Positions 1-64,000 of a stretch of 64,000 nucleotides of DNA are shown one piece after another; the stretch's first letter is position 1; each line of letters begins with the position of its first letter. The notes below the pieces were generated by a model, which saw only the letters and a program-made list of their open reading frames with translations, was not told the origin of the DNA and ran no database searches. This DNA comes from Caecitellus pseudoparvulus (Eukaryota; Protista; Bigyra: Bicosoecida). The DNA lies in NCBI GenBank assembly GCA_965644315.1, contig CBFFRQ010000079.1, forward strand, positions 1 to 64,000, written 5' to 3'. The position numbers and the translations under genes were made by a program.

Positions 1-543
1 GTCCCATTGAGTGGTTAGGAGGGGTTCGTTTTTGAGCTTGTCAGGAGGGCATGTTGGCGATAGTTGTATGTGATAATGTACTGAGTATAAAATAACGAAT
101 GCATACATTATTTTTGTCAGAGTGTGCTTGAAAGGTTGGGTCTGTGATGCAAACTGGATGCGGAATTTGCTTGCCCACGTTTGTAAAAGGAGGCTGCTGT
201 CTTATGTTCCAGTCTACTTGCGCGTATTCGTACACTTTCGTGATCCAATGCAAATTTTTATGAAGTGTGGGCCGAATTTCGAGGAATCGGGCCGTTTTGG
301 TGATCACCCTCTTTCGATTCGGGTGAGTTGTCTGTCGATTACGAACAGAGGGCCTGCGTCGTCATCGAGGTGCTCACAAACCCGCATTCGACACCGGCGC
401 AACCAGCACTCCAGCCCCCATGTGTCTTTCACAGTGTCGAACTACCGATCAAACGATCAGCGTCCCAGGGTTGCAATTCACAATTTTCACCTCGAAGGCT
501 TGCACTTCCCGCAAGGCGAGTTTCGCGGAAATCGAAATGAGTC

Positions 544-2349
544 TTGGTTGAGACAGGCCGAACAAGGCACTGTGAGAAAAGACTCCCCGTATTGTCTTGC
601 ACAGATCATACAACCATGTCTGGCATGCAATTCCTGGTTTCCTTTTTACTGTTGCGCCGGCGGCAGCATGTCCGTAGGTTGCAAGCGCTCCAAGCACTTA
701 TTGCCACAGAAGCAGCACTGTTGCTGGCAGTGGTAGCAATGGCCGATGAAGATGGACACGAGCAGGCCGTGCCACTACCGTGCTTCGATGAAGACTGTGC
801 TCTGGAGGAGGGCGTGAGGGCCAGCGCACGTGGCCGCACCAATCCTCTTGCAGGTTTGGCATCCGGTGTGAGGACGTGGGTGGCACGGCAACATGGAGTG
901 CCTCTCGAAGAGCACGAGGTTTGCACAACCCCACATACGGTGTTGCAGTATACTATGAAGCAGTTGTGCTCTGTTGGTGTGAACACTATTTTAGCTCTAT
1001 CGGTGTGGTTCATGAAATCTTCTGCACCAAAACTCTGGTACAGGTGGGTCATGCATTCGATCCTACCCGTGGAAGTAGAGGCCCACGCTGTGGAGCTTGC
1101 AGGTGATGAACCTGCAGAGGAACCAGACTCACAAGAGCACAGGACCTGGCAGAGACAGCTTCGGCGCCACAGGGAAGACTGTCTGCACGAGCACTGCAGT
1201 CGCCTTGGGGCATGCGAGCGTCCCATGGTGCAGCAACAGCCATCAGTGGCAGACTGGTGGGGTGCTGTGGACTCATCATTCTGCGGCCAAGGATGCACTT
1301 TCAGTTGGCTGGAGGCTTGTTGCCTTGGAGTGCATTATATGTGCAAGGGTTTCAACATGAGAGCTGGACAAGAAGCGTTCACTGGGGCATCGAAGTCCAC
1401 ATGCAGTCGAATCCTAAAGGTTTTCTTGCGGTCTATCTCATCCAGCATGTTTGAACAGCAGGTGTACATGCCAGCACCAGATTCTGGGGAGTGGATGGAG
1501 AGTGTACGATTGAACTTTGCCCTGTCAGGCATGCAGCTGCCGTGCGTAGCAGGCAGCGTGGATGATACACATGTGCGTGCTTACATCAGTGAAGATAGTG
1601 GAAAGGGCGTATACATAAACAAGGATGGCGTGGCTTCGGTTAGTGCCCAGTGCATGGTAAGTGGCCACGGACTCTTCTGGCAAGCAGACATTGGGTATGC
1701 TGGTGCCGAAAGCGATCGGGGGAAGCTCATAAGGTCTCCCATGTTTGCGGCAATGGTCGGGAACCCAAGCTTACGTCCTTGTCCACTCCCATATACATTG
1801 GCAGCAGACTCGGGATTTCGTCCGGGGTACACATTCTTACTTCTTCCGTTCGACCAGCGGGACACTGATGTGGTGCAGCCGAATCATTTGGTGACAATTT
1901 TCCACGATGCACTTTTGCACATTCGAGTTAAGGTAGAATGTGCATTTGGAGAGCTCAAGAACAGGTTCCGCATCTTGAACAACACTGCGAATGGAAACCT
2001 TGGGCCAGCAGCAGTTGCACTGCGTCTACGTGTAGCTGTAGCACTGCATAACTTTGTACTGCGAGCTCTGCCATTGCGGGCATCTGTGTGGCATGCCCTT
2101 GATGTGACAGCGCCGGGGACTGTCTGGGGTGACCTGCTGGAAGAAGCAACGGCAAAGGTGGTAGAGGACTTGCTTGAGGCGCAGCCCCCTTCATGGAGTA
2201 TGCCGAGTGCCATGGGATGGAAGACGCAAGTGCTGGAGCTGGCGCTTGGCCAGCTTCCACCCACACCATCTTCAAGTATGCTGGGGTTCAGTATCGCTCC
2301 ATCATGGTGGGCACTGCCCAGTGGTGCCGCGAGAGAGTTGAAGAGCTAG
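544..2349 (+). CDS. PIF/Harbinger (DDE_Tnp_4, HARBI1-like) transposase; true start may be ATG 616 or 739
   Basis: Motifs LPCVAGSVDDTHV, YINKDG..S.SAQCMV, GAESD, LAADSGF, RVKVECAFGELKNRFRIL and VAVALHNF are characteristic of Harbinger transposases. Confidence 0.9.
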   Translation: MVETGRTRHCEKRLPVLSCTDHTTMSGMQFLVSFLLLRRRQHVRRLQALQALIATEAALLLAVVAMADEDGHEQAVPLPCFDEDCALEEGVRASARGRTNPLAGLASGVRTWVARQHGVPLEEHEVCTTPHTVLQYTMKQLCSVGVNTILALSVWFMKSSAPKLWYRWVMHSILPVEVEAHAVELAGDEPAEEPDSQEHRTWQRQLRRHREDCLHEHCSRLGACERPMVQQQPSVADWWGAVDSSFCGQGCTFSWLEACCLGVHYMCKGFNMRAGQEAFTGASKSTCSRILKVFLRSISSSMFEQQVYMPAPDSGEWMESVRLNFALSGMQLPCVAGSVDDTHVRAYISEDSGKGVYINKDGVASVSAQCMVSGHGLFWQADIGYAGAESDRGKLIRSPMFAAMVGNPSLRPCPLPYTLAADSGFRPGYTFLLLPFDQRDTDVVQPNHLVTIFHDALLHIRVKVECAFGELKNRFRILNNTANGNLGPAAVALRLRVAVALHNFVLRALPLRASVWHALDVTAPGTVWGDLLEEATAKVVEDLLEAQPPSWSMPSAMGWKTQVLELALGQLPPTPSSSMLGFSIAPSWWALPSGAARELKS

Positions 2350-2464
2350 CCCTTCTGCACCTGCAAGCACCTGAACAGCCTGGGGCTGCCGGCGAAGGTG
2401 ATGAAGGGAGTGACTGGGAAGGTGACTCTGTTGGCAGTCAATAATGCAGTGTGTTGTCTCATGT

Positions 2465-4327
2465 TCATGACTGCATGGGTTGCCCAGCAACACTACGCTT
2501 CTTCAGGGCTGTAACCATTTGAAGTCGGGCGCGTGCGACCTTCAGCTCCTTGTCTGCGTCTGACAGCGGGTGCGGTGGCATGCCACGCAAGGTTGGAGGC
2601 ACACTTCCGCTGTGCAGCTGCTCCAAAACAGTCTGAACCTGCTCTTGCATGCTAAGGTCACCGTCAATGATGCTTAGGTCCAACCACCCCTGCACTCTTG
2701 TAATTACACCTGATATCGCTGCATCTACCGCACGCTCACTATGTGCGGCAGCAGCACCTGGTGCAGGCACCGAAAGCGAAGGTGCGGGCTGCTGCACTTG
2801 CAAGGACTGCTGGAAAAACTGAAGAAGTGAGGCGTCCTGTTGTGCTTGTCGTTCCCGTGCTGCCTCTTCAGCAACCTGTCGTTTCTCCAGCGAATCTGCC
2901 AAACGGGCAACGATGTCACGCATGCCTGCGGCTGGTGGTGACGTGCCAGACCCCAGGCGACCTCCATCCAGGGCTCCAGTTGCTTTTGCAACAGCAGCAA
3001 CACGGCTTCCCGTGCTCGTTCCACTCCCCGCACCTGATAGGTACTCTCCGCCCTGTCGCGGACTTTCAGTGGGCAACGCAGCGGGCCTGCCACTCGCCAA
3101 CAGCGAGGCTACTGTGTGTGATCCTTCAGATCTAGCCTCTGCAAATATCCCGTTGGTGATGTTGCGAGGCACTGAAGACATCGTTGCCTTTGGCCTGGCT
3201 TTGCCTTGGCACACGCTTGCATAATTCATCAGCTCGCCCGGAAGCAGTCCACCGTTCAGGGGTGGATAGCGCAAGTCATCAGTTGGTCCCACAGGCAACC
3301 ACATTTCCTTGTTCGTTACGCTACACCGCAGGCGCTGGAAGCGCAAGCGCGCAGCGGCGCTTGCGTTTCGTGCCCTGCTCCACCCCACCTTCGTGATGTC
3401 CCAACGTGTGTACTTCTTTCCATTTAAATCAAGAGAGGGAGCACCAGGGTGGCTAGGGGCTGTGGGTTCGCTTGCCCCCCCGCTTCCCGTCCTTCTGCCC
3501 TCAGACCCGTTGATGATGTCAACCTGTTTCTTCAACGTTTCGAGGCTGGCCCAAGTACCTGAAGCTGGAACCAGAGCCTCACGAAGGAGGCTTGAAACCA
3601 GGACCAAGCCTGACCACGACAGGAAGGCTTCTTGGGAATCACTACCTGGTGTTGAAACCAACACCATGTACTTTGAGTCGTCTCGCTCCGGCCATGGCCT
3701 TCCTAGCATGTTCGTGTCATGCTCCTCGAAGGCAGTGAGCAGCAACGGCAAGAATTTGTGAGCTAGGCTCTTGCCCACAATGCCACTTCGCATCTTGTTG
3801 CTCCCTTGTGTGGCAAAAGTCCGGAACAGGCTTCTGTCAGAGCCTTCCGGGCATGGCTCACCCGACGAGACAACACGACCCCCAAGAGATGAGTAGTCAA
3901 TGGTACCCTCACGAACACCCAGACGAACGATAGCTCCAGACATTCTCCATGCACTTGCTTTGTTTCCAAAGGCAGCCCAGGTCGACGACGGCATCAAGGT
4001 GGCGAACTCCTTCTTGTCAGGGTGCGTCTGCACCCCATTCTTGGACGGTGTTTGCAACAGAGCTCGATCAGTAGAGGCCCACGGAATTGGGCTCGCTGAG
4101 TCGAGACGCATCAACGCACGGGCAGGGGAAGTGGCAGCTGGTGTCGCGCCGACGGCACCAGCAGCACTCCGTGGTGGGGAAGGGCTGCCAGCTGTCCAGG
4201 ACACACCACCACTCTCCAAGTCAGGACTTGAACTGTCACTCTTGCCCTCATCACCACTCATGTCAACGACCTCGTCTGCGGGCAGAGTCAGGAAGGCGTG
4301 TTTGCGAGAAGCGTTTCGGAGTTTCAC
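2465..4327 (-). CDS. Harbinger ORF2 (putative DNA-binding accessory protein); may extend to ATG 4685 across a frameshift or intron
   Basis: 620-aa ORF convergent with the transposase and inside the TIRs. W..LETLKK...RRTGSG is loosely like the end of a Myb/SANT-type ORF2 domain; C-terminal coiled-coil. Confidence 0.6.
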   Translation of the reverse strand: MKLRNASRKHAFLTLPADEVVDMSGDEGKSDSSSPDLESGGVSWTAGSPSPPRSAAGAVGATPAATSPARALMRLDSASPIPWASTDRALLQTPSKNGVQTHPDKKEFATLMPSSTWAAFGNKASAWRMSGAIVRLGVREGTIDYSSLGGRVVSSGEPCPEGSDRSLFRTFATQGSNKMRSGIVGKSLAHKFLPLLLTAFEEHDTNMLGRPWPERDDSKYMVLVSTPGSDSQEAFLSWSGLVLVSSLLREALVPASGTWASLETLKKQVDIINGSEGRRTGSGGASEPTAPSHPGAPSLDLNGKKYTRWDITKVGWSRARNASAAARLRFQRLRCSVTNKEMWLPVGPTDDLRYPPLNGGLLPGELMNYASVCQGKARPKATMSSVPRNITNGIFAEARSEGSHTVASLLASGRPAALPTESPRQGGEYLSGAGSGTSTGSRVAAVAKATGALDGGRLGSGTSPPAAGMRDIVARLADSLEKRQVAEEAARERQAQQDASLLQFFQQSLQVQQPAPSLSVPAPGAAAAHSERAVDAAISGVITRVQGWLDLSIIDGDLSMQEQVQTVLEQLHSGSVPPTLRGMPPHPLSDADKELKVARARLQMVTALKKRSVAGQPMQS

Positions 4328-5004
4328 ACAGCGGAAATGAAAACGAACCGAAAGCTTCCAGTTGTTCCTTAGCGTTTGTCTTCATCCTCCTGGCAATGCT
4401 TGCTGTAAGGGCAGCAATCCGGACTGGTCTGGTAGGCGTTGCGATGGCGGGTGATTCTTGCGCAGCGAGTTCGCTTCCTGGAGGCGTTGCAGGCAGCTCA
4501 AACACCCGTCCTGCTGCCCCGAGCCTCGCGCCCGTCCGCAGTCGGGAAGTCGGTGCGTTACCTTGAAGGAACTGTCGGACCAGTGCATGTGTGTCCGCTT
4601 GCGAGCCTTCAACTGCGGTTCTTTTGCCACTCGTCGGCGCATCTGCCTGAACGCGTGCATTCCGGGGGCGCTTGCGGCCAGACATGGCAGCAAATCATTC
4701 CAAGAGTATGCTCACAACTTACTGTGAATAGTTTAAAAGTAGAGTTTGATATCCATATCTGCACTGCTCGCCATGGTACACAAACCACTGCCAGCAAGTG
4801 GCAAATTCCGCATGCTAATAGGCTCGATAAACAACGCTCTGTTGCACACGACAGAGCGGCCGTTCAAGTCTAACATCCTCTGTTAGTGTCAAGGTGACAA
4901 AACATGCTGCCTGCAGCACTTTTCCGTGAACTTCAAAAAATGCATTCTCGTTTCACAGATTTTCTCGATTCAGAGGCCTCCGCTGGCCTCAATGAGACAC
5001 GGCC

Positions 5005-5370
5005 CTGGCCGATGCGCCATCCTGGTCAGAGCAAGCTCAGCAGGCGGCCGCTGCAGCGGAAGCAGGCGCCTTGGCGTCGGAGGTCATGGAGGGTGTGCAG
5101 GGTGCCATGGGCGCAGATGTGTTCCTGACGGTGTACAACGGCGAGCGGCGGGCCAGGGCGGCGGCGAAGGAGCGGCGAGCGAAGCAGGTGGCCCAGGAGG
5201 CGGTGGTGAACCCGGCAGCAGCTGCAGGGTGTCGAAGTCGGAAGGTGCAGGCGAAGAAGCGCCACGTGGCGAAGCGCATGGGCAAGGTGAAGGTGCTGCG
5301 GAGGCGGTGGTGGGAAGGGCAGGAAGCGGGTGTGGGAGGCGTTGGTGCGGTGCGGAGGGGAGTGCAGTGA
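5005..5370 (+). pseudogene. UTP20: UTP20 C-terminal fragment interrupted by the Harbinger element
   Basis: LASEVMEGVQGAMGADVFLTVYNGERRARAAAKERRAKQVAQEAVVNPAAAA...KKRH resembles the conserved UTP20 C-terminus. Confidence 0.65.
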
Positions 5371-5542
5371 AGGTGAGGGGAGGGAGGGGTGCGTGGGAAT
5401 GGTGATGAGGTGTGATGCGGTGTGGTGTGTGCGGTGGATTGTGGTGCGGTATGGGCAGAGGTGGAGGTGGGGCAGGTGTGCTGGTCTGAGGTGCGTGTCA
5501 GGTTTGTCACATGGTGCATTGGTCTGTGCTTGAAGCTTGGGA

Positions 5543-8500
5543 TCAAATCAAGTCTTTCAGGCTCGAAAACTTAGCTGCTTGTTGCCGCACAGTGTCTGGG
5601 ACTCTGCGAACGTCAGTCAGGCCCAGCAGCTCACGCACGATGTCTGTGTGGTCCATGGCGCATGCCCCTCGGAAGCCAGCCTCAGGCCCATCCCCATCCG
5701 CTGCGTGCACATCCACCTCCCGCGCCCCAGTCAGGCCCAGCAGCTCACGCACGATGTCTGTGTGGCCATTGTCGCATGCCCATCGGAAGCCAGCCTCAGG
5801 TCCACCCCAAGCCGCCGCGTGCACATCCACCTCCCGCGCCCCAGTCAGGCCCAGCAGCTCACGCACGATGTCTGTGTGGCCATAGCGGCATGCCTTTCGG
5901 AAGCCAGCCTCAGGCCCACCCCCATCCGCTGCGTGCACATCCACCTCCCGCGCCCCAGTCAGGCCCAGCAGCTCACGCACGATGTCTGTGTGGCCATAGC
6001 CGCATGCCCATCGGAAGCCAGCCTCAGGTCCACCCCCATCCGCCGCGTGCACATCCACTGCCCGTGCCCCAGTCAGACCCAGCAGCTCACGCACGATGTC
6101 TGTGTGGCCAAAGGCGCATGCCACTCGGAAGGCGGCCTCAGGTCCAAACACATCCGCCGCATGCACATCCACCTCCCGCGCACCAGTCAGGCTCAGCAGC
6201 TCACGCACGATGTCTGTGTGGCCCCTGGTGCAGGCCCATCGGAAAGCGGCCTCAGGGCCCTGTTGGTGAAACCCAGGCAAGACCTCAACATTTCCTTCCG
6301 CATGTACATCCACTGCCTCATCCCCCGTCAATGACAGCAACTCGCGCACTCTCGCAAGCTCCTCCTCCTTGCACGCTTCCACAAACGCTGTGGTGTTCTC
6401 CTCGCTGAACTTCACTTGCTCGGCAGCAACCTCCGACTCTGTAGCCGGTACAGCCTCAGCTTGAGCTGCCTCAGCCTGACCTGCCGCGCCACCTGCCTGC
6501 TCACCATCAAGCACACTCCGCACAGCACTCTCCACACCTTCCAGACGACCCACTTCACCCCCACTTCCTTCACATGCCATCGCATATGCACCCATGCAGC
6601 AACCACTCCCTCCCCGCCCCAACACCTCCAACGCGCTCGTCAGTGCATGCTCATCACCTTCACCACTGCCCACGAAGCTCGACACAGCGCCCGATCCACC
6701 ACCCAACGCACCACCTGCCACACCAAGCACCTCACGCAGCACACCCGACACACTTCCACCCTCGCCATCACCGCTGCCGCCTTCAGAGCGACCTGTGTCA
6801 CACACACCGCCACATGCACCCAGCACCACCTCACACCCACCCCCATCCAGTGCGCCCACCAGATCACCCACACTGCCACTCCTCACACCCACCACCACAA
6901 AGCTCCCCACACCCACACCACTCAGACTCACTCCGCACGCCTCCGCCACAGCACACACACCCAACACCCTCACAGCCACGCGCTGCTTCACATCCAGCCC
7001 AACATCGCCCCACGCTTCATCCTCCAGGAACACCCTCAGCGGCCACCCCGCCTCACACTGCACCTGCACCGTCACCATGCTCCTCTGGCCGAGTGGCTCA
7101 TCAGCCCTGCCTGCTGTACTGCTGTGTGCCAGTGCTGCTCTGCGTGGTGTCTGTGCCATCCGCGGTAGTCCATGCGCGATGCGAGTCGCTTCGCCACGTT
7201 TCACAGCGCCAACACTCGTGGCAAGGGCTGTCACACCCGCCTCCACACTCGCTGCCCACTGCTCCACATCCCCAGCTCCACCCACATCCTCATCCACGAT
7301 CTCAACCCTCCCACTGTACACACTCACACCCTTGCCATTCATGCACTCCAAGCCGCTCGACAAGTCCAAGCCACACACAGCCTTCACCTTCCGACCACTC
7401 ATCACCGGCGCACACCCCAACAGCCCACGCAACTCCTCCACTGCACTCGCAGCACACTCCAAGTGCTTCGCGGCACTCTCACTCCTCAGATCGCCTGCCG
7501 CCTCGCCTCGCAGCCAACCAGCCTGCTGCCGCATGCCAGCCAGAGCCGCATCCATCGCTGCCTCGCCACTGGCATCATGTGTGACTGAGCCACCCTCACC
7601 AGCCACAGCCACCTCCCCCCCCTCGAAGCCTTGCCACCATCGCGTCAGGTCAGCCAGCGCACCCTCCACATTCACACCGCTCCGCACACTGCTCCAAGCA
7701 CCCACAATGGCGCCCCACAGAGCGTCCCCCTCCGGCACTGCATCGGCACTCACACCAGACACCGCTGTATGAAGCACATCCACCGCGCAGAAGCACCGGA
7801 ACGACAGGTACTGCAGCGCAGCACACACACCACCTCGCTCACGCTGCCCCGCCAACAGCCCAGCCTGCTCCAACAGCGCACTCCCCGCATCACGCAGTGC
7901 AGCCTCCAGCTCCACCAGGCTCATGGCCGATGGGGCGTCATCACCTGCAGCATGCACTTCGCCACGCCCAATGGCTGCCAGTCCGAGGTTGCCGGCACCC
8001 CAGCCGGCAACCATGTTTCCCGGCAGGAGGGGCGGCGGGCAGTCCCACGCTAGTGGCACAATTGTCCCCCGCCGCCCCAACGCAGAGTAGACGACGGCAG
8101 GACCGGGCATGACAAAACCAGTCATTAGCCGGCCTCGTCACTCTCTTTCCTTTTTTTTCGAGATGGCATCGGATGATCCAGCTTCCAGCGACACGGAGGG
8201 CGGAAGCTGGGAGGACATCCACGACAAAATGATGTCTGTCAACTCCGCCAAGCAAGCCAAGGCGCTCATAACGGAGCAGGAGTTCGAGTACTGGCTGAAG
8301 TGGGCGGATTCTGAGGATTTTGGTAAGATGGAGGCCGCTTGGCGCCTCCGGGAGGTGCCCGAGGGATTCCGGGCAGATCGCATGCGATCCCTCATTGCGG
8401 GCAGAGCTTTCCGCCTCCCCGCTGACGGTGCCCCTCATCGCGCAGGCGGCTCACCACGGGGGCACGGCACGAAGCGAACCCGTCCGCGCGGTGCGAGCAG

Positions 8501-11500
8501 TGGCACGCCCTACGGCCCGCACCTACCCCCGCGCCCGACCCAGCCGGACGCAGTCGCAGGCGACCTCCCGCAAGATCCCGCCACAGTGCTTACGTGGTTC
8601 CTGCAGAGGGGAGCGACGGTGCCGAGCGAGGACGTCGCCGTGCAGCTGCAGTTCTACGTGGGCTTGGCAACGGAGGAGACATCGCCGTACGCCCTCTCCG
8701 CTTGGCCTCCACGGCGCTTCGCCGCATGGTGCAGACTCAACGGTATTCCCCCCGACCTCACCCCCGACGACATCGTGATGCATTTGCAGCGGGTCCTGGA
8801 GGCCGCGCTGGCGGGCGACGACGACTTTGGCGACGACGATGCCGGCGCCCCGTTCTTTCCCGTTTTCCCGGGCACCACACCGGATGCCGCCCGGTTACAG
8901 CCCCGTGCGGCGGCCCCGGGTCACCCCCCGGCCTCCAAGAGGCACAGGGCGGCCTATAGCCCGCAGCCCCCCTCCCCCGTGGGGCGGCGGAGCCTCGCCG
9001 GCAGTCCACCCCGAAGGCGGGTCGGCTGTTTTCGGTCACATGGGGGAGAACAGCGGTCGGTCGTCGCCAGCCGACGAGGTACTGGTCACTGTAGGCGCGC
9101 TGCGGGTCATTGGGCCGACCGCACACCCCTCGTCGGCGGTGGCCCGGGACCGCCTGTCAGCCTTGGGGGCAGTTTTCGCTGCGGGGACCACAGACGCCTT
9201 GACCACGGTGGCTGTCGAGATGGCTGAGGCTGCTGCACGAGAGGTGCCCGCAGCAACGGGCCCAGTGCCGTCAGGTACGTTCCTGTCCCGCCAGCTCCCC
9301 CACTCGCCCCGCGTGCCCGCTCCCGGCGACCCGTCCTGGCTCACAGCCCCCGGCGATGAGGTAGCCCCGCCGTCCGCGTCGGTCATGATGGACGACGCTA
9401 TGGACGTAGTGACTGCTGTACGCCTGGTGCAAGGGAGGGTGGAAGTTACAGTTGACCCAACCCATCTAGTGGCAGTAACTGGGGCGGGTGCCCTGTCGGC
9501 ATGCCACATGCTGGGCAACCGTGGGGGCGCTTGGTGGCTTGCTGCGATGACCAGGGACTTGCTGACGGCGCCTTCCGACGACCTCCACCGCTCCCTCCGA
9601 GCGTTCTGGTGGAAGTGGGCGTCCGAGGTGCCCGCCCTGGCAGACCAGCGGGGCCTGTGCCGAGCCATGGCGTGCGCACTCCTGATCACAATCGCAGTGC
9701 GGGCCGTGGCGCAGACCGCCGCTGCGTTGCCCGAAGGCCAGCGCAGGCGATGGGCCCAGCTGACGTGGGCCTCCTGGGTGGCCACGTTCCGCACTAACGC
9801 CACCATTGTCATGATGGCGTCGGCGACGGGGCAAGCACTGGTGGCCAGCTCGCTGGCGCGCGAGGCATGGGCGGCCGGGGCCGCCGCCACACCGATGCCA
9901 GGTGCGGGGGGCGGCCCGGCGCAAACCCCCGCTCGTGGCCCTCCCGCGGGGCTGTACCGGCAGGACGACCCGAGCACATTCGTGTGGTGCCCCGGGTGCG
10001 TCGGATCCGACCGGCGGCGCCGGTCGCTGGCATCCTGCCCACGCCTGGCCCAGCATGTGGCCCACCTGCGCCGGACCCACACAGTCGGAGGTAAGCCCGC
10101 AGAACTTACCCAGGCGCAGGCAGTGGCCATGCTGGTGCGCCAGTGGGAGCGGAAGGTGGCATCCAAGGGACGTGACTTCCAGCGGCGCATGCAGCCCCGC
10201 GCTGTCACCACGGCCATGGTGGAGGCAGCTCTCAGCCTCTAGGAGGTGGGCCGGAGCGCGGTGGTGAGAGCGACCACGGGGTACCGGGCCGTGCCCGTGG
10301 AGTGGAGGGCTGCCGCCCCGCTCTCGACAGACCACCGCGCCATGGCCGTGCTCATCGAATCAATGGTCCAGCAGCTGCATGGGGACCGTTGTTGGACTCC
10401 ACCGGGGCTCTTCGAGGACATCTTGCGTGGGGGCTTGGACTGGGGCCCCCACCCCGTGGTCTCATACTGGGGTTGCCAGGAGGCCCACGCTGACGTGTGT
10501 CCCGCATGCGGCGAGACCACTTCCAGATTACGGCAGCTTGAGCGGTGCGCAGCCATGCGACTGCTCACCGTGGTCACGCTGCGCGGGTGGGACCCCGCTT
10601 GGCTGCTGTTCCGCCGCCCCCCGGCAGCGGCATCCCCGTCCTCGGCATACGTGCTGCAGCCGCACGACGAGCGGGCGGTGGCAGCGGCCTATGACGCCTT
10701 CGCGGCTGCGCGCGTGCTGCAGCCGGTCACCCCCCAGCAGCTGCAGCAGCACCGAAAGATGGGGGGCCAGCCGCTTCTGCCTTCGTTGTCACGACATGGG
10801 CCCCCCAGCCGGGCGTCAGCGACGAAGCTCTGCGACAGTGGGCTGCTGCGAACCCAGGCGAGGCGGTGCAGGCCGCCAGCTCTTCCCGCGCGCCCGCCCG
10901 CCCGAGCCGCCTGTTCCGGGCCAAGCAGCGGGTGGTGTACGATCTGGCAGCCGTCAACCAGGCCTCAGTGAGCCCCCCATTCCACTACCCCACGCTGGAG
11001 AGCTGGGCGCTGCGCCTCCCGCCGAACTCGGACTGTGTTGTCCTGGACGTGGAAGCAGGGTACACGGCCATCCCCATCGCTCCGTCGGGCGCCGGACTGT
11101 TCACCATGCTCGCCCAGGGCAGGCCAGCCTTCCGCATGCTTCGGATGGCCTTCGGGTACAGCCCGGCCGGGGCCATTTTCTGCTTTTTTTCTGGACTTCT
11201 GGGCGCCAAGATCGAAGCGGCGTTCCCAGCAGGGCATGTGGTTGTGTACGTAGACGACGTCGGGCTTGGGGGAGCTACGTTGGGGCCACGGCCATCGATC
11301 GTGCCCAAGATAACTCAACTGTTCGAGGACGTGGGCTTCCGGGTGTCGCGCAAGAAGACGCAAGGGCCACAGCGCGTCGTTCAGTACTTGGGGATGGTGG
11401 TCAGGTGTGCCCCGTGTGGGGTGTACCTTGAGTGTCCTCAAGCCAAACGAACTCAGCTGCGGTGGCAGCTGGCCGCGGTCCTTAATCGCCTCGGCGCTTG

Positions 11501-14052
11501 CTCCACCATCCCCAAGCGCGTTTTCGCCGCGGTCACAGGGCGCTTGCACGGCCTGTCGGCCGTGGTGCCCCACGCAAAACAAACGCTGTCGCTCTTGTAC
11601 GACACCATGCGCACACACAAGTACCGCGTCGGCCCCCCGGCGCTCTCGTGCCTGTCCCCCCGGCGTCGCACGGGGCCCTGCGGACCCTCCTTGAGGCCCT
11701 CGGTGGGCCGTTATCGACGGGCCCGATGCGCCCGCTCTCCCCACTGTCAAGCAGGTGGCGCGCCGCCCTCTTTGGCTCGTGCGACGCGTCGGGGGAAGGC
11801 GGGCTGGGGGCAACAGTGTCGAGGTGGGCAGGGCCAGGAGAACGCACAGACTCCGCTTGGTACGCGTCCATGCGCATCCCCGGCACAGCCCCGGGCGAGG
11901 AGCTCGTGGGAGCCTCCACGATGCTGGAGCTGTACGCAATCGCCTTGGCTATGGCAATGGCGCGGCATGTTTTTCCCGAGCCGGGGCCGCTGCTGCTATG
12001 CCTAGCTGCGGACAGCCAGGCAGCGGTGGCGCTGGCGCGACGAGGGTACAGCAAGCACAGCCGTGAACTCACGCGCGTCTGCGGGGTCCTCGAGCGGGTT
12101 TCCCGCGTTTTGGACGTCCACTTGGCGCCTCGGTGGATCCCGAGGAGCCTGAAGTGGCGGGCGGACGCCCTCAGCCACCCCGAAAGGGTGGATAGCAGCA
12201 CACCGGCAGCGCTCGGCCTCCCGCCAGGGCAACCAGCCGAGCTGGAGGTATCAGCAGGGGGAAGCAGCGCCGCTGAGCGGTGGCATGATGTGTCCCTAGA
12301 CGTAGGGCCGTCGGGAAAGGCCGGGGCGGGCACCGCGTGGATTCACTCAGCTCAACTCTCCGTCGCCCTGCACAGACACACTCTGGATAAGGAAGCAGAC
12401 CTTCTGGCAGATGATCAGGGCCATCCCCGCGTCCCCGATCAGCAGGATTCACCAACATAGGCTGGCAAAGGGGACGGTGGTCAAGTACGTTCGCGCGGTT
12501 GCTGGCCTGATCAGGGCCGCTCCAGCACCCCGGGACAGGGCGCGGACCATGGTGGGCATCTTAACGGGCGGCGTGGCCGCAGGCAGATGGGCCCCCCATC
12601 GGGCGAAGCAGATCCTGGCGCAATGGGTCGGTGGTTTTAGGTATCTGGGCCTGCCAATCCCGTCGCTAGCCCCGCTGGGGCTCACAGTCGGCAGCATCTG
12701 CCGGGCAATCCGCCGGCTCCACCGAGGGAGAGGGGAGCAACACCGCCGCCCTATCAGCAAAGAACAAGTCATGGAGGCCATGAAGCGGGCATGGGACGGG
12801 CCACACCTCGGGAGGCATGCCCCAACTGCCGCCGCAGCTATCTACATCGGCTTTCATGGCATGTGCAGGCCGGGAGAGCTCCGGGGCCTGCGATGGGAGG
12901 AGTTGCACTTCGGGCGGGCGGGCCCCCTGCAGTGGGTGGAGGCCAGGGTCACGGATAAAACGCACCTGAGTGCAAACCGCCACATCCAGGTGGTGCGCCA
13001 GGCCGAGTGGGCGGGGGCCTTCGACCGCCTCCGGGAGCAGGCCCGGGACAAGCGGGGAAGCCTGCTCCCAAGGTGGGCGTGGCTCAGCCTGCAAGGCATC
13101 CTGAAGGCTGTAGCGGGCGTGTCCTTGGCCCACCTGAGACCCGGGGGCAATATGTTCTGGACAGGCCGGGCCCCCGACGTCTTGGTGGAGCACGCGGCGG
13201 GCTGGGCGGCTGGCTCCCCCACCCGGGCACGATACTACACCCAGGGGGGGAGGGGGCGAGGCTGTGGCACGAGGCCATGACACCCAGGGGAGGAAGCAAG
13301 CATTGAAAAGTATTGGCGGGTGCCGCAAGGAGGCGTCCCCTCCCCCAAGAGATGCAGCGAGCCCTGGTGGCCGCTGGCATAGAGGGGGGAGGGGACGGCC
13401 TCGAGGCGGGCCCAGTTCAATGCATTTCGATTGCCACGCACAACGCACCAACACGAGGGAACCGAGGTTGCCGGCACCCCAGCCGGCAACCATGTTTCCC
13501 GGCAGGAGGGGCGGCGGGCAGTCCCACGCTAGTGGCACAATTGTCCCCCGCCGCCCCAACGCAGAGTAGACGACGGCAGGACCGGGCATGACAAAACCAG
13601 TCATTAGCCGGCCTCGTCACTCTCTTTCCTTTTTTTTTCTTTTTCTCGATTGGCGGGTGCCGCAAGGAGGCGTCCCCTCCCCCAAGAGATGCAGCGAGCC
13701 CTGGTGGCCGCTGGCATAGAGGGGGGAGGGGACGGCCTCGAGGCGGGCCCAGTTCAATGCATTTCGATTGCCACGCACAACGCACCAACACGAGGGAACC
13801 TCGCAGTGCAGGGCCGTGGTCCATGACGCTGCCCGGCAAGCACTGCATCTTGCCCAAGCATGCCGCCACCACCTCCGCCTGCTTGTCGTCGGTGCCTGTA
13901 GTGGGTGGTGCACTGCGCTCCATGACTTGTCTTGTTGCTGCTGCCTGAGGCGTGGGGGACGGGCAGGGCGCTGTGTGCTGTGGTGTGTGTGCGACATGCT
14001 CTGTCGCAAGTGCTGGCGAAAGCGAGGCACCATGCCTACACCCACGCACCAT
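5543..14052 (-). CDS. Ankyrin-repeat paralog ANK1 (cap + 6 x 38-aa repeats), 5' region split by Ngaro copy 1 (host parts 5543-7982 and 13799-14052)
   Basis: GPEAxFRxACxxGHTDIVRELLGLTGAREVDVHAADxx repeats. Host sequence gccagt|cctcgcag is continuous in the paralog at ~30070. The Met shared by all four paralogs (MSLVELE) is at 7924, just downstream of the insertion. Confidence 0.85.
8164..10242 (+). CDS. Ngaro ORF1 (gag-like), apparent frameshift in C-run ~8967
   Basis: ORFs 8109-9227 and 8827-10242 join in frame if the C8 run of copy 2 is used. C-terminal WCPGC..C..H..H cluster. Confidence 0.7.
10243..12460 (+). CDS. Ngaro ORF2: reverse transcriptase + RNase H (breaks at homopolymers ~10761 and ~11633)
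   Basis: RT motifs KQRVVYDL, VLDVEAGYTAIPI, MAFGYSPA, YVDD, VQYLG. RNase H motifs CDASGEGGLG, LELYAI, ADSQAA, WIPRSL.WRADALS. Confidence 0.9.
12411..13280 (+). CDS. Ngaro ORF3: tyrosine recombinase
   Basis: GFHGMCRPGEL (catalytic R), DKT, AHLRPGG, AGW..SPTRARYY (catalytic Y). The 3' end is uncertain because of a G-run. Confidence 0.9.
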   Translation: MIRAIPASPISRIHQHRLAKGTVVKYVRAVAGLIRAAPAPRDRARTMVGILTGGVAAGRWAPHRAKQILAQWVGGFRYLGLPIPSLAPLGLTVGSICRAIRRLHRGRGEQHRRPISKEQVMEAMKRAWDGPHLGRHAPTAAAAIYIGFHGMCRPGELRGLRWEELHFGRAGPLQWVEARVTDKTHLSANRHIQVVRQAEWAGAFDRLREQARDKRGSLLPRWAWLSLQGILKAVAGVSLAHLRPGGNMFWTGRAPDVLVEHAAGWAAGSPTRARYYTQGGRGRGCGTRP

Positions 14053-14662
14053 GGCAACGGATGGCAGAGGGTCTAGTCAGGCGTAGCTGTGCTGTAAAGC
14101 CGACTCCTGCGGGGTGATGGCAGTGGACGCGTGCATTGGTGCTGTGGGAAGGCGTTGTCGCAGCTGACGTGCGAAGGAGCAACTTCCGCACTTGCACCAG
14201 TGCAAGCTCACCTGTGGCGGCCAGAAGTGGAGACAAGGCAGAAGACACGCTGATGTGCAGATGCCCAATGAACCCACAAGTGAAAGTGGGAAGTGGATGA
14301 GGAGCAATTTGATGCAAGACATGTGAAGGGTGCCCCGCTCCGCTCGATGCGGTGCCCATCATCTCAGCAAGAAAGGTGCGGAACTAGCTATCTGGACATC
14401 CGCAAGATCCCCGTTCGAGTGCTGACGGGAGCTGCGCCAAGGCGCGGAGTGCGATGGAGGGGGTCGACTCGTGCGCTCCGAGCAGCGCTGTCCGTGCACG
14501 GCACTGGGCGGGGCAAAACCGCCCGCTCTGCTGTGCCCGCACTTATGCGTGTAAGGGTTGCGGCCTTGTCGTGTCTGGCAGTGTGGCTCCGTCACCCTTC
14601 CTTGCCCACTCGATATTCATTGGCGTGGTGGCGATTGCTCTGTCCCAAGCCACAACCAAGCC

Positions 14663-16059
14663 ATGGCGCTGTCCAGCGCCTCCATGGGGGCACCCGTCTT
14701 CCAGCTGGTGCCCCTCGCAGGTGGAACTCTGGCTGTTTCAGGCGGTGGCAGCTCCAAGACTGGCATTGAGAATGCCCTGGTGCGCAGGCGGGCATTCGAC
14801 GGCTGCGAGAGGCGTGCAAATTCCGCAACCGCCGCTGTTGTGCTCCACAGACCATGGTGCACGTGGAGAACACCGGCACCAACAAAGTGGAGCTGGCGAA
14901 AGGCACTGCGTTCCTCTCGGGCAGCACCTTCATCACGCACGTGGCAGTGTCGGAGGACGTGCGTGCCGGCGCAGCCGACGTGGCAACCACTTTTGCACCT
15001 CCCACGGCGACTTTCGCAGGGCAAGCGCGTGGCAGGGGCGGCTGGAGACAGCATCGTCGTGTTCAACCGCGACGGCGAGAGTGGCAGGTACGGGAGCCGG
15101 CAGCCAGGTGGCTGGGCGCCGCCCTGAACACCGTGGCAGTGGCGAGCGTGGGGAGCTGCCCCCCACCGCCTGGCGTGGCGGCGTGGCTGGCTGGGGATGA
15201 GCGCCTGTTCGCCCTGGCCCGGGCAGCCTGTGTGCAGCTGGCGGACGGGACGCTGAGCAGGGAGCAGGGCACGGCTTTGGCGCCGGTGCTGCTGTTCACG
15301 GCGGTGGGGCTGTACGCCACGACGCCGCCCAGCTCCCGCAACACCATCCCGCCCCACCTCGCCGAGCGCACTGCTCGCTTGGCCGGCAAGTCCACCCTGC
15401 TCGTGGGTGGCGTGGAGGTGGTGGGCGGCAAGGCGGTGCAGCGTGACAGCCCGCCCTCCACACACACCGCCCACGACGACGGTGGTGGTGCGCGGGACCC
15501 GCTGTTCTGGCTGCTGCAGCGCCTCAGCAACACGGCAGTGCACAAGGGCGGGCCGGCAGCTACAGCGGCGCTGAACGTGTTCGGGGCCATGGCTGGGCAG
15601 GTGCCTCAGGCAGACCTGCAGCGCTACGTGGTGCCGGTGGCGCGGGCAGTGTTCCGCACTGTGCAGGCGGCAGAGCACGTGGCCAGTGACCCCCGCCTGG
15701 CCGACGCGCCATCCTGGTCAGAGCAAGGCCAGCAGGCAGCCGCTGCAGCAGAGGCAGGCGCATTGGCGTCGGAGGTCATGGAGGCGGTGCAGGGTGCCAT
15801 GGGCGCAGATGTGTTCCTGACGGCATACAACGGCGAGCGGCGGGCCAGGGTGGCGGCGAAGGAGCGGCGGGCGAAGCAGGTGGCCCAGGAGGCGGTGGTG
15901 AACCCGGCAGCAGCTGCAGCACGGCGGAGTCGGAAGGCACAGGCGAAGAAGCGCCACGTGGCGAAGCGCATGGACAAGGTGAAGGTGCTGCGAGGCGGTG
16001 GTGGGAAGGGCAGGAAGCGTGCGAGGGAGGCGGAAGAGGGGCGTTGGTGTGTGGTGTAG
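14663..16059 (+). pseudogene. SEC12(5')::UTP20(3') chimera, copy A
   Basis: Starts MALSSASMGAPVF..GGGSSKTGIEN as in the gene at 36396. After 15097 it reads DPLFWLLQRLS...ALASEVMEAVQ...NPAAAAARR (UTP20-like). Confidence 0.75.
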
Positions 16060-16715
16060 AGGGGTGGGGCAATGCACGCGTGGGAGCGGTGGGTGTGGGG
16101 AGATGTTGCTGAGGTGTGTTGTTGAGTCTTGTGAGGTGGATTTGGGTGTGGTGTGTGCTGGTGTGGAGGTGGGTGTCAGGTTTGCCACATGGTGAATTTC
16201 CCTCGTGTTGGTGCGTTGTGCGTGGCAATCGAAATGCATTGAACTGGGCCCGCCTCGAGGCCGTCCCCTCCCCCCTCTATGCCAGCGGCCACCAGGGCTC
16301 GCTGCATCTCTTGGGGGAGGGGACGCCTCCTTGCGGCACCCGCCAATCGAGAAAAAGAAAAAAAAAGGAAAGAGAGTGACGAGGCCGGCTAATGACTGGT
16401 TTTGTCATGCCCGGTCCTGCCGTCGTCTACTCTGCGTTGGGGCGGCGGGGGACAATTGTGCCACTAGCGTGGGACTGCCCGCCGCCCCTCCTGCCGGGAA
16501 ACATGGTTGCCGGCTGGGGTGCCGGCAACCTCGGTTCCCTCGTGTTGGTGCGTTGTGCGTGGCAATCGAAATGCATTGAACTGGGCCCGCCTCGAGGCCG
16601 TCCCCTCCCCCCTCTATGCCAGCGGCCACCAGGGCTCGCTGCATCTCTTGGGGGAGGGGACGCCTCCTTGCGGCACCCGCCAATACTTTTCAATGCTTGC
16701 TTCCTCCCCTGGGTG

Positions 16716-17588
16716 TCATGGCCTCGTGCCACAGCCTCGCCCCCCCCCCCCCCCCTGGGTGTAGTATCGTGCCCGGGTGGGGGAGCCAGCCGCCCAGCCC
16801 GCCGCGTGCTCCACCAAGACGTCGGGGGCCCGGCCTGTCCAGAACATATTGCCCCCGGGTCTCAGGTGGGCCAAGGACACGCCCGCTACAGCCTTCAGGA
16901 TGCCTTGCAGGCTGAGCCACGCCCACCTTGGGAGCAGGCTTCCCCGCTTGTCCCGGGCCTGCTCCCGGAGGCGGTCGAAGGCCCCCGCCCACTCGGCCTG
17001 GCGCACCACCTGGATGTGGCGGTTTGCACTCAGGTGCGTTTTATCCGTGACCCTGGCCTCCACCCACTGCAGGGGGCCCGCCCGCCCGAAGTGCAACTCC
17101 TCCCATCGCAGGCCCCGGAGCTCTCCCGGCCTGCACATGCCATGAAAGCCGATGTAGATAGCTGCGGCGGCAGTTGGGGCATGCCTCCCGAGGTGTGGCC
17201 CGTCCCATGCCCGCTTCATGGCCTCCATGACTTGTTCTTTGCTGATAGGGCGGCGGTGTTGCTCCCCTCTCCCTCGGTGGAGCCGGCGGATTGCCCGGCA
17301 GATGCTGCCGACTGTGAGCCCCAGCGGGGCTAGCGACGGGATTGGCAGGCCCAGATACCTAAAACCACCGACCCATTGCGCCAGGATCTGCTTCGCCCGA
17401 TGGGGGGCCCATCTGCCTGCGGCCACGCCGCCCGTTAAGATGCCCACCATGGTCCGCGCCCTGTCCCGGGGTGCTGGAGCGGCCCTGATCAGGCCAGCAA
17501 CCGCGCGAACGTACTTGACCACCGTCCCCTTTGCCAGCCTATGTTGGTGAATCCTGCTGATCGGGGACGCGGGGATGGCCCTGATCAT
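16716..17588 (-). CDS. Ngaro copy 2 tyrosine recombinase
   Basis: Same protein as 12411-13280 apart from G-run length. Confidence 0.9.
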   Translation of the reverse strand: MIRAIPASPISRIHQHRLAKGTVVKYVRAVAGLIRAAPAPRDRARTMVGILTGGVAAGRWAPHRAKQILAQWVGGFRYLGLPIPSLAPLGLTVGSICRAIRRLHRGRGEQHRRPISKEQVMEAMKRAWDGPHLGRHAPTAAAAIYIGFHGMCRPGELRGLRWEELHFGRAGPLQWVEARVTDKTHLSANRHIQVVRQAEWAGAFDRLREQARDKRGSLLPRWAWLSLQGILKAVAGVSLAHLRPGGNMFWTGRAPDVLVEHAAGWAAGSPTRARYYTQGGGGGRGCGTRP

Positions 17589-19756
17589 CTGCCAGAAGGT
17601 CTGCTTCCTTATCCAGAGTGTGTCTGTGCAGGGCGACGGAGAGTTGAGCTGAGTGAATCCACGCGGTGCCCGCCCCGGCCTTTCCCGACGGCCCTACGTC
17701 TAGGGACACATCATGCCACCGCTCAGCGGCGCTGCTTCCCCCTGCTGATACCTCCAGCTCGGCTGGTTGCCCTGGCGGGAGGCCGAGCGCTGCCGGTGTG
17801 CTGCTATCCACCCTTTCGGGGTGGCTGAGGGCGTCCGCCCGCCAATTCAGGCTCCTCGGGATCCACCGAGGCGCCAAGTGGACGTCCAAAACGCGGGAAA
17901 CCCGCTCGAGGACCCCGCAGACGCGCGTGAGTTCACGGCTGTGCTTGCTGTACCCTCGTCGCGCCAGCGCCACCGCTGCCTGGCTGTCCGCAGCTAGGCA
18001 TAGCAGCAGCGGCCCCGGCTCGGGAAAAACATGCCGCGCCATTGCCATAGCCAAGGCGATTGCGTACAGCTCCAGCATCGTGGAGGCTCCCACGAGCTCC
18101 TCGCCCGGGGCTGTGCCGGGGATGCGCATGGACGCGTACCAAGCGGAGTCTGTGCGTTCTCCTGGCCCTGCCCACCTCGACACTGTTGCCCCCAGCCCGC
18201 CTTCCCCCGACGCGTCGCACGAGCCAAAGAGGGCGGCGCGCCACCTGCTTGACAGTGGGGAGAGCGGGCGCATCGGGCCCGTCGATAACGGCCCACCGAG
18301 GGCCTCAAGGAGGGTCCGCAGGGCCCCGTGCGACGCCGGGGGGACAGGCACGAGAGCGCCGGGGGGCCGACGCGGTACTTGTGTGTGCGCATGGTGTCGT
18401 ACAAGAGCGACAGCGTTTGTTTTGCGTGGGGCACCACGGCCGACAGGCCGTGCAAGCGCCCTGTGACCGCGGCGAAAACGCGCTTGGGGATGGTGGAGCA
18501 AGCGCCGAGGCGATTAAGGACCGCGGCCAGCTGCCACCGCAGCTGAGTTCGTTTGGCTTGAGGACACTCAAGGTACACCCCACACGGGGCACACCTGACC
18601 ACCATCCCCAAGTACTGAACGACGCGCTGTGGCCCTTGCGTCTTCTTGCGCGACACCCGGAAGCCCACGTCCTCGAACAGTTGAGTTATCTTGGGCACGA
18701 TCGATGGCCGTGGCCCCAACGTAGCTCCCCCAAGCCCGACGTCGTCTACGTACACAACCACATGCCCTGCTGGGAACGCCGCTTCGATCTTGGCGCCCAG
18801 AAGTCCAGAAAAAAAGCAGAAAATGGCCCCGGCCGGGCTGTACCCGAAGGCCATCCGAAGCATGCGGAAGGCTGGCCTGCCCTGGGCGAGCATGGTGAAC
18901 AGTCCGGCGCCCGACGGAGCGATGGGGATGGCCGTGTACCCTGCTTCCACGTCCAGGACAACACAGTCCGAGTTCGGCGGGAGGCGCAGCGCCCAGCTCT
19001 CCAGCGTGGGGTAGTGGAATGGGGGGCTCACTGAGGCCTGGTTGACGGCTGCCAGATCGTACACCACCCGCTGCTTGGCCCGGAACAGGCGGCTCGGGCG
19101 GGCGGGCGCGCGGGAAGAGCTGGCGGCCTGCACCGCCTCGCCTGGGTTCGCAGCAGCCCACTGTCGCAGAGCTTCGTCGCTGACGCCCGGCTGGGGGGCC
19201 CATGTCGTGACAACGAAGGCAGAAGCGGCTGGCCCCCCCATCTTTCGGTGCTGCTGCAGCTGCTGGGGGTGACCGGCTGCAGCACGCGCGCAGCCGCGAA
19301 GGCGTCATAGGCCGCTGCCACCGCCCGCTCGTCGTGCGGCTGCAGCACGTATGCCGAGGACGGGGATGCCGCTGCCGGGGGGCGGCGGAACAGCAGCCAA
19401 GCGGGGTCCCACCCGCGCAGCGTGACCACGGTGAGCAGTCGCATGGCTGCGCACCGCTCAAGCTGCCGTAATCTGGAAGTGGTCTCGCCGCATGCGGGAC
19501 ACACGTCAGCGTGGGCCTCCTGGCAACCCCAGTATGAGACCACGGGGTGGGGGCCCCAGTCCAAGCCCCCACGCAAGATGTCCTCGAAGAGCCCCGGTGG
19601 AGTCCAACAACGGTCCCCATGCAGCTGCTGGACCATTGATTCGATGAGCACGGCCATGGCGCGGTGGTCTGTCGAGAGCGGGGCGGCAGCCCTCCACTCC
19701 ACGGGCACGGCCCGGTACCCCGTGGTCGCTCTCACCACCGCGCTCCGGCCCACCTC
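17539..19756 (-). CDS. Ngaro copy 2 RT/RNase H (homopolymer frameshifts)
   Basis: YVDD RT motif in ORF 17994-19241; RNase H in ORF 17539-18501 with NWRADALS. Confidence 0.9.
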
Positions 19757-21839
19757 CTAGAGGCTGAGAGCTGCCTCCACCATGGCCGTGGTGACAGCGC
19801 GGGGCTGCATGCGCCGCTGGAAGTCACGTCCCTTGGATGCCACCTTCCGCTCCCACTGGCGCACCAGCATGGCCACTGCCTGCGCCTGGGTAAGTTCTGC
19901 GGGCTTACCTCCGACTGTGTGGGTCCGGCGCAGGTGGGCCACATGCTGGGCCAGGCGTGGGCAGGATGCCAGCGACCGGCGCCGCCGGTCGGATCCGACG
20001 CACCCGGGGCACCACACGAATGTGCTCGGGTCGTCCTGCCGGTACAGCCCCGCGGGAGGGCCACGAGCGGGGGTTTGCGCCGGGCCGCCCCCCGCACCTG
20101 GCATCGGTGTGGCGGCGGCCCCGGCCGCCCATGCCTCGCGCGCCAGCGAGCTGGCCACCAGTGCTTGCCCCGTCGCCGACGCCATCATGACAATGGTGGC
20201 GTTAGTGCGGAACGTGGCCACCCAGGAGGCCCACGTCAGCTGGGCCCATCGCCTGCGCTGGCCTTCGGGCAACGCAGCGGCGGTCTGCGCCACGGCCCGC
20301 ACTGCGATTGTGATCAGGAGTGCGCACGCCATGGCTCGGCACAGGCCCCGCTGGTCTGCCAGGGCGGGCACCTCGGACGCCCACTTCCACCAGAACGCTC
20401 GGAGGGAGCGGTGGAGGTCGTCGGAAGGCGCCGTCAGCAAGTCCCTGGTCATCGCAGCAAGCCACCAAGCGCCCCCACGGTTGCCCAGCATGTGGCATGC
20501 CGACAGGGCACCCGCCCCAGTTACTGCCACTAGATGGGTTGGGTCAACTGTAACTTCCACCCTCCCTTGCACCAGGCGTACAGCAGTCACTACGTCCATA
20601 GCGTCGTCCATCATGACCGACGCGGACGGCGGGGCTACCTCATCGCCGGGGGCTGTGAGCCAGGACGGGTCGCCGGGAGCGGGCACGCGGGGCGAGTGGG
20701 GGGGGAGCTGGCGGGACAGGAACGTACCTGACGGCACTGGGCCCGTTGCTGCGGGCACCTCTCGTGCAGCAGCCTCAGCCATCTCGACAGCCACCGTGGT
20801 CAAGGCGTCTGTGGTCCCCGCAGCGAAAACTGCCCCCAAGGCTGACAGGCGGTCCCGGGCCACCGCCGACGAGGGGTGTGCGGTCGGCCCAATGACCCGC
20901 AGCGCGCCTACAGTGACCAGTACCTCGTCGGCTGGCGACGACCGACCGCTGTTCTCCCCCATGTGACCGAAAACAGCCGACCCGCCTTCGGGGTGGACTG
21001 CCGGCGAGGCTCCGCCGCCCCACGGGGGAGGGGGGGGCTGCGGGCTATAGGCCGCCCTGTGCCTCTTGGAGGCCGGGGGTGACCCGGGGCCGCCGCACGG
21101 GGCTGTAACCGGGCGGCATCCGGTGTGGTGCCCGGGAAAACGGGAAAGAACGGGGCGCCGGCATCGTCGTCGCCAAAGTCGTCGTCGCCCGCCAGCGCGG
21201 CCTCCAGGACCCGCTGCAAATGCATCACGATGTCGTCGGGGGTGAGGTCGGGGGGAATACCGTTGAGTCTGCACCATGCGGCGAAGCGCCGTGGAGGCCA
21301 AGCGGAGAGGGCGTACGGCGATGTCTCCTCCGTTGCCAAGCCCACGTAGAACTGCAGCTGCACGGCGACGTCCTCGCTCGGCACCGTCGCTCCCCTCTGC
21401 AGGAACCACGTAAGCACTGTGGCGGGATCTTGCGGGAGGTCGCCTGCGACTGCGTCCGGCTGGGTCGGGCGCGGGGGTAGGTGCGGGCCGTAGGGCGTGC
21501 CACTGCTCGCACCGCGCGGACGGGTTCGCTTCGTGCCGTGCCCCCGTGGTGAGCCGCCTGCGCGATGAGGGGCACCGTCAGCGGGGAGGCGGAAAGCTCT
21601 GCCCGCAATGAGGGATCGCATGCGATCTGCCCGGAATCCCTCGGGCACCTCCCGGAGGCGCCAAGCGGCCTCCATCTTACCAAAATCCTCAGAATCCGCC
21701 CACTTCAGCCAGTACTCGAACTCCTGCTCCGTTATGAGCGCCTTGGCTTGCTTGGCGGAGTTGACAGACATCATTTTGTCGTGGATGTCCTCCCAGCTTC
21801 CGCCCTCCGTGTCGCTGGAAGCTGGATCATCCGATGCCA
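19757..21839 (-). CDS. Ngaro copy 2 ORF1 (gag-like)
   Basis: Same as 8164-10242, with the frameshift at a different homopolymer run (~21075). Confidence 0.7.
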
Positions 21840-22043
21840 TCTCGAAAAAAAAGGAAAGAGAGTGACGAGGCCGGCTAATGACTGGTTTTGTCATGCCCGG
21901 TCCTGCCGTCGTCTACTCTGCGTTGGGGCGGCGGGGGACAATTGTGCCACTAGCGTGGGACTGCCCGCCGCCCCTCCTGCCGGGAAACATGGTTGCCGGC
22001 TGGGGTGCCGGCAACCTCGGTGGCCTGTGCTTAGTGCATGGGA

Positions 22044-25000
22044 TCAAATCAAGGCTATCAGGGTCTCAAGCTTGGCAGCTCGCAGCCGCACACTGACTGG
22101 GATCCTGCGATCGCCAGTCAGACCCATCAGCTCACGCACGATATCGAGGTGGCCATAGAAACATGCCATTTGGAAGGCGGCCTCGGGCCCATCCTCATCC
22201 GCCGCGTGCACATTCACCTCGCGCGCCCCAGTCAGAGCCAGCAGCTCACGCACGACGTCTGTGTGGCCCCAGCGGCATGCCCCTCGGAAGGCGGCCTCAG
22301 GCCCATTCTTGTCCGCCGCGTGCACATTCACTTTGCGCGCCCCAGTCAGAGCCAGCAGCTCACGCACGACGTCTGTGTGGCCCCAGCGGCATGCCCCTCG
22401 GAAGGCGGCCTCAGGCCCATTCTTGTCCGCCGCGTGCACATTCACTTTGCGCGCCCCAGTCAGAGCCAGCAGCTCACGCACGACGTCTGTGTGGCCCCAG
22501 CGGCATGCCCCTCGGAAGGCGGCCTCAGGTCCACCCTTGTCCGCCGCGTGCACATTCACTTTGCGCGGCCCGGTCAGGCCCAGCAGCTCACGCACGACGT
22601 CTGTGTGGCCATTGGCGCATGCCTCTCGGAAGGCAGCCTCAGGTCCACCCTTATCCGCAGCATGCACATCCACTGCCTGCGCCCCAGTCAGGCTCAACAG
22701 CTCACGCACGATGTCGAGGTGGCCACTGCGGCATGCCAATCGGAAGGCAGCCTCAGCTCCATACTTATCCGCCGCGTGCACATCCACTTCACGCGCCCCT
22801 TTGAGTGCCAGCAGCTCACGCACGACGTCTGTGTGGCCATTGGCACATGTCCACCGGAACGTGGCCTCCGTCCGATCCCCATCCGCCGCGTGCACATTCA
22901 CTTTGCGCGCCCCAGTCAGAGCCAGCAGCTCACGCACGATGTCTGTGTGGCCCCAGCGGCATGCCGCTCGGAAGGCGGCCTCGGGCCCATCCTCATCCGC
23001 CGCGTGCACATTCACCTCGCGCGCCCCAGTCAGAGCCAGCAGCTCACGCACGATGTCTGTGTGGCCCCAGCGGCATGCTTCTCGGAAGGTGGCTGTATGC
23101 CCCCACCCATCCGCCGCGTGCACATTCACTTTGCGCGCCCCAGTCAGAGCCAGCAGCTCACGCACGATGTCTGTGTGGCCCCAGCGGCATGCCCCTCGGA
23201 AGGCGGCCTCAGGCCCATTCTTGTCCGCCGCGTGCACATTCACTTTGCGCGCCCCAGTCAGAGCCAGCAGCTCACGCACGACGTCTGTGTGGCCCCAGCG
23301 GCATGCCCCTCGGAAGGCGGCCTCAGGCCCATTCTTGTCCGCCGCGTGCACATTCACTTTGCGCGCCCCAGTCAGAGCCAGCAGCTCACGCACGATGTCT
23401 GTGTGGCCCCAGCGGCATGCCCCTCGGAAGGCGGCCTCAGGTCCACCCTTGTCCGCCGCGTGCACATTCACCTCGCGCGCCCCAGTCAGAGCCAGCAGCT
23501 CACGCACGACGTCTGTGTGGCCCCAGCGGCATGCCCCTCGGAAGGCAGCCTCGGGCCCAAAACTATAGATGAACCACCCAGTTTTAACTGTCTCCGCCGC
23601 ATGCACATCCACTGCCTCATCCCCCGTCAACACAAGCAGCTCACGCACTCTCGCAAGCTTCCCATCCTTGCACGCTTCCACAAACTCAGCGGTGTTCTCC
23701 TCACTGGACCCCACTTGCCCAGGGGAGTGCCCTGCCTCCGCCTGAGCTACACCATCAGCTGCCTGCTCCCCATCGAGCACACTCCGCACAGCACTGTCCA
23801 CACCTGACAGACGTCCCACTCCACCCCCACTTCCCTCACACGCCATTGCGTATGCCCCCATGCAGCAACCACTCCCTCCTCGCCCCAAAACCTCCAACGC
23901 CCTCGACAGTGCATGCTCACCACCTTCACCGCTGCCCACGAAAACTGAACCCACGCCCGATCCGCCACCAAGCGCACCACCTCCCACACCAAGCACCTCA
24001 CGCAGCACACCTAACACACCACCACCGTCACCATCAGAGCGACCTGTGCCCCACACACCGCCACACGCACTCAACACCACCTCACACCCACCTCCATCCA
24101 GTGCCCCCACCAGGTCACCCACACTGCCACTCCTCACACCCACCACCACAAAGCTCCCCACACTCACACCACTCAGACTCACTCCACACGCCTCCGCCAC
24201 AGCACACACACCCAGCACCCGCACAGCCACTCGCTGCTTCACATCCAGCCCAGTATCGCTCAACGCTTCATCCTCCAGGAACACCCTCAGCGGCCAACCC
24301 ACCTCACACAGTACCTGCACTGTGACACTGCTCCTCTCGCCAACTGGCTCATCAGCCCTGCCGCCTCCACATATGTGATTCAACGCTGCTCTGCGTGGAG
24401 TCTGCGCCATCCGGGGAAGTCCATGGGCGATGCGAGCCGCTTCGCCACGCTTCACAGCGCCAACACTCGTGGTAAGGGCCCTCGCACCCGCCTCCACACT
24501 TGCTGCCCATTGCTCCACATCCCCAGATCCACCCACATCCTCATCCACGATCTCAGCCCGTCCACTGTACACACTCACTCCATTGCCGTTCAGGCACTCC
24601 AAGCCGCCCGACAAGTCCAACCCACCCACAGCCTTCACCTTCCGACCACTCATCACCGGCGCACACACCAAAAGACCACGCAGCTCCTCCACCGCACTCG
24701 CTGCACTCTCCAAGTGCTCCGCAGCACTCTCACTCCTCAGCTCGCCTGCCGCCTCGCCTCGCAGCCAATCAGCCTGCTGACGCATGCCAGCCAGGGCCAC
24801 ATCCACCGCTGCTTCGCCACTGGCATCATGTGTGACTGGGCCACCCTCACCAGCCACATCCACATCTGCCGCCTCGAAGCCTTGCCACCATCGCGTCAGG
24901 TCAGCCAGCGCACCCTCCACATTCACACCACTCCGCACACTGCCCCAAGCACCCACAATGGCGCCCCACAGTGCGTCGCCCTCCGGCACTGCATCAACAT

Positions 25001-25355
25001 CCACACCGCTAGCCGCCTGATGCAGCACATCCACCGCGCAGAAGCACCGAAACGACAGGTACTGCAGCGCAGCACACACACCACCTCGCTCACGCTGTCC
25101 TGCCAACAGCCCAGCCTGCTCCAACAGCGCACTCCCCGCATCACGCAGTGCAGCCTCAAGCTCCACCAGGCTCATGGTCGATGGGGCGTCAGCTGCAACA
25201 GGCGCTTCGCCACGCCCAATGGCTGCCAGTCCTCTCAGTGCTGGGCCGTGGTCCGTGACGCTGTCCGGCAAGCACTTCATCTTGCGCAAGCATGCCGCCA
25301 CCGCCTCAGCCTGTGTGTCATCGATGCCTGCAGTGGCTGATGCAGCGCCCTCCAT
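22044..25355 (-). CDS. Ankyrin-repeat paralog ANK2 (cap + 13 repeats)
   Basis: 1103-aa uninterrupted ORF; 114-bp tandem repeats at ~22120-23560. Confidence 0.9.
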   Translation of the reverse strand: MEGAASATAGIDDTQAEAVAACLRKMKCLPDSVTDHGPALRGLAAIGRGEAPVAADAPSTMSLVELEAALRDAGSALLEQAGLLAGQRERGGVCAALQYLSFRCFCAVDVLHQAASGVDVDAVPEGDALWGAIVGAWGSVRSGVNVEGALADLTRWWQGFEAADVDVAGEGGPVTHDASGEAAVDVALAGMRQQADWLRGEAAGELRSESAAEHLESAASAVEELRGLLVCAPVMSGRKVKAVGGLDLSGGLECLNGNGVSVYSGRAEIVDEDVGGSGDVEQWAASVEAGARALTTSVGAVKRGEAARIAHGLPRMAQTPRRAALNHICGGGRADEPVGERSSVTVQVLCEVGWPLRVFLEDEALSDTGLDVKQRVAVRVLGVCAVAEACGVSLSGVSVGSFVVVGVRSGSVGDLVGALDGGGCEVVLSACGGVWGTGRSDGDGGGVLGVLREVLGVGGGALGGGSGVGSVFVGSGEGGEHALSRALEVLGRGGSGCCMGAYAMACEGSGGGVGRLSGVDSAVRSVLDGEQAADGVAQAEAGHSPGQVGSSEENTAEFVEACKDGKLARVRELLVLTGDEAVDVHAAETVKTGWFIYSFGPEAAFRGACRWGHTDVVRELLALTGAREVNVHAADKGGPEAAFRGACRWGHTDIVRELLALTGARKVNVHAADKNGPEAAFRGACRWGHTDVVRELLALTGARKVNVHAADKNGPEAAFRGACRWGHTDIVRELLALTGARKVNVHAADGWGHTATFREACRWGHTDIVRELLALTGAREVNVHAADEDGPEAAFRAACRWGHTDIVRELLALTGARKVNVHAADGDRTEATFRWTCANGHTDVVRELLALKGAREVDVHAADKYGAEAAFRLACRSGHLDIVRELLSLTGAQAVDVHAADKGGPEAAFREACANGHTDVVRELLGLTGPRKVNVHAADKGGPEAAFRGACRWGHTDVVRELLALTGARKVNVHAADKNGPEAAFRGACRWGHTDVVRELLALTGARKVNVHAADKNGPEAAFRGACRWGHTDVVRELLALTGAREVNVHAADEDGPEAAFQMACFYGHLDIVRELMGLTGDRRIPVSVRLRAAKLETLIALI

Positions 25356-26096
25356 GGCTTGTCTTGTTGCTGCTGCCTGTGGGGGAGGGAGGGGTCAGGG
25401 CGCTGTGTGCTGTGGTGTGTGTGCGACACGCTTTGTCGCAAGTGCTGGCGAAAGCGAGGCACCATGCCCACGCCCACGCACCATGGCAATGGATGGCAGG
25501 GAGTCTTGCCAGGTATGGCAGTGCTACGTAGGTGGATCCTGTGGGGTGGATGCGGTGGGCAGGGTGTGTTGGTGTGGCGGGGAGGCGTTGTTGTGCTTGA
25601 CGTGCAAGGGAGCAACTTCCGCACTTGCACCAGTGCACGCTCACCTGTCGCGGCCAGGACTGCAGGCGAGGCGCCAGACACGATGATGTGCCGATGTGCA
25701 GTGACACCACAGGTATGTGTGGGAATTGGTTGGGGTCCATTTTGGTGAATGGTATGTCAAGTTGTGTCCGGCTCCGCTCGATGCGGTGCGCATCATCTCA
25801 GCAAGAAAGGTGCGGAACAAGCTATCTGGACATCCGCAAGATCCCCGTTCGAGTGCTGACGGGAGCTGCGCCAAGGCGCGGAGTGCGATAGAGGGGGTCG
25901 ACTCGTGCGCTCCAAGCAGCGCTGTCCATACACGGCACTGGGCAGGGCAAAACCGCCCGCTCTGCTGTGCCCGCACTTTTGTGTGTAAGGGTTGCGGCCT
26001 TGTCGTGTCTGGCAGTGTGGCTCCGTCACCCTTCCTTGCCCACTCGACATTCATTGGCGTGGTGGCACCTGCTCTGTCCCAAGCCACAACAAAGCC

Positions 26097-27480
26097 ATGG
26101 CGCTGTCCAGCGCCTCCATGGGGGCACCCGTCTTCCAGCTGGTGCCCCTTGCAGGTGGTACTCTGGCTGTTTCAGGCGGTGGCAGCTCCAAGACTGGCAT
26201 TGAGAATGCCCTGGTGCGCAGGCGGGCATTCGACCACTGCGAGAGGCGTGCAAATTCCGCAACCGCCGCTGTTGTGCTCCACAGACCATGGTGCACGTGG
26301 AGAACACTGGCACCAACAAAGTGGAGCTGGCGAAAGGCACTGCGTTCCTCTCGGGCAGCACTTTCATCACGCATGTGGCAGTGTCAGAGGACGTGCGTGC
26401 CGGCGCAGCCGACGTGGCAACCACTTCTGCACCTTGCACGGCAACTTTCGCAGGGCAAGCGCGTGGCAGGGGCGGCTGGAGACAGCATCGTCGTGTTCAA
26501 CCGCGACGGCGAGAGTGGCAGGTACGGGAGCCGGCAGCCAGGTGGCTGGGCGCCGTCCTGAACACCGTGGCAGTGGCGAGCGTGGGGAGCTGCCCCCAAC
26601 CGCCTGGCGTGGCGGCGTGGCTGGCTGGGCATGGGCGCCTGTTCGCCCTGGCCCGGGCAGCCTGTGTGCAGCTGGCGGACGGGGCGCTGAGCAGGGAGCA
26701 GGGCACGGCTCTGGCGTCGGTGCTGCTGTTCACGGCGGTGGGGGTGTCCGCCACGACGCCGCCCAGCTCCCGCAACACCATCCCGCCCCACCTCGCCGAG
26801 CGCACTGCTCGCTTGGCCGGCAAGTCAACCCTGCTCGTGGATGGCGTGGAGGTAGTGGGCGGCAAGGCGGTGCAGCGTGACAGCCCGCCCTCCACACACA
26901 CCGCCCACAACGACGACGGCAGTGCGCGGGACCCGCTGTTCTGGCCGCTGCAGCGCCTCAGCAACACGGCAGTGCAGCAGGGCGGGCCGGCGGCCACCAC
27001 GGCGCTGAACGTGTTCGGGGCCATGGCTGGGCACTTGCCGCAGGCGGACCTGCAGCGGTACGTGGTGCCGGTGGCGCGGGCAGTGTTCCGCACTGTGCAG
27101 GCAGCAGAGCACGTGGCCAGCGACCCCCGCCTGGCCGATGCGCCATCCTGGTCAGAGCAAGCTCAGCAGGCGGCCGCTGGAGTGGAGGCAGGTGGCTTGG
27201 CATCGGAGGTCATGGAGGCTGTGCAGGGTGCCATGGGTGCAGATGTGTTCTTGACGGTGTACAACGGCGAGCGGCGGGCCAGGGTGGCGGCGAAGGAGCG
27301 GCGGGGGAAGCAGGTGGCCCAGGAGGCGGTGGTGAGCCCGGCAGCAGCTGCTGCACGCCGGAGTCGGAAGGCGCAGGCGAAGAAGCACCACGTGGCGAAG
27401 CGCATGGACAAGGTGAAGGTGCTGCGAGGCGGTGGTGGGAAGGGCAGGAAGCGGGTGTGGGAGGCGTTGGTGCGGTGCGG
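26097..27480 (+). pseudogene. SEC12(5')::UTP20(3') chimera, copy B
   Basis: Paralogous to 14663-16059; junction at 26531. Confidence 0.75.
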
Positions 27481-27682
27481 AGGGGAGTGCAGTGAAGGTG
27501 AGGGGGGGGTGGGGTGCGTGGGAATGGTGATGAGGTGTGATGCGGTGTGGTGTGTGCGGTGGATTGTGGTGCGGTGGATTGTGGTGCGGTATGGGCAGAG
27601 GTGGAGGTGGGGCAGGTGTGCTGGTCTGAGGTGCGTGCCAGGTTTGTCACATGGTGCATTGGTCTGTGCTTGGTGCATGGGA

Positions 27683-30325
27683 TCAAATCAAGTCTTTCAA
27701 GCCCTCAAACTTGGCTGCTTGCTGCCGCACGCTGTCTGGGATCCTGCGGTGCCCCGTCAGGCCCAGCAGCTCACGCACGATGTCTGTGTGGCCCCAGCGG
27801 CATGCCACTCGGAAGCCAGCCTCAGGTCCATCCCATGCCGCCGCATGCACATCCACTTCCCGCGCCCCAGTTAGCCCCAGCAGCTCACGCACGATGTCTG
27901 TGTGGCCCCAGCGGCATGCCATTCGGAAGGCGGCCTCAGGTCCAGCCCCATCCGCCGCATGCACATCCACCTCCCGCGCCCCAGTCAGGCCCAGCAGCTC
28001 ACGCACGATGTCTGTGTGGCCATGGAGGCATGCCACTCGGAAGCCAGCCTCAGGTCCACCCCATGCCGCCGCATGCACATCCACCTCCCGCGCCCCAGTC
28101 AGGCCCAGCAGCTCACGCACGATGTCTGTGTGGCCATGGAGGCATGCCACTCGGAAGCCAGCCTCAGGTCCATCCCCATCCGCCGCATGCACATCCACTG
28201 CCCGCGCCCCAGTCAGGCCCAGCAGCTCACGCACGATGTCTGTGTGGCCCCTGGCGCATGCGCCTCGGAAAGCGGCCTCAGGTCCAGCCCCATCCGCCGC
28301 ATGCACATCCACCTCCCGTGCGCCGCTCAGGCCCAGCAGCTCACGCACGATGTCTGTGTGGCCAAAGGCGCATGCCACTCGGAAAGCGGCCTCAGGGCCC
28401 TGTCTGCAAAACCCATCCAGCACCTCAGCATTTCCTTCCGCATGTACATTCACTGCCTCATCCCCCGTCAACACAAGCAGCTCACGCACTCTCGCAAGCT
28501 TCCCATCCTTGCACGCTTCCACAAACTCAGCGGTGTTCTCCTCACTGGACCCCACTTGCCCAGGGGAGTGCCCTGCCTCCGCCTGAGCTACACCATCAGC
28601 TGCCTGCTCCCCATCGAGCACACTCCGCACAGCACTGTCCACACCTGACAGACGTCCCACTCCACCCCCACTTCCCTCACACGCCATTGCGTATGCCCCC
28701 ATGCAGCAACCACTCCCTCCTCGCCCCAAAACCTCCAACGCCCTCGACAGTGCATGCTCACCACCTTCACCGCTGCCCACGAAAACTGAACCCACGCCCG
28801 ATCCGCCACCAAGCGCACCACCTCCCACACCAAGCACCTCACGCAGCACACCTAACACACCACCACCGTCACCATCAGAGCGACCTGTGCCCCACACACC
28901 GCCACACGCACTCAACACCACCTCACACCCACCTCCATCCAGTGCCCCCACCAGGTCACCCACACTGCCACTCCTCACACCCACCACCACAAAGCTCCCC
29001 ACACTCACACCACTCAGACTCACTCCACACGCCTCCGCCACAGCACACACACCCAGCACCCTCACAGCCACTCGCTGCTTCACATCCAGCCCAGTATCGC
29101 TCAACGCTTCATCCTCCAGGAACACCCTCAGCGGCCAACCCACCTCACACAGTACCTGCACTGTGACACTGCTCCTCTCGCCAACTGGCTCATCAGCCCT
29201 GCCGCCTCCACATATGTGATTCAATGCTGCTCTGCGTGGAGTCTGCGCCATCCGCGGCAGGCCATGGGCGATGCGAGTCGCTTCGCCACGTTTCACAGCG
29301 CCAACACTCGTGGCAAGCGCTGTCGCACCCGCCTCCACACTTGCTGCCCATTGCTCCACATCCCCAGATCCACCCACATCCTCATCCACGATCTCAGCCC
29401 GTCCACTGTACACACTCACTCCATTGCCGTTCAGGCACTCCAAGCCGCCCGACAAGTCCAAGCCACCCACAGCCTTCACCTTCCGACCACTCATTGCAGG
29501 CGCACACCCCAACAGACCACGCAGCTCCTCCACTGCACTCGCTGCACACTCCAAGTGCTCCGCAGCACTCTCACTCCTCAGATCGCCTGCCGCCTCGCCT
29601 CGCAGCCAACCAGCCTGCTGACGCATGCTGGCCAGAGCCGCATCCATCGCTGCCTCGCCACTGGCATCATGCGTGACGGGGCCACCCTCACCAGCCACAT
29701 CCACATCCGCCGCCTTCAAGCCTTGCCACCATCGCGTCAGATCAGCCAGCGCACCCTCCACGTTCACACCGGCCCGCACACTGCCCCAAGCACCCACAAT
29801 GGCGCCCCAAAGTGCGTCCCCCTCCGGCACTGCATCAACACTCACACCAGATGCCGCCTGATGAAGCACATCCACCGCGCAGAAGCACCGGAACGACAGG
29901 TACTGCAGCGCAGCACACACACCACCTCGCTCACGCTGCCCCGCCAACAGCCCAGCCTGCTCCAACAGCGCACTCCCCGCATCACGCAGTGTAGCTTCCA
30001 GCTCCACCAGGCTCATGGTCGATGGGGCGTCGCCTGCAACAGGCGCTTCGCCACGCCCAATGGCTGCCAGTCCTCGCAGTGCTGGGCCATGGTCCATGAC
30101 GCTGCCCGGCAAGCACTTCATCTTGCCCAAGCATGCCGCCACAACCTCAGCCTGCTTGCCGTCGATGCCTGCAGTGGGCGCTGCACTGCCCTCCACGGCT
30201 TGGCCTGTTGCTGCTGCCTGAGGCGTCGGGGAGGGGCAGGGCGTTGTGTGCTGGCCAGTGTGTGCGACACGCTCTGTCGCAAGTGCTGGCGAAAGCGAGG
30301 CACCATGCCCACACCCACGCACCAT
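27683..30325 (-). CDS. Ankyrin-repeat paralog ANK3 (cap + 6 repeats)
   Basis: 880-aa ORF; 114-bp repeats at ~27760-28400. Confidence 0.9.
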   Translation of the reverse strand: MVRGCGHGASLSPALATERVAHTGQHTTPCPSPTPQAAATGQAVEGSAAPTAGIDGKQAEVVAACLGKMKCLPGSVMDHGPALRGLAAIGRGEAPVAGDAPSTMSLVELEATLRDAGSALLEQAGLLAGQRERGGVCAALQYLSFRCFCAVDVLHQAASGVSVDAVPEGDALWGAIVGAWGSVRAGVNVEGALADLTRWWQGLKAADVDVAGEGGPVTHDASGEAAMDAALASMRQQAGWLRGEAAGDLRSESAAEHLECAASAVEELRGLLGCAPAMSGRKVKAVGGLDLSGGLECLNGNGVSVYSGRAEIVDEDVGGSGDVEQWAASVEAGATALATSVGAVKRGEATRIAHGLPRMAQTPRRAALNHICGGGRADEPVGERSSVTVQVLCEVGWPLRVFLEDEALSDTGLDVKQRVAVRVLGVCAVAEACGVSLSGVSVGSFVVVGVRSGSVGDLVGALDGGGCEVVLSACGGVWGTGRSDGDGGGVLGVLREVLGVGGGALGGGSGVGSVFVGSGEGGEHALSRALEVLGRGGSGCCMGAYAMACEGSGGGVGRLSGVDSAVRSVLDGEQAADGVAQAEAGHSPGQVGSSEENTAEFVEACKDGKLARVRELLVLTGDEAVNVHAEGNAEVLDGFCRQGPEAAFRVACAFGHTDIVRELLGLSGAREVDVHAADGAGPEAAFRGACARGHTDIVRELLGLTGARAVDVHAADGDGPEAGFRVACLHGHTDIVRELLGLTGAREVDVHAAAWGGPEAGFRVACLHGHTDIVRELLGLTGAREVDVHAADGAGPEAAFRMACRWGHTDIVRELLGLTGAREVDVHAAAWDGPEAGFRVACRWGHTDIVRELLGLTGHRRIPDSVRQQAAKFEGLKDLI

Positions 30326-30938
30326 GGCAATGGATGGCAGGGAATCTTGCCAGGTATGGCAGTGCTACGTAGGTGGATCCTGTGGGGTGGATGCGGTGGG
30401 CAGGGTGTGTTGGTGTGGCGGGGAGGCGTTGTCGTGGTGGACGTGTGCGAGGGAGCAACTTCCGCACTTGCACCAGTGCACGCTCACCTGTGGCGGACAG
30501 GAGCGGAGACAAGGCACAATGCACGCTGATGTGCAGATACCCAATGAACCCACAAGTGAGAGTGGGAAGTGGATGAGGAGCAATTTGATGCAAGACATGT
30601 GAAGGGTGTCCCGCTCCGCTCGATGCGGTGCCCATCATCTCAGCAAGAAAGGTGCGGAACAAGCTATCTGGACATCCGCAAGATCCCCGTTCGAGTGCTG
30701 ACGGGAGCTGCGCCAAGGCGCGGAGTGCGATAGAGGGGGTGGACTCGTGCGCTCCGAGCAGCGCTGTCCATACACTGCACTGGGCGGGGCAAAACCGCCC
30801 GCTCTGCTGTGCCCGCACTTTTGTGTGTAAGGGTTGCGGCCTTGTCGTGTCTGGCAGTGTGACCCCGTCACCCTTCCTTGCCCACTCGATATTCATTGGC
30901 GTGGTGGCACCTGCTCCGTCCCAAGCCACACCAAAGCC

Positions 30939-32500
30939 ATGGCGCTGTCCAGCGCCTCCATGGGGGCACCCGTCTTCCAGCTGGTGCCCCTTGCAGGTGG
31001 TACTCTGGCTGTTTCAGGCGGTGGCAGCTCCAAGACTGGCATTGAGAATGCCCTGGTGCGCAGGCGGGCATTCGACGGCTGCGAGAGGCGTGCAAATTCC
31101 GCAACCGCCGCTGCCGTGCTCCACAGACCATGGTGCACGTGGAGAACACTGGCGCCAACAAAGTGGAGCTGGCGAAAGGCACTGCGTTCCTCTCGGGCAG
31201 CACTTTCATTACGCATGTGGCAGTGTCAGAGGACGTGCGTGCCGGCGCAGCCGACGTGGCAACCACTTTTGCACCTTCCTCGGCGACTTTCGCAGGGCAA
31301 GCGCGTGGCAGGGGCGGCTGGAGACAGCATCGTCGTGTTCACCCGCGACGGCGAGAGTGGCAGGTACGGGAGCCGGCAGCCAGGTGGTTGGGCGCCGTCC
31401 TGAACACCGTGGCAGTGGCGAGTGTGGGGAGCTGCCCCCCACCGCCTGGCGTGGCGGCGTGGCTGGCTGGGGATGAGCGCCTGTTCGCCCTGGCCCGGGC
31501 AGCCTGTGTGCAGCTGGCGGACGGGGCGCTGAGCAGGGAGCAGGGCACGGCCCTGGCGCCGGTGCTGCTGTTCACGGCGGTGGGGCTGTACGCCACGACG
31601 CCGCCCAGCTCCCGCAACACCACCCCGCCCCACCTCGCCGAGCGCACTGCTCGCTTGGCCAGCAAGTGCACCCTGCTCGTGGGTGGCGTAGAGGTGGCGG
31701 GCGGCAAGGCGGTGCAGCGTGACAGCCCGCCCTCCACACACACCGCCCATGACGACGACGGCGGTGCGCGTGACCCGCTGTTCTGGCTGCTGCAGCGCCC
31801 CAGCAACACGGCAGTGCACAAGGGCGGGCCGGCGGCCACCACGGCGCTGAACGTGTTCGTGGCCATGGCTGGGCACTTGCTGCAGACAGACCTGCAGCGC
31901 TACGTGGTGCCGGTGGCTTGGGCAGTGTTCCGCACTGTGCAGGCAGCAGAGCACGTGGCCAGCGACCCCCGCCTGGCCGACGCGCCATCCTGGTCAGAGC
32001 AAGGCCAGCAGGCGGCCGCTGGAGCAGAGGCAGGCGCATTGGCGTCGGAGGTCATGGAGGGTGTGCAGGGTGCCATGGGCGCAGATGTGTTCCTGACGGC
32101 GTACAACGGCGAGCGGTGGGCCAGGGCGGCGGCGAAGGAGCGGCGGGCGAAGCAGGTGGCGCAGGAGGCGGTGGTGAGCCCGGCAGCAGCTGCTGCACGC
32201 CGGAGTCGGAAGGCGCAGGCGAAGAAGCGCCACGTGGCAAAGCGCATGGACAAGCTGAAGGTGCTGCGAGGCGGTGGTGGGAAGGGCCGGAAGCGGGTGT
32301 GGGAGGCGTTGGTGCGGTGCGGAGGGGAGTGCAGTGAAGGTGAGGGGGGGGTGGGGTGCGTGGGAATGGTGATGAGGTGTGATGCGGTGTGGTGTCTGCG
32401 GTGGAATGTGGTGCGGTATGGGCAGAGGTGGAGGTGGGGCAGGTGTGCTGGTCTGAGGTGCGTGTCAGGTTTGTCGAATGGTGCATTGGTCTGTGCTTGA
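30939..32500 (+). pseudogene. SEC12(5')::UTP20(3') chimera, copy C
   Basis: Paralogous to copies A and B; junction at 31373. Confidence 0.75.
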
Positions 32501-32509
32501 AGCTTGGGA

Positions 32510-35500
32510 TCAAATCAACTCCTTCAAGCTCTCAAACTTGGTGGCTTCCTGTCGCACGCTGTCTGGGATCCTGCGGTGCCCCGTCAGACCCAGCAGCTCA
32601 CGCACGATGTCTGTGTGGCCCCAGCGGCATGCCACTCGGAAGCCAGCCTCAGGGCCAAACCGATCCGCCGCATGCACATCCACTGCCCGCGCCCCAGTCA
32701 GGCCCAGCAGCTCACGCACGATGTCTGTGTGGCCATTGCGACATGCCAGTCGGAAGCCAGCCTCAGGGCCATACTTATCCGCTGCGTGTACATCCACTGC
32801 CCGCGCCCCAGTGAGGCCCAGCAGCTCACGCACGATGTCTGTGTAGCCCCAGCGGCATGCCAGTCGGAAGCCAGCCTCAGGTCCACGACCATCCGCCGCA
32901 TGCACATCCACCTCCCGCGCACCAGTCAGACCCAGCAGCTCACGCACGACATCTGTGCGGCCATGGAGGCATGCCACTCGGAAGCCAGCCTCAGGTCCAT
33001 CCCCATCCGCTGCGTGCACATCCACTGCCCGCGCACCAGTCAGGTCCAGCAGCTCACGCACGATGTCGCTGTGGCCATTGCGGCATGCCCATCGGAAGCC
33101 AGCCTCAGGCCCATCCCCATCCGCTGCATGCACATCCACTGCCCGCGCACCAGTCAGGTCCAGCAGCTCACGCACGATGTCGCTGTGGCCATTGCGGCAT
33201 GCCAATCGGAAGGCGGCCTCAGGTCCATCCTCATCCGCCGCATGCACATCCACTGCCCGCGCCCCAGTGAGGCCCAGCAGCTCACGCACGATGTCTGTGT
33301 AGCCCCAGCGGCATGCCAGTCGGAAGCCAGCCTCAGGTCCACGACCATCCGCCGCATGCACATCCACCTCCCGCGCACCAGTCAGACCCAGCAGCTCACG
33401 CACGACATCTGTGCGGCCATGGAGGCATGCCACTCGGAAGCCAGCCTCAGGTCCATCCCCATCCGCTGCGTGCACATCCACTGCCCGCGCACCAGTCAGG
33501 TCCAGCAGCTCACGCACGATGTCGCTGTGGCCATTGCGGCATGCCCATCGGAAGCCAGCCTCAGGCCCATCCCCATCCGCTGCATGCACATCCACTGCCC
33601 GCGCACCAGTCAGGTCCAGCAGCTCACGCACGATGTCGCTGTGGCCATTGCGGCATGCCAATCGGAAGGCGGCCTCAGGTCCATCCTCATCCGCCGCATG
33701 CACATCCACCTCCCGCGCCCCAGTCAGACCCAGCAGCTCACGCACGATGTCTGTGTGGCCATTGATACATGCCACTCGGAAAGCGGCCTCAGGGCCCTGT
33801 TTTTGAAACCCAGGCAAGACCTCAACACTTCCTTCCGCATGTACACTCACTGCCTTATCCCCCGTCAATGACAGCAACTCGCGCACTCTCGCAAGCTCAC
33901 CCTCCTTGCACGCTTCCACAAACGCTGTAGTGTTCTCCTCGCTGAATGTCTCCAGCTCAGGGACTTGATCGGCAGCAATCTCCGACTCTGTAGCCGGTAC
34001 AGCCTCTGCGTCAGCTGTCTCCGCTTGACCTGCCGCACCACCTGCCTGCTCACCATCAAGCACACTCCGCACCGCACTTTCCACACCTTCCAAATGACCC
34101 ACTCCACCCCCACTTCCTTCACACGCCATCGCATATGCACCCATACAGCAACCACTCCCTCCCCGCCCCAACACCTCCAACGCACTCGTCAGTTCAAGCT
34201 TTACACCTTCACCACTGCTCACGAAGCTCGACACAGCGCTCGAGTCGCCACCCAACGCACCACCGTCCACACCAAGCACCTCACGCAGCACACTCAACAC
34301 ACCACCACCCTCACCACCACCGGTGCTTCCGTCCGAGCGACCTGTGTCACACACACCGCCACATGCACTCAACACCACCTCACACCCACCCCCATCCAGT
34401 GCGCCCACCAGATCACCCACACTGCCACTCCCCACACCCACCACCACAAAGCTCCCCACACCCACACCATCCAGACTCACTCCACACGCCTCCGCCACAG
34501 CACACACACCCAGCACCCTCACAGCCACGCGCTGCTTCACATCCAGCCCGACATCGCCCCACGCTTCATCCTCCACGAACACCCTCAGCGGCCACCCCGC
34601 CTCACACTGCACCTGCACCGTCACCATGCTCCTCTGGCCGAGTGGCTCATCAGGTCGGCCCGCTGTACAACTGTGAGCCAGTGCTGCTCTGCGTGGCGTC
34701 TGCGCCATCCGCGGCAGGCCATGGGCGATGCGAGCCGCTTCGCCACGCTTCACGGCGCCAACACTCGTGGTAAGCGCTGCCGCACCCGCCTCCACAGTCC
34801 CTGCCCACTGCTCCACATCCCCAGCTCCACCCACATCTTCATCCACGATCTCAACCCTCCCACTGTACACACTCACACCCTTGCCATTCAAACACTCCAC
34901 GCCGCTCGGCAAGTCCAACCCACGCACAGCCTTCACCTTCCGACCACTCATCACCGGCGCACACCCCAACAGCCCACGCAGTTCCTCCACCGCACTCGCT
35001 GCACTCTCCAAGTGCTCCGCAGCACTCTCACTCCTCAGATCGCCCGCCGCCTCGCCTCGCAGCCAATCAGCCTGCTGCCGCATGCCAGCCAGAGCCGCAT
35101 CCGCCGCTGCCTCACCACCAGCACCATGTGTGACGGGGCCACCCTGACCAGCTACATCCACATCCCCCCCCTCGAAGCCTTGCCACCATCGCGTCAGATC
35201 AGCCAGCGCACCCTCCACGTTCACACCGCTCCGTACATTGCTCCAAGCACCCACGATGGCGCCCCACAGTGCGTCGCCCTCCGGCACTGCATCCACATCC
35301 ACACCCGACACCGCCTGGTGCAGCACATCCACCGCGCAGAAGCACCGGAACGACAGGTACTGCAGCGCAGCACACACACCACCTCTCTCACGCTGCCCCG
35401 CCAACAGCCCAGCCTGCTCCAACAGCGCACTCCCCGCATCACGCAGTGCAGCCTCCAGCTCCACCAGGCTCATGGTTGATGGGGCGTCGCCTGCAACAGG

Positions 35501-35782
35501 CGCTTCGCCACACCCAATGGCTGCCAGTCCTCTCAGTGCTGGGCCGTGGTCCATGACGCTGCCCGGCAAGCACTTCAACTTGCCCAAGCATGCCGCCACA
35601 ACCTCAGCCTGCTTGCCGTCGATGCCTGCAGTGGGCGCTGCACTGCCCTCCATAGCTTGGCCTGTTGCTGCTGCCTGAGGCGTCGGGGAGGGGCAGGGCG
35701 TTGTGTGCTGGCCAGTGTGTGCGACACGCTCTGTCGCAAGTGCTGGCGAAAGCGAGGCACCATGCCCACACCCACGCACCAT
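32510..35782 (-). CDS. Ankyrin-repeat paralog ANK4 (cap + 11 repeats)
   Basis: 1090-aa ORF; repeats 2-5 are duplicated as 6-9 (456-bp period). Confidence 0.9.
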   Translation of the reverse strand: MVRGCGHGASLSPALATERVAHTGQHTTPCPSPTPQAAATGQAMEGSAAPTAGIDGKQAEVVAACLGKLKCLPGSVMDHGPALRGLAAIGCGEAPVAGDAPSTMSLVELEAALRDAGSALLEQAGLLAGQRERGGVCAALQYLSFRCFCAVDVLHQAVSGVDVDAVPEGDALWGAIVGAWSNVRSGVNVEGALADLTRWWQGFEGGDVDVAGQGGPVTHGAGGEAAADAALAGMRQQADWLRGEAAGDLRSESAAEHLESAASAVEELRGLLGCAPVMSGRKVKAVRGLDLPSGVECLNGKGVSVYSGRVEIVDEDVGGAGDVEQWAGTVEAGAAALTTSVGAVKRGEAARIAHGLPRMAQTPRRAALAHSCTAGRPDEPLGQRSMVTVQVQCEAGWPLRVFVEDEAWGDVGLDVKQRVAVRVLGVCAVAEACGVSLDGVGVGSFVVVGVGSGSVGDLVGALDGGGCEVVLSACGGVCDTGRSDGSTGGGEGGGVLSVLREVLGVDGGALGGDSSAVSSFVSSGEGVKLELTSALEVLGRGGSGCCMGAYAMACEGSGGGVGHLEGVESAVRSVLDGEQAGGAAGQAETADAEAVPATESEIAADQVPELETFSEENTTAFVEACKEGELARVRELLSLTGDKAVSVHAEGSVEVLPGFQKQGPEAAFRVACINGHTDIVRELLGLTGAREVDVHAADEDGPEAAFRLACRNGHSDIVRELLDLTGARAVDVHAADGDGPEAGFRWACRNGHSDIVRELLDLTGARAVDVHAADGDGPEAGFRVACLHGRTDVVRELLGLTGAREVDVHAADGRGPEAGFRLACRWGYTDIVRELLGLTGARAVDVHAADEDGPEAAFRLACRNGHSDIVRELLDLTGARAVDVHAADGDGPEAGFRWACRNGHSDIVRELLDLTGARAVDVHAADGDGPEAGFRVACLHGRTDVVRELLGLTGAREVDVHAADGRGPEAGFRLACRWGYTDIVRELLGLTGARAVDVHAADKYGPEAGFRLACRNGHTDIVRELLGLTGARAVDVHAADRFGPEAGFRVACRWGHTDIVRELLGLTGHRRIPDSVRQEATKFESLKELI

Positions 35783-36395
35783 GGCAATGGATGGCAGGGA
35801 ATCTTGCCAGGTATGGCAGTGCTACGTAGGTGGATCCTGTGGGGTGGATGCGGTGGGCAGGGTGTGTTGGTGTGGCGGGGAGGCGTTGTCGTGGTGGACG
35901 TGTGCGAGGGAGCAACTTCCGCACTTGCACCAGTGCACGCTCACCTGTGTCAGACAGGAGCGGAGACAAGGCACAATGCACGCTGATGTGCAGATGCCCA
36001 ATGACACCACAAGTAAGAGTGGGAAGTGGATGAGGAGCAATTTGGTGCAAGACATGTGAAGGGTGTCCCGCTACGCTCGATGCGGTGCGCATCATCCCAG
36101 CAACAGAGGTGCGGAACTAGCTATCTGGACATCCGCAAGATCCCCGTTCGAGTGCTGACGGGAGCTGCGCCAAGGCGCGGAGTGCGATAGAGGGGGTCGA
36201 CTCGTGTGCTCCGAGCAGCGCTGTCCATACACGGCACTGGGCGGGGCAAAACCGCCCGCTTTGCTGTGCCCGCACTTTTGTGTGTAAGGGTTGCGGCCTT
36301 GTCGTGTCTGGCAGTGTGACCCCGTCACCCTTCCTTGCCCACACGATATTCATTGGCGTGGTGGCGATTGCTCTGTCCCAAGCCACAACAAAGGC

Positions 36396-38125
36396 ATGGC
36401 GCTGTCCAGCGCCTCCATGGGGGCACCCGTCTTCCAGCTGGTGCCCCTCGCAGGTGGTACTCTGGCTGTTTCAGGCGGTGGCAGCTCCAAGACTGGAATT
36501 GAGAATGCTCTGGTGCGCAGGCGGGCATTCGACGGCTGCGGGTGGCGTGCAAATTCCGCAACCGCCGCTGCCGTGCTCCACAGACCATGGTGCACGTGGA
36601 GAACACTGGCGCCAACAAAGTGGAGCTGGCGAAAGGCACTGCGTTCCTCTCGGGCAACACTTTCATCACGCACGTGGCAGTGTCAGAGGACGTGCGTGCC
36701 GGCGCAGCCGACGTGGCAACCACTTTTGCACCTTCCACGGCGACTTTCGCAGGGCAAGCGCGTGGCAGGGGCGGCTGGAGACAGCATCGTTGTGTTCAAC
36801 CGCGACGGCGAGAGTGGCAGGTACGGGAGCTGGCGTGTCACGGGGCGGCACTGCCGCTGCACGCTCGCCTGACTTGCGCCACAGACTGCAGGAAGTGGTG
36901 CGTTTCCCCGCGGACTTTGCCACCTCCGACACGCCCGACGTCAACGCCCTGGCGTGGGGATGGGAGCACACGTGCCTGGTGTCTGGTGGTGCTGACGGCG
37001 TTGTCCGGGTGTGGCACGTGGGGGGGGAGGTGGACGGGCCTGCGGACTGTCCACGGCTGGTTGCAGAGTGCACGGGGCACTCCGCACCCGTCGTGTCCCT
37101 GGCTGTGAATGTCATCGGGGGCCTGGTGGCCTCTGGCAGCATGGATGGCACGTGCCGCATTTGGAGCCTGCCGCAGCTGCGCGGGGCGGTGGAGGGTGAT
37201 GTCTTCTCCTGGACTCTGCCCTGCCAGGCATCGGCACACATCACCAAGCCAGCGCCGCCTCGCCCTGGGCGCAAGCAGCGCCACACAACGCCCGGATCAT
37301 TCAAGTATGTCAGCCTGCACTTTCTGGAAGACACCCTCTTGACACTGGAGACGTCTCAATTCGTGCGTGGCAGGCGGCGCGTTGACGCGTTTCGCAGCGA
37401 AACGCAGCGGCCACGCCCACCTCCTTCTCTCGCAGGGCGGAGCGCTTGCTTCGCTGTGGACACTAACTGAAGCACCGCAGAGTACGTTTCCCAGCACCTT
37501 TGGTCCCCGGGGAGTGGACAACGAAATCACCGTCATGCACAAGCCCGTGCAAGGCGCCAGCCGTGCAGATGCGGATGGTGTGTTGACTCCTCTGCCTGCG
37601 CCGGTCTCGACAGTCGAGGAAACGCAGCCTGCTCTGAGCCGAGTGCTGGGGGAGTGGGCTTGGCATGCTGATGTGAGCAAGGTGGTGACACCCCGTGCCG
37701 CTGCCACAAGCACTGTCACACGTGGTGGTGGCGCCGTCGCTATCGCCTGTGCTGATCGGCGGGTTTACGAGTATGCGCTGCCAGACCTGGCGTATGTGGG
37801 CGCGTACCAGACCACGCACTCCTTCGGCGCGTTGGGCCTGGCGTACACGCCAGACGGCTCACACCTCTTGACAGCCAGCGCTGACCACAGCATCCTCCTC
37901 TGGCCTCGGGTGCGCCGCAGCAACCTGGCGCTGTGGGGCATTGCCCTCCTCCTGGCGCTATTCATCGCAGCGGTGGCCTGGCAGGGGGTGCAGCTGGCAC
38001 ACAGCCAAGAGGGAGCGGGCTTGCCAGGCCCCTTCCACCTCGCGTCAGCCGCTGTGGAGCGCTTGGTGCGAGTGGTGGCGTCTGTGCTGGGCGGCTCGCC
38101 TGTGCAGCCCCTCACACCGGCGTGA
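36396..38125 (+). CDS. SEC12: SEC12/PREB-like WD40 Sar1 GEF (multi-exon)
   Basis: N-terminal GGGSSKTGIEN K-loop motif; WD40 repeats (LVSGGADGVVRVWH, VASGSMDGTCRIWS, LLTASADHSILLW); C-terminal TM segment LALWGIALLLALFIAAVAW; short GT-AG introns. Confidence 0.8.
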
Positions 38126-38238
38126 CGCAGAACAGCAGGCGCCGCAAAATTCACAGACGACACCCACATGCAGTACTGTCCCATGTGGATTCGCTTGTCC
38201 ACCGGGACTGCTGCCACGAGGCGGCCACTGCGCCTGGC

Positions 38239-38844
38239 ATGGCGGCCGGTGCTCCTCATCCGGACGCAAGCCTGGCGTTGCGGGACACGAAGCAAGGCGT
38301 CAAACACCACATGCTGCAGCTCCTGAATGCGGTGCATGAAGCAGACATCAAAGGGGTGGAGGAGCAGTCCTTGACGGACAAGGTGGCGGCGCTGGCCCAA
38401 GCGGTGGCTGAGCACAGCAGCGTGTTGGGTGCCCGGGAAACGCAAGCGAAACTCTCGCTCGCAGCAGCTCTCCGAGAGGCCCGCCAACACAAGGCACGGG
38501 CTGATGACGCCGAGCTTCAAGTTGAATCAATGAAACGCCGTCTGGCCGACCATGTCACTCAGGCACGCGAGGCCCAAGCAGCTGCTGCAGCGGCCTTCGA
38601 GCGCCGGCTGGCCCAGGAGCGTGCAACGGTCGAGGCGTGGCAGGCGTCCCTGCGCGCCGCCACAGAAGCACAGGTGGAAGCCGAGGTGCAGGCACGGGTG
38701 GAGGCCTTGCAGCGCCGCATGCAAGGCGAGTTGGACGCGCGCGTGGCTGTGCTGGAGGGCGAGCACCGTGCTGCCTTGAGGAGGCACATGCGGCACCTGC
38801 ACGCTGGTGCTGGGGCGCACGGGCAGCTGGGTGCCCCCACGTGA
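38239..38844 (+). CDS. Hypothetical coiled-coil protein
   Basis: Ala/Glu/Arg-rich heptad-like ORF with host-like codon usage; start and end uncertain. Confidence 0.5.
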   Translation: MAAGAPHPDASLALRDTKQGVKHHMLQLLNAVHEADIKGVEEQSLTDKVAALAQAVAEHSSVLGARETQAKLSLAAALREARQHKARADDAELQVESMKRRLADHVTQAREAQAAAAAAFERRLAQERATVEAWQASLRAATEAQVEAEVQARVEALQRRMQGELDARVAVLEGEHRAALRRHMRHLHAGAGAHGQLGAPT

Positions 38845-38871
38845 GCCCTCCACCACCCGCGTGCATTCCGT

Positions 38872-40683
38872 TTACCAGTCTCCGGAGGTGGCTGCGGCCT
38901 TCTCTGCGCGTTTGCGCAGCACTTGCTTGACCTTGCCCTCCATCGGCGCCAGCCACGCCTCGAAGTAGTCCATGTACGGCTTCATGGAGGTCTTGTGCCA
39001 CTCCTCGCCGCCACTGGCGCCTGCGGCGGCACTGCCCACCTCTGCGTCAAAGGCAGCCGCCTCCTCCATGAGCTGGGGGATGGTGGGCACGGCGAAGGGG
39101 TTGAAGGCGTCCGCCTTGGCGGGGTTCACCGGCACGCACACCCTGCCCGTCTTAGGGTGCACACAGAAGGGGCTCTTGAGGAGATGGTTCTGCTGCTTGG
39201 ACACGTTGGCGTCCAGGCGTGGGTACAGGAAGTAGAAGACGATGCCAGACACCGTGCGGTCCAGGTCGTTGCGTGTGCGCCAGGAAGCGCTGGACTTCTG
39301 CGCATCTTCCTGCCCCTGCCGCACCAGAGACTTGAGCTGGCGCCAGCGCTGGGCAGGCCCCGAAGCCTTGGCCCAGGCGGCCTCCAGGGACTCCCGCAGC
39401 GTGCCGTGGTCAGGCACGAGCTCCAGAACCTGCGATCTCAACTCGGCGTTCTCCCCGAGGAATCCCTGCCCTTCCTCCGCGCCGATGATGGGAACGAACA
39501 GCGGCTCCAGGATTTCAAAGGCTCGTTCGTGGGAGGGGTGCAAAGGACTCGTCGTGTCGATGCTGCTGAGTTTGTCTGCTACCTTGTCTGACGTGCCGGT
39601 GTTGGCGGTGAGGTAGTTCACCACCGCAGTGCGTGCGTCGTTGCTCAGCGCCCGGGCCGCGTCATCGCACACCCAGCAATGGATACCACGACGCCCGGAG
39701 TAAATCCACACTGCATGCTGGAAGCCAAAGTCCTCTGGCGTGGCGTAGCGGCAGGAGGGTGGTGCGTCGCGGGAGCAAGCGCTGGCAACGCAGCATGGCA
39801 GCAGTGCGCACCTTTCAACGCAATGTCGATGACCTTCAGCGCCGCTGTCATGAACTGCCAGCACTTTGGGCAGATCTTTGCTCCACTGGGCAGACGGCGA
39901 GGCATGCAAATGTGGCATTGTGGCGGGCGGGTGGCGGCTGCGGCGGCACGCACCTGCAGCACGTGCGCACTTCGTCGTAGTCTGTGAGGTCAATGTCAAA
40001 CACCAACTCGCGCTCCACAGTGAAGAAGGCCTCCTTCTTCATCGTCGTGTGCTTCGAAGGCTGCATATGGGGGGACAGACAGGGATATGCCGTGCTCCGT
40101 CGAATGCAGCAGCCCGCGCCGCGTGGGGAGCACGCACAGGGGCGGAGAAGACGGCGCCGATGTCGATTTTGTGCGGCTGTTTTGCTGTGATGTGCGCCTT
40201 CATGTCTGCCTTGTCCTTGAAACTCAAGTACCGCACGAAGACGTCCCCCTCCATGGTGAAGTTCCACTCTCGGCGGGCCATGTAGTCCTTCACTACGTGC
40301 GGGTTCTTGCTGTGGGGGTCTGCACAGCCGGGAGCCGGGCGCTTGGCGTTTCAAACGTGCCTGGGCGCCGCCCGTTGAAACGCCGCCTGCACGCACCCTG
40401 CCCGTACGAAATCCACCGGCACATGTGGTCAAAGGGGAAGAAACGACCTGCGATGGACACTTCAGCTCGGTACATTGCAACTTGCCCGCACCTCCCCCCT
40501 GCCGTGGCAGCACGCACTGTAGTACAGCCTGAGCAGGTGTGGGTTGAAAACTTCGTCGCCAGAGTACGGGGCTGCCTCGGCACCTGTACGCGCGCCCTTG
40601 GAAGAAGGGGCATCCTGGAGCCCCTCCTCTGCTGCGCGCTTGCCTGCCACGCTGGGCGATGCCACATCCTCTGCAGCAGCCAT
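38872..40683 (-). CDS. PRIM1: DNA primase small (catalytic) subunit, multi-exon
   Basis: LRLYY|SRFFPF, RREWNFT, PHKIDIGAVF, ERELVFDIDLTDYDEVRTCC, WIYSGRRGIHCWVCD, YPRLDANVSKQQNHLLKSPFCVHPKTGRVCVP. Confidence 0.96.
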
Positions 40684-41061
40684 GCTCTCTGGCGTGGGTT
40701 TCTGCACCAAAATCCGCAGGCGCCCTGCTTGCTCCACACTGCCTTGAGGGGAGAAACTAGCCACGTTCAAGTCTCCACACGTGAACCTTGGCTGCCTTGC
40801 TGTGGGAAGAGTTCGGAATTGTGCATCGTTGCATGTGGTGCCGTCTCTCGTAGCCGTATTCATGGGTTTGGGGCGCCAGCGCATTGGGCCCAAAGCACGA
40901 AGACGTTGTCGCAAATTCTCCAAACCCCACGCACCAAGACTCCCATTCGGTGCTTGCATTCTCTTGTGAACCCCTTACACGGCGTTGCTTGCCTCAGGCA
41001 CGCGCAATTCCTCGCTGCGCCGAGAAGCGATTTCCGCAGTTGGGACCACAACACCTGCACC

Positions 41062-41708
41062 ATGGCTGCGGAAGAAGGGAGCCCTGAGCAGCTCCGCGAT
41101 CGCGCCAAGGCGCAGGGCGTGTACATGTTCGGCTCCTCTGAGTGAGTGCCGCACTGCTGTCGCACAGGCGCTGAACTGTTGAATAACCAAACACGCCCTC
41201 CCACCTCCGCCACAGCTGCGAAGCGACAGCGACACAGGTCAGCTCGCTGGGCGAGACGGTCATGCAGGGCGTGCAGTTCGTGCAGTGTGATGGCAGCGCA
41301 GAGGACCAGGCCCTGTGCCGCGACCTGAACATTTCCGCCACCCCTACCACACTGGTTGGCATGGAGGTGTACCAAGGCGCGCTGGACCGCACAGACCTGC
41401 ACCACGCCCTCACCGTGCCTGCCCTCGTCGCACAGCACCTGGCTGATGCAGGCGCTGTGCTGTACGGCACGTCCTGGTGCGGCTGGACCACCCGTCAGCG
41501 CGCTATCTTCGGCCCCCATGCGGATACTGTGCCCTATGTGCAGTGTGACGCAGGGCCGGCACAGGAAGCCAAGTGCGACGCAGCAGGCGTGAATGGGTAC
41601 CCTGCCTGGAACATAGGGGGTGCCATGCTGCCAGGGTACATGTCCCTCAGTCGCCTCGCCAAGGTGTCTCGCATGCCGGGCGTGGAGGTGGTGGATGCCG
41701 CCGAGTGA
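41062..41708 (+). CDS. Tandem two-domain thioredoxin/glutaredoxin-fold protein 1 (intron 41142-41215)
   Basis: Two units of MFG/LYG..C..T..Q...G....YVQC....C....(Y)P; resembles the VKOR-associated Trx-like domain. Confidence 0.75.
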
Positions 41709-41929
41709 CGCTGGCGGGCAAGGGGGTGCGGGCCACGCACTGGCCTACAGCAATGCACTAAAGCTTGGGAGGCACAATCGCAGACGATAATTCGCTACAC
41801 TTCAGTGTTCATTATTCAGCGCAGGACCCACGCCCGCTGTGCGCTTGCTCTGCCTGCGGCACCCCGACTGCGTGCAGTGGATGCACAAGTGATTTCCGCA
41901 CTGCCCACACTTACAGCTGCCCCCTCGTC

Positions 41930-42570
41930 ATGGCGGAGCAGATGTCCGACGAACGGTTGCGGGACGAGTTAGAGGCACTTGGAACCTCCATGTTTGGCAC
42001 CAGCACGTGCGTGCCCTGGCGCTAGAGCGAGGGCGCGCCGCTCACCTTGTCGCAGCCAATTTCCGCTGCTCCCCCCTCAGGTGCCCTGCCGTTGCCAGGC
42101 AGAAGCAGGAGCTGGGCGAGACGGTAATGGCCGGCATCCACTACATTCAGTGTGATGGCAGCACTAAGGAGAACGCCCTGTGTGGCGCACAGAACATCCA
42201 GTACACCCCCACCACCCAGGTGTCCAGCCTGCGCGTGGAGGGGGCACAGCCCAAGGCTGCCTTCGCCCACGCAGTGCGCACGGTGCAGGCGGTGGCAGAG
42301 CACTTGAAGAGCTCTGGTGCACGGCTGTACGGCAAGGAGGACTGCCCCCACACCCGCACACAGCGGGTGCTTCTGGGCTTACATGCCGACACGGTGCCGT
42401 TCGTGGACTGTGGCAAGTATGCCGACGAGTGCCGAGCGGCGGGTGTGACGTCAGTGCCCACGTGGAGCATTGGCGGCGCCCTGCTGCCTGCCGGCGTGCA
42501 CCACCTCACGACGCTGGCACAGGTGTCGCGTTTCCCGGGTATGGACGCGCCAGGGGACGGGCAGGTGTGA
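41930..42570 (+). CDS. Tandem two-domain thioredoxin/glutaredoxin-fold protein 2 (intron 42007-42080)
   Basis: Paralog of 41062-41708 with a 74-bp intron at the same position; LYGKEDCPHT, FVDC, VPTW. Confidence 0.75.
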
Positions 42571-42998
42571 GGCGGGACGGGGCGCACTCACGAGGGTAGA
42601 GCCCGCTGTGTTACTCAGGAAGGGGAAAAGAGCGGGCGTTTAGGGTGCAGGCATGGTGTGGGCCTTGCTGCGGCAGGGGAGGCCGCTGTGCCCGACGCTT
42701 GGCCGACTGACTCGGGCAACGCCACGCGGACCAGTTAACAATTCACAACACGCTGCATTGGGCACGCTTGCTCTTGTGCAGGCCCCGGCGCGGGCTTGTT
42801 AAGAGCTCTATTTTCCTTGCCAGGCGCCTGTCTCTCAGGCATTTGCCGTGGTTCTTGGGGCCGGGCGGCATTCGCACGGTGAGGTCTGTCGCAGCGACAC
42901 CTCACGCTCCTGTGCAGTTGGCGAGCGGGCGTGCCAGGGAAACCTGCACACCGCACACAGCCATGACTGCTGCAAGCAGTCATAGTATTGCACCCTCC

Positions 42999-44989
42999 AT
43001 GCGCTGTGCCTGGCGTGGGGGGCTGCTCTGTGCTGCCGTATTGCTTGGCTGCACAAGGCTGGCTTCCGCCCTTCCGCAAGTGACTTTCAACTTGCAATTG
43101 ACAGGCAGTGCCAGCCACAGCAGCCTGGGCAGCGCGCTGGCCCCCGGCGGCGACATCAACAAAGATGGACAGCGAGACTTACTCCTGCTGTCGGCAGAGG
43201 GCAATGGCATCGTGTATGCGGCGTACGGCGGAGGGCTGCCGTTCGACGGCAGCAGTGTGCCAGCCGCGAGCCGAGCGGCGTCAGCCACGACAGGCTTCGC
43301 CATGCCGGGCCTGCCGGGCAGCGGCCCGCTGACGCGGGTGGCAGGCGGTGGCGACTTGAACAAAGACGGTTTTTCAGATGTCTGTGCCGCCGCGCCCACC
43401 GCAGACAGCCAGCGAGGGGAGGTGTTTGTGCTGTACGGCGGCGGCATTCACGCGCTGCCCTCCAGCATCTCCCTGAACGCGCTGAACGGCAACAACGGCT
43501 TCCGGCTGAAGGGTGCACCCAGCGCACTTGCTGGGACTTCCATTTCCTTCACTGGCGATTTGAATGTCGACGGGCGGCAAGACCTGCTCGTGGGCTCCCC
43601 CGCTTCGGCGCAATTTGACCCCGCAACGCAAGGCACCGTGCACGTCGTGTTCGGCGCCGCAGGGGGCACGTTCGCGAGCAGCAGCGATCTGGAGACGTTG
43701 CAACTGCCTCTTGCTTCAGCCCTGCACGGTCTCGCGGCACTGGGCAGTACAGTGGCTGGCGGGCCCGACGTGAACGGCGACGGCGTCGCTGACGCAGTGC
43801 TGGGTGCGCCAGCGCACGCCACCCCGACAGCCGTGCAAGCCGGCGCGCTGGTGGTGTTTTGGGGCCGCCCTGCAGCGCAGTGGAACGACAGCATGGCAGT
43901 GAACCCGCCCTCCCCCGGCCACACACTCATACTCACCGGCAACAAGACGTCGCAGGGCCTGGGCACCAGTGTCGCCAGCTTTGGCGATGTGTCAGGTGAC
44001 GGCCTGGGCGATGTGGCGGTGGCAGACGCGCTTGGCGTCGTGTTCGTGCTGTTTGGCGGCGCCTCCCTCCCGCCTTCCCTGAGCGTCGGCAGTTTGACTG
44101 CCGGCTCAGGCCTGGTGCTACAGCCCCCCGCTGGCAGTGCGGGGCCAGTCACGCTGGGGGCTACCCTAGGAAGCGGCGCAGACCTCAACGCTGACGGCAT
44201 CAGCGATATCCTGCTGGGCTACCCCGCGCACCCGGCGCCGGGCAACGCTTCAGGATTAGTGCTGGCGCTGTACGGGCGGGATGGATGGTCCCAGCTGGTC
44301 GTCAACGTGTCGCAACTACTGCCGACGACTGGGTTCAACCTGGGCCCACCCACAGCTTCGTCGTCGCAGTGGATGGCGGGCCTGGGCAGTGCCCTGGCAG
44401 GTGTGGGGGATGTGAACGGGGATGGCTACGGTGACGTACTGGCGGGGGCGGCGGCCACGGTGGTCGAGCCCAACACCACGAGGACGGGGGCGGCGGCAGT
44501 GCTGCTGGGGCGAGCGACACGCCCCACCCCAACCGTCACGCCCTCCCCCACCACCACGCCCAGCACCACCCCCTCCCCTCCCCAACCGCCACTGCCACGC
44601 AGACACCCAGCGTCTCCCCGTCCGCCCCCAGCACCCCCCTCCCCCCTGCCCCCGCCGCTAAGCCCGCTGAGCCGGCAGGCCTGCCACCAGGGCAGGTCGT
44701 GGGCATTGTCGTGGGCACCCTCATCGTGCTGTGTCTAGTGGGGTTGGGCGTGGCCATGTGGCTGCGGCCGCAGTGGTTCCGCAGCGGGAAGGGGGGCAAG
44801 GGCAAGGGGGGGGTTGAGGAGGAGGGGGAGGATGCCTTTGAATTGCCGTCTGCGCCGGGCGAGGGGCATGACATGGTGCGCCGGGAGACGGTGAACCCGC
44901 TCATGCGGCCTTCCAAGCAGGTGCGTGGAAGCCTGGCGCACGTGAACGAGTTCGACGTCGGCGAGGGCTATGAAGAGCCGGTGGTGTGA
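42999..44989 (+). CDS. FG-GAP (integrin-alpha-type beta-propeller) type I membrane protein; frameshift(s) in C-runs ~44570-44660
   Basis: Signal peptide; repeated GD(I/L/V)N.DG..D Ca-binding motifs; Thr/Pro stalk; TM segment VVGIVVGTLIVLCLVGLGVAMWL in the downstream frame. Confidence 0.8.
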
Positions 44990-45576
44990 AGTGTGGCTTT
45001 CGTGTGTGGAGGGCGTGCTGTCAGGCCAGTGGCCCTGACTTTGCTGTGCTGCTGTGGGCTCGTAGGTCCTTCGGGGGCAATGCAAGCGGCGTCTGTCGAG
45101 GTGGAGGCTCTCCCCTCTTGACTCGTGAGCCACGACACTTGCACGCCTGTGGCAGAAACAAGCTGCTTGGTGATCCGGAAGCCGCACTGCTGACTTGTAA
45201 TAGGGTTGAGGATTCGGCCCTTGGGCCCATTCTTCAAGCTTGGGTGTCTGTGACATGGTCAGGTGCATTCGAGGGCCAGGATGGAATTTGTGCGTGGTTC
45301 CTGTGCGGCTGTGCCGAGCTCGACATGCAGAAAGGAGGGGGTGGAGCCAGAGGCAGAACTTCTTCCTTGATGCATTGTACCTGACTCTGCTTCCCGCGCA
45401 GCTGAAGGGACTGTGGAAGCCCTACGAGGTCGCGTTGCGAGATGCTGTGGAGGCGCCAATTTCCGCAGCAGCCCTTGTGAGACGCCATCGCACAGCCTGG
45501 GCAGCCCACGGCGGCTAGCACGCGACATAACCCGCCCGCTACTCAGAGCTGTGGAATTTTCCTCCGTCTCCTTACC

Positions 45577-47358
45577 GTGCTGTGTGCTGTGTCATGCGTA
45601 GTGACGGCTTTGCTGGCAGGCAGCTTGGTGGCTGGCGCTGCCTCCTTCTCCCTCCTGCACTACGCCGTGATGCCGACGACGCTGCACTCGTTCCCCCTGT
45701 ACTTCAACGTGTCCGACGCCCACACGGTGGAACTGGCGCAGCAGCACCTCGCAGCCACTGGTGCGTTCCAGGCGCAGCTTTTCTCAGCAGCCTCGGACTC
45801 GGCAGCCAAGGTGGCCGCTGCCCAGGCAATAGGCACCGCCTGGGCCGCAGGCGCATCCACCCCCGCCCCAGCGGTGGCGCCTGATGCTGTGCAGGCTCTG
45901 CTTGCCTCTGTGCGGGCCGAAGTTGCCGATGCCCTGCGCCCACTGCGGCAGCAGGCAGTGCAGTGCCCGCCAGGCGATTCGAGCCAGCCCCCTCAACCCA
46001 GCACCACTGCCGCTGCAGCTGCCGCTGCTACACCAGATGAAAGGCCTGACTCCACATTGCTGACGAGCAGTCATTCTGACCCCCAGGTTCGAGCCGCCCA
46101 AGTGGACCCAGACGGCACCCCAGTCCTGCTGGAGGCCCGTGTCCAGGCAGCGCCCGCCAGCGCTGAGGCGGGGCGTGAGATAGAGACGCCAACACAAGAG
46201 AGCTCATGGGTATCGTGGTTGCTGGGTAGCGAGCAGAGCGGGGAGGGGGCAGACTGGGGCTCTGCACAGGACACTGTGCAGGGGGGATCCACAAGCTCGG
46301 TTGGACGAGGGGGGGGTGCGTCCGCCCTCGGAGGGGGCCTGCACGCGTCCTCCACCCTGGACATGCTGCATGCGGCGACGTCCCAGGCACAGCAAGCGGC
46401 GGCCTTGGCGCAGGCCACTGCAGAGGCCCTGGCCCGGCGTCGTCGCCCCACAGCCCGGGTGAACCTGCTCACTCGCCGCCGCACTTGGGCCTTGCCTGGA
46501 GCGGACACGGCAGGGGTGGATGCGCAGCGGCTGCTGGTGCCAGGGCAGGGGTACACACTGCAGGTGGAGTTGGACGTGCCAGTGACACGGGCTGTGCGCG
46601 ATGTGGGCACATTCATGCTGGACGTCACCCTGGCAGGGAGGGGGGGTGCGCCCCCCTTGGGGCACTGCAGCCAGCCCCTGGCTCTGCCGTATTACTCCGA
46701 CCTCGCCATGGCGGCACGAGAGGCGGTCACCCTGCTGCCTGTGCTGCTGGGGCTGATGGCGGACACCACCACCCTGGCCGCCACCTGCTTCGAGTCCTGG
46801 GTGGAGACGGTGGACACGCCCCTTGCCCACCTGACAGCGCACATGTCCACCCCTGCCGTCCCAGTCGTAGCGGGGCGCCTAGTCATCCAGGCACAGCTCA
46901 CGGGCCTGTCCTACTGGCTGCACCACTTCTTCCTGCTCTCCGCAGCGGTGGGTGTTCTGGGCTTCTCCTCTGTGTTCTTCCTCGCCGGCCTGGGCGCTGT
47001 CGGGATGGCCCTGCACACCGCCGGTGCATGGGAGCCGATCCTGCACTTTGTCCTGCCTTCGGACCCCACGGCAGGATGGGCGCCTGCCCCAGTAAACCGC
47101 GGGCCAGGCGGGCACCGCTTCCGCACGCCCCTGGCACCTGCACAGGGCCAACGGCACGGGGCAACGCATGGCCCAGGCGCAGCAGGGGGCCTCGCTCACT
47201 CCCAGACACGGCTTGGGCCAGGCACTGCGCACCGTGTGTCCCTGGCCAGGCAGCAAGGGCCTGACCAGCCGCACGGCCGGGGCGGCGTCCAGCCCGCACC
47301 GGTGTCCCCCCGCTCACCCCTGAGCGAAGGTGAGCCAGCTGCTGAGAAGACCGGGTGA
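45577..47358 (+). CDS. BSCL2: Seipin-like protein with large luminal insertion (5' end uncertain)
   Basis: TM then MP...HSFPLYF; LVPGQGYTLQVELDVP; GTFMLDVTL; LPYYSDL; AQLTGLSYWLHHF then second TM. Confidence 0.8.
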   Translation: MLCAVSCVVTALLAGSLVAGAASFSLLHYAVMPTTLHSFPLYFNVSDAHTVELAQQHLAATGAFQAQLFSAASDSAAKVAAAQAIGTAWAAGASTPAPAVAPDAVQALLASVRAEVADALRPLRQQAVQCPPGDSSQPPQPSTTAAAAAAATPDERPDSTLLTSSHSDPQVRAAQVDPDGTPVLLEARVQAAPASAEAGREIETPTQESSWVSWLLGSEQSGEGADWGSAQDTVQGGSTSSVGRGGGASALGGGLHASSTLDMLHAATSQAQQAAALAQATAEALARRRRPTARVNLLTRRRTWALPGADTAGVDAQRLLVPGQGYTLQVELDVPVTRAVRDVGTFMLDVTLAGRGGAPPLGHCSQPLALPYYSDLAMAAREAVTLLPVLLGLMADTTTLAATCFESWVETVDTPLAHLTAHMSTPAVPVVAGRLVIQAQLTGLSYWLHHFFLLSAAVGVLGFSSVFFLAGLGAVGMALHTAGAWEPILHFVLPSDPTAGWAPAPVNRGPGGHRFRTPLAPAQGQRHGATHGPGAAGGLAHSQTRLGPGTAHRVSLARQQGPDQPHGRGGVQPAPVSPRSPLSEGEPAAEKTG

Positions 47359-47618
47359 ACCTGAGCTTCACATTGGCTGGTCTTGCGGGTGGGTGGCGCC
47401 TGATTGGCGTTGCGGCACCCACCACGCGCCCCGGCACTTGTGCTGTGCGGGCACAATTCGCCACACCAACGCCCCAGCGAGCCCAGCACGCCCACGGTGT
47501 GCAGCGCGTGGCGCCCCTTCCCCACTCGTACCTGTCCTTCCCTGCATGTGCCCTGGCTCCTCCCTGAATCCACGCCGGTGACCGCTCTGCACCACGGGCC
47601 TCGCCAGCGCCAGGCAGC

Positions 47619-49734
47619 ATGGCGGGCGTGGATGCCACCGCCACGCCACTCATGGGGTCACGCCGCGCCTCCACGGCCTTCTCCTGCGACATGTACTCCA
47701 TGGCGAACTTGCTGCGGTTGAAGCCGGTGCAGGACCTGCTCAAGGAGCGCACGGCAGAGGAGAAGAGTGACCCTGACGGCGTGTCCCTGAAGAAGACACT
47801 GGGCATCATCGACCTCATTGGGTATGGCGTCGGCTGCACTGTTGGTGGGTGTCCAGGCGCGGGCCGGCAAGGCACGTGCGCGGCCCACCTTTCACGTGCA
47901 CTCATTTCCGCCCAGGTGCCGGCATCTACTCTCTCATCGGCCCAGGGGTCAAGGTGGCAGGTGCGCAGCGGAGGCCTGCGGAATTCGGTCCGCCCAACCA
48001 CACTGCGCCGTCCCTCGCACACGCCCAGGACCCTCCCTGCTCTTTTCCTTCTTGTTGGGGGCTGTGGCCTGTATTTTCACAGGCCTCTCTTACTCTGAAT
48101 TCGCTGCCCGCGTGCCCATTGCCGGCTCCGCGTACACGTACGCGTACACGTCTTTCGGCGAGCTGGCAGCGTGGATGATTGGGTGGAACTTGACGCTGGA
48201 GTACGCCATCTCCGCAGCAGCCATCGCCCGCAGCTGGGCTGACTACTGGCTGACGCTGTGGGGCACCTTCGGCGTACACATGCCCTCCTGGCTGGCCACC
48301 ATCCCGCTCAGTGAGGACTTCCAGCTGTCCATCTTCGCAGCTCTCATCGTGCTGCTGTGCTCGGGGGTGATGCTGGTGGGCATCAAGGAGAGCAGCACCA
48401 TGAACGTCGTCATCACCATCCTGAACGTGCTCATCCTCACCTTCGTCGTCGTCGCCGGCGCCACGACAGTGGACACGGACAACTGGACGGTGGTGAACGA
48501 CAGCTTCGTTCCGTACGGCCCCGCCAGCATCGTGTCGGGGGCCGGCGTCGTCTTCTTCAGCTTCCTGGGCTTCGACATGGTGTCCAGCCTGGCGGAGGAG
48601 GTCAAGAAGCCCCAGCGCGACATGCCCATCGGCATCATCGGCTCCCTGGCCATCTCTGGTGTCATCTACGTCGCCGTGTGCCTGGTGGTGACGGGCATGG
48701 TGCCCTTCACGGCGCTGGCGGAGCAGCCCGCCCCCCTCGCCTACGCCTTCCGCAAGGCCGGCATGGAGTGGGCCTCCTACATCGTCACGGTGGGCTCCAT
48801 CTTCGGCCTCACCACCGCCACCTTCACCTGCCTCCTGGGCCAGCCCCGCGTCTTCTACCGCATGTCAGCGGATGGCCTGCTGTTCCCGCTCTTCTCCCAG
48901 CTCAATGCCAACTACGTCCCCGTGGCAGGCACCCTCATCACCGGCGCCATCACCGCCGCCATCGCCTTCTTCGTGTCCCTGGAGGCCCTTGCCGACGCCA
49001 TCAGCGTCGGCACGCTCTTCGCCTTCACCATCGTGGACGCGGGGGTGGTCATCCTGCGAGGACGCAGCCGGGACAATGGTCCCCAGTTGTTCGGGGCCAT
49101 GGGCGCCTTCTGCCTCTGCTGCTTCATGGCGGGCGTGGGCTTCCACTCGGGCTTCCCCCTGGGCGTCACGGTGGCCCTGGCCGTCGCTGCGCTGGCCCTG
49201 TGCCTGTACATGTGGTGGGCGTTTCCCCCCGTGAACGTGCCGCCCACCTTCCAGTGCCCCGCCGTGCCCTTCGTGCCCTGCCTGGGCATTGCCGTGAACC
49301 TGGTCATGATGGCAGGGCTGGACCCCTCTGCCTGGCTGCGCCTGGGCGCCTGGACCCTCGTCGGCCTCGTCATCTACTTCCTGTACTCGGTGCGCTTCAG
49401 CAAGCTGCGCCTGGCGGCGGCAAGGGGCAAGCTGGACCTGCAGGGGGCAGGCGGTGGCACCCTGGGTATCGAGGACGACGACGCGGCAGACCTCACGCGG
49501 CTGCTGGATGGCACGGCCGCGGCGGGGTCCCCAGCCGGAGTGGACCTGGCGCCTCATGCCCCGCCCCCAGTGCGCAAGAAGGGAGGCCTGCCGCTCGCGG
49601 TGCCAGTGCCCGCGACCAGCGACGAAGATGGAGATGCCGCCCTGGCGGACAGCCTAGGGTCGGGTGCCTCCTCCTACTCGCCGCCAGGGGATGCTTCTGA
49701 TGCTGGCGGCGAACAGGACACGTTGCTTGGGTAG
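47619..49734 (+). CDS. Cationic amino-acid transporter (APC/CAT family), two short introns near 47845-48030
   Basis: LKKTLGIIDLIGYGVGCTVG, YSEFAARVPIAGSAYTY, FFSFLGFD, EEVKKPQRDMPIGI, C-terminal FQCPAVPFVPCLGI. Confidence 0.93.
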
Positions 49735-49937
49735 CGTGACCCTCACGCGTTGGGTGCCGTGCTCAGACGGCACAGTCTGCACCTGCTCAAATCCACAGAT
49801 TTTTCACATTACCAGCTTTCCTTCTCTCCACCACACACCCCCTTCTCGTCGCTACGGACGCAAGACGGCTCATGCTGGGCCGGGCACGCTGCGCGATTTC
49901 CGCATTCCGCACGCTTCCTCGACACGCCTGCCACGCC

Positions 49938-51533
49938 ATGGCGTCCTCAGCAGCCCCTGGTCTGACGAGCGTGGCAGCACTGAATCGTAAAGGCGCAGAA
50001 TTCCGAGATGCGCGTGTCATTGGCTTCGACTTGGGTGCGTAGCATGCGAACCAGCGCCTGCTCGCTGCTCAGCAATGCCTGCGCTCACGCTGCCCAACAG
50101 ATCACTGCCTTGCGCGGTACACCCGGCCAGCCCTGAGCGAGCTCATCTTCCGTGGTTTGGCTGCTTTCCTCGTGGAGCACAAGGCCTGGCCAGCCAGTCT
50201 GTCCAAAGCTGATGCTCGCGTGGACCTGCAGTGCAAGGGCATCGTGTTTGAGTTCAGTTCGGGGAACTTGCTGCGCCTGGACGCCCAGGGCCGCGTCGCG
50301 CAGGCATGGCACGGCCTGGCGAGCCTGCCGGACACCGCCATAGCTGAGCTGTATGGAGAAGCGCCCTGGCAGCACTTTGACGACCTGCGCGCCATGCGCC
50401 GGCACCCAGCCTTCCTCGTCTTTCTCACCTACTTTGATATTCCCGCAGCCGCCCTGCTCGCGCACGCAGTGCAGCTCGCCGACTCTACCTGGCAGCCGCC
50501 CAGCCGAAGCGACGGCAACTCGGGGTATGAATTCCTTGCTGCAGACTTGTTTGCGGCTTTCGAGCACGAGTTCAACAACGTGGACGCCTTCACACCGCGC
50601 AGGGGCACCTTCTTTCCTGCGTTGCAGGACCACCCCGAGGCGTACCTGCTGCCACGCCCCGCCCTCGCGACATGGCTGAAGCGCCGCGGTGACAGGGGCC
50701 AGCACACCTTCCTGGCCACCAATTCCTGCCTGGAGTTTGCCCAGTTCCTCCTCGCCTTCACGCTGGGGCAGGACTGGCGGGAGTGCTTCGATTTGATCAT
50801 CATGGACGCCTGCAAAGGCGCCTTCTTCACAAAAGTGGCCCCCCTGTGTCGCCCCGACGCCGCCGGCGCACGGGCGGGTGAAGCAGTGACATCCGTGTCC
50901 CTGCCTTCCACACAGCTGTACGTGAACGGCTCGGCCTCCCTGGTGGAGGCGTGGGTGGCTGGCCTGCAGCAGGCAGGCGACGGCGGCGGCCCCGTCACGG
51001 TGCAGTTGGCGCAGGACGGCACAGTTCTCAGCGCAGGGGGCCACGTGGCATGGCAGCACGGCGCACACCCCAACCCCATTGCAGAGGGGCTGCAGGATGC
51101 CATGGAAGATGCCGTGAGCCCTGCTACCGACGGCACCCCTGCCGCCGTCGCAACGCCTTCGCCCGTCGCTGACTCCATCTGGTACTGCGGGGACCACTTG
51201 CACGGGGACGTGGCGGCTGCCGCCGGCATTCGGTGGAACACCGTGGCAGTGGTGGAGGAAATGGCGCAAGAAGGCGGCATTGCCACTCTCAAAGGTGCGC
51301 AGACGGACATGCAGCCGAGCGAGGTGGACGTGTCAGGGGACCCAGCCGTCGCGTCCAGCATCCAGCTGCTGCAAGGGTGCCAGGGCGGCGCTGCCTGGAC
51401 GGCTGACTGGTTCCTCTTGCCGAGCGGAGGGCCCAGTCAGACAGTCGATGTGATGCTCAAGAGGTCCACGCTGGCTGTGCCTGACATTGCAGTGCTGTCC
51501 TTCCTGCACCCAACACCACCAGCGTCCCAATAA
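49938..51533 (+). CDS. HAD-family 5'-nucleotidase domain protein (NT5DC1-like), intron 50035-50100
   Basis: Spliced motif I VIGFDLDHCLARY; FLATNS; DWRECFDLII..ACK..FF; YCGDHLHGDV; WNTVAVVEEM. Confidence 0.85.
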
Positions 51534-51601
51534 ATGCACCTTGACCAACATGCGTCCAAGGTGCCTGAGCGCAGGAATCTCCAGCCATTTCACCTCCCGC
51601 C

Positions 51602-51902
51602 ATGGCAAAGCAACGCAGCCCTGCACTGAACCTGCCTCCGGGGTACCAGCGCGTGTACCTCGAGGAGGAGCGCTTGAGGTTTGAGGAGCGGCCAGCTGAT
51701 GCCTTCCTGCGCACGGCACAGGGGCGCCCGCAACTCATGTTCGCGCAGCACGCAGAAGAACCGCCATCTGCAGAAGCAGGCACTCTGGGTAGGTTCCCCC
51801 ACCCACTTCTCGCCGCCACGCCGCAGGATTACACGCTGCGTTGCGATGCCGAAACGCAGCTCTCGCGCAGCACCACTGCGCTCGGGGCATTGCCTGCTTT
51901 GA
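51602..51902 (+). CDS. Small hypothetical protein (possibly spliced ~51789-51826)
   Basis: ATG in a host-like CATGG context with coding-like composition; no recognisable motif. Confidence 0.3.
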
Positions 51903-52195
51903 GACCCAAGCCTTGGCTCACCTACCCAGCCTCTCCTCTGACACCAGTCGCGTCCAGTTCTTCAAGAATTGGCTGGCAGCCGCCCTGGACTACGCAGCTG
52001 AACACAAATAGGTGGCTTGCAGCGGGGGTTTAGCTCTCCCTTGCCTCGAGCAGCACCCTCTGCCACTCTGCGGCACGGACAAAACTAAACCAAACACTCC
52101 CTCTCAATGAACTCCACGACTTGTGTTTTCCACTGGCCTCTCCACCCACCTGAGCTTCTCCCTCCTCCTAGTTGCCTTGCACCCCACCAGCAAGC

Positions 52196-52876
52196 ATGGC
52201 CTGGACCAACCAAGCCATCCTGGACACGCTGCTGGGCGCGTCTGCCATGCTGATGATCCTGGCATCCATTGGGGGCACGCCTTCCTACAACATCATCCTT
52301 CCGCTGTACCTGGGACTCGGGCTGTACACACGCATCCCGCGAGCTCTGCTCGTCGGCCTCGTGGGTCTGCTGGTTTCGGTCGTGGCAGACATCTGCTGGC
52401 TCTCCATCTCAGGGAAGGCTGTGCTCAGCTCCCTGCACTCAAATGGCCCCAGCCTGTACCTGAGCACTGCTGGCTTCGGCGTTGTCATGACCATCTTGAA
52501 CTTGCTCGCAAAGGTGCGCGCAACGCCGTGGCTCGTTGCGGAATTCGGTCCATGCCCACCTTCGATGCCTCGCAACTCGCCCTGTGCCGCACCGCAATGC
52601 CACACAGGTCCCCATGGCATGGTACACGTACCAGTGCTTCACTGAATTGGGAGGTTTGTGGGTCACTGCAGCTGGTACGTGCTGGGTGCCCGCGACCTCC
52701 ACCGGCTGGCCTGACTGCACCGCAAACGCCCAACTGCTCCCCGCTCTCTGCGCACAGGCGGAGATGCACAGCCAGCGACTGAGGAGTACTACGGCATGTC
52801 TGCAGCAGACGGAAACGCGACCAAGGATGGGGACCAGTACCAGCAGGGCTCCGACCACCAACAAGACGCTGTGTAG
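52196..52876 (+). CDS. Small multi-TM protein, AGTRAP-like (3 exons)
   Basis: Hydrophobic helices; SVVADI and FGVVMTILNLLAK|VP; GT-AG introns ~52513-52607 and ~52654-52757; acidic tail. Confidence 0.55.
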
Positions 52877-52931
52877 GCACCGCTGAGTGTCACGCGCAAT
52901 GCATGAGCTTCACCCTGATGGGCGGGGGATC

Positions 52932-54533
52932 TCAGGGCCCCTGCAACAGCACCGTCAGCACGTCGCCATCACAGGGCCGGTGTGAAGATAGCAGCATGCT
53001 GTTCATGCTCAGCTCCTGCTCCCCGTACACCGCTGCCGCCGCCACATCCAGGTACATCAAGCGGCAGTGCAGAGCTTGCAACTCCTGCGGCAGTCTCCCG
53101 AGCAGCGCACCCTTCACCTCCCCGATGGTTTGCCCCGTTTCAACGGCAACCACAGACGTGGTGGGCAGCGGGGCTTGTTCCTGCCCCCCGCTCTCCCACC
53201 CGTACCGCACCTCAAAGTGCACAGGGGCCGGCGCCGACATGTCCACTGCAGCCAGGGGGCCCAGCTCGCCATGCGCTGCCACCCACTCTGGCTGCCGCAG
53301 CGGGGCCGCCATGGCGCATGTCATGGCATGGGGCAGGCCTGGGGCGCTGTCTGCGGCCCACTGCGACGTATACCGCAGCGCGAACCGCTCGGCAGCACTG
53401 CGCTCCGACTCCGACACGGCACTGCCGTTCAAGCTGGTGCAGTGGGGCAGCCTCGCCAGCACAAGCTGCCTCAGGGCCTGCTCGGCTGGTTTGGCGCCGC
53501 ACAGCGCAGCACGGTCCATCCACAGCCCCCTCGTACCTCGGCAGGCTTGGCCGGCATCCCCGTCCAGCGCCGTGGCCGGCGCAGCCCCATGCACGACAGG
53601 CTGCAGAGCGGGGATGCGCTGCAACCTGATGCAGACCAGGGGCAGCTGCCCCAGGAAGTCCACCTCTGCCCAAGTCTGCACGTCGCAGTCGTCAGCGCAG
53701 AGTGACGTCAGGGATCCAATCAGTGGCGGACTGAGTGTGATGGCAGTGCCATGTGAATCGGCGCCTGCCGTGCTGGCCGGCAGGCAGCGTGCAGAGAAAG
53801 TCGAAGCAGCGAGGTCCAGATGACGCAAGGAGGGCCATGCAGCGGCAGCCTGCGTGATAGTGTCCAACAAGCTGGTCAGTGGGCTGCTGGCGAGGTGCAG
53901 GTGCGTGAGTGCTGGCATGTGCCGCCCAGCCTCAGACAGCGCTGAAAGAGAGGCCCACCCATTACCACCAACATGCAGGGCTGTCAGATGTTCTGCGTGG
54001 GTGAGAAGGTGCAGCGTAGCCTCTTGAGAAATGCCGGTGTGGTTCATCGCCAGCGTTGCCAAGTGTAGCAGCGCAGGAGGCTCCACGTCGGGGACAGGGC
54101 CACCCAGCGCGTTCCTGCCCAGGTCCAGCGTTTGCAATGCCGCGCAGCTGCTCAGTATCGTGTATGCATCTGCGAGGGCCAAGGCATTACCTTGCAGGTC
54201 CAGCGACCGCAGGCGAGGCAGCAACACGCCGAGGCACGGCTCCGGGTCAATCCTGCAAATGGATTCCCCTGGCAAGCTTGCCGACTGCAGCTTTTGAAGG
54301 AGAGATGAAGATGATAGTTTCGGAGTGCCTGCAGCTCCCTCGCTTGCTGAATCTTTCTTCTTCTGGCGGGCGAGGAGCCTCGGCGGCGGCTGCCGTTTCG
54401 ACCCGAAACTCCGTGCCGGGATGTCCAGCAGGAAGGCTGGGTTGAAGCTGTCTGGAGAAGCATACTTGTTCAACAGTGCAGTTTGAAGCGAAGTGGGTGC
54501 CACCCGCGCAGCTTCGGAAGGAGCGCTCGCCAT
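52932..54533 (-). CDS. TBCEL: Tubulin-folding cofactor E-like protein (LRR + C-terminal ubiquitin-like domain)
   Basis: LRSLDLQGN, LQTLDLGRN, LARLP...LNGSAVSESERSAAERFALRY, HGELGPLAAVDM, Ubl end DGDVLTV. Confidence 0.8.
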   Translation of the reverse strand: MASAPSEAARVAPTSLQTALLNKYASPDSFNPAFLLDIPARSFGSKRQPPPRLLARQKKKDSASEGAAGTPKLSSSSLLQKLQSASLPGESICRIDPEPCLGVLLPRLRSLDLQGNALALADAYTILSSCAALQTLDLGRNALGGPVPDVEPPALLHLATLAMNHTGISQEATLHLLTHAEHLTALHVGGNGWASLSALSEAGRHMPALTHLHLASSPLTSLLDTITQAAAAWPSLRHLDLAASTFSARCLPASTAGADSHGTAITLSPPLIGSLTSLCADDCDVQTWAEVDFLGQLPLVCIRLQRIPALQPVVHGAAPATALDGDAGQACRGTRGLWMDRAALCGAKPAEQALRQLVLARLPHCTSLNGSAVSESERSAAERFALRYTSQWAADSAPGLPHAMTCAMAAPLRQPEWVAAHGELGPLAAVDMSAPAPVHFEVRYGWESGGQEQAPLPTTSVVAVETGQTIGEVKGALLGRLPQELQALHCRLMYLDVAAAAVYGEQELSMNSMLLSSHRPCDGDVLTVLLQGP

Positions 54534-54802
54534 GACGCTGCGCACCAACTTCCACACGAGCACGACGCGCTGGCTCTGCCGTTGCAAGTGGCGGGTCAAA
54601 ATGCCAGCTCCGATGCTGCGCGGCGCTTGAAGGGTGTCTCTCCTCCCCCTCAAGGAAGCATCAAGTGGAGTTCTGAAGGGTTTTGAATTCGCACCGCACG
54701 AAGGTCCAGCTTCGAATGCCGGCGCAGCATCCGCTGGGCGCGTGTCCCCCGCGCAAAAAGCGCCCTGCAAGTGTGTGCAGACCGGAAGATAGCGCCTGAC
54801 CA

Positions 54803-56731
54803 TCAACTGCGTGCCACAACTGAAAGCTCCACACCGGAGTCCGTGTGGTCTGCAGCTCCAGGTCGAGCAGGCTGCCCTGTCGCCGGTTCCGTTCGCACAA
54901 CTCGCTGCTTGATGGAGTCCCCCGACCCATCCACAGTGGCCTCCGCACCTTCTGGGTGCACGTCCTGTGGCTTTTGCACTGCCCCCACCTGTGGAGGTGG
55001 ACAGGCCCAGGCACGCAGCGGAGCGCACGCGCCGGGGGGCCACAAGCTGCCGAAGAAGGTGGCGATGGCGCTCGGGTTGGTTTCCTTGGTAGGGTAGCCT
55101 GCAAGGGTGGCAAAGACCCAGAACAGAGTCAGAACACCCACCCAGATACTGTACAGGACAACGACGAACGGACCCAGGCCCAGGTGTGCGAATCCCCAGA
55201 ATGGGTTGATGATGCCCAGCAGCAACATGACGCGGCCGCCGACCTTGTGCACAACCTCCCACACGCGGCGGCAGGTGGTGGGGGGCACACCCTTGGTGAC
55301 GTGTGGGCGGGCGCAGCCATTGACAGCCTGCTGCAGGCCCAGGACCACCACCAGCAGCCCAATGACGGCGTGGGGGCGTGCGGAGAGTGAGATGGCGAAG
55401 GGGCTGCTCTGGTTCATGAGGATGCCCACAATAAAGGCAGCGAACATGAGGACAACACCGGCAACCTGCAGCATCCAGTGCAGAGTGAACCACAGCGGCC
55501 CCAACCCGCGCCCAAACCGTGCGATGGTGACACCAAGAGGGAGCAGAATGCCCCAGCCCAGGAGCATGAGCAGTCCGTGCGTCGTGCGCAGAGGCGCAGC
55601 CGACTCACACGGCAACTGGCGCAGGCCGTCAGTGGAGTCGCCCTTCAGCAACCACAGCTCTGTGGAGCCTTCTGAGCCACCGAAAAAGTACACGCCCAGG
55701 GCCGTGCCAGGGTGCTGGCCACTGGCGGGTGGCGGCGTGAGTGCCAGGGCGGGCGCTGCGGCCGACCGGACGCTGGGAAGGGCGGCACCACGCGGCACGA
55801 CCAAGTTCCACTGCGCACTGAGCGTGTCCAGCACAGACACTTGTCCTTGCTCACCAGAGCCGTACAGCCCCCCTGCGCCGCCAAAACTCAAGACACGGCG
55901 CGTGGAGTTTGGCAGCTGCGCCAGCGCTGGGTACCTGCGCGGCCCCGCACACGTCGGCACTGACGTCCACCGCCCTGGCCCCCGGGAGGTGGCAGAGCCT
56001 CCCGCTTGGGCGGCCGACGCGAACGTCCACACGTCCTGTCCGGGACAGGGCCCGTACCCGCCGCTGCCACACCCGCCGTGCATGGTGAGAGCGCCGTCAC
56101 GCCCAACCACGCCGCCGGCCTGACACCGACGGGAGGGCCGCTGCACACCCGTGCTGGGGGACGTGTTATACCACGTTGCCGTCACAAGGTCCAGCATGTA
56201 TGCGTCATCCAAGCGGGGGCCGTTGCCCAGGCCGTGAGACAGCACCAGGTACCGTGGGTTGGTCGGGTCAATGCCACCGGCAGCGCCATACCGTGGCGGC
56301 GGCGCAGGGCCAGTCGTGATGAGCTCCGACCACCGCAAGGAGGTGAAGTTGAACACCCACACATCATTCAGGTTCCCGTCGCCCAGCCCCGTCGCGACGT
56401 AGAAGCCGTTCAGGCCCAGCTCTGCGCTCTGTGCGACGCCAAACACGGCGTCGAAGCGGCGAGGCGGCGGCGTACCGACCTCGTCAGTGACGTCACGCCA
56501 CACCCCTGTCGAGGTGTTGAACAAGTACGTGTCCTCTCTGATGCCCCCGATGCCAGTGCCGCCGTACAGGACCAGCTGCTCCCCCCACGCGTCGTAGCCC
56601 AGCGTGGCCGAGCGCCGTGCCGTGGGGATGTCTCCGCTTGCAGCCACCATCTCCCACTCAAGCGGCATGGCTGCCCCGCTGCTCAGCGCAGCAGCCGCGA
56701 ACAGGAGGGAAGCGTACTTTATTGAAGACAT
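54803..56731 (-). CDS. Signal-peptide Kelch-repeat + cytochrome b561 membrane protein
   Basis: Signal peptide MSSIKYASLLFAAAA; Kelch motifs (P.AR..A, LYGG, NDVWVFN..W); b561 histidines in HGLLM, WFTLH, PHAVIG, WEVVH. Confidence 0.85.
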   Translation of the reverse strand: MSSIKYASLLFAAAALSSGAAMPLEWEMVAASGDIPTARRSATLGYDAWGEQLVLYGGTGIGGIREDTYLFNTSTGVWRDVTDEVGTPPPRRFDAVFGVAQSAELGLNGFYVATGLGDGNLNDVWVFNFTSLRWSELITTGPAPPPRYGAAGGIDPTNPRYLVLSHGLGNGPRLDDAYMLDLVTATWYNTSPSTGVQRPSRRCQAGGVVGRDGALTMHGGCGSGGYGPCPGQDVWTFASAAQAGGSATSRGPGRWTSVPTCAGPRRYPALAQLPNSTRRVLSFGGAGGLYGSGEQGQVSVLDTLSAQWNLVVPRGAALPSVRSAAAPALALTPPPASGQHPGTALGVYFFGGSEGSTELWLLKGDSTDGLRQLPCESAAPLRTTHGLLMLLGWGILLPLGVTIARFGRGLGPLWFTLHWMLQVAGVVLMFAAFIVGILMNQSSPFAISLSARPHAVIGLLVVVLGLQQAVNGCARPHVTKGVPPTTCRRVWEVVHKVGGRVMLLLGIINPFWGFAHLGLGPFVVVLYSIWVGVLTLFWVFATLAGYPTKETNPSAIATFFGSLWPPGACAPLRAWACPPPQVGAVQKPQDVHPEGAEATVDGSGDSIKQRVVRTEPATGQPARPGAADHTDSGVELSVVARS

Positions 56732-57539
56732 GAGTGTGTCTGCGAAACAGGGCATGCAGCCGCAATGTGAAAGGGTTCGCAAGGCCGCCGCCCAGCTTGC
56801 GGCTGCGGTGCGTGGCTTGTGCGACTGCGAGGCGGCGCTTGCCGAGATCAACGCGCATCCTTGACAAGAACGCATGTGATCTTCTGGGATAAAACCATTC
56901 ATAAATACCTACAACGTTGATACAATGTACCAATGCGCCCCGGAACGGCACAAAAGCGGCGTGCAAAAATGGGTCAGATTCCGCACGGATTCGCTGGGCC
57001 GTGCCACAAAACGCTGGACGCGCCCGCTGACCTTGCACGCGGTTGCAGAAGGCAAGTCATGACACACAGTATACTTCACGCACAAGTTAGATCTCCTTTG
57101 CTCTCAGTTCCCAGGTTTCTGGGCACGTGAGGCTGGAGTGCAGCCTTGCCGTCGGTGGTGGTGATGACAGATGTCTCGCAAGCTCCCTTCCACGAGCAGC
57201 TCACGATTTCAATGCCGCGTGTGAACATGGAAGGCTTCCCGCGGAAGTCTTGGGTTGTTTTTGATTTTTTCTGTGGCGATGCCTTTGCCAGCCGCTGCAC
57301 CAGCTGACGTTGTGGAGGGGGGGTGCTGGACCCAAACCTGCGACTCTCGTGGGCGAGCGCGCACGGCAAGCCGGTGCACGCATGCGCCAAAACGCATCCC
57401 CATGGAGCTTGACATCTGCATGGTGCAGCAGCGACCCCACTTTGTACTTGAGTCTACAACAGCAGCTTGCTGAGCCAGCTGGCTCATTCAGCAAGGCCAG
57501 GATGCGTGAGGCAAGCTTGCGTGCCTCGCGTGTTGTGAG

Positions 57540-60500
57540 ATGAGCCGACGAAAGCGCGCCGAGCGAGCGGTTCCAGAGCTTGGGCACCACCATGGCGGGG
57601 ACTTTGGCACGTACATGGCCCACAAGCAGGCCAAGCTGCGGTACCAGATGGCTGACTACGGGTGAGGCATGTGACGCAACGCAGGCGAAACGCAAGCAAG
57701 GAGTCGACACCCGCTCGCTGCAGGGCTGGTCCATCCGAGGCAGGCGCGTTGTCTGGCGTGGCGGTGTATATCAATGGCCAGACTCACCCGCCGCTGGAGG
57801 AGCTGAAGCTGCTGGTGGCGTCCAATGGAGGTCGAGTGGAGCACTACTACTCCAAAGCCGTCTGCACGCACATGGTGGCTGAGGAGCTGCCTGACACCAA
57901 GGCGAAGGAGCTGCTCGCTGAGCGGCAGTGTGTGCCAGTGGTGTACCCATCTTGGCTGCTGGACAGCATCAAGGCGGGCAGACGCCTGCCAGAGCGGGAG
58001 TACCTGCTGCCTGCGTTTCGAGGGCGCTGGGGAGGAAGCATTGCTGCGATGCTGGGGGCCGCGGACAGCAAGGCCCCTGCGGTGGCTGCGCCGCTGCCCC
58101 CCCCTGCCCGGCAGCGCAAGGCGCCTGCACGGGCCATGGTGGAGGCCCCCCCTCGCAATGGGCAGGAGACGGGGGAAGGCTTCATGCAGCAGTACTACCA
58201 GGCCTCTCGCCTGCACTTCATCGGAGCATACCGTGCCAAGGTCAGCACCATGGTGCGGGAGGGGCTGGTGGGCACCGAAGCAGACGAGGCCCACAGGCAG
58301 GAGGGTGCCCCTGGTGCAGACCCCGTCGTGGTGGCCCCTGCCGTCCCTGACGAGGTGGACATGGAGGGGGATGCCGACGAGGGGGTGGAGGGGGGGGCAT
58401 GGGAGGCGGGGGACGCTTGGAGCGACGCGAACCCTGCACGGGGTGTCGCTGGACTCCAGCAGCGCCCTGCCTCTGTCGCAGCCCGCACCATCGTGCACTT
58501 GGACATGGACTGCTTCTTCGCGTCAGTCATGCTGCTGCGATACCCGCAGTACGCCGACTCGCCGGTCGTCGTCGCGCATGCAGGGACGGCGGGGTCGAAG
58601 CAGGAGCCCATCGCGGCAGCCCAGTGGCTCGCAGGCGGCTTTGGCATGGGCGGCGAGATCAGCTCTGCGAACTACGTCGCCCGGCGCTCTGGCGTGCGGG
58701 CTGGCATGTGGATGCGCCCCGCCGTGTCCAAGTGCCCCGACCTGGTCATCCTGCCCTACGACTTCCGCGCCATTGACGCGGCTTCCCGCGCGGCCTTCGG
58801 CTGCATCGTGCGTTTCGGGCGTGGTGACTTCAGGGTGCTGTCGTCCTCGGGCACCGTCCTGCTGGATGCGCCGCTGCAGGGCACTGTGCGCGCAGTGGAG
58901 GCCATGTCTTGCGACGAGGCATACCTGGACATCACCGGCACGTCAGACCCTGCCGCCTTTGTGACTCGGCTGCGCCAGGCAGTGCACGCCGCGACGGGCG
59001 GGTGCACGGCTTCCGCCGGCATCGCCCGCAACAAGCTACTGGCACGCTTGTGCACACGGGAAGCCAAGCCGAACGGGCAGGCCATGCTGGGGGCTGACGA
59101 CGGCGCAGTGGCGCGGTTCCTCGCCCCCATGTCCGTGTCCATCGTGCCTGGCATTGGCTGGGCCACGGTGAAACGCCTGAAAGCGGAGCGCGGCGTGGAG
59201 ACGGTGCTGCAGCTGCAAGGCACGCCGCTCGGCCTGCTGCAGGCGTGGTTTGGGCCCAAGCAGGGCGAGGCCGTGTACCGTGCAGCGCGGGGTGATGACG
59301 GCGATGTGCCGGTTGCACCCGTGAAGCAGCGCAAGAGCGTGTCGGCCGAGGTGAATTGGGGCTTGCGTTTCAAGAGCCAGGGCAAGCTGGACACGTTCAT
59401 CGCGGAGCTGGTGGCTGAGGCGGTGCACCGGTTGCACAGGGCCCTCATCATGGATGAAGGGCACGCCACAGCGCCAAGTGTGCCGTCCGGCTCACCTGCG
59501 CCTGGGTATGTGCGGGTGCGTGGGTATGCCTCCCGCAACGTGACGCTGAAAGTCATGCAGCGGCGTGCAGGGGAGGGCGAGTCCCTCAAACACCTGGGGC
59601 ACGGCATCTGTGATACCCACTCTCGCAGCCTGACCCTGCCCACGCCCCTGGTCGTGCGCCACACGGTCTCTCTGCCCAGCGGCGAGGAGGACGACGGGGG
59701 CGTGGGGGCGGCCTCCGCCATGCTCCTGTCCGCTGTGTCCAGCATGCTGCGCAAGCTGGCTGTGCCAGTGCAGGATGTCCGGGGGCTGGGCATCGCCATC
59801 GCACGGCTGCAGAGCAAGCACGTGCGAGTGCGCGTGCACCAAGCAGAGCAGCTGTCACCCGCCGCCCCCTCGGACAGCCCGACACGGGGGGACGCAGCAC
59901 AGACCACCCTGCCGCCTGCTGCAAGCGGCGGTGCTGCCGAGAGCAGTGCCCCAGCATCACCCCCCACGGCGCCAGCATCCCACACACGTGGGGATCTCTC
60001 ACCCTCTGACGTGGCCCCTGGACTCAGTCGGGCGGACCCAGATGTCTGGGCGGCCTTGCCGCCCGACATTCGCGCCGAGTACACTGCTCAAGTTGCGCGC
60101 AGGCGGCGCAACACAGGGCTGCTCCCGGTGCTGCTGCAGGCACGGCGCTTGGAGGGCGCCAGCACTGCCCCACGCCAATCACCGCATGCCACCGCTGGCA
60201 CTGACGACTCCCCGGGCACCCCATCCCCGCCACCTCGGACCAAGCGACCACGGGGCGCGCCAAGCACAGACTCGGTGTCGGCGGGAACCCGAAAACAGCG
60301 CCGTCTGCACCTGGATGACGTGGAGGCTGAGCGCCGGAAGCGGCGTGCGGCATTCTGGGCGCAGCGGCAGGAACGGCAACAGCTGCAAGATTGCAAGAGC
60401 ACCCCTGACAGCGCCATTGAAGTCAGCTCTGACTCCGATACAGAGACATGCCTGCCGAGTCATGCTGGCTCGCACACGTCACCTGGTGCCAGCAGTAGTG

Positions 60501-61672
60501 AGTCCGAGTCAGATGGGGCCAGTGTGGTGGCCATGGAGTCCCAGCCCCGCCCTGCGTCCCCGCAGGCAGAGGGGGTGCAGGAGGGTGCTGTGGACCCCCC
60601 TGCGCCAGACGGCTTCACTGACGACGTGTGGGCTTGTCTGGACCCCAGCGTGAAAGCGCAGGTTCTTGAAGCACTGGGGTCCACAGCGCCCCCTCGCCCG
60701 GAGCCTGACGCGAGCCATGCCGACCAGCGCAAGGCAATGGCTCCACCCCCACCACGGCGGGCTGGTAAGCCACGGCAGACCAGCATGTCTGTCCTGCGTG
60801 TCTCGCACAGGCGAGGTGGGGCGGAGGGGGGCGCCTTCACCGCCTCCCAAACAGCCGCCCTGGCCGACGCCAGGGTGGATCTGGACGTCCTGCACGCCCT
60901 GCCGCCGCCCCTGAAAGCGCAGGTCCTGCACGATGCCAAGCGGACCGCCAAGCGCCGTGCTCTGGGCAGGCAAGTGTCGGTGCATGGCGCGGCGCTGGCG
61001 GCAGCAGGCGTGGCAGGAAGGCACATCTCCGACACTGGCCGAGCCGTGGCGCTGTCCGGGCTGCCCACCAAGCAGTCGGCGGTGGCGCAGCAGGAACGCA
61101 TCCTGGCAGGCATCAAGCGCCGGGCAGCACGCGCTGCGGCAGAGGCGGCGGCCGCCCGGACACCCGTAAGCATGCCGCCCGGCACACACCCCCGGTACGA
61201 GGGGTGGTACGCTGCAGCAGCCAAGGGGGCAGCGCTCCTGCAGCCCCGGCGTGTGGGGCGGAGCACGCCCCCTGCAGTCCATGCAGAGGGCGGGGAGGGT
61301 GCAAGTGGACTCGGAGGTGATCTGAGCCTGGACGACCCACACCTGCTCTCCCGCCTGAGAGGGCTGCGCGCCACGCAGGCACCTGCTGGGCCTGCAGAGG
61401 GCGTGCGGATCGCCCGTGCCCTGCGAGGCGACCACTCTGCCGCGGCGTGGCAGGCGGGCGGTCTTGCACTCATGCAGCTGCTGGCGGCGGGGGGGGTGGA
61501 CGGGGTGGTGGCTGCCGTGCAACACCTGGCGGTGGACACCCGGGGCTTGCCCGCGCACGCGGCGCCTGTTCTCTCCACAGTGCGGGAGGCTCTTCGTGTC
61601 GAGCAAAGCCGTTGGGATGCAGAGCTGGACGTGAGGACCAGGGGGCAGCACGTGCGAGGCATGGAGGAGTAG
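57540..61672 (+). CDS. REV1: REV1 translesion deoxycytidyl transferase (intron 57662-57723)
   Basis: Exon 1 DFGTYMAHKQAKLRYQ; BRCT domain (GVAVYING.T.P, VVYPSWLLDSI); YYQASRLHFI; VHLDMDCFFASV; SCDEAY; LGHGICD; UBM-like DPDVWAALPPDIR. Confidence 0.96.
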
Positions 61673-61903
61673 GTGGACAGGCTGCCTTTTCTGCACCGCA
61701 CAGGGTTCCACAGGAGGCGGGCACTTTCCACACCACACCTGCGTGTCACTGCACCACCAGGGATCTCAGAGGTGTCCGGAATGTTACTTCCAAGCCTTTC
61801 GTGCTGGGATTCCAGACACCTCATCGTAAGGGGGGGGTGTCTCCCTCCCCTGTGGACTCGCCCCCCCTCAGGCCAGCCTGCGCTCAACCTTGGCTGGCAA
61901 GCA

Positions 61904-62370
61904 CATGAAGCAGCAGCAGCAGCAGTCCAAGCGGTACCAGGCGCTGGAATCCTTGCTGAGTGTGAGGGAGGCAGGTCCGTCAGAGGTGTTCGCCTCCACG
62001 ACACTGGCTGCTGAACGATCTCGGAACGTGGCCCCCCCAGCGCTGGACGTGTCAACCGCCCCGCCTTCTCATCTGCTCAGCCTGGTGGGGCAGGCACTGA
62101 AGTGGCAGGAGCACGTGGGAATGCTGCCGCCTGGCGGTCGCTGCGGTGTCTTTCGAGGTGTCGCTCCGCGCCTGCGCCAGCTAGTGGACAAGTCAGCCGT
62201 GGCAACCGCTGGCAAGCTGCGCCAGGGCGGCGCCCATGCACAAGGCCGTGTCCTTCACGCCAGACGGCAGCCGCCTGGTGACGGGAAACAGCCAGGGCTT
62301 TGTTGGGGTGTGGGACGCCATGGTGCACAAACTGGACAACCGCCTGACGTACCAGATGGCAGAAGGGGGC
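61904..62370 (+). pseudogene. SMU1: Degenerate internal fragment of WD40 splicing factor SMU1
   Basis: VSTAPPSHLLSLVGQALKWQEHVGMLPPG..FRG and, in a second frame, FTPDGSRLVTGNSQGFVGVW...LTYQ match SMU1. The N-terminal LisH/CTLH region and later WD40 repeats are missing. Confidence 0.75.
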
Positions 62371-62603
62371 GACGTGCATGCCAGGTGCTTCCTTTGCGTC
62401 ACTGCCAGCCACCCAGAGGTTGGCAGACTTGGCTGCCGCACTCAAAAGCCACTTCCACTCACACACCAAACGCAAGCCTCATACCATACTCGCCAAACGA
62501 CTCCCTGCAGAGTCGTTAGGGCCGCCTGTCCAGCCCAGGCTCTGTGCTAGCCTCGCGTTTCGGGTGCTGCTGCGGAATTTGCGCTGGAAACGCAGCCTCT
62601 GCA

Positions 62604-63983
62604 ATGGCCGCCATGTCTGCAGACGAGGGGGAGTCACACCCCTTCCTCCATGAGTACATAGATTCTTCGACATCGTCGGAAGATATTCTTCTGGAAGGCG
62701 TTCAGGCGCCTGTGCACGTCCCGGGCAGCTGGCGCGATCAGTTGGAGAGCATTCTGGGCGAAATCCGAGCCAAGGAGCTGCCGGGGCGTGTGCGCCGCGG
62801 CCTTCTGTATGCGCTTCCTGAGACAGTGTGTGTGCTGGATGCACCACTGCACCCCTCAAGCTTGGGGGGCACGTCAGTCATTCTCCCCGAGCACGGCGCA
62901 GCGGCGGCCTTGCAAGCCAGGCTTGTAAACACCCCAGAAGGTGCCTCAGGAAGTCTCCTTGTCCCACACTGTCACCCAGCGGTGACGCATGTACAGCTGG
63001 CGTTGGGCTGCTGCCAAGTGCTTGTGCAGCTGGCAGACGCTATCGAGTACTCGGTCTCTGTTTATGGCGTGAGTGGAAGCATCAGGAAATGCGAACCGAA
63101 TGTGCGCAGGCAGAGGGTCGCGCTGGACCTGCTGAACGAAATCATGACACGGGCCAGCGAGAGCCTGTCTGACGAGTGCCCTGACAGCACGTGGGGTGGG
63201 GTTCAGCTGGCGGAAGACCACACGAAAGCAATTCTTGATTGGGTTGCTCGTCTTCCCATCGTCTGCGCTTGGCCACTTCCCCGGCCTGTGTGGAGGCAAG
63301 GTGCCGTGGAGTGCATTGCAGATGATGTGGTGCAACACTCCAGCGAGTCTGACATGCATTGCTTCGATGTCCTCATGAAGGCGGCGAAAGAGGGTCTAGA
63401 GCCTGCCCACCTCGCCGAGGTGCTCGCTTTAAGATCTGAATTGTGGATGCCGCGGCTTCCACTGAACTGGGTCGTGCACCAGCGGAGCAAGTACGAGCTC
63501 CGGCCGTCGCGAGTGCTGCTGCACGTACTGTGGGAGATGTACGGGAGAGACTGCGTGACCAGGTCAACTCACCATGTCCGCTTGCCTTCAACTCTCCCGC
63601 GGGGCACTCCTCTGGACCCTGACAGCGTGTTTACGCGCCTGATGAGTCTTCCTGGGGTGATTGAGTGGCTGAAGTGGACGCCATTTGACATGGAAGATGC
63701 CATGTATCGCTCCACGCTGCTGTATCTCGAGCCACCTGGCAGTGAAATGAGTGCGCGCTGGAGCAGCGGAGCGGCTGTGGAGAGAGACGACGACCTTGCT
63801 CTTGGTGCCCCTTACTTCCAGGGAGAACTTGCCCGCCTCATGCTCGTCTGCACGAACTGTGCACTCCTCATGGTTGATGTGCACTGGGAACCTGTGCCGG
63901 TCAGTGAGAAGCGGGCAAGCGCATCGGCTGGCCGGTGGAGCGGTGAGAGGGCGCAAGGAGGTCGGGGCTGTGAAATTCAATGA
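62604..63983 (+). CDS. Hypothetical protein (~460 aa)
   Basis: Long ORF with normal globular composition; no recognised motif. Confidence 0.6.
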   Translation: MAAMSADEGESHPFLHEYIDSSTSSEDILLEGVQAPVHVPGSWRDQLESILGEIRAKELPGRVRRGLLYALPETVCVLDAPLHPSSLGGTSVILPEHGAAAALQARLVNTPEGASGSLLVPHCHPAVTHVQLALGCCQVLVQLADAIEYSVSVYGVSGSIRKCEPNVRRQRVALDLLNEIMTRASESLSDECPDSTWGGVQLAEDHTKAILDWVARLPIVCAWPLPRPVWRQGAVECIADDVVQHSSESDMHCFDVLMKAAKEGLEPAHLAEVLALRSELWMPRLPLNWVVHQRSKYELRPSRVLLHVLWEMYGRDCVTRSTHHVRLPSTLPRGTPLDPDSVFTRLMSLPGVIEWLKWTPFDMEDAMYRSTLLYLEPPGSEMSARWSSGAAVERDDDLALGAPYFQGELARLMLVCTNCALLMVDVHWEPVPVSEKRASASAGRWSGERAQGGRGCEIQ

Positions 63984-64000
63984 CCGAGGCAAAGGATTCA

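Follow-up and report, generated by a model that had tools for sequence, protein, structure and literature searches.

A family of ankyrin-repeat genes with a fixed 38-residue scaffold and five hypervariable positions per repeat in the marine protist Caecitellus pseudoparvulus

We examined a 64,000-nucleotide stretch of the Caecitellus pseudoparvulus genome (assembly GCA_965644315.1, contig CBFFRQ010000079.1, positions 1 to 64,000; here referred to as the window), in which an initial annotation had described four ankyrin genes carrying 36 copies of a 38-amino-acid repeat, with a near-invariant scaffold and hypervariable residues at the putative binding surface. The four open reading frames (ORFs) are tandem, intronless, and on the minus strand, at positions 5543-8125 (gene 1), 22044-25355 (gene 2, 1,103 aa), 27683-30325 (gene 3, 880 aa), and 32510-35782 (gene 4, 1,090 aa). 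Each joins a conserved N-terminal domain of ~530 aa (the N-domain) to a C-terminal ankyrin-type (ANK) domain. The ANK domain of gene 1 (5546-6403) consists of an N-cap, a 9-residue beta-hairpin insert, 5 internal units (5690-6259), a C-cap, and a conserved tail. Genes 2, 3, and 4 have ANK domains at 22047-23699, 27686-28540, and 32513-33937, with 12 (22191-23558), 5 (27830-28399), and 10 (32657-33796) internal units, respectively. Tandem Repeats Finder detected 114-nt arrays of 5.6, 12.7, 5.7, and 10.6 copies, and extraction of the units in register gave 5, 12, 5, and 10 internal units plus 4 C-caps, a total of 36, along with 4 degenerate N-caps. All of the residues that the initial annotation had listed after the FR motif, after the AC motif, and at the turn are present. 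Within the window, 18 of the 38 repeat positions are invariant and 26 have one residue in at least 90% of units, while the highest entropies are at positions 8, 38, 12, and 37 (2.0 to 2.6 bits), followed by position 11 (1.86 bits). These data confirm the observation made in the initial annotation.

One correction concerns gene 1, whose 860-aa ORF is a chimera. The gene is split by a retrotransposon (copy A, 7983-13798; called Ngaro in another annotation), and the first 47 codons of the ORF are read from the end of this element. Homology to the family starts at position 7982, so that the 3' part of the gene (5543-7982) contains most of the N-domain, the ANK array, and the stop codon. The native 5' end (84 codons, MVRGC...HGPALR) lies at 13799-14052 on the minus strand, is 90% identical to the 5' end of gene 3, and is in frame with position 7982 once the element is removed. 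A second retrotransposon copy (copy B, 16198-22020) is inverted relative to copy A and ends 24 nt after the stop codon of gene 2; the inverted arms, with outer ends at 7983 and 22020, are 100% complementary. Not every copy of the family is therefore functional. The spacer between genes 2 and 3 (25356-27682), part of the tandem duplication unit, is 94% identical to that between genes 3 and 4 (30326-32509), and a third copy (14053-16197) lies between the two retrotransposons; a frame test of the 2.2-kb spacers gave no decision for or against a gene within them. No telomere was found at the start of the window.

We next asked how the repeat relates to the ankyrin superfamily. All four proteins matched Pfam Ank_2 (62 to 252 bits against a cutoff of 27.3), as well as Ank, Ank_3, Ank_4, and Ank_5, above their cutoffs, and the predicted structure is the stacked helix-turn-helix plus beta-hairpin solenoid. 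In contrast, the 33-residue period with a TPLH motif is not found: the period is 38 residues, a divergent subfamily mixes 34- and 38-aa units, and TPLH is replaced by EAAFR, while the GH and LL-G-A-V core is kept. The repeat is thus a length variant of the fold, with one extra residue in helix 1 and four in the loop. A single-sequence AlphaFold model of the ANK domain reached a pLDDT of only 60 and was not used for mapping. Fold searches with the full-length model (Foldseek against the PDB, VIA-align wide, and ESM Atlas) returned only ankyrin matches; because the ANK part fills every hit list, these searches do not show the N-domain fold to be new.

The N-domain itself matched no known family. 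No Pfam hit was obtained in the N-domain at an E value of up to 1 in 36 members, and nothing was found with PADLOC, NCBIfam, or a profile search of PDB sequences; no recognizable signaling or effector motif was detected. A Walker A motif was absent from 35 of 36 members, and the one match is not conserved. There is one lead to its nature, and it is a lead only. Protein-language-model neighbors of the N-domain are ANK-plus-kinase or -pseudokinase clusters (scores of 0.85 and 0.94), and the order of strands and helices in residues 248 to 435 could fit a kinase N-lobe, but there was no Pkinase profile match and no kinase motif. RNase L and ANK-(pseudo)kinase proteins share the idea of an ANK sensor joined to a signaling domain, although there the domain order is reversed. 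No N-terminal hydrophobic signal sequence was found, suggesting that the proteins are probably cytosolic.

The four genes belong to a much larger family. We found at least 51 matches to the N-domain, spread over at least 30 contigs, and examined 50 ORFs; about 50 further loci carry the ANK module without this N-domain, giving a family of about 100 genes in which arrays contain 3 to 27 units. N- and C-caps are present in 44 to 50 family members. Sel1 arrays follow the same N-domain in relatives. The family sits in transposon-rich tandem clusters and is nearly absent outside one lineage.

To determine where the repeats vary, we compared 255 distinct units. Positions 8, 11, 12, 37, and 38 have 2.7 to 3.2 bits of entropy and 13 to 19 different residues, while every other position has 1.7 bits or less. 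There are 239 distinct five-residue combinations among the 255 units, and the helix and turn positions vary almost independently. Trp, Arg, Asp, and Gly are enriched at the variable sites, and Pro and Cys are almost absent. As an independent replicate, 29 units from metagenomic relatives showed the same five positions among the most variable.

Considering that an absence of dN/dS above 1 at these codons had been named beforehand as grounds for rejecting the idea of a diversifying family, we assessed selection by three methods. The pN at the variable codons is 0.56, compared with a scaffold pS of 0.33 and a scaffold pN of 0.086, and with cross-validated nearest pairs the ratio of variable pN to scaffold pS is 2.7 (range, 2.0 to 3.9). 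Parsimony counting gave a dN over mean dS of 1.4 to 2.1 at the five sites and below 1 at all 33 others. A per-site likelihood test gave a beta over mean alpha of 4.0, 3.2, 2.1, 2.2, and 1.7, with P values from 1.5e-4 to 6e-25; these P values are approximate, since the trees come from 114-nt units that recombine. With site-specific alpha, sites 11 and 38 remain significant, while sites 8, 12, and 37 are above 1 but not significantly so. Other loop and surface positions of the same repeat sit at 0.1 to 0.6, and the N-domain has an omega of 0.41. To evaluate whether dS is deflated, we compared it with noncoding divergence: the duplicated spacers differ by 6%, against a dS of 0.086 for the adjoining gene pair 2/3, indicating that it is not. 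Units within one gene are as diverged at synonymous sites (pS of 0.29) as units in different genes (0.33), indicating that the scaffold is kept by purifying selection rather than by recent concerted evolution.

Diversity also arises from the gain and loss of repeats and from recombination between paralogs. Gene 4 contains a four-unit (456-nt) block duplication (32771-33682, minus strand; 95% matches), in which units 2 to 4 are identical in DNA to units 6 to 8 and units 5 and 9 differ in protein only at the turn pair (positions 37 and 38). Gene 3 is a mosaic: its 5' end resembles gene 4, nt 1083 to 1770 match gene 2 at 99 to 100%, and its repeat array is unlike that of gene 2. We also considered a targeted-mutation mechanism; nothing in the surroundings pointed to such a machinery, which does not amount to a rejection of the mechanism.

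The pattern resembles that of designed ankyrin repeat proteins (DARPins), in which positions 2, 3, 5, 13, 14, and 33 are randomized on a fixed framework with capping repeats. The variable sites of the natural repeat align to positions 2, 3, 10, 13, and 14, position 10 being in helix 1, one turn before 13/14, while the equivalents of positions 5 and 33 are conserved (Pro in 93% and Ala in 87%). The natural family further differs in having five residues inserted per repeat, arrays that reach 27 repeats, and a fusion to a large N-domain.

The closest natural precedent is the fungal NLR (STAND) proteins with highly internally conserved ANK, TPR, or WD repeats, such as the Podospora NWD/HET family (Dyrka et al. 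2014, PMC4986451). Both have a C-terminal array of near-identical repeats, variation in repeat number, exchange of repeats between paralogs, about five positively selected positions per ANK repeat, on the inner helix and beta-hairpin of the concave face, and combination of the repeat domain with different other modules. However, the present family lacks a NACHT or NB-ARC NTPase, so that its architecture is not that of an NLR, although a C-terminal superstructure-forming repeat domain is present. Its repeat is 38 rather than 33 residues, and whole-unit identity within a gene is about 78%, below the 85% criterion of that study, with only local recent duplications seen. The LRR-ROCO and NB-ARC-TPR candidate receptors of the brown alga Ectocarpus (PMC3341825) are likewise stramenopile families with fast-evolving repeat domains, positive selection, and shuffling of repeat units, and they are proposed to be pathogen receptors. 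They differ in repeat type (LRR and TPR), in shuffling exons where the present genes are intronless, and in having NTPase or GTPase signaling domains. Giant viruses such as Bodo saltans virus also carry large tandem ANK gene families, interpreted as a product of host-virus arms races (PMC5871332); the present genes are host encoded, with host G+C, and carry a specific N-domain.

Taken together, the data are best explained by a large, lineage-restricted family of probably cytosolic proteins that would act as binding proteins, and we hold this explanation with good but not full confidence. In this view, the scaffold is held by purifying selection while five residues per repeat, two at the beta-turn tip and three along and just after helix 1, are driven to change. 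Three routes of diversification are seen directly in the sequence: amino acid replacement at the five positions, gain and loss of whole units by unequal recombination, and tandem gene duplication with recombination between paralogs that swaps whole arrays onto different N-domains. That the predicted variable groove binds diverse ligands, most likely foreign proteins from viruses, prey, or parasites, and that the constant N-domain transmits or executes the response, is in contrast inferred. The initial annotation had interpreted the genes as diversifying intracellular recognition proteins, for example, innate-immune or antiviral sensors or allorecognition determinants, analogous to fungal NLR repeat domains. 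This interpretation is partly supported: the confinement of variation to five positions, the elevated dN/dS, and the analogy to fungal NLR repeats in the selection pattern hold, but the genes are not just four, the architecture is not NLR, and an immune, antiviral, or allorecognition function is plausible but inferred only. A bolder reading, which we regard as tentative, is that a free-living heterotrophic flagellate has evolved, independently of NLRs, an innate non-self recognition repertoire of about 100 genes, in which a DARPin-like sensor is plugged onto a previously undescribed signaling or execution domain, possibly a helical bundle plus a pseudokinase-like module, and onto other N-terminal modules.

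We also considered whether the family might instead be a set of adaptors for endogenous targets, such as substrate receptors or scaffolds that bring many host proteins to the N-domain, with diversification reflecting subfunctionalization. The best structural matches of the ANK part include the substrate receptors FEM1B/C and ASB proteins, and no defense-related domain was found. Ankyrin-repeat genes as a class are enriched among genes induced in stationary phase in a heterotrophic flagellate (PMC7852580), which would bear on the present genome only if the species is the same. However, endogenous partners normally impose purifying selection on the interface, whereas here the interface is the fastest-evolving part, and recent duplicates have exchanged whole arrays; together with the clustered, lineage-restricted distribution, this makes the adaptor explanation unlikely. 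Less likely still is that the five positions are simply unconstrained surface residues drifting neutrally in an ordinary expanded ankyrin family. The weaker results with site-specific synonymous rates are in its favor, and multinucleotide codon differences and recombination can inflate rate estimates, but the pooled and cross-validated ratios are 2 to 4 rather than 1, dS is not deflated, other surface positions are constrained, and the residue spectrum is not neutral. An origin from a virus or mobile element, such as integrated giant-virus host-range factors, is the least likely, since although ankyrin expansions are typical of giant viruses, several ESM Atlas structural neighbors are Nucleocytoviricota clusters, and the genes lie beside retrotransposons and, according to another annotation, a Harbinger transposon at 1-5007, their G+C of 63 to 65% is that of the surrounding genome, they are spread over many contigs, the transposons interrupt rather than carry them, a metagenomic relative lies beside a gene fragment annotated as ribosomal protein L22e on a contig that looks cellular, and the N-domain has no match among viral or defense profiles.

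Diversified repeat-based receptor repertoires are known from animals, plants, fungi, and one brown alga, but almost nothing comparable is known for the heterotrophic flagellates that dominate marine grazing and host giant viruses and virophages. This family offers a concrete, countable candidate repertoire in such an organism, with the clear prediction that the five variable residues per repeat define ligand specificity, and with a conserved partner domain whose function could reveal a signaling route that is not NLR based. It also shows that evolution arrived at largely the same solution as protein engineers did with DARPins, and the natural scaffold, with its longer loops, long arrays, and many observed residue combinations, could inform binder design.

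To look for expression, we searched sequencing reads for the genes and found no run on record as RNA. In the one run labeled metatranscriptomic, which is flagged as probably DNA, gene bodies had higher coverage than spacers, but this is suggestive only, as the contigs were short and could not be told apart from those of paralogs. Although they too may come from paralogs, the three best-supported differences inside the gene 3 array fall in variable codons 8 and 37.

To assess whether the initial annotation, which described four ankyrin genes with 36 copies of a 38-aa repeat that are hypervariable at a few residues, holds under closer analysis, we first examined the open reading frames of the region. 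Four long minus-strand ORFs lie at 5543-8125 (g1), 22044-25355 (g2), 27683-30325 (g3), and 32510-35782 (g4). Each has a conserved region of about 530 aa (the N-domain), followed by a Gly/Ser/Ala-rich linker and a tandem array with a period of 114 nt, or 38 aa. Cut in register, the arrays hold 5, 12, 5, and 10 internal units and one C-cap each, giving the 36 units originally counted, plus a degenerate N-cap followed by a 9-residue insert. The residues originally listed at the variable places are all present. All four proteins match the Pfam ankyrin families above their cut-offs, and nothing else credible matches in Pfam. The observation is therefore confirmed. In addition, a basic tail (RRIPDSVRQ.A.KF..LK.LI) follows the C-cap at the C termini of the four genes (for example, at 5546-5620) and is conserved in about 44 family members; it is modelled as a short helix and could be a docking or targeting motif.

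One correction concerns g1. Two 5.8-kb elements that are 100% identical, and that a separate annotation calls Ngaro retrotransposons, lie in inverted orientation at 7983-13798, inside g1, and at 16198-22020, ending 24 nt after the stop codon of g2. Their perfect identity implies very recent transposition or conversion. The family homology of g1 begins exactly at 7982, and the 2.4 kb between the two elements is 90 to 98% identical to the 5' end of g3 plus the g3-g4 spacer. The minus strand of this segment encodes the missing start of g1 (MVRGC...HGPALR, 13799-14052), in frame with 7982. Thus, g1 is a family member recently split by a transposon, and the first 47 codons of its 860-aa ORF are transposon sequence. 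The original locus was a regular tandem array of gene plus 2.2-kb spacer, and the g2-g3 and g3-g4 spacers are 94% identical. Homologous long plus-strand ORFs lie in these spacers (26288-27874 and 31130-32500), both with weak, sub-threshold UTP20_C hits at the same place; a frame test between the copies gave the lowest pN/pS (0.60) in this frame, although not decisively.

We next asked how large the family is. The genome is 30.6 Mb in 215 contigs, with the window at the start of contig 79, and holds at least 51 matches to the N-domain. The 50 ORFs that we read from these loci carry 3 to 27 repeats, 477 units in all, and 44 of them end in the same C-cap and basic tail. A divergent subfamily (loci L044 to L050, on contigs C24, C50, C23, C66, C69, and C65), with 52 to 64% identity in the N-domain, interleaves 34-aa and 38-aa units and reaches 27 repeats in one protein. 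The repeat module alone matches more than 200 places. About 50 of these loci (for example, C25:60513, C176:30408, C8:14933, and C54:237893-262833, given as contig and position) are not near any N-domain match and lie in open frames of 290 to 1900 aa, many of only 290 to 700 aa; these genes either are ankyrin only or carry other N-terminal modules. Members are often clustered and often lie in small contigs or within about 65 kb of a contig end, but some are internal.

To determine the distribution of the family outside this genome, we searched for the N-domain in protein cluster collections and found only 19 clusters among 1.84 billion representative proteins and 12 among 5.8 billion clusters. 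All come from metagenome or Logan assemblies, and none carries a name. Some relatives carry Sel1 repeats after two ankyrin units, and one contig has an ankyrin member beside a large Sel1 protein. In one such relative (P0005, residues ~770-1090, on metagenome contig L051), the N-domain is followed by two ankyrin units and then nine Sel1 repeats, which are themselves very alike with a few variable positions, so the same style of diversification may apply to a second repeat type. Another metagenomic relative (P0017, 1608 aa) has a different architecture, with the N-domain at its C-terminal end (residues 1163-1602) after 1160 residues with no Pfam match.

To locate the variation within the repeat, we compared the 255 distinct internal units of the close subfamily. 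Positions 8, 11, 12, 37, and 38 have 2.7 to 3.2 bits of entropy and 13 to 19 different residues, whereas no other position exceeds 1.7 bits and most are below 0.9. There are 239 distinct five-residue combinations, and one scaffold sequence occurs with 12 different combinations. Mutual information between helix and turn positions is close to that of shuffled columns. Gly, Arg, Asp, and Trp are the commonest residues at these sites. The same five positions are among the most variable in 29 units from metagenomic relatives.

Considering that site-wise dN/dS had been proposed beforehand as a test of this diversification, we estimated selection by three approaches. Nei-Gojobori counts over all pairs gave a scaffold pS of 0.33, a scaffold pN of 0.086, and a pN at the variable codons of 0.56. 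Because choosing close pairs by the scaffold biases pS downwards, we chose pairs on 16 scaffold codons and measured pS on the other 17; the ratio of variable-codon pN to scaffold pS was then 2.7 (range, 2.0 to 3.9), and the scaffold omega was 0.29. Parsimony counting on a FastTree tree gave dN over mean dS of 1.97, 2.09, 1.66, 1.66, and 1.41 at the five sites, with all 33 other sites below 1. Finally, in a fixed-effects likelihood test that we implemented with an MG94-type model on 140 units, setting alpha to the scaffold mean gave beta/alpha of 4.0, 3.2, 2.1, 2.2, and 1.7 at the five sites, with P values from 1.5e-4 to 6e-25, and 32 of the 33 scaffold sites were significantly below 1. These P values are approximate, since the trees rest on short, recombining units, and with site-specific alpha all five ratios stayed above 1 but only sites 11 and 38 were significant.

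To control for effects on the synonymous rate, we examined the N-domain of the same genes, which has an omega of 0.41 and a median dS of 0.30. For the recent duplicate pair g2/g3, the dS of 0.086 agrees with the 6% divergence of the adjoining noncoding spacers, so dS is not depressed by codon bias. Scaffold pS is 0.29 within a gene, against 0.33 between genes. The scaffold is therefore old and kept by purifying selection, not by recent homogenization, which differs from the fungal case.

We next mapped the variable sites onto the ankyrin fold. In phmmer alignments to solved designed ankyrins, positions 37, 38, 8, 11, and 12 fall on canonical positions 2, 3, 10, 13, and 14, with one extra residue placed early in helix 1 and four after helix 2. 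Positions 2, 3, 13, and 14 are four of the six randomized in DARPins. Position 10 lies one helical turn before 13/14 and differs between the repeats of two designed ankyrins in those alignments.

Diversity also arises by other routes. g4 carries a 456-nt duplication of four units, of which three are identical in DNA and the fourth differs in protein only at the turn pair. g3 is a mosaic: its promoter-proximal 330 nt are 95 to 100% identical to g4, nucleotides 1083-1770 are 99 to 100% identical to g2, and the identity to g2 then drops to about 0.8 at the start of the repeats. g2 has 12 internal units, and g3 has 5.

We then aimed to identify the N-domain. The predicted structure shows a helical region (39-235), a mixed alpha/beta region (248-435), and further helices (459-554), mostly at a pLDDT of 85 to 98. 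No match was found in Pfam, PADLOC, NCBIfam, or PDB sequences, and no conserved Walker A motif is present, indicating that these proteins are not NLR/STAND proteins. Protein-language-model neighbours are ankyrin plus kinase or pseudokinase clusters, including RNase L (0.85), and, for a relative that consists of the N-domain only, kinase clusters (0.94); these neighbours alone offer no more than a lead. No N-terminal signal-like hydrophobic stretch is present, and the one hydrophobic peak, near residue 400, is a confidently modelled core strand.

With regard to expression, none of the listed sequencing runs that contain the stretch is on record as RNA, and the contigs assembled from them are short and mix paralogs. 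A published transcriptome of a heterotrophic flagellate, not necessarily the same species, reports ankyrin-repeat genes enriched among genes induced in stationary phase (PMC7852580), a result that is not specific to this family.

Taken together, the pattern is a fixed repeat scaffold with about five positively selected sites on the inner helix and hairpin, variation in repeat number, exchange between paralogs, and alternative repeat types on one N-domain. This matches what is described for the ANK, TPR, and WD repeats of fungal NLRs (PMC4986451) and recalls the candidate receptors of the brown alga Ectocarpus (PMC3341825). It differs in that it lacks the NTPase domain, has a 38-residue ankyrin variant, has an undescribed N-domain, and has a scaffold maintained by purifying selection rather than by recent concerted evolution. 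We found no paper describing this family. The initial annotation had proposed a diversifying family of intracellular recognition proteins, for example, innate-immune or antiviral sensors or allorecognition determinants, by analogy with fungal NLR repeat domains, and our data bear out only part of that proposal. The confinement of variation to five sites and the duplication and mosaicism of the genes and arrays are read directly from the sequences, and the binding-repertoire reading is well supported; ligand binding itself, and any immune or non-self function, are inferred.

Two further features accompany the genes in the window. An ORF with WD40 repeats (Pfam WD40, E = 9e-14) lies just beyond g4, on the plus strand at 36280-37470. 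There is also a strong negative GC skew (-0.2 to -0.4) exactly over the four genes (6001-8000, 22001-26000, 28001-30000, and 34001-36000), so the coding strand is G-rich.

Follow-up and report, generated by a model that had tools for sequence, protein, structure and literature searches.

Repeats of the ANK, TPR or WD type with high internal conservation are found in the NLR/STAND proteins of the nwd/het-e/het-d family of Podospora anserina (Dyrka et al. 2014, PMC4986451). In the ankyrin repeats of fungal NLRs, concerted evolution is combined with positive selection at five positions on the concave face, a surface made up of inner helix and hairpin loop (PMC4986451). Diversity-generating retroelements (DGRs, Bordetella phage BPP-1 type) likewise confine variation to a few codons. 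In these systems TAG stops are avoided through AAY template codons (PMC7826257).

The window analyzed here is the whole stretch of 64,000 nt from the GC-rich protist Caecitellus pseudoparvulus, and it holds four adjacent minus-strand genes with near-identical 38-residue ankyrin repeats. The ankyrin repeats of fungal NLRs are the nearest known parallel. The features shared with fungal NLR/STAND genes are near-identical repeats in variable number, few positively selected codons per repeat, the shuffling of repeats within and between paralogues, and the fusion of a signalling or effector module to a variable sensor. The differences are the lack of NACHT/NB-ARC, the place of which is taken by a helical and kinase-like module, a repeat of 38 rather than 33 residues, and the protist host; RIP, the mutator proposed in Podospora, is not indicated in this protist. 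The family works like the high-internal-conservation repeat receptors but is not NLR. With DGRs the locus has in common that variation falls on bases 1 and 2 of a few codons, with the third base retained, and that variable residues are displayed over an invariant scaffold, here on a putative binding surface. Unlike DGRs, it has no template repeat, adenine specificity or Avd, and the only reverse transcriptase (RT) nearby is that of a retrotransposon; moreover, the targets would be about 1,340 repeats in a eukaryotic nucleus, and the fold is ankyrin rather than C-type lectin.

DARPins (reportedly from Binz et al., 2003/2004) are said to consist of a fixed ankyrin framework in which positions are randomized in two places, the beta-turn that follows Asp and the last part of helix 1, ahead of Gly-His. 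We take variable codons 36/37 and 10/11 of the repeats described below to align by motif with DARPin positions 2/3 and 13/14. The protist repeats are natural rather than synthetic, their unit is five residues longer (one in the first half, four in a long loop), and a fifth variable site lies one helical turn upstream in helix 1.

Ankyrin repeat genes of the locus

The features of the window are as follows.

5543-8125, minus strand: g1, open reading frame of 860 aa with an N-terminal helical and kinase-like module, an N-cap and 6 ankyrin units (38 aa) at 5576-6259
10866-12002: RVT_1 match within a 5.8-kb putative Ngaro element that is present twice
22044-25355, minus strand: g2, 1103 aa, helical and kinase-like module, 13 units at 22077-23558
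23640-25355, minus strand: N-terminal module of g2, 572 aa, AlphaFold pLDDT 81.7
27683-30325, minus strand: g3, 880 aa, helical and kinase-like module, 6 units at 27716-28399
32510-35782, minus strand: g4, 1090 aa, helical and kinase-like module, 11 units at 32543-33796
5576-33796, minus strand: 36 in-register 114-nt units, from g1-g4

One array per gene was detected by TRF with a period of 114 nt (5614-6256, 22114-23559, 27751-28396 and 32583-33793), and matches of 87-91% at this period place the within-gene repeat identity above the threshold of about 85%. The proteins match Pfam ankyrin families (Ank_2, E 9e-17 to 4e-76), and a single-sequence AlphaFold model of the repeats, with a pLDDT of just 62, predicts paired helices each 38 residues. 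The repeats belong to Pfam clan Ank, with a unit of 38 residues instead of 33.

The arrays differ in their recent history. The 5' end of g1 is truncated by a putative Ngaro insertion beginning at 7983, and its final unit is a C-cap. In g2, units 1-4 and 10-12 are almost identical, including their hypervariable codons. The N-terminal module of g3 is 95% identical to that of g2, whereas its repeats are closer to those of g1 and g4; g3 is a mosaic gene. A 456-nt block duplication in g4 comprises four units, with units 2-4 and 6-8 being 100% identical. In the genome, at least 40 loci show a match that covers most of the gene of a family member, and the family is present on at least 25 contigs with about 1,340 repeat units.

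The kinase-like N-terminal module

The N-terminal module of g2 has no Pfam match at E up to 1, and no kinase family match. In its model, residues about 13-228 are helical and residues about 228-510 adopt a protein-kinase-like fold. In two runs of VIA-align, all of the top 50 matches were kinase or pseudokinase domains (Z 11-13.9 over about 199-252 residues), while the Foldseek E-values for the model were weak (3e-3 and above). NACHT/NB-ARC is absent from the module, the fold matches of which are all protein kinases. HRD, DFG, APE and VAIK motifs were not found in residues about 228-510, nor were the VAIK Lys, HRD..N or DFG at conserved alignment positions among 16 aligned members. Together, model and sequence point to a pseudokinase, apparently catalytically dead. 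MLKL, JAK JH2, IRAK and RIPK align to the same residues of g2 (Z 12-14, rmsd 3.4-4.3 Å, 205-231 residues), but with sequence identity of 6-13% and no Pfam kinase match. As in MLKL, a helical region precedes the kinase-like domain, and the likeness may extend to the MLKL four-helix bundle; a role of the module in cell death is speculation.

Variation at five codons of the repeat

Counting from 0, the hypervariable codons of the 114-nt unit are 7, 10, 11, 36 and 37; in a unit ws to we on the minus strand, codon c occupies we-3c-2 to we-3c. Their canonical third bases are G, C, T (or G), G and T, respectively. The first-pass annotation had described codons in which bases 1 and 2 vary and base 3 is nearly fixed, and the 36 units of the window bear this out at all five codons. 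Site 1 (codon 7) reads GTG in 9 units, GGG in 8, TGG in 6, TTG and CTG in 3 each, ATG in 2, and AAG, GCG and GAG in 1 each, with GAA and one GGC as exceptions; the earlier codon lists were almost exact, but had overlooked the GGC. At site 2 (codon 10), correctly described as free of exceptions, all 8 codons are NNC and base-3 entropy is 0 over the 36 units. Site 3 (codon 11) is NNT or else TGG, AGG or ATG. Turn 1 (codon 36) is mostly NNG and turn 2 (codon 37) mostly NNT, the exceptions lying chiefly in C-terminal cap units.

Entropy in the window is 1.15-1.68 bits at bases 1 and 2 and 0-0.8 bits at base 3, reaching 1.0 at the bimodal site 3. Base-3 diversity of the five codons is 0.16, compared with 0.20 at silent sites of the scaffold. 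Base 3 in the window is conserved like all silent sites of the repeats, and not specially. It is important to note that without site 3 the value is 0.08, below the silent 0.20, which counts against a selection-only reading, over four sites only.

For the genome, 232 of about 1,344 units were sampled by similarity to the g3 repeats and by an anchor 15-mer (at most 2 mismatches); 189 of 294 anchor-defined units reach a match of at least 90% to the scaffold consensus. The per-base entropy check suggested by the annotation, run on 225 distinct units, recovered the pattern in weaker form than in the window, with base-3 entropies of 0.98, 1.14, 1.20, 0.61 and 0.46 bits at codons 7, 10, 11, 36 and 37. 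In these units, hypervariable bases 1-2 have a diversity of 0.58 and base 3 one of 0.31, the silent sites of the scaffold standing at 0.20; variation is also found at base 3 and at scaffold codons 4, 13, 22 and 28. The identity of the third base is nevertheless site-specific far beyond chance (four-fold codon boxes, chi-square 632, p 2e-127). Each site shows at least 21-22 different codons among the 225 units, many of them singletons, and the residues pooled over the five sites are led by G (15%), R (13%), W (12%) and D (11%).

Selection and the silent rate

By the NG86 method, dN/dS is 2.9 at the five codons (bootstrap CI 2.05-4.43) and 0.26 in the scaffold, as estimated among recombining paralogous repeats, a setting in which recombination can inflate dN/dS. 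The silent rate is not raised: the ratio of dS at hypervariable codons to dS in the scaffold is 1.09 (NG86, bootstrap 0.73-1.63). In four-fold boxes, the major third base has a frequency of 0.75-0.97 at the five codons and 0.67-0.996 at silent scaffold sites, and the two classes track each other over bins of increasing divergence (0.91/0.90, 0.89/0.905 and 0.84/0.87, hypervariable/scaffold silent). The pattern is eroded in a diverged metagenome subfamily (L022). Third-base transversions are enriched where they change the residue, with a Mantel-Haenszel odds ratio of 2.8 (1.5-5.2 by bootstrap over 21 source sequences), and of 12.8 at site 10 alone (p 3e-11). Likewise, Tyr at the NNG sites is TAC or TAT, and TAG is absent. 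A GY94-type codon model on a star tree, calibrated on a silent diversity of 0.197, predicts with omega 6 and kappa 5 a diversity of 0.588 at bases 1-2 and 0.303 at base 3, where 0.578 and 0.314 were observed. A plain codon model suffices, with no extra mutator term. The intense positive selection proposed from the window alone is therefore supported both by dN/dS and by the fit of the model.

The homogenization proposed alongside it stood in part. Block duplication and mosaicism are seen, but less homogenization is needed than had been assumed: the non-repeated N-terminal module differs among 16 paralogues by 0.164 at four-fold sites, a level close to the silent divergence of the repeats, 0.20. 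Linkage falls within about 10 nt, alike for hypervariable and scaffold polymorphisms. The duplicated units of g4 are 100% identical over 342 nt, 15 hypervariable codons included, and the sole differing g4 duplicate pair has one cluster of three silent changes beside codons 36-37, which looks like a junction. Since recent duplicates keep identical hypervariable codons, diversification is not obligatory. Units that are just 1-2 of 99 nt apart in the scaffold show different codons at 2-3 of the 5 hypervariable sites; where a pair has exactly one scaffold difference, 2-3 bases are changed in 22 of the 55 codons that differ. Saturation, reassortment and the choice of lowest-distance pairs can explain this fast divergence, and a fast mutator would give the same. 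Single-step differences at bases 1-2 have a transition:transversion ratio per path of about 0.7-3, against about 5 for silent changes, which counts against a selection-only reading.

Explanations for the codon pattern

Very probably, ordinary mutation and diversifying selection in a young repeat family, and not a targeted mutator, explain the pattern. The family would be young and expanded, its repeats recently derived from one unit, and by this recent descent all silent positions, third bases included, would still be about 90% conserved. Diversifying selection would act on five residues per repeat, two in the turn that follows the conserved Asp, two directly ahead of Gly-His and one a helical turn upstream. 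New residues would come from ordinary point mutation and be kept about 3-6 times faster than silent changes build up. Because changes at bases 1 and 2 nearly all alter the residue and those at base 3 mostly do not, bases 1-2 are near saturation and base 3 remains ancestral (G, C, T, G, T). The third bases are thus conserved because the family is recent, and recency alone explains them. Repeat number would change, and the variants be reassorted, as paralogues exchange sequence, blocks duplicate and crossing-over is unequal.

The annotation had also raised a DGR-like mechanism, in which a DGR, or its counterpart in eukaryotes, would overwrite the repeats from a template with AA at bases 1-2 of the five codons, randomized by adenine-specific misincorporation. 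A third base fixed as NNC, NNT or NNG is the output expected of AAY or AAG template codons (PMC7826257), AAT is the codon seen most often at site 3, and an RT gene sits between g1 and g2. This RT lies in the putative Ngaro element, however, the two inverted copies of which are 100% identical, and no match to Avd (PF05635) was found in the genome. No A-rich template copy at the five sites emerged from the 30.6-Mb assembly: the strict AA pattern at sites 7, 10 and 11 has 0 matches, and with 2 mismatches 0 of 17 matches carry AA at all three. The window holds no template repeat either, as had been noted, all 40 of its anchor-defined units falling within g1-g4. The AAG-AAT states noted earlier do occur, as 5 turns in the assembly (4 in g2), but all in coding arrays with the helix sites GGG, CGC and TGG, and AA codons never exceed 3 per sampled unit. 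Scaffold adenines, described as invariant, are so in part: 8 of 16 consensus-A positions are conserved at 90% or more and about half fall below, which together with 13 of 15 consensus-T positions is incompatible with adenine mutagenesis on either strand. NNG template codons would yield TAG stops, which AAY codons avoid. The outcomes are far from random in their residues, the targets would have to number about 1,340 units spread over dozens of loci, dS is not raised, third-base changes are enriched where the residue is altered, and duplicates are undiversified. A DGR is contradicted on its defining features (template repeat, adenine restriction, Avd); we reject it and give it a very small probability. 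Local hypermutation of another kind, programmed or targeted (e.g., by error-prone repair or polymerase recruitment) and added to selection, would account for the rapid, often multi-base divergence of hypervariable codons in near-identical pairs and for the transversion-rich spectrum at bases 1-2, and at a distance of 22 kb there is a gene for a REV1-like Y-family polymerase (57662-61672), a proximity that is probably coincidence. To our knowledge, REV1 is a universal single-copy eukaryotic gene, whereas the family is spread over many contigs. Such a process would have to spare base 3 and the neighbouring codons, four-fold third bases being as conserved as scaffold silent sites; the dS ratio near 1 at the same codons, the enrichment of third-base changes only where they alter the residue, the fit of the plain codon model and the undiversified duplicates also speak against it, and we consider it very unlikely. 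An undescribed eukaryotic position-targeted mutagenic or templated replacement, active in the germ line or during clonal culture, with selection merely filtering its output, is rated marginally lower still.

Neutral drift of five unconstrained surface residues in an otherwise constrained repeat would dispense with positive selection altogether. Repeat proteins accept most substitutions at their surface residues, and any inflation of dN/dS by recombination among repeats would work in favour of this reading. It predicts, however, a dN/dS of about 1 and, at bases 1-2, the same diversity of 0.20 as at silent sites (omega 1 model), where 0.58 and a dN/dS with a lower bootstrap bound of 2.05 are observed; the residue spectrum is skewed to W, R, D, N, G and E, away from the mutation-only expectation, and drift is given the same slight chance as local hypermutation. 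Somewhat less improbable, though still unlikely, is that a limited set of ancient alleles per site has been reassorted by unequal crossing-over and by gene conversion of short tracts, new mutation contributing little. Multi-codon haplotypes do recur across genes (e.g., GCA-TGG-GGT at codons 35-37 in g1 and g3), strong linkage is found only between the adjacent codons 10-11, 36-37 and 35-36, three-base differences (AAT vs TGG) separate units with near-identical scaffolds, and the genealogies of N-terminal module and array conflict. But the number of codons per site, with its many singletons, is large for a limited set of alleles, and the retained third base indicates that most variants trace back to a single ancestral codon at each site and are no older than the family itself. 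Reassortment complements mutation and selection and does not replace them.

Implications for the protist and its repeat family

The codon pattern had raised the prospect of a DGR-like diversifier, the first in a eukaryote; the tests favour strong diversifying selection, and that claim should be dropped. What the locus offers is a large repertoire of ankyrin binders in a protist, with five fast-evolving putative contact residues per repeat in about 1,340 units and dozens of genes, joined to a helical and dead-kinase-like module rather than to the nucleotide-binding switch of NLRs. From motif alignment and by analogy with fungal NLR repeats (PMC4986451), we infer that the five residues form a ligand-binding face; the family may be a recognition repertoire. 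Retention of the third base offers a simple, alignment-free sign that residues have been replaced faster than silent changes accrued, and similar repertoires elsewhere could be sought with it. If the family is indeed a recognition or immune repertoire, it would represent an independent invention of the fungal strategy of highly conserved repeats and a natural counterpart of a DARPin library.

Gene organization and neighboring elements

The window consists of nuclear, GC-rich eukaryotic DNA and is part of an assembly of 30.6 Mb in 215 contigs. It contains four paralogous genes, g1-g4, all of which close with a tandem array of 114-nt period. The units of 38 residues number 6 in g1, 13 in g2, 6 in g3 and 11 in g4; an N-cap lies ahead of each array, and the last unit serves as the C-cap. 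The four proteins match Pfam ankyrin families strongly. Compared with the ankyrin consensus of 33 residues, the unit has, by our own reading of the motifs, one additional residue in its first half and four in a long loop.

Main features of the window
544-2346, + strand: transposase ORF of Harbinger/PIF type (domain match to DDE_Tnp_4 / Plant_tran)
5543-8125, - strand: g1, intron-free ORF
7983-13798 and 16198-22020, inverted: two copies of a 5.8-kb element with an RVT_1 reverse transcriptase (RT), 100% identical
22044-25355, - strand: g2, intron-free ORF
27683-30325, - strand: g3, intron-free ORF
32510-35782, - strand: g4, intron-free ORF
42768-44735, + strand: FG-GAP repeat (integrin-alpha-like) protein, downstream of the cluster
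45577-47355, + strand: seipin homologue, downstream of the cluster
57662-61672, + strand: REV1-like translesion polymerase, ORF of 1336 aa with BRCT, IMS (Y-family polymerase), IMS_HHH_1 and IMS_C domains and a weak UBM match

Transposons of both Harbinger type and Ngaro type are present. At its 5′ end g1 is truncated by the left copy of the RT element; the right copy comes to within 24 nt of the g2 stop codon. The 2.4 kb between the copies share 92-93% identity with the spacers of g2/g3 and g3/g4 and, judged by this similarity, represent the usual intergenic spacer. The genes for the FG-GAP protein and the seipin homologue appear ordinary. Located some 22 kb from the ankyrin genes, the REV1-like gene was considered as a clue to a mutator and dismissed as a coincidence; it is probably the ordinary housekeeping copy and does not count as evidence of a mutator.

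Sampling of repeat units

A 15-mer from the conserved core of the unit matches the genome 1,344 times, and its reversed control 7 times. Twenty loci holding arrays (170 kb) were fetched and combined with the window, and a cut-off of at least 80% scaffold identity retained 232 units, 225 of them distinct; the genome-wide statistics thus describe 232 of about 1,344 units. Two extra loci, L023 and L024, were left out of the statistics. The invariant core GTGCGTGAGCTGCTG was the anchor by which units were ascertained, so its invariance is no measure of constraint at the nucleotide level. The register was set by giving number 0 to the codon for Gly in the Gly-Pro-Glu motif, which places the hypervariable codons at 7, 10 and 11 (helix) and 36 and 37 (turn). 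Repeat number is 6-13 in the window and reaches 27 in one fetched locus (G000:C165:1-3400), a small contig that is nearly all one array and whose 27 anchor motifs form the longest run seen; this suggests that the assembly breaks at long arrays.

The closest sequence from outside the genome comes from metagenome ERZ23499096 (ENA). This locus, L021, is 85% identical to its best-matching locus in the present genome and, at that distance, would be a paralogue or belong to another species, rather than an allele-level counterpart. Of the two relatives in this metagenome, L021 and L022, one shows 81% protein identity to g3, and the other, of a more diverged subfamily, adjoins an HSP70 gene. Their presence implies that a related organism occurred in the sampled material.

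The third base as a silent site

The first-pass annotation had reported that the first two bases of the five codons vary while the third is nearly fixed. In the 36 in-register units of the window its codon lists were borne out, with the addition of one GGC at codon 7 and of divergent cap units. Entropy at bases 1-2 was 1.15-1.68 bits, and at base 3 of codons 7, 10, 11, 36 and 37 it was 0.37, 0.00, 1.00 (bimodal, T or G), 0.80 and 0.67 bits. Near-fixation holds in the window but not in the genome-wide sample, where the third base clearly varies: base-3 entropy among the 225 distinct units was 0.98, 1.14, 1.20, 0.61 and 0.46 bits at the same codons. In this larger sample, diversity was 0.578 at hypervariable bases 1-2 and 0.314 at base 3; in the scaffold it was 0.197 at four-fold third positions and 0.078 at bases 1-2.

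The real signal is a memory of the third base, in which the synonymous codon used for one amino acid differs from site to site. Glycine is encoded by GGG at codons 7 and 36, GGC at codon 10 and GGT at codon 37, and alanine by GCG, GCC and GCT at codons 7, 10 and 37, respectively; within four-fold boxes, the dependence of the third base on site is very strong (chi-square 632, p = 2e-127). This memory is no stronger than at silent scaffold positions, the major third base having a frequency of 0.75-0.97 at the five codons versus 0.67-0.996 at 22 scaffold codons. Conservation of the two falls jointly with divergence (0.91/0.90, 0.89/0.905 and 0.84/0.87), being lower in diverged units, and the pattern is kept in the close relative L021 and largely lost in the diverged L022. 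At the five codons, base 3 is therefore no more than a silent site in a young family.

Selection and the case for a special mechanism

Synonymous divergence (NG86) at the five codons is close to that of the scaffold (dS 0.335 versus 0.294; ratio 1.09, bootstrap 0.73-1.63), while dN/dS is 2.9 (2.05-4.43) at the former and 0.26 in the latter. A mechanism aimed only at bases 1-2 should leave residue-altering and silent third-base changes equally frequent. Transversions at the third base are instead enriched in codon boxes where the residue is altered (Mantel-Haenszel odds ratio 2.8, bootstrap 1.5-5.2, 21 source sequences), in the same direction at four of the five sites and with an odds ratio of 12.8 at codon 10 alone. 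Calibrated to silent diversity, a plain model of GY94 type with a star tree predicts 0.588 for bases 1-2 and 0.303 for base 3 at omega 6 and kappa 5, against the observed 0.578 and 0.314; at omega 1 it predicts 0.196 for both. Since a plain codon model fits both diversities, nothing remains that needs a special mechanism. The selection reading of the codon pattern is right. The positive selection originally proposed is thus upheld, but the homogenization proposed with it need not be heavy: among 16 paralogues, the N-terminal modules, which are not repeated, differ at 0.164 of four-fold sites, about the same as the repeats, so that conserved third bases do not demand it.

The alternative raised at the outset was mutagenesis resembling that of diversity-generating retroelements (DGRs), in which RNA copies of an invariant template repeat are written into a variable region and misincorporation is confined to template adenines, the favored codons being AAY, which cannot yield stops (PMC7826257). 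Such a system requires a dedicated RT, usually accompanied by the accessory protein Avd. Targeted mutagenesis is not supported as a reading, and none of the DGR features is present. In the 30.6-Mb assembly no unit carries AA at all three helix sites, AA codons number at most three in every sampled unit, and the AAG-AAT turn, found five times, occurs each time in a coding array with non-A helix sites. All repeat units of the window fall inside genes; the first-pass annotation had seen no template repeat there and had remarked on invariant adenines in the scaffold. Of the scaffold positions with consensus A about half, and of those with consensus T most, show ≥90% conservation. The residues at the variable sites are strongly biased, with many G, R, W, D, N and E. 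As for the RT, the one lying between g1 and g2 is part of the duplicated 5.8-kb element, and a search of the genome for Avd gave no match.

Some other mutational process added at the five codons is very improbable. The small chance we leave for it comes from pairs of units with near-identical scaffolds that differ at two or three hypervariable codons, often by two or three bases, and from a higher share of transversions among single-step changes at bases 1-2 than among silent changes. Saturation, reassortment, a preference of selection for radical replacements and the choice of the closest pairs do, however, account for both signs.

Duplication and recombination of arrays

Unequal crossing-over and exchange have altered repeat number and the combinations of variants. 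In g4, units 2-4 and 6-8 are identical over 342 nt, including 15 hypervariable codons, and among the g2 units several are either identical or one silent base apart; recent duplicates are undiversified. Units 5 and 9 of g4 differ only in a cluster of 20 nt, with three silent changes at codons 31-33 and single-base changes in codons 36 and 37, a pattern resembling a junction left by duplication or recombination, not point mutagenesis. Linkage between sites reaches over short distances, as much for polymorphisms of the hypervariable codons as for those of the scaffold. The N-terminal modules of g2 (23640-25355) and g3 (28610-30325) are 95% identical, yet their arrays (22077-23558 and 27716-28399) carry different scaffold variants, the g3 repeats resembling the ones in g1 and g4. 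Such discordance is a sign of recombination between module and array, and so of reassortment that is also ongoing.

The N-terminal module and proposed function

The N-terminal module of 572 residues has no match in Pfam, even at E values up to 1. An AlphaFold model built on an alignment of 16 homologues is confident (pLDDT 81.7, pTM 0.81) and is helical over residues about 13-228. For residues about 228-510, two independent structural comparisons returned protein kinase or pseudokinase domains in every top row, including MLKL, ALK, IRAK4, RIPK and JAK JH2 (Z 11-13.9, rmsd 3.3-4.7 Å, about 199-252 residues aligned); Foldseek E-values were weak. Because the motifs VAIK, HRD..N, DFG and APE are absent at conserved positions from every aligned member, the modeled domain is probably a pseudokinase. 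A protein atlas search with helical residues 1-230 gave no usable match.

For the g3 array, AlphaFold run on the single sequence gave a poor model (pLDDT 62, loops <50), which was not used for placing the variable residues. By motif, codons 36 and 37 would lie in the hairpin turn after a conserved Asp, codons 10 and 11 at the end of helix 1 before Gly-His, and codon 7 three to four residues upstream on the same helical face, so that the concave face of the solenoid would display five variable residues per repeat. Equivalent positions bind ligands in natural ankyrin proteins and are positively selected in the ankyrin repeats of fungal NLRs (PMC4986451). Ordinary mutation would supply new residues, selection for new specificities would keep them, and the helical and pseudokinase module would pass binding on. 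Like the fungal NLR-type receptors, g1-g4 combine high internal conservation of repeats with diversifying selection; unlike them, they have a module of pseudokinase type and a protist host. They are receptor-like proteins with diversifying, high-conservation repeats of a known type, here in a new setting of host and module.
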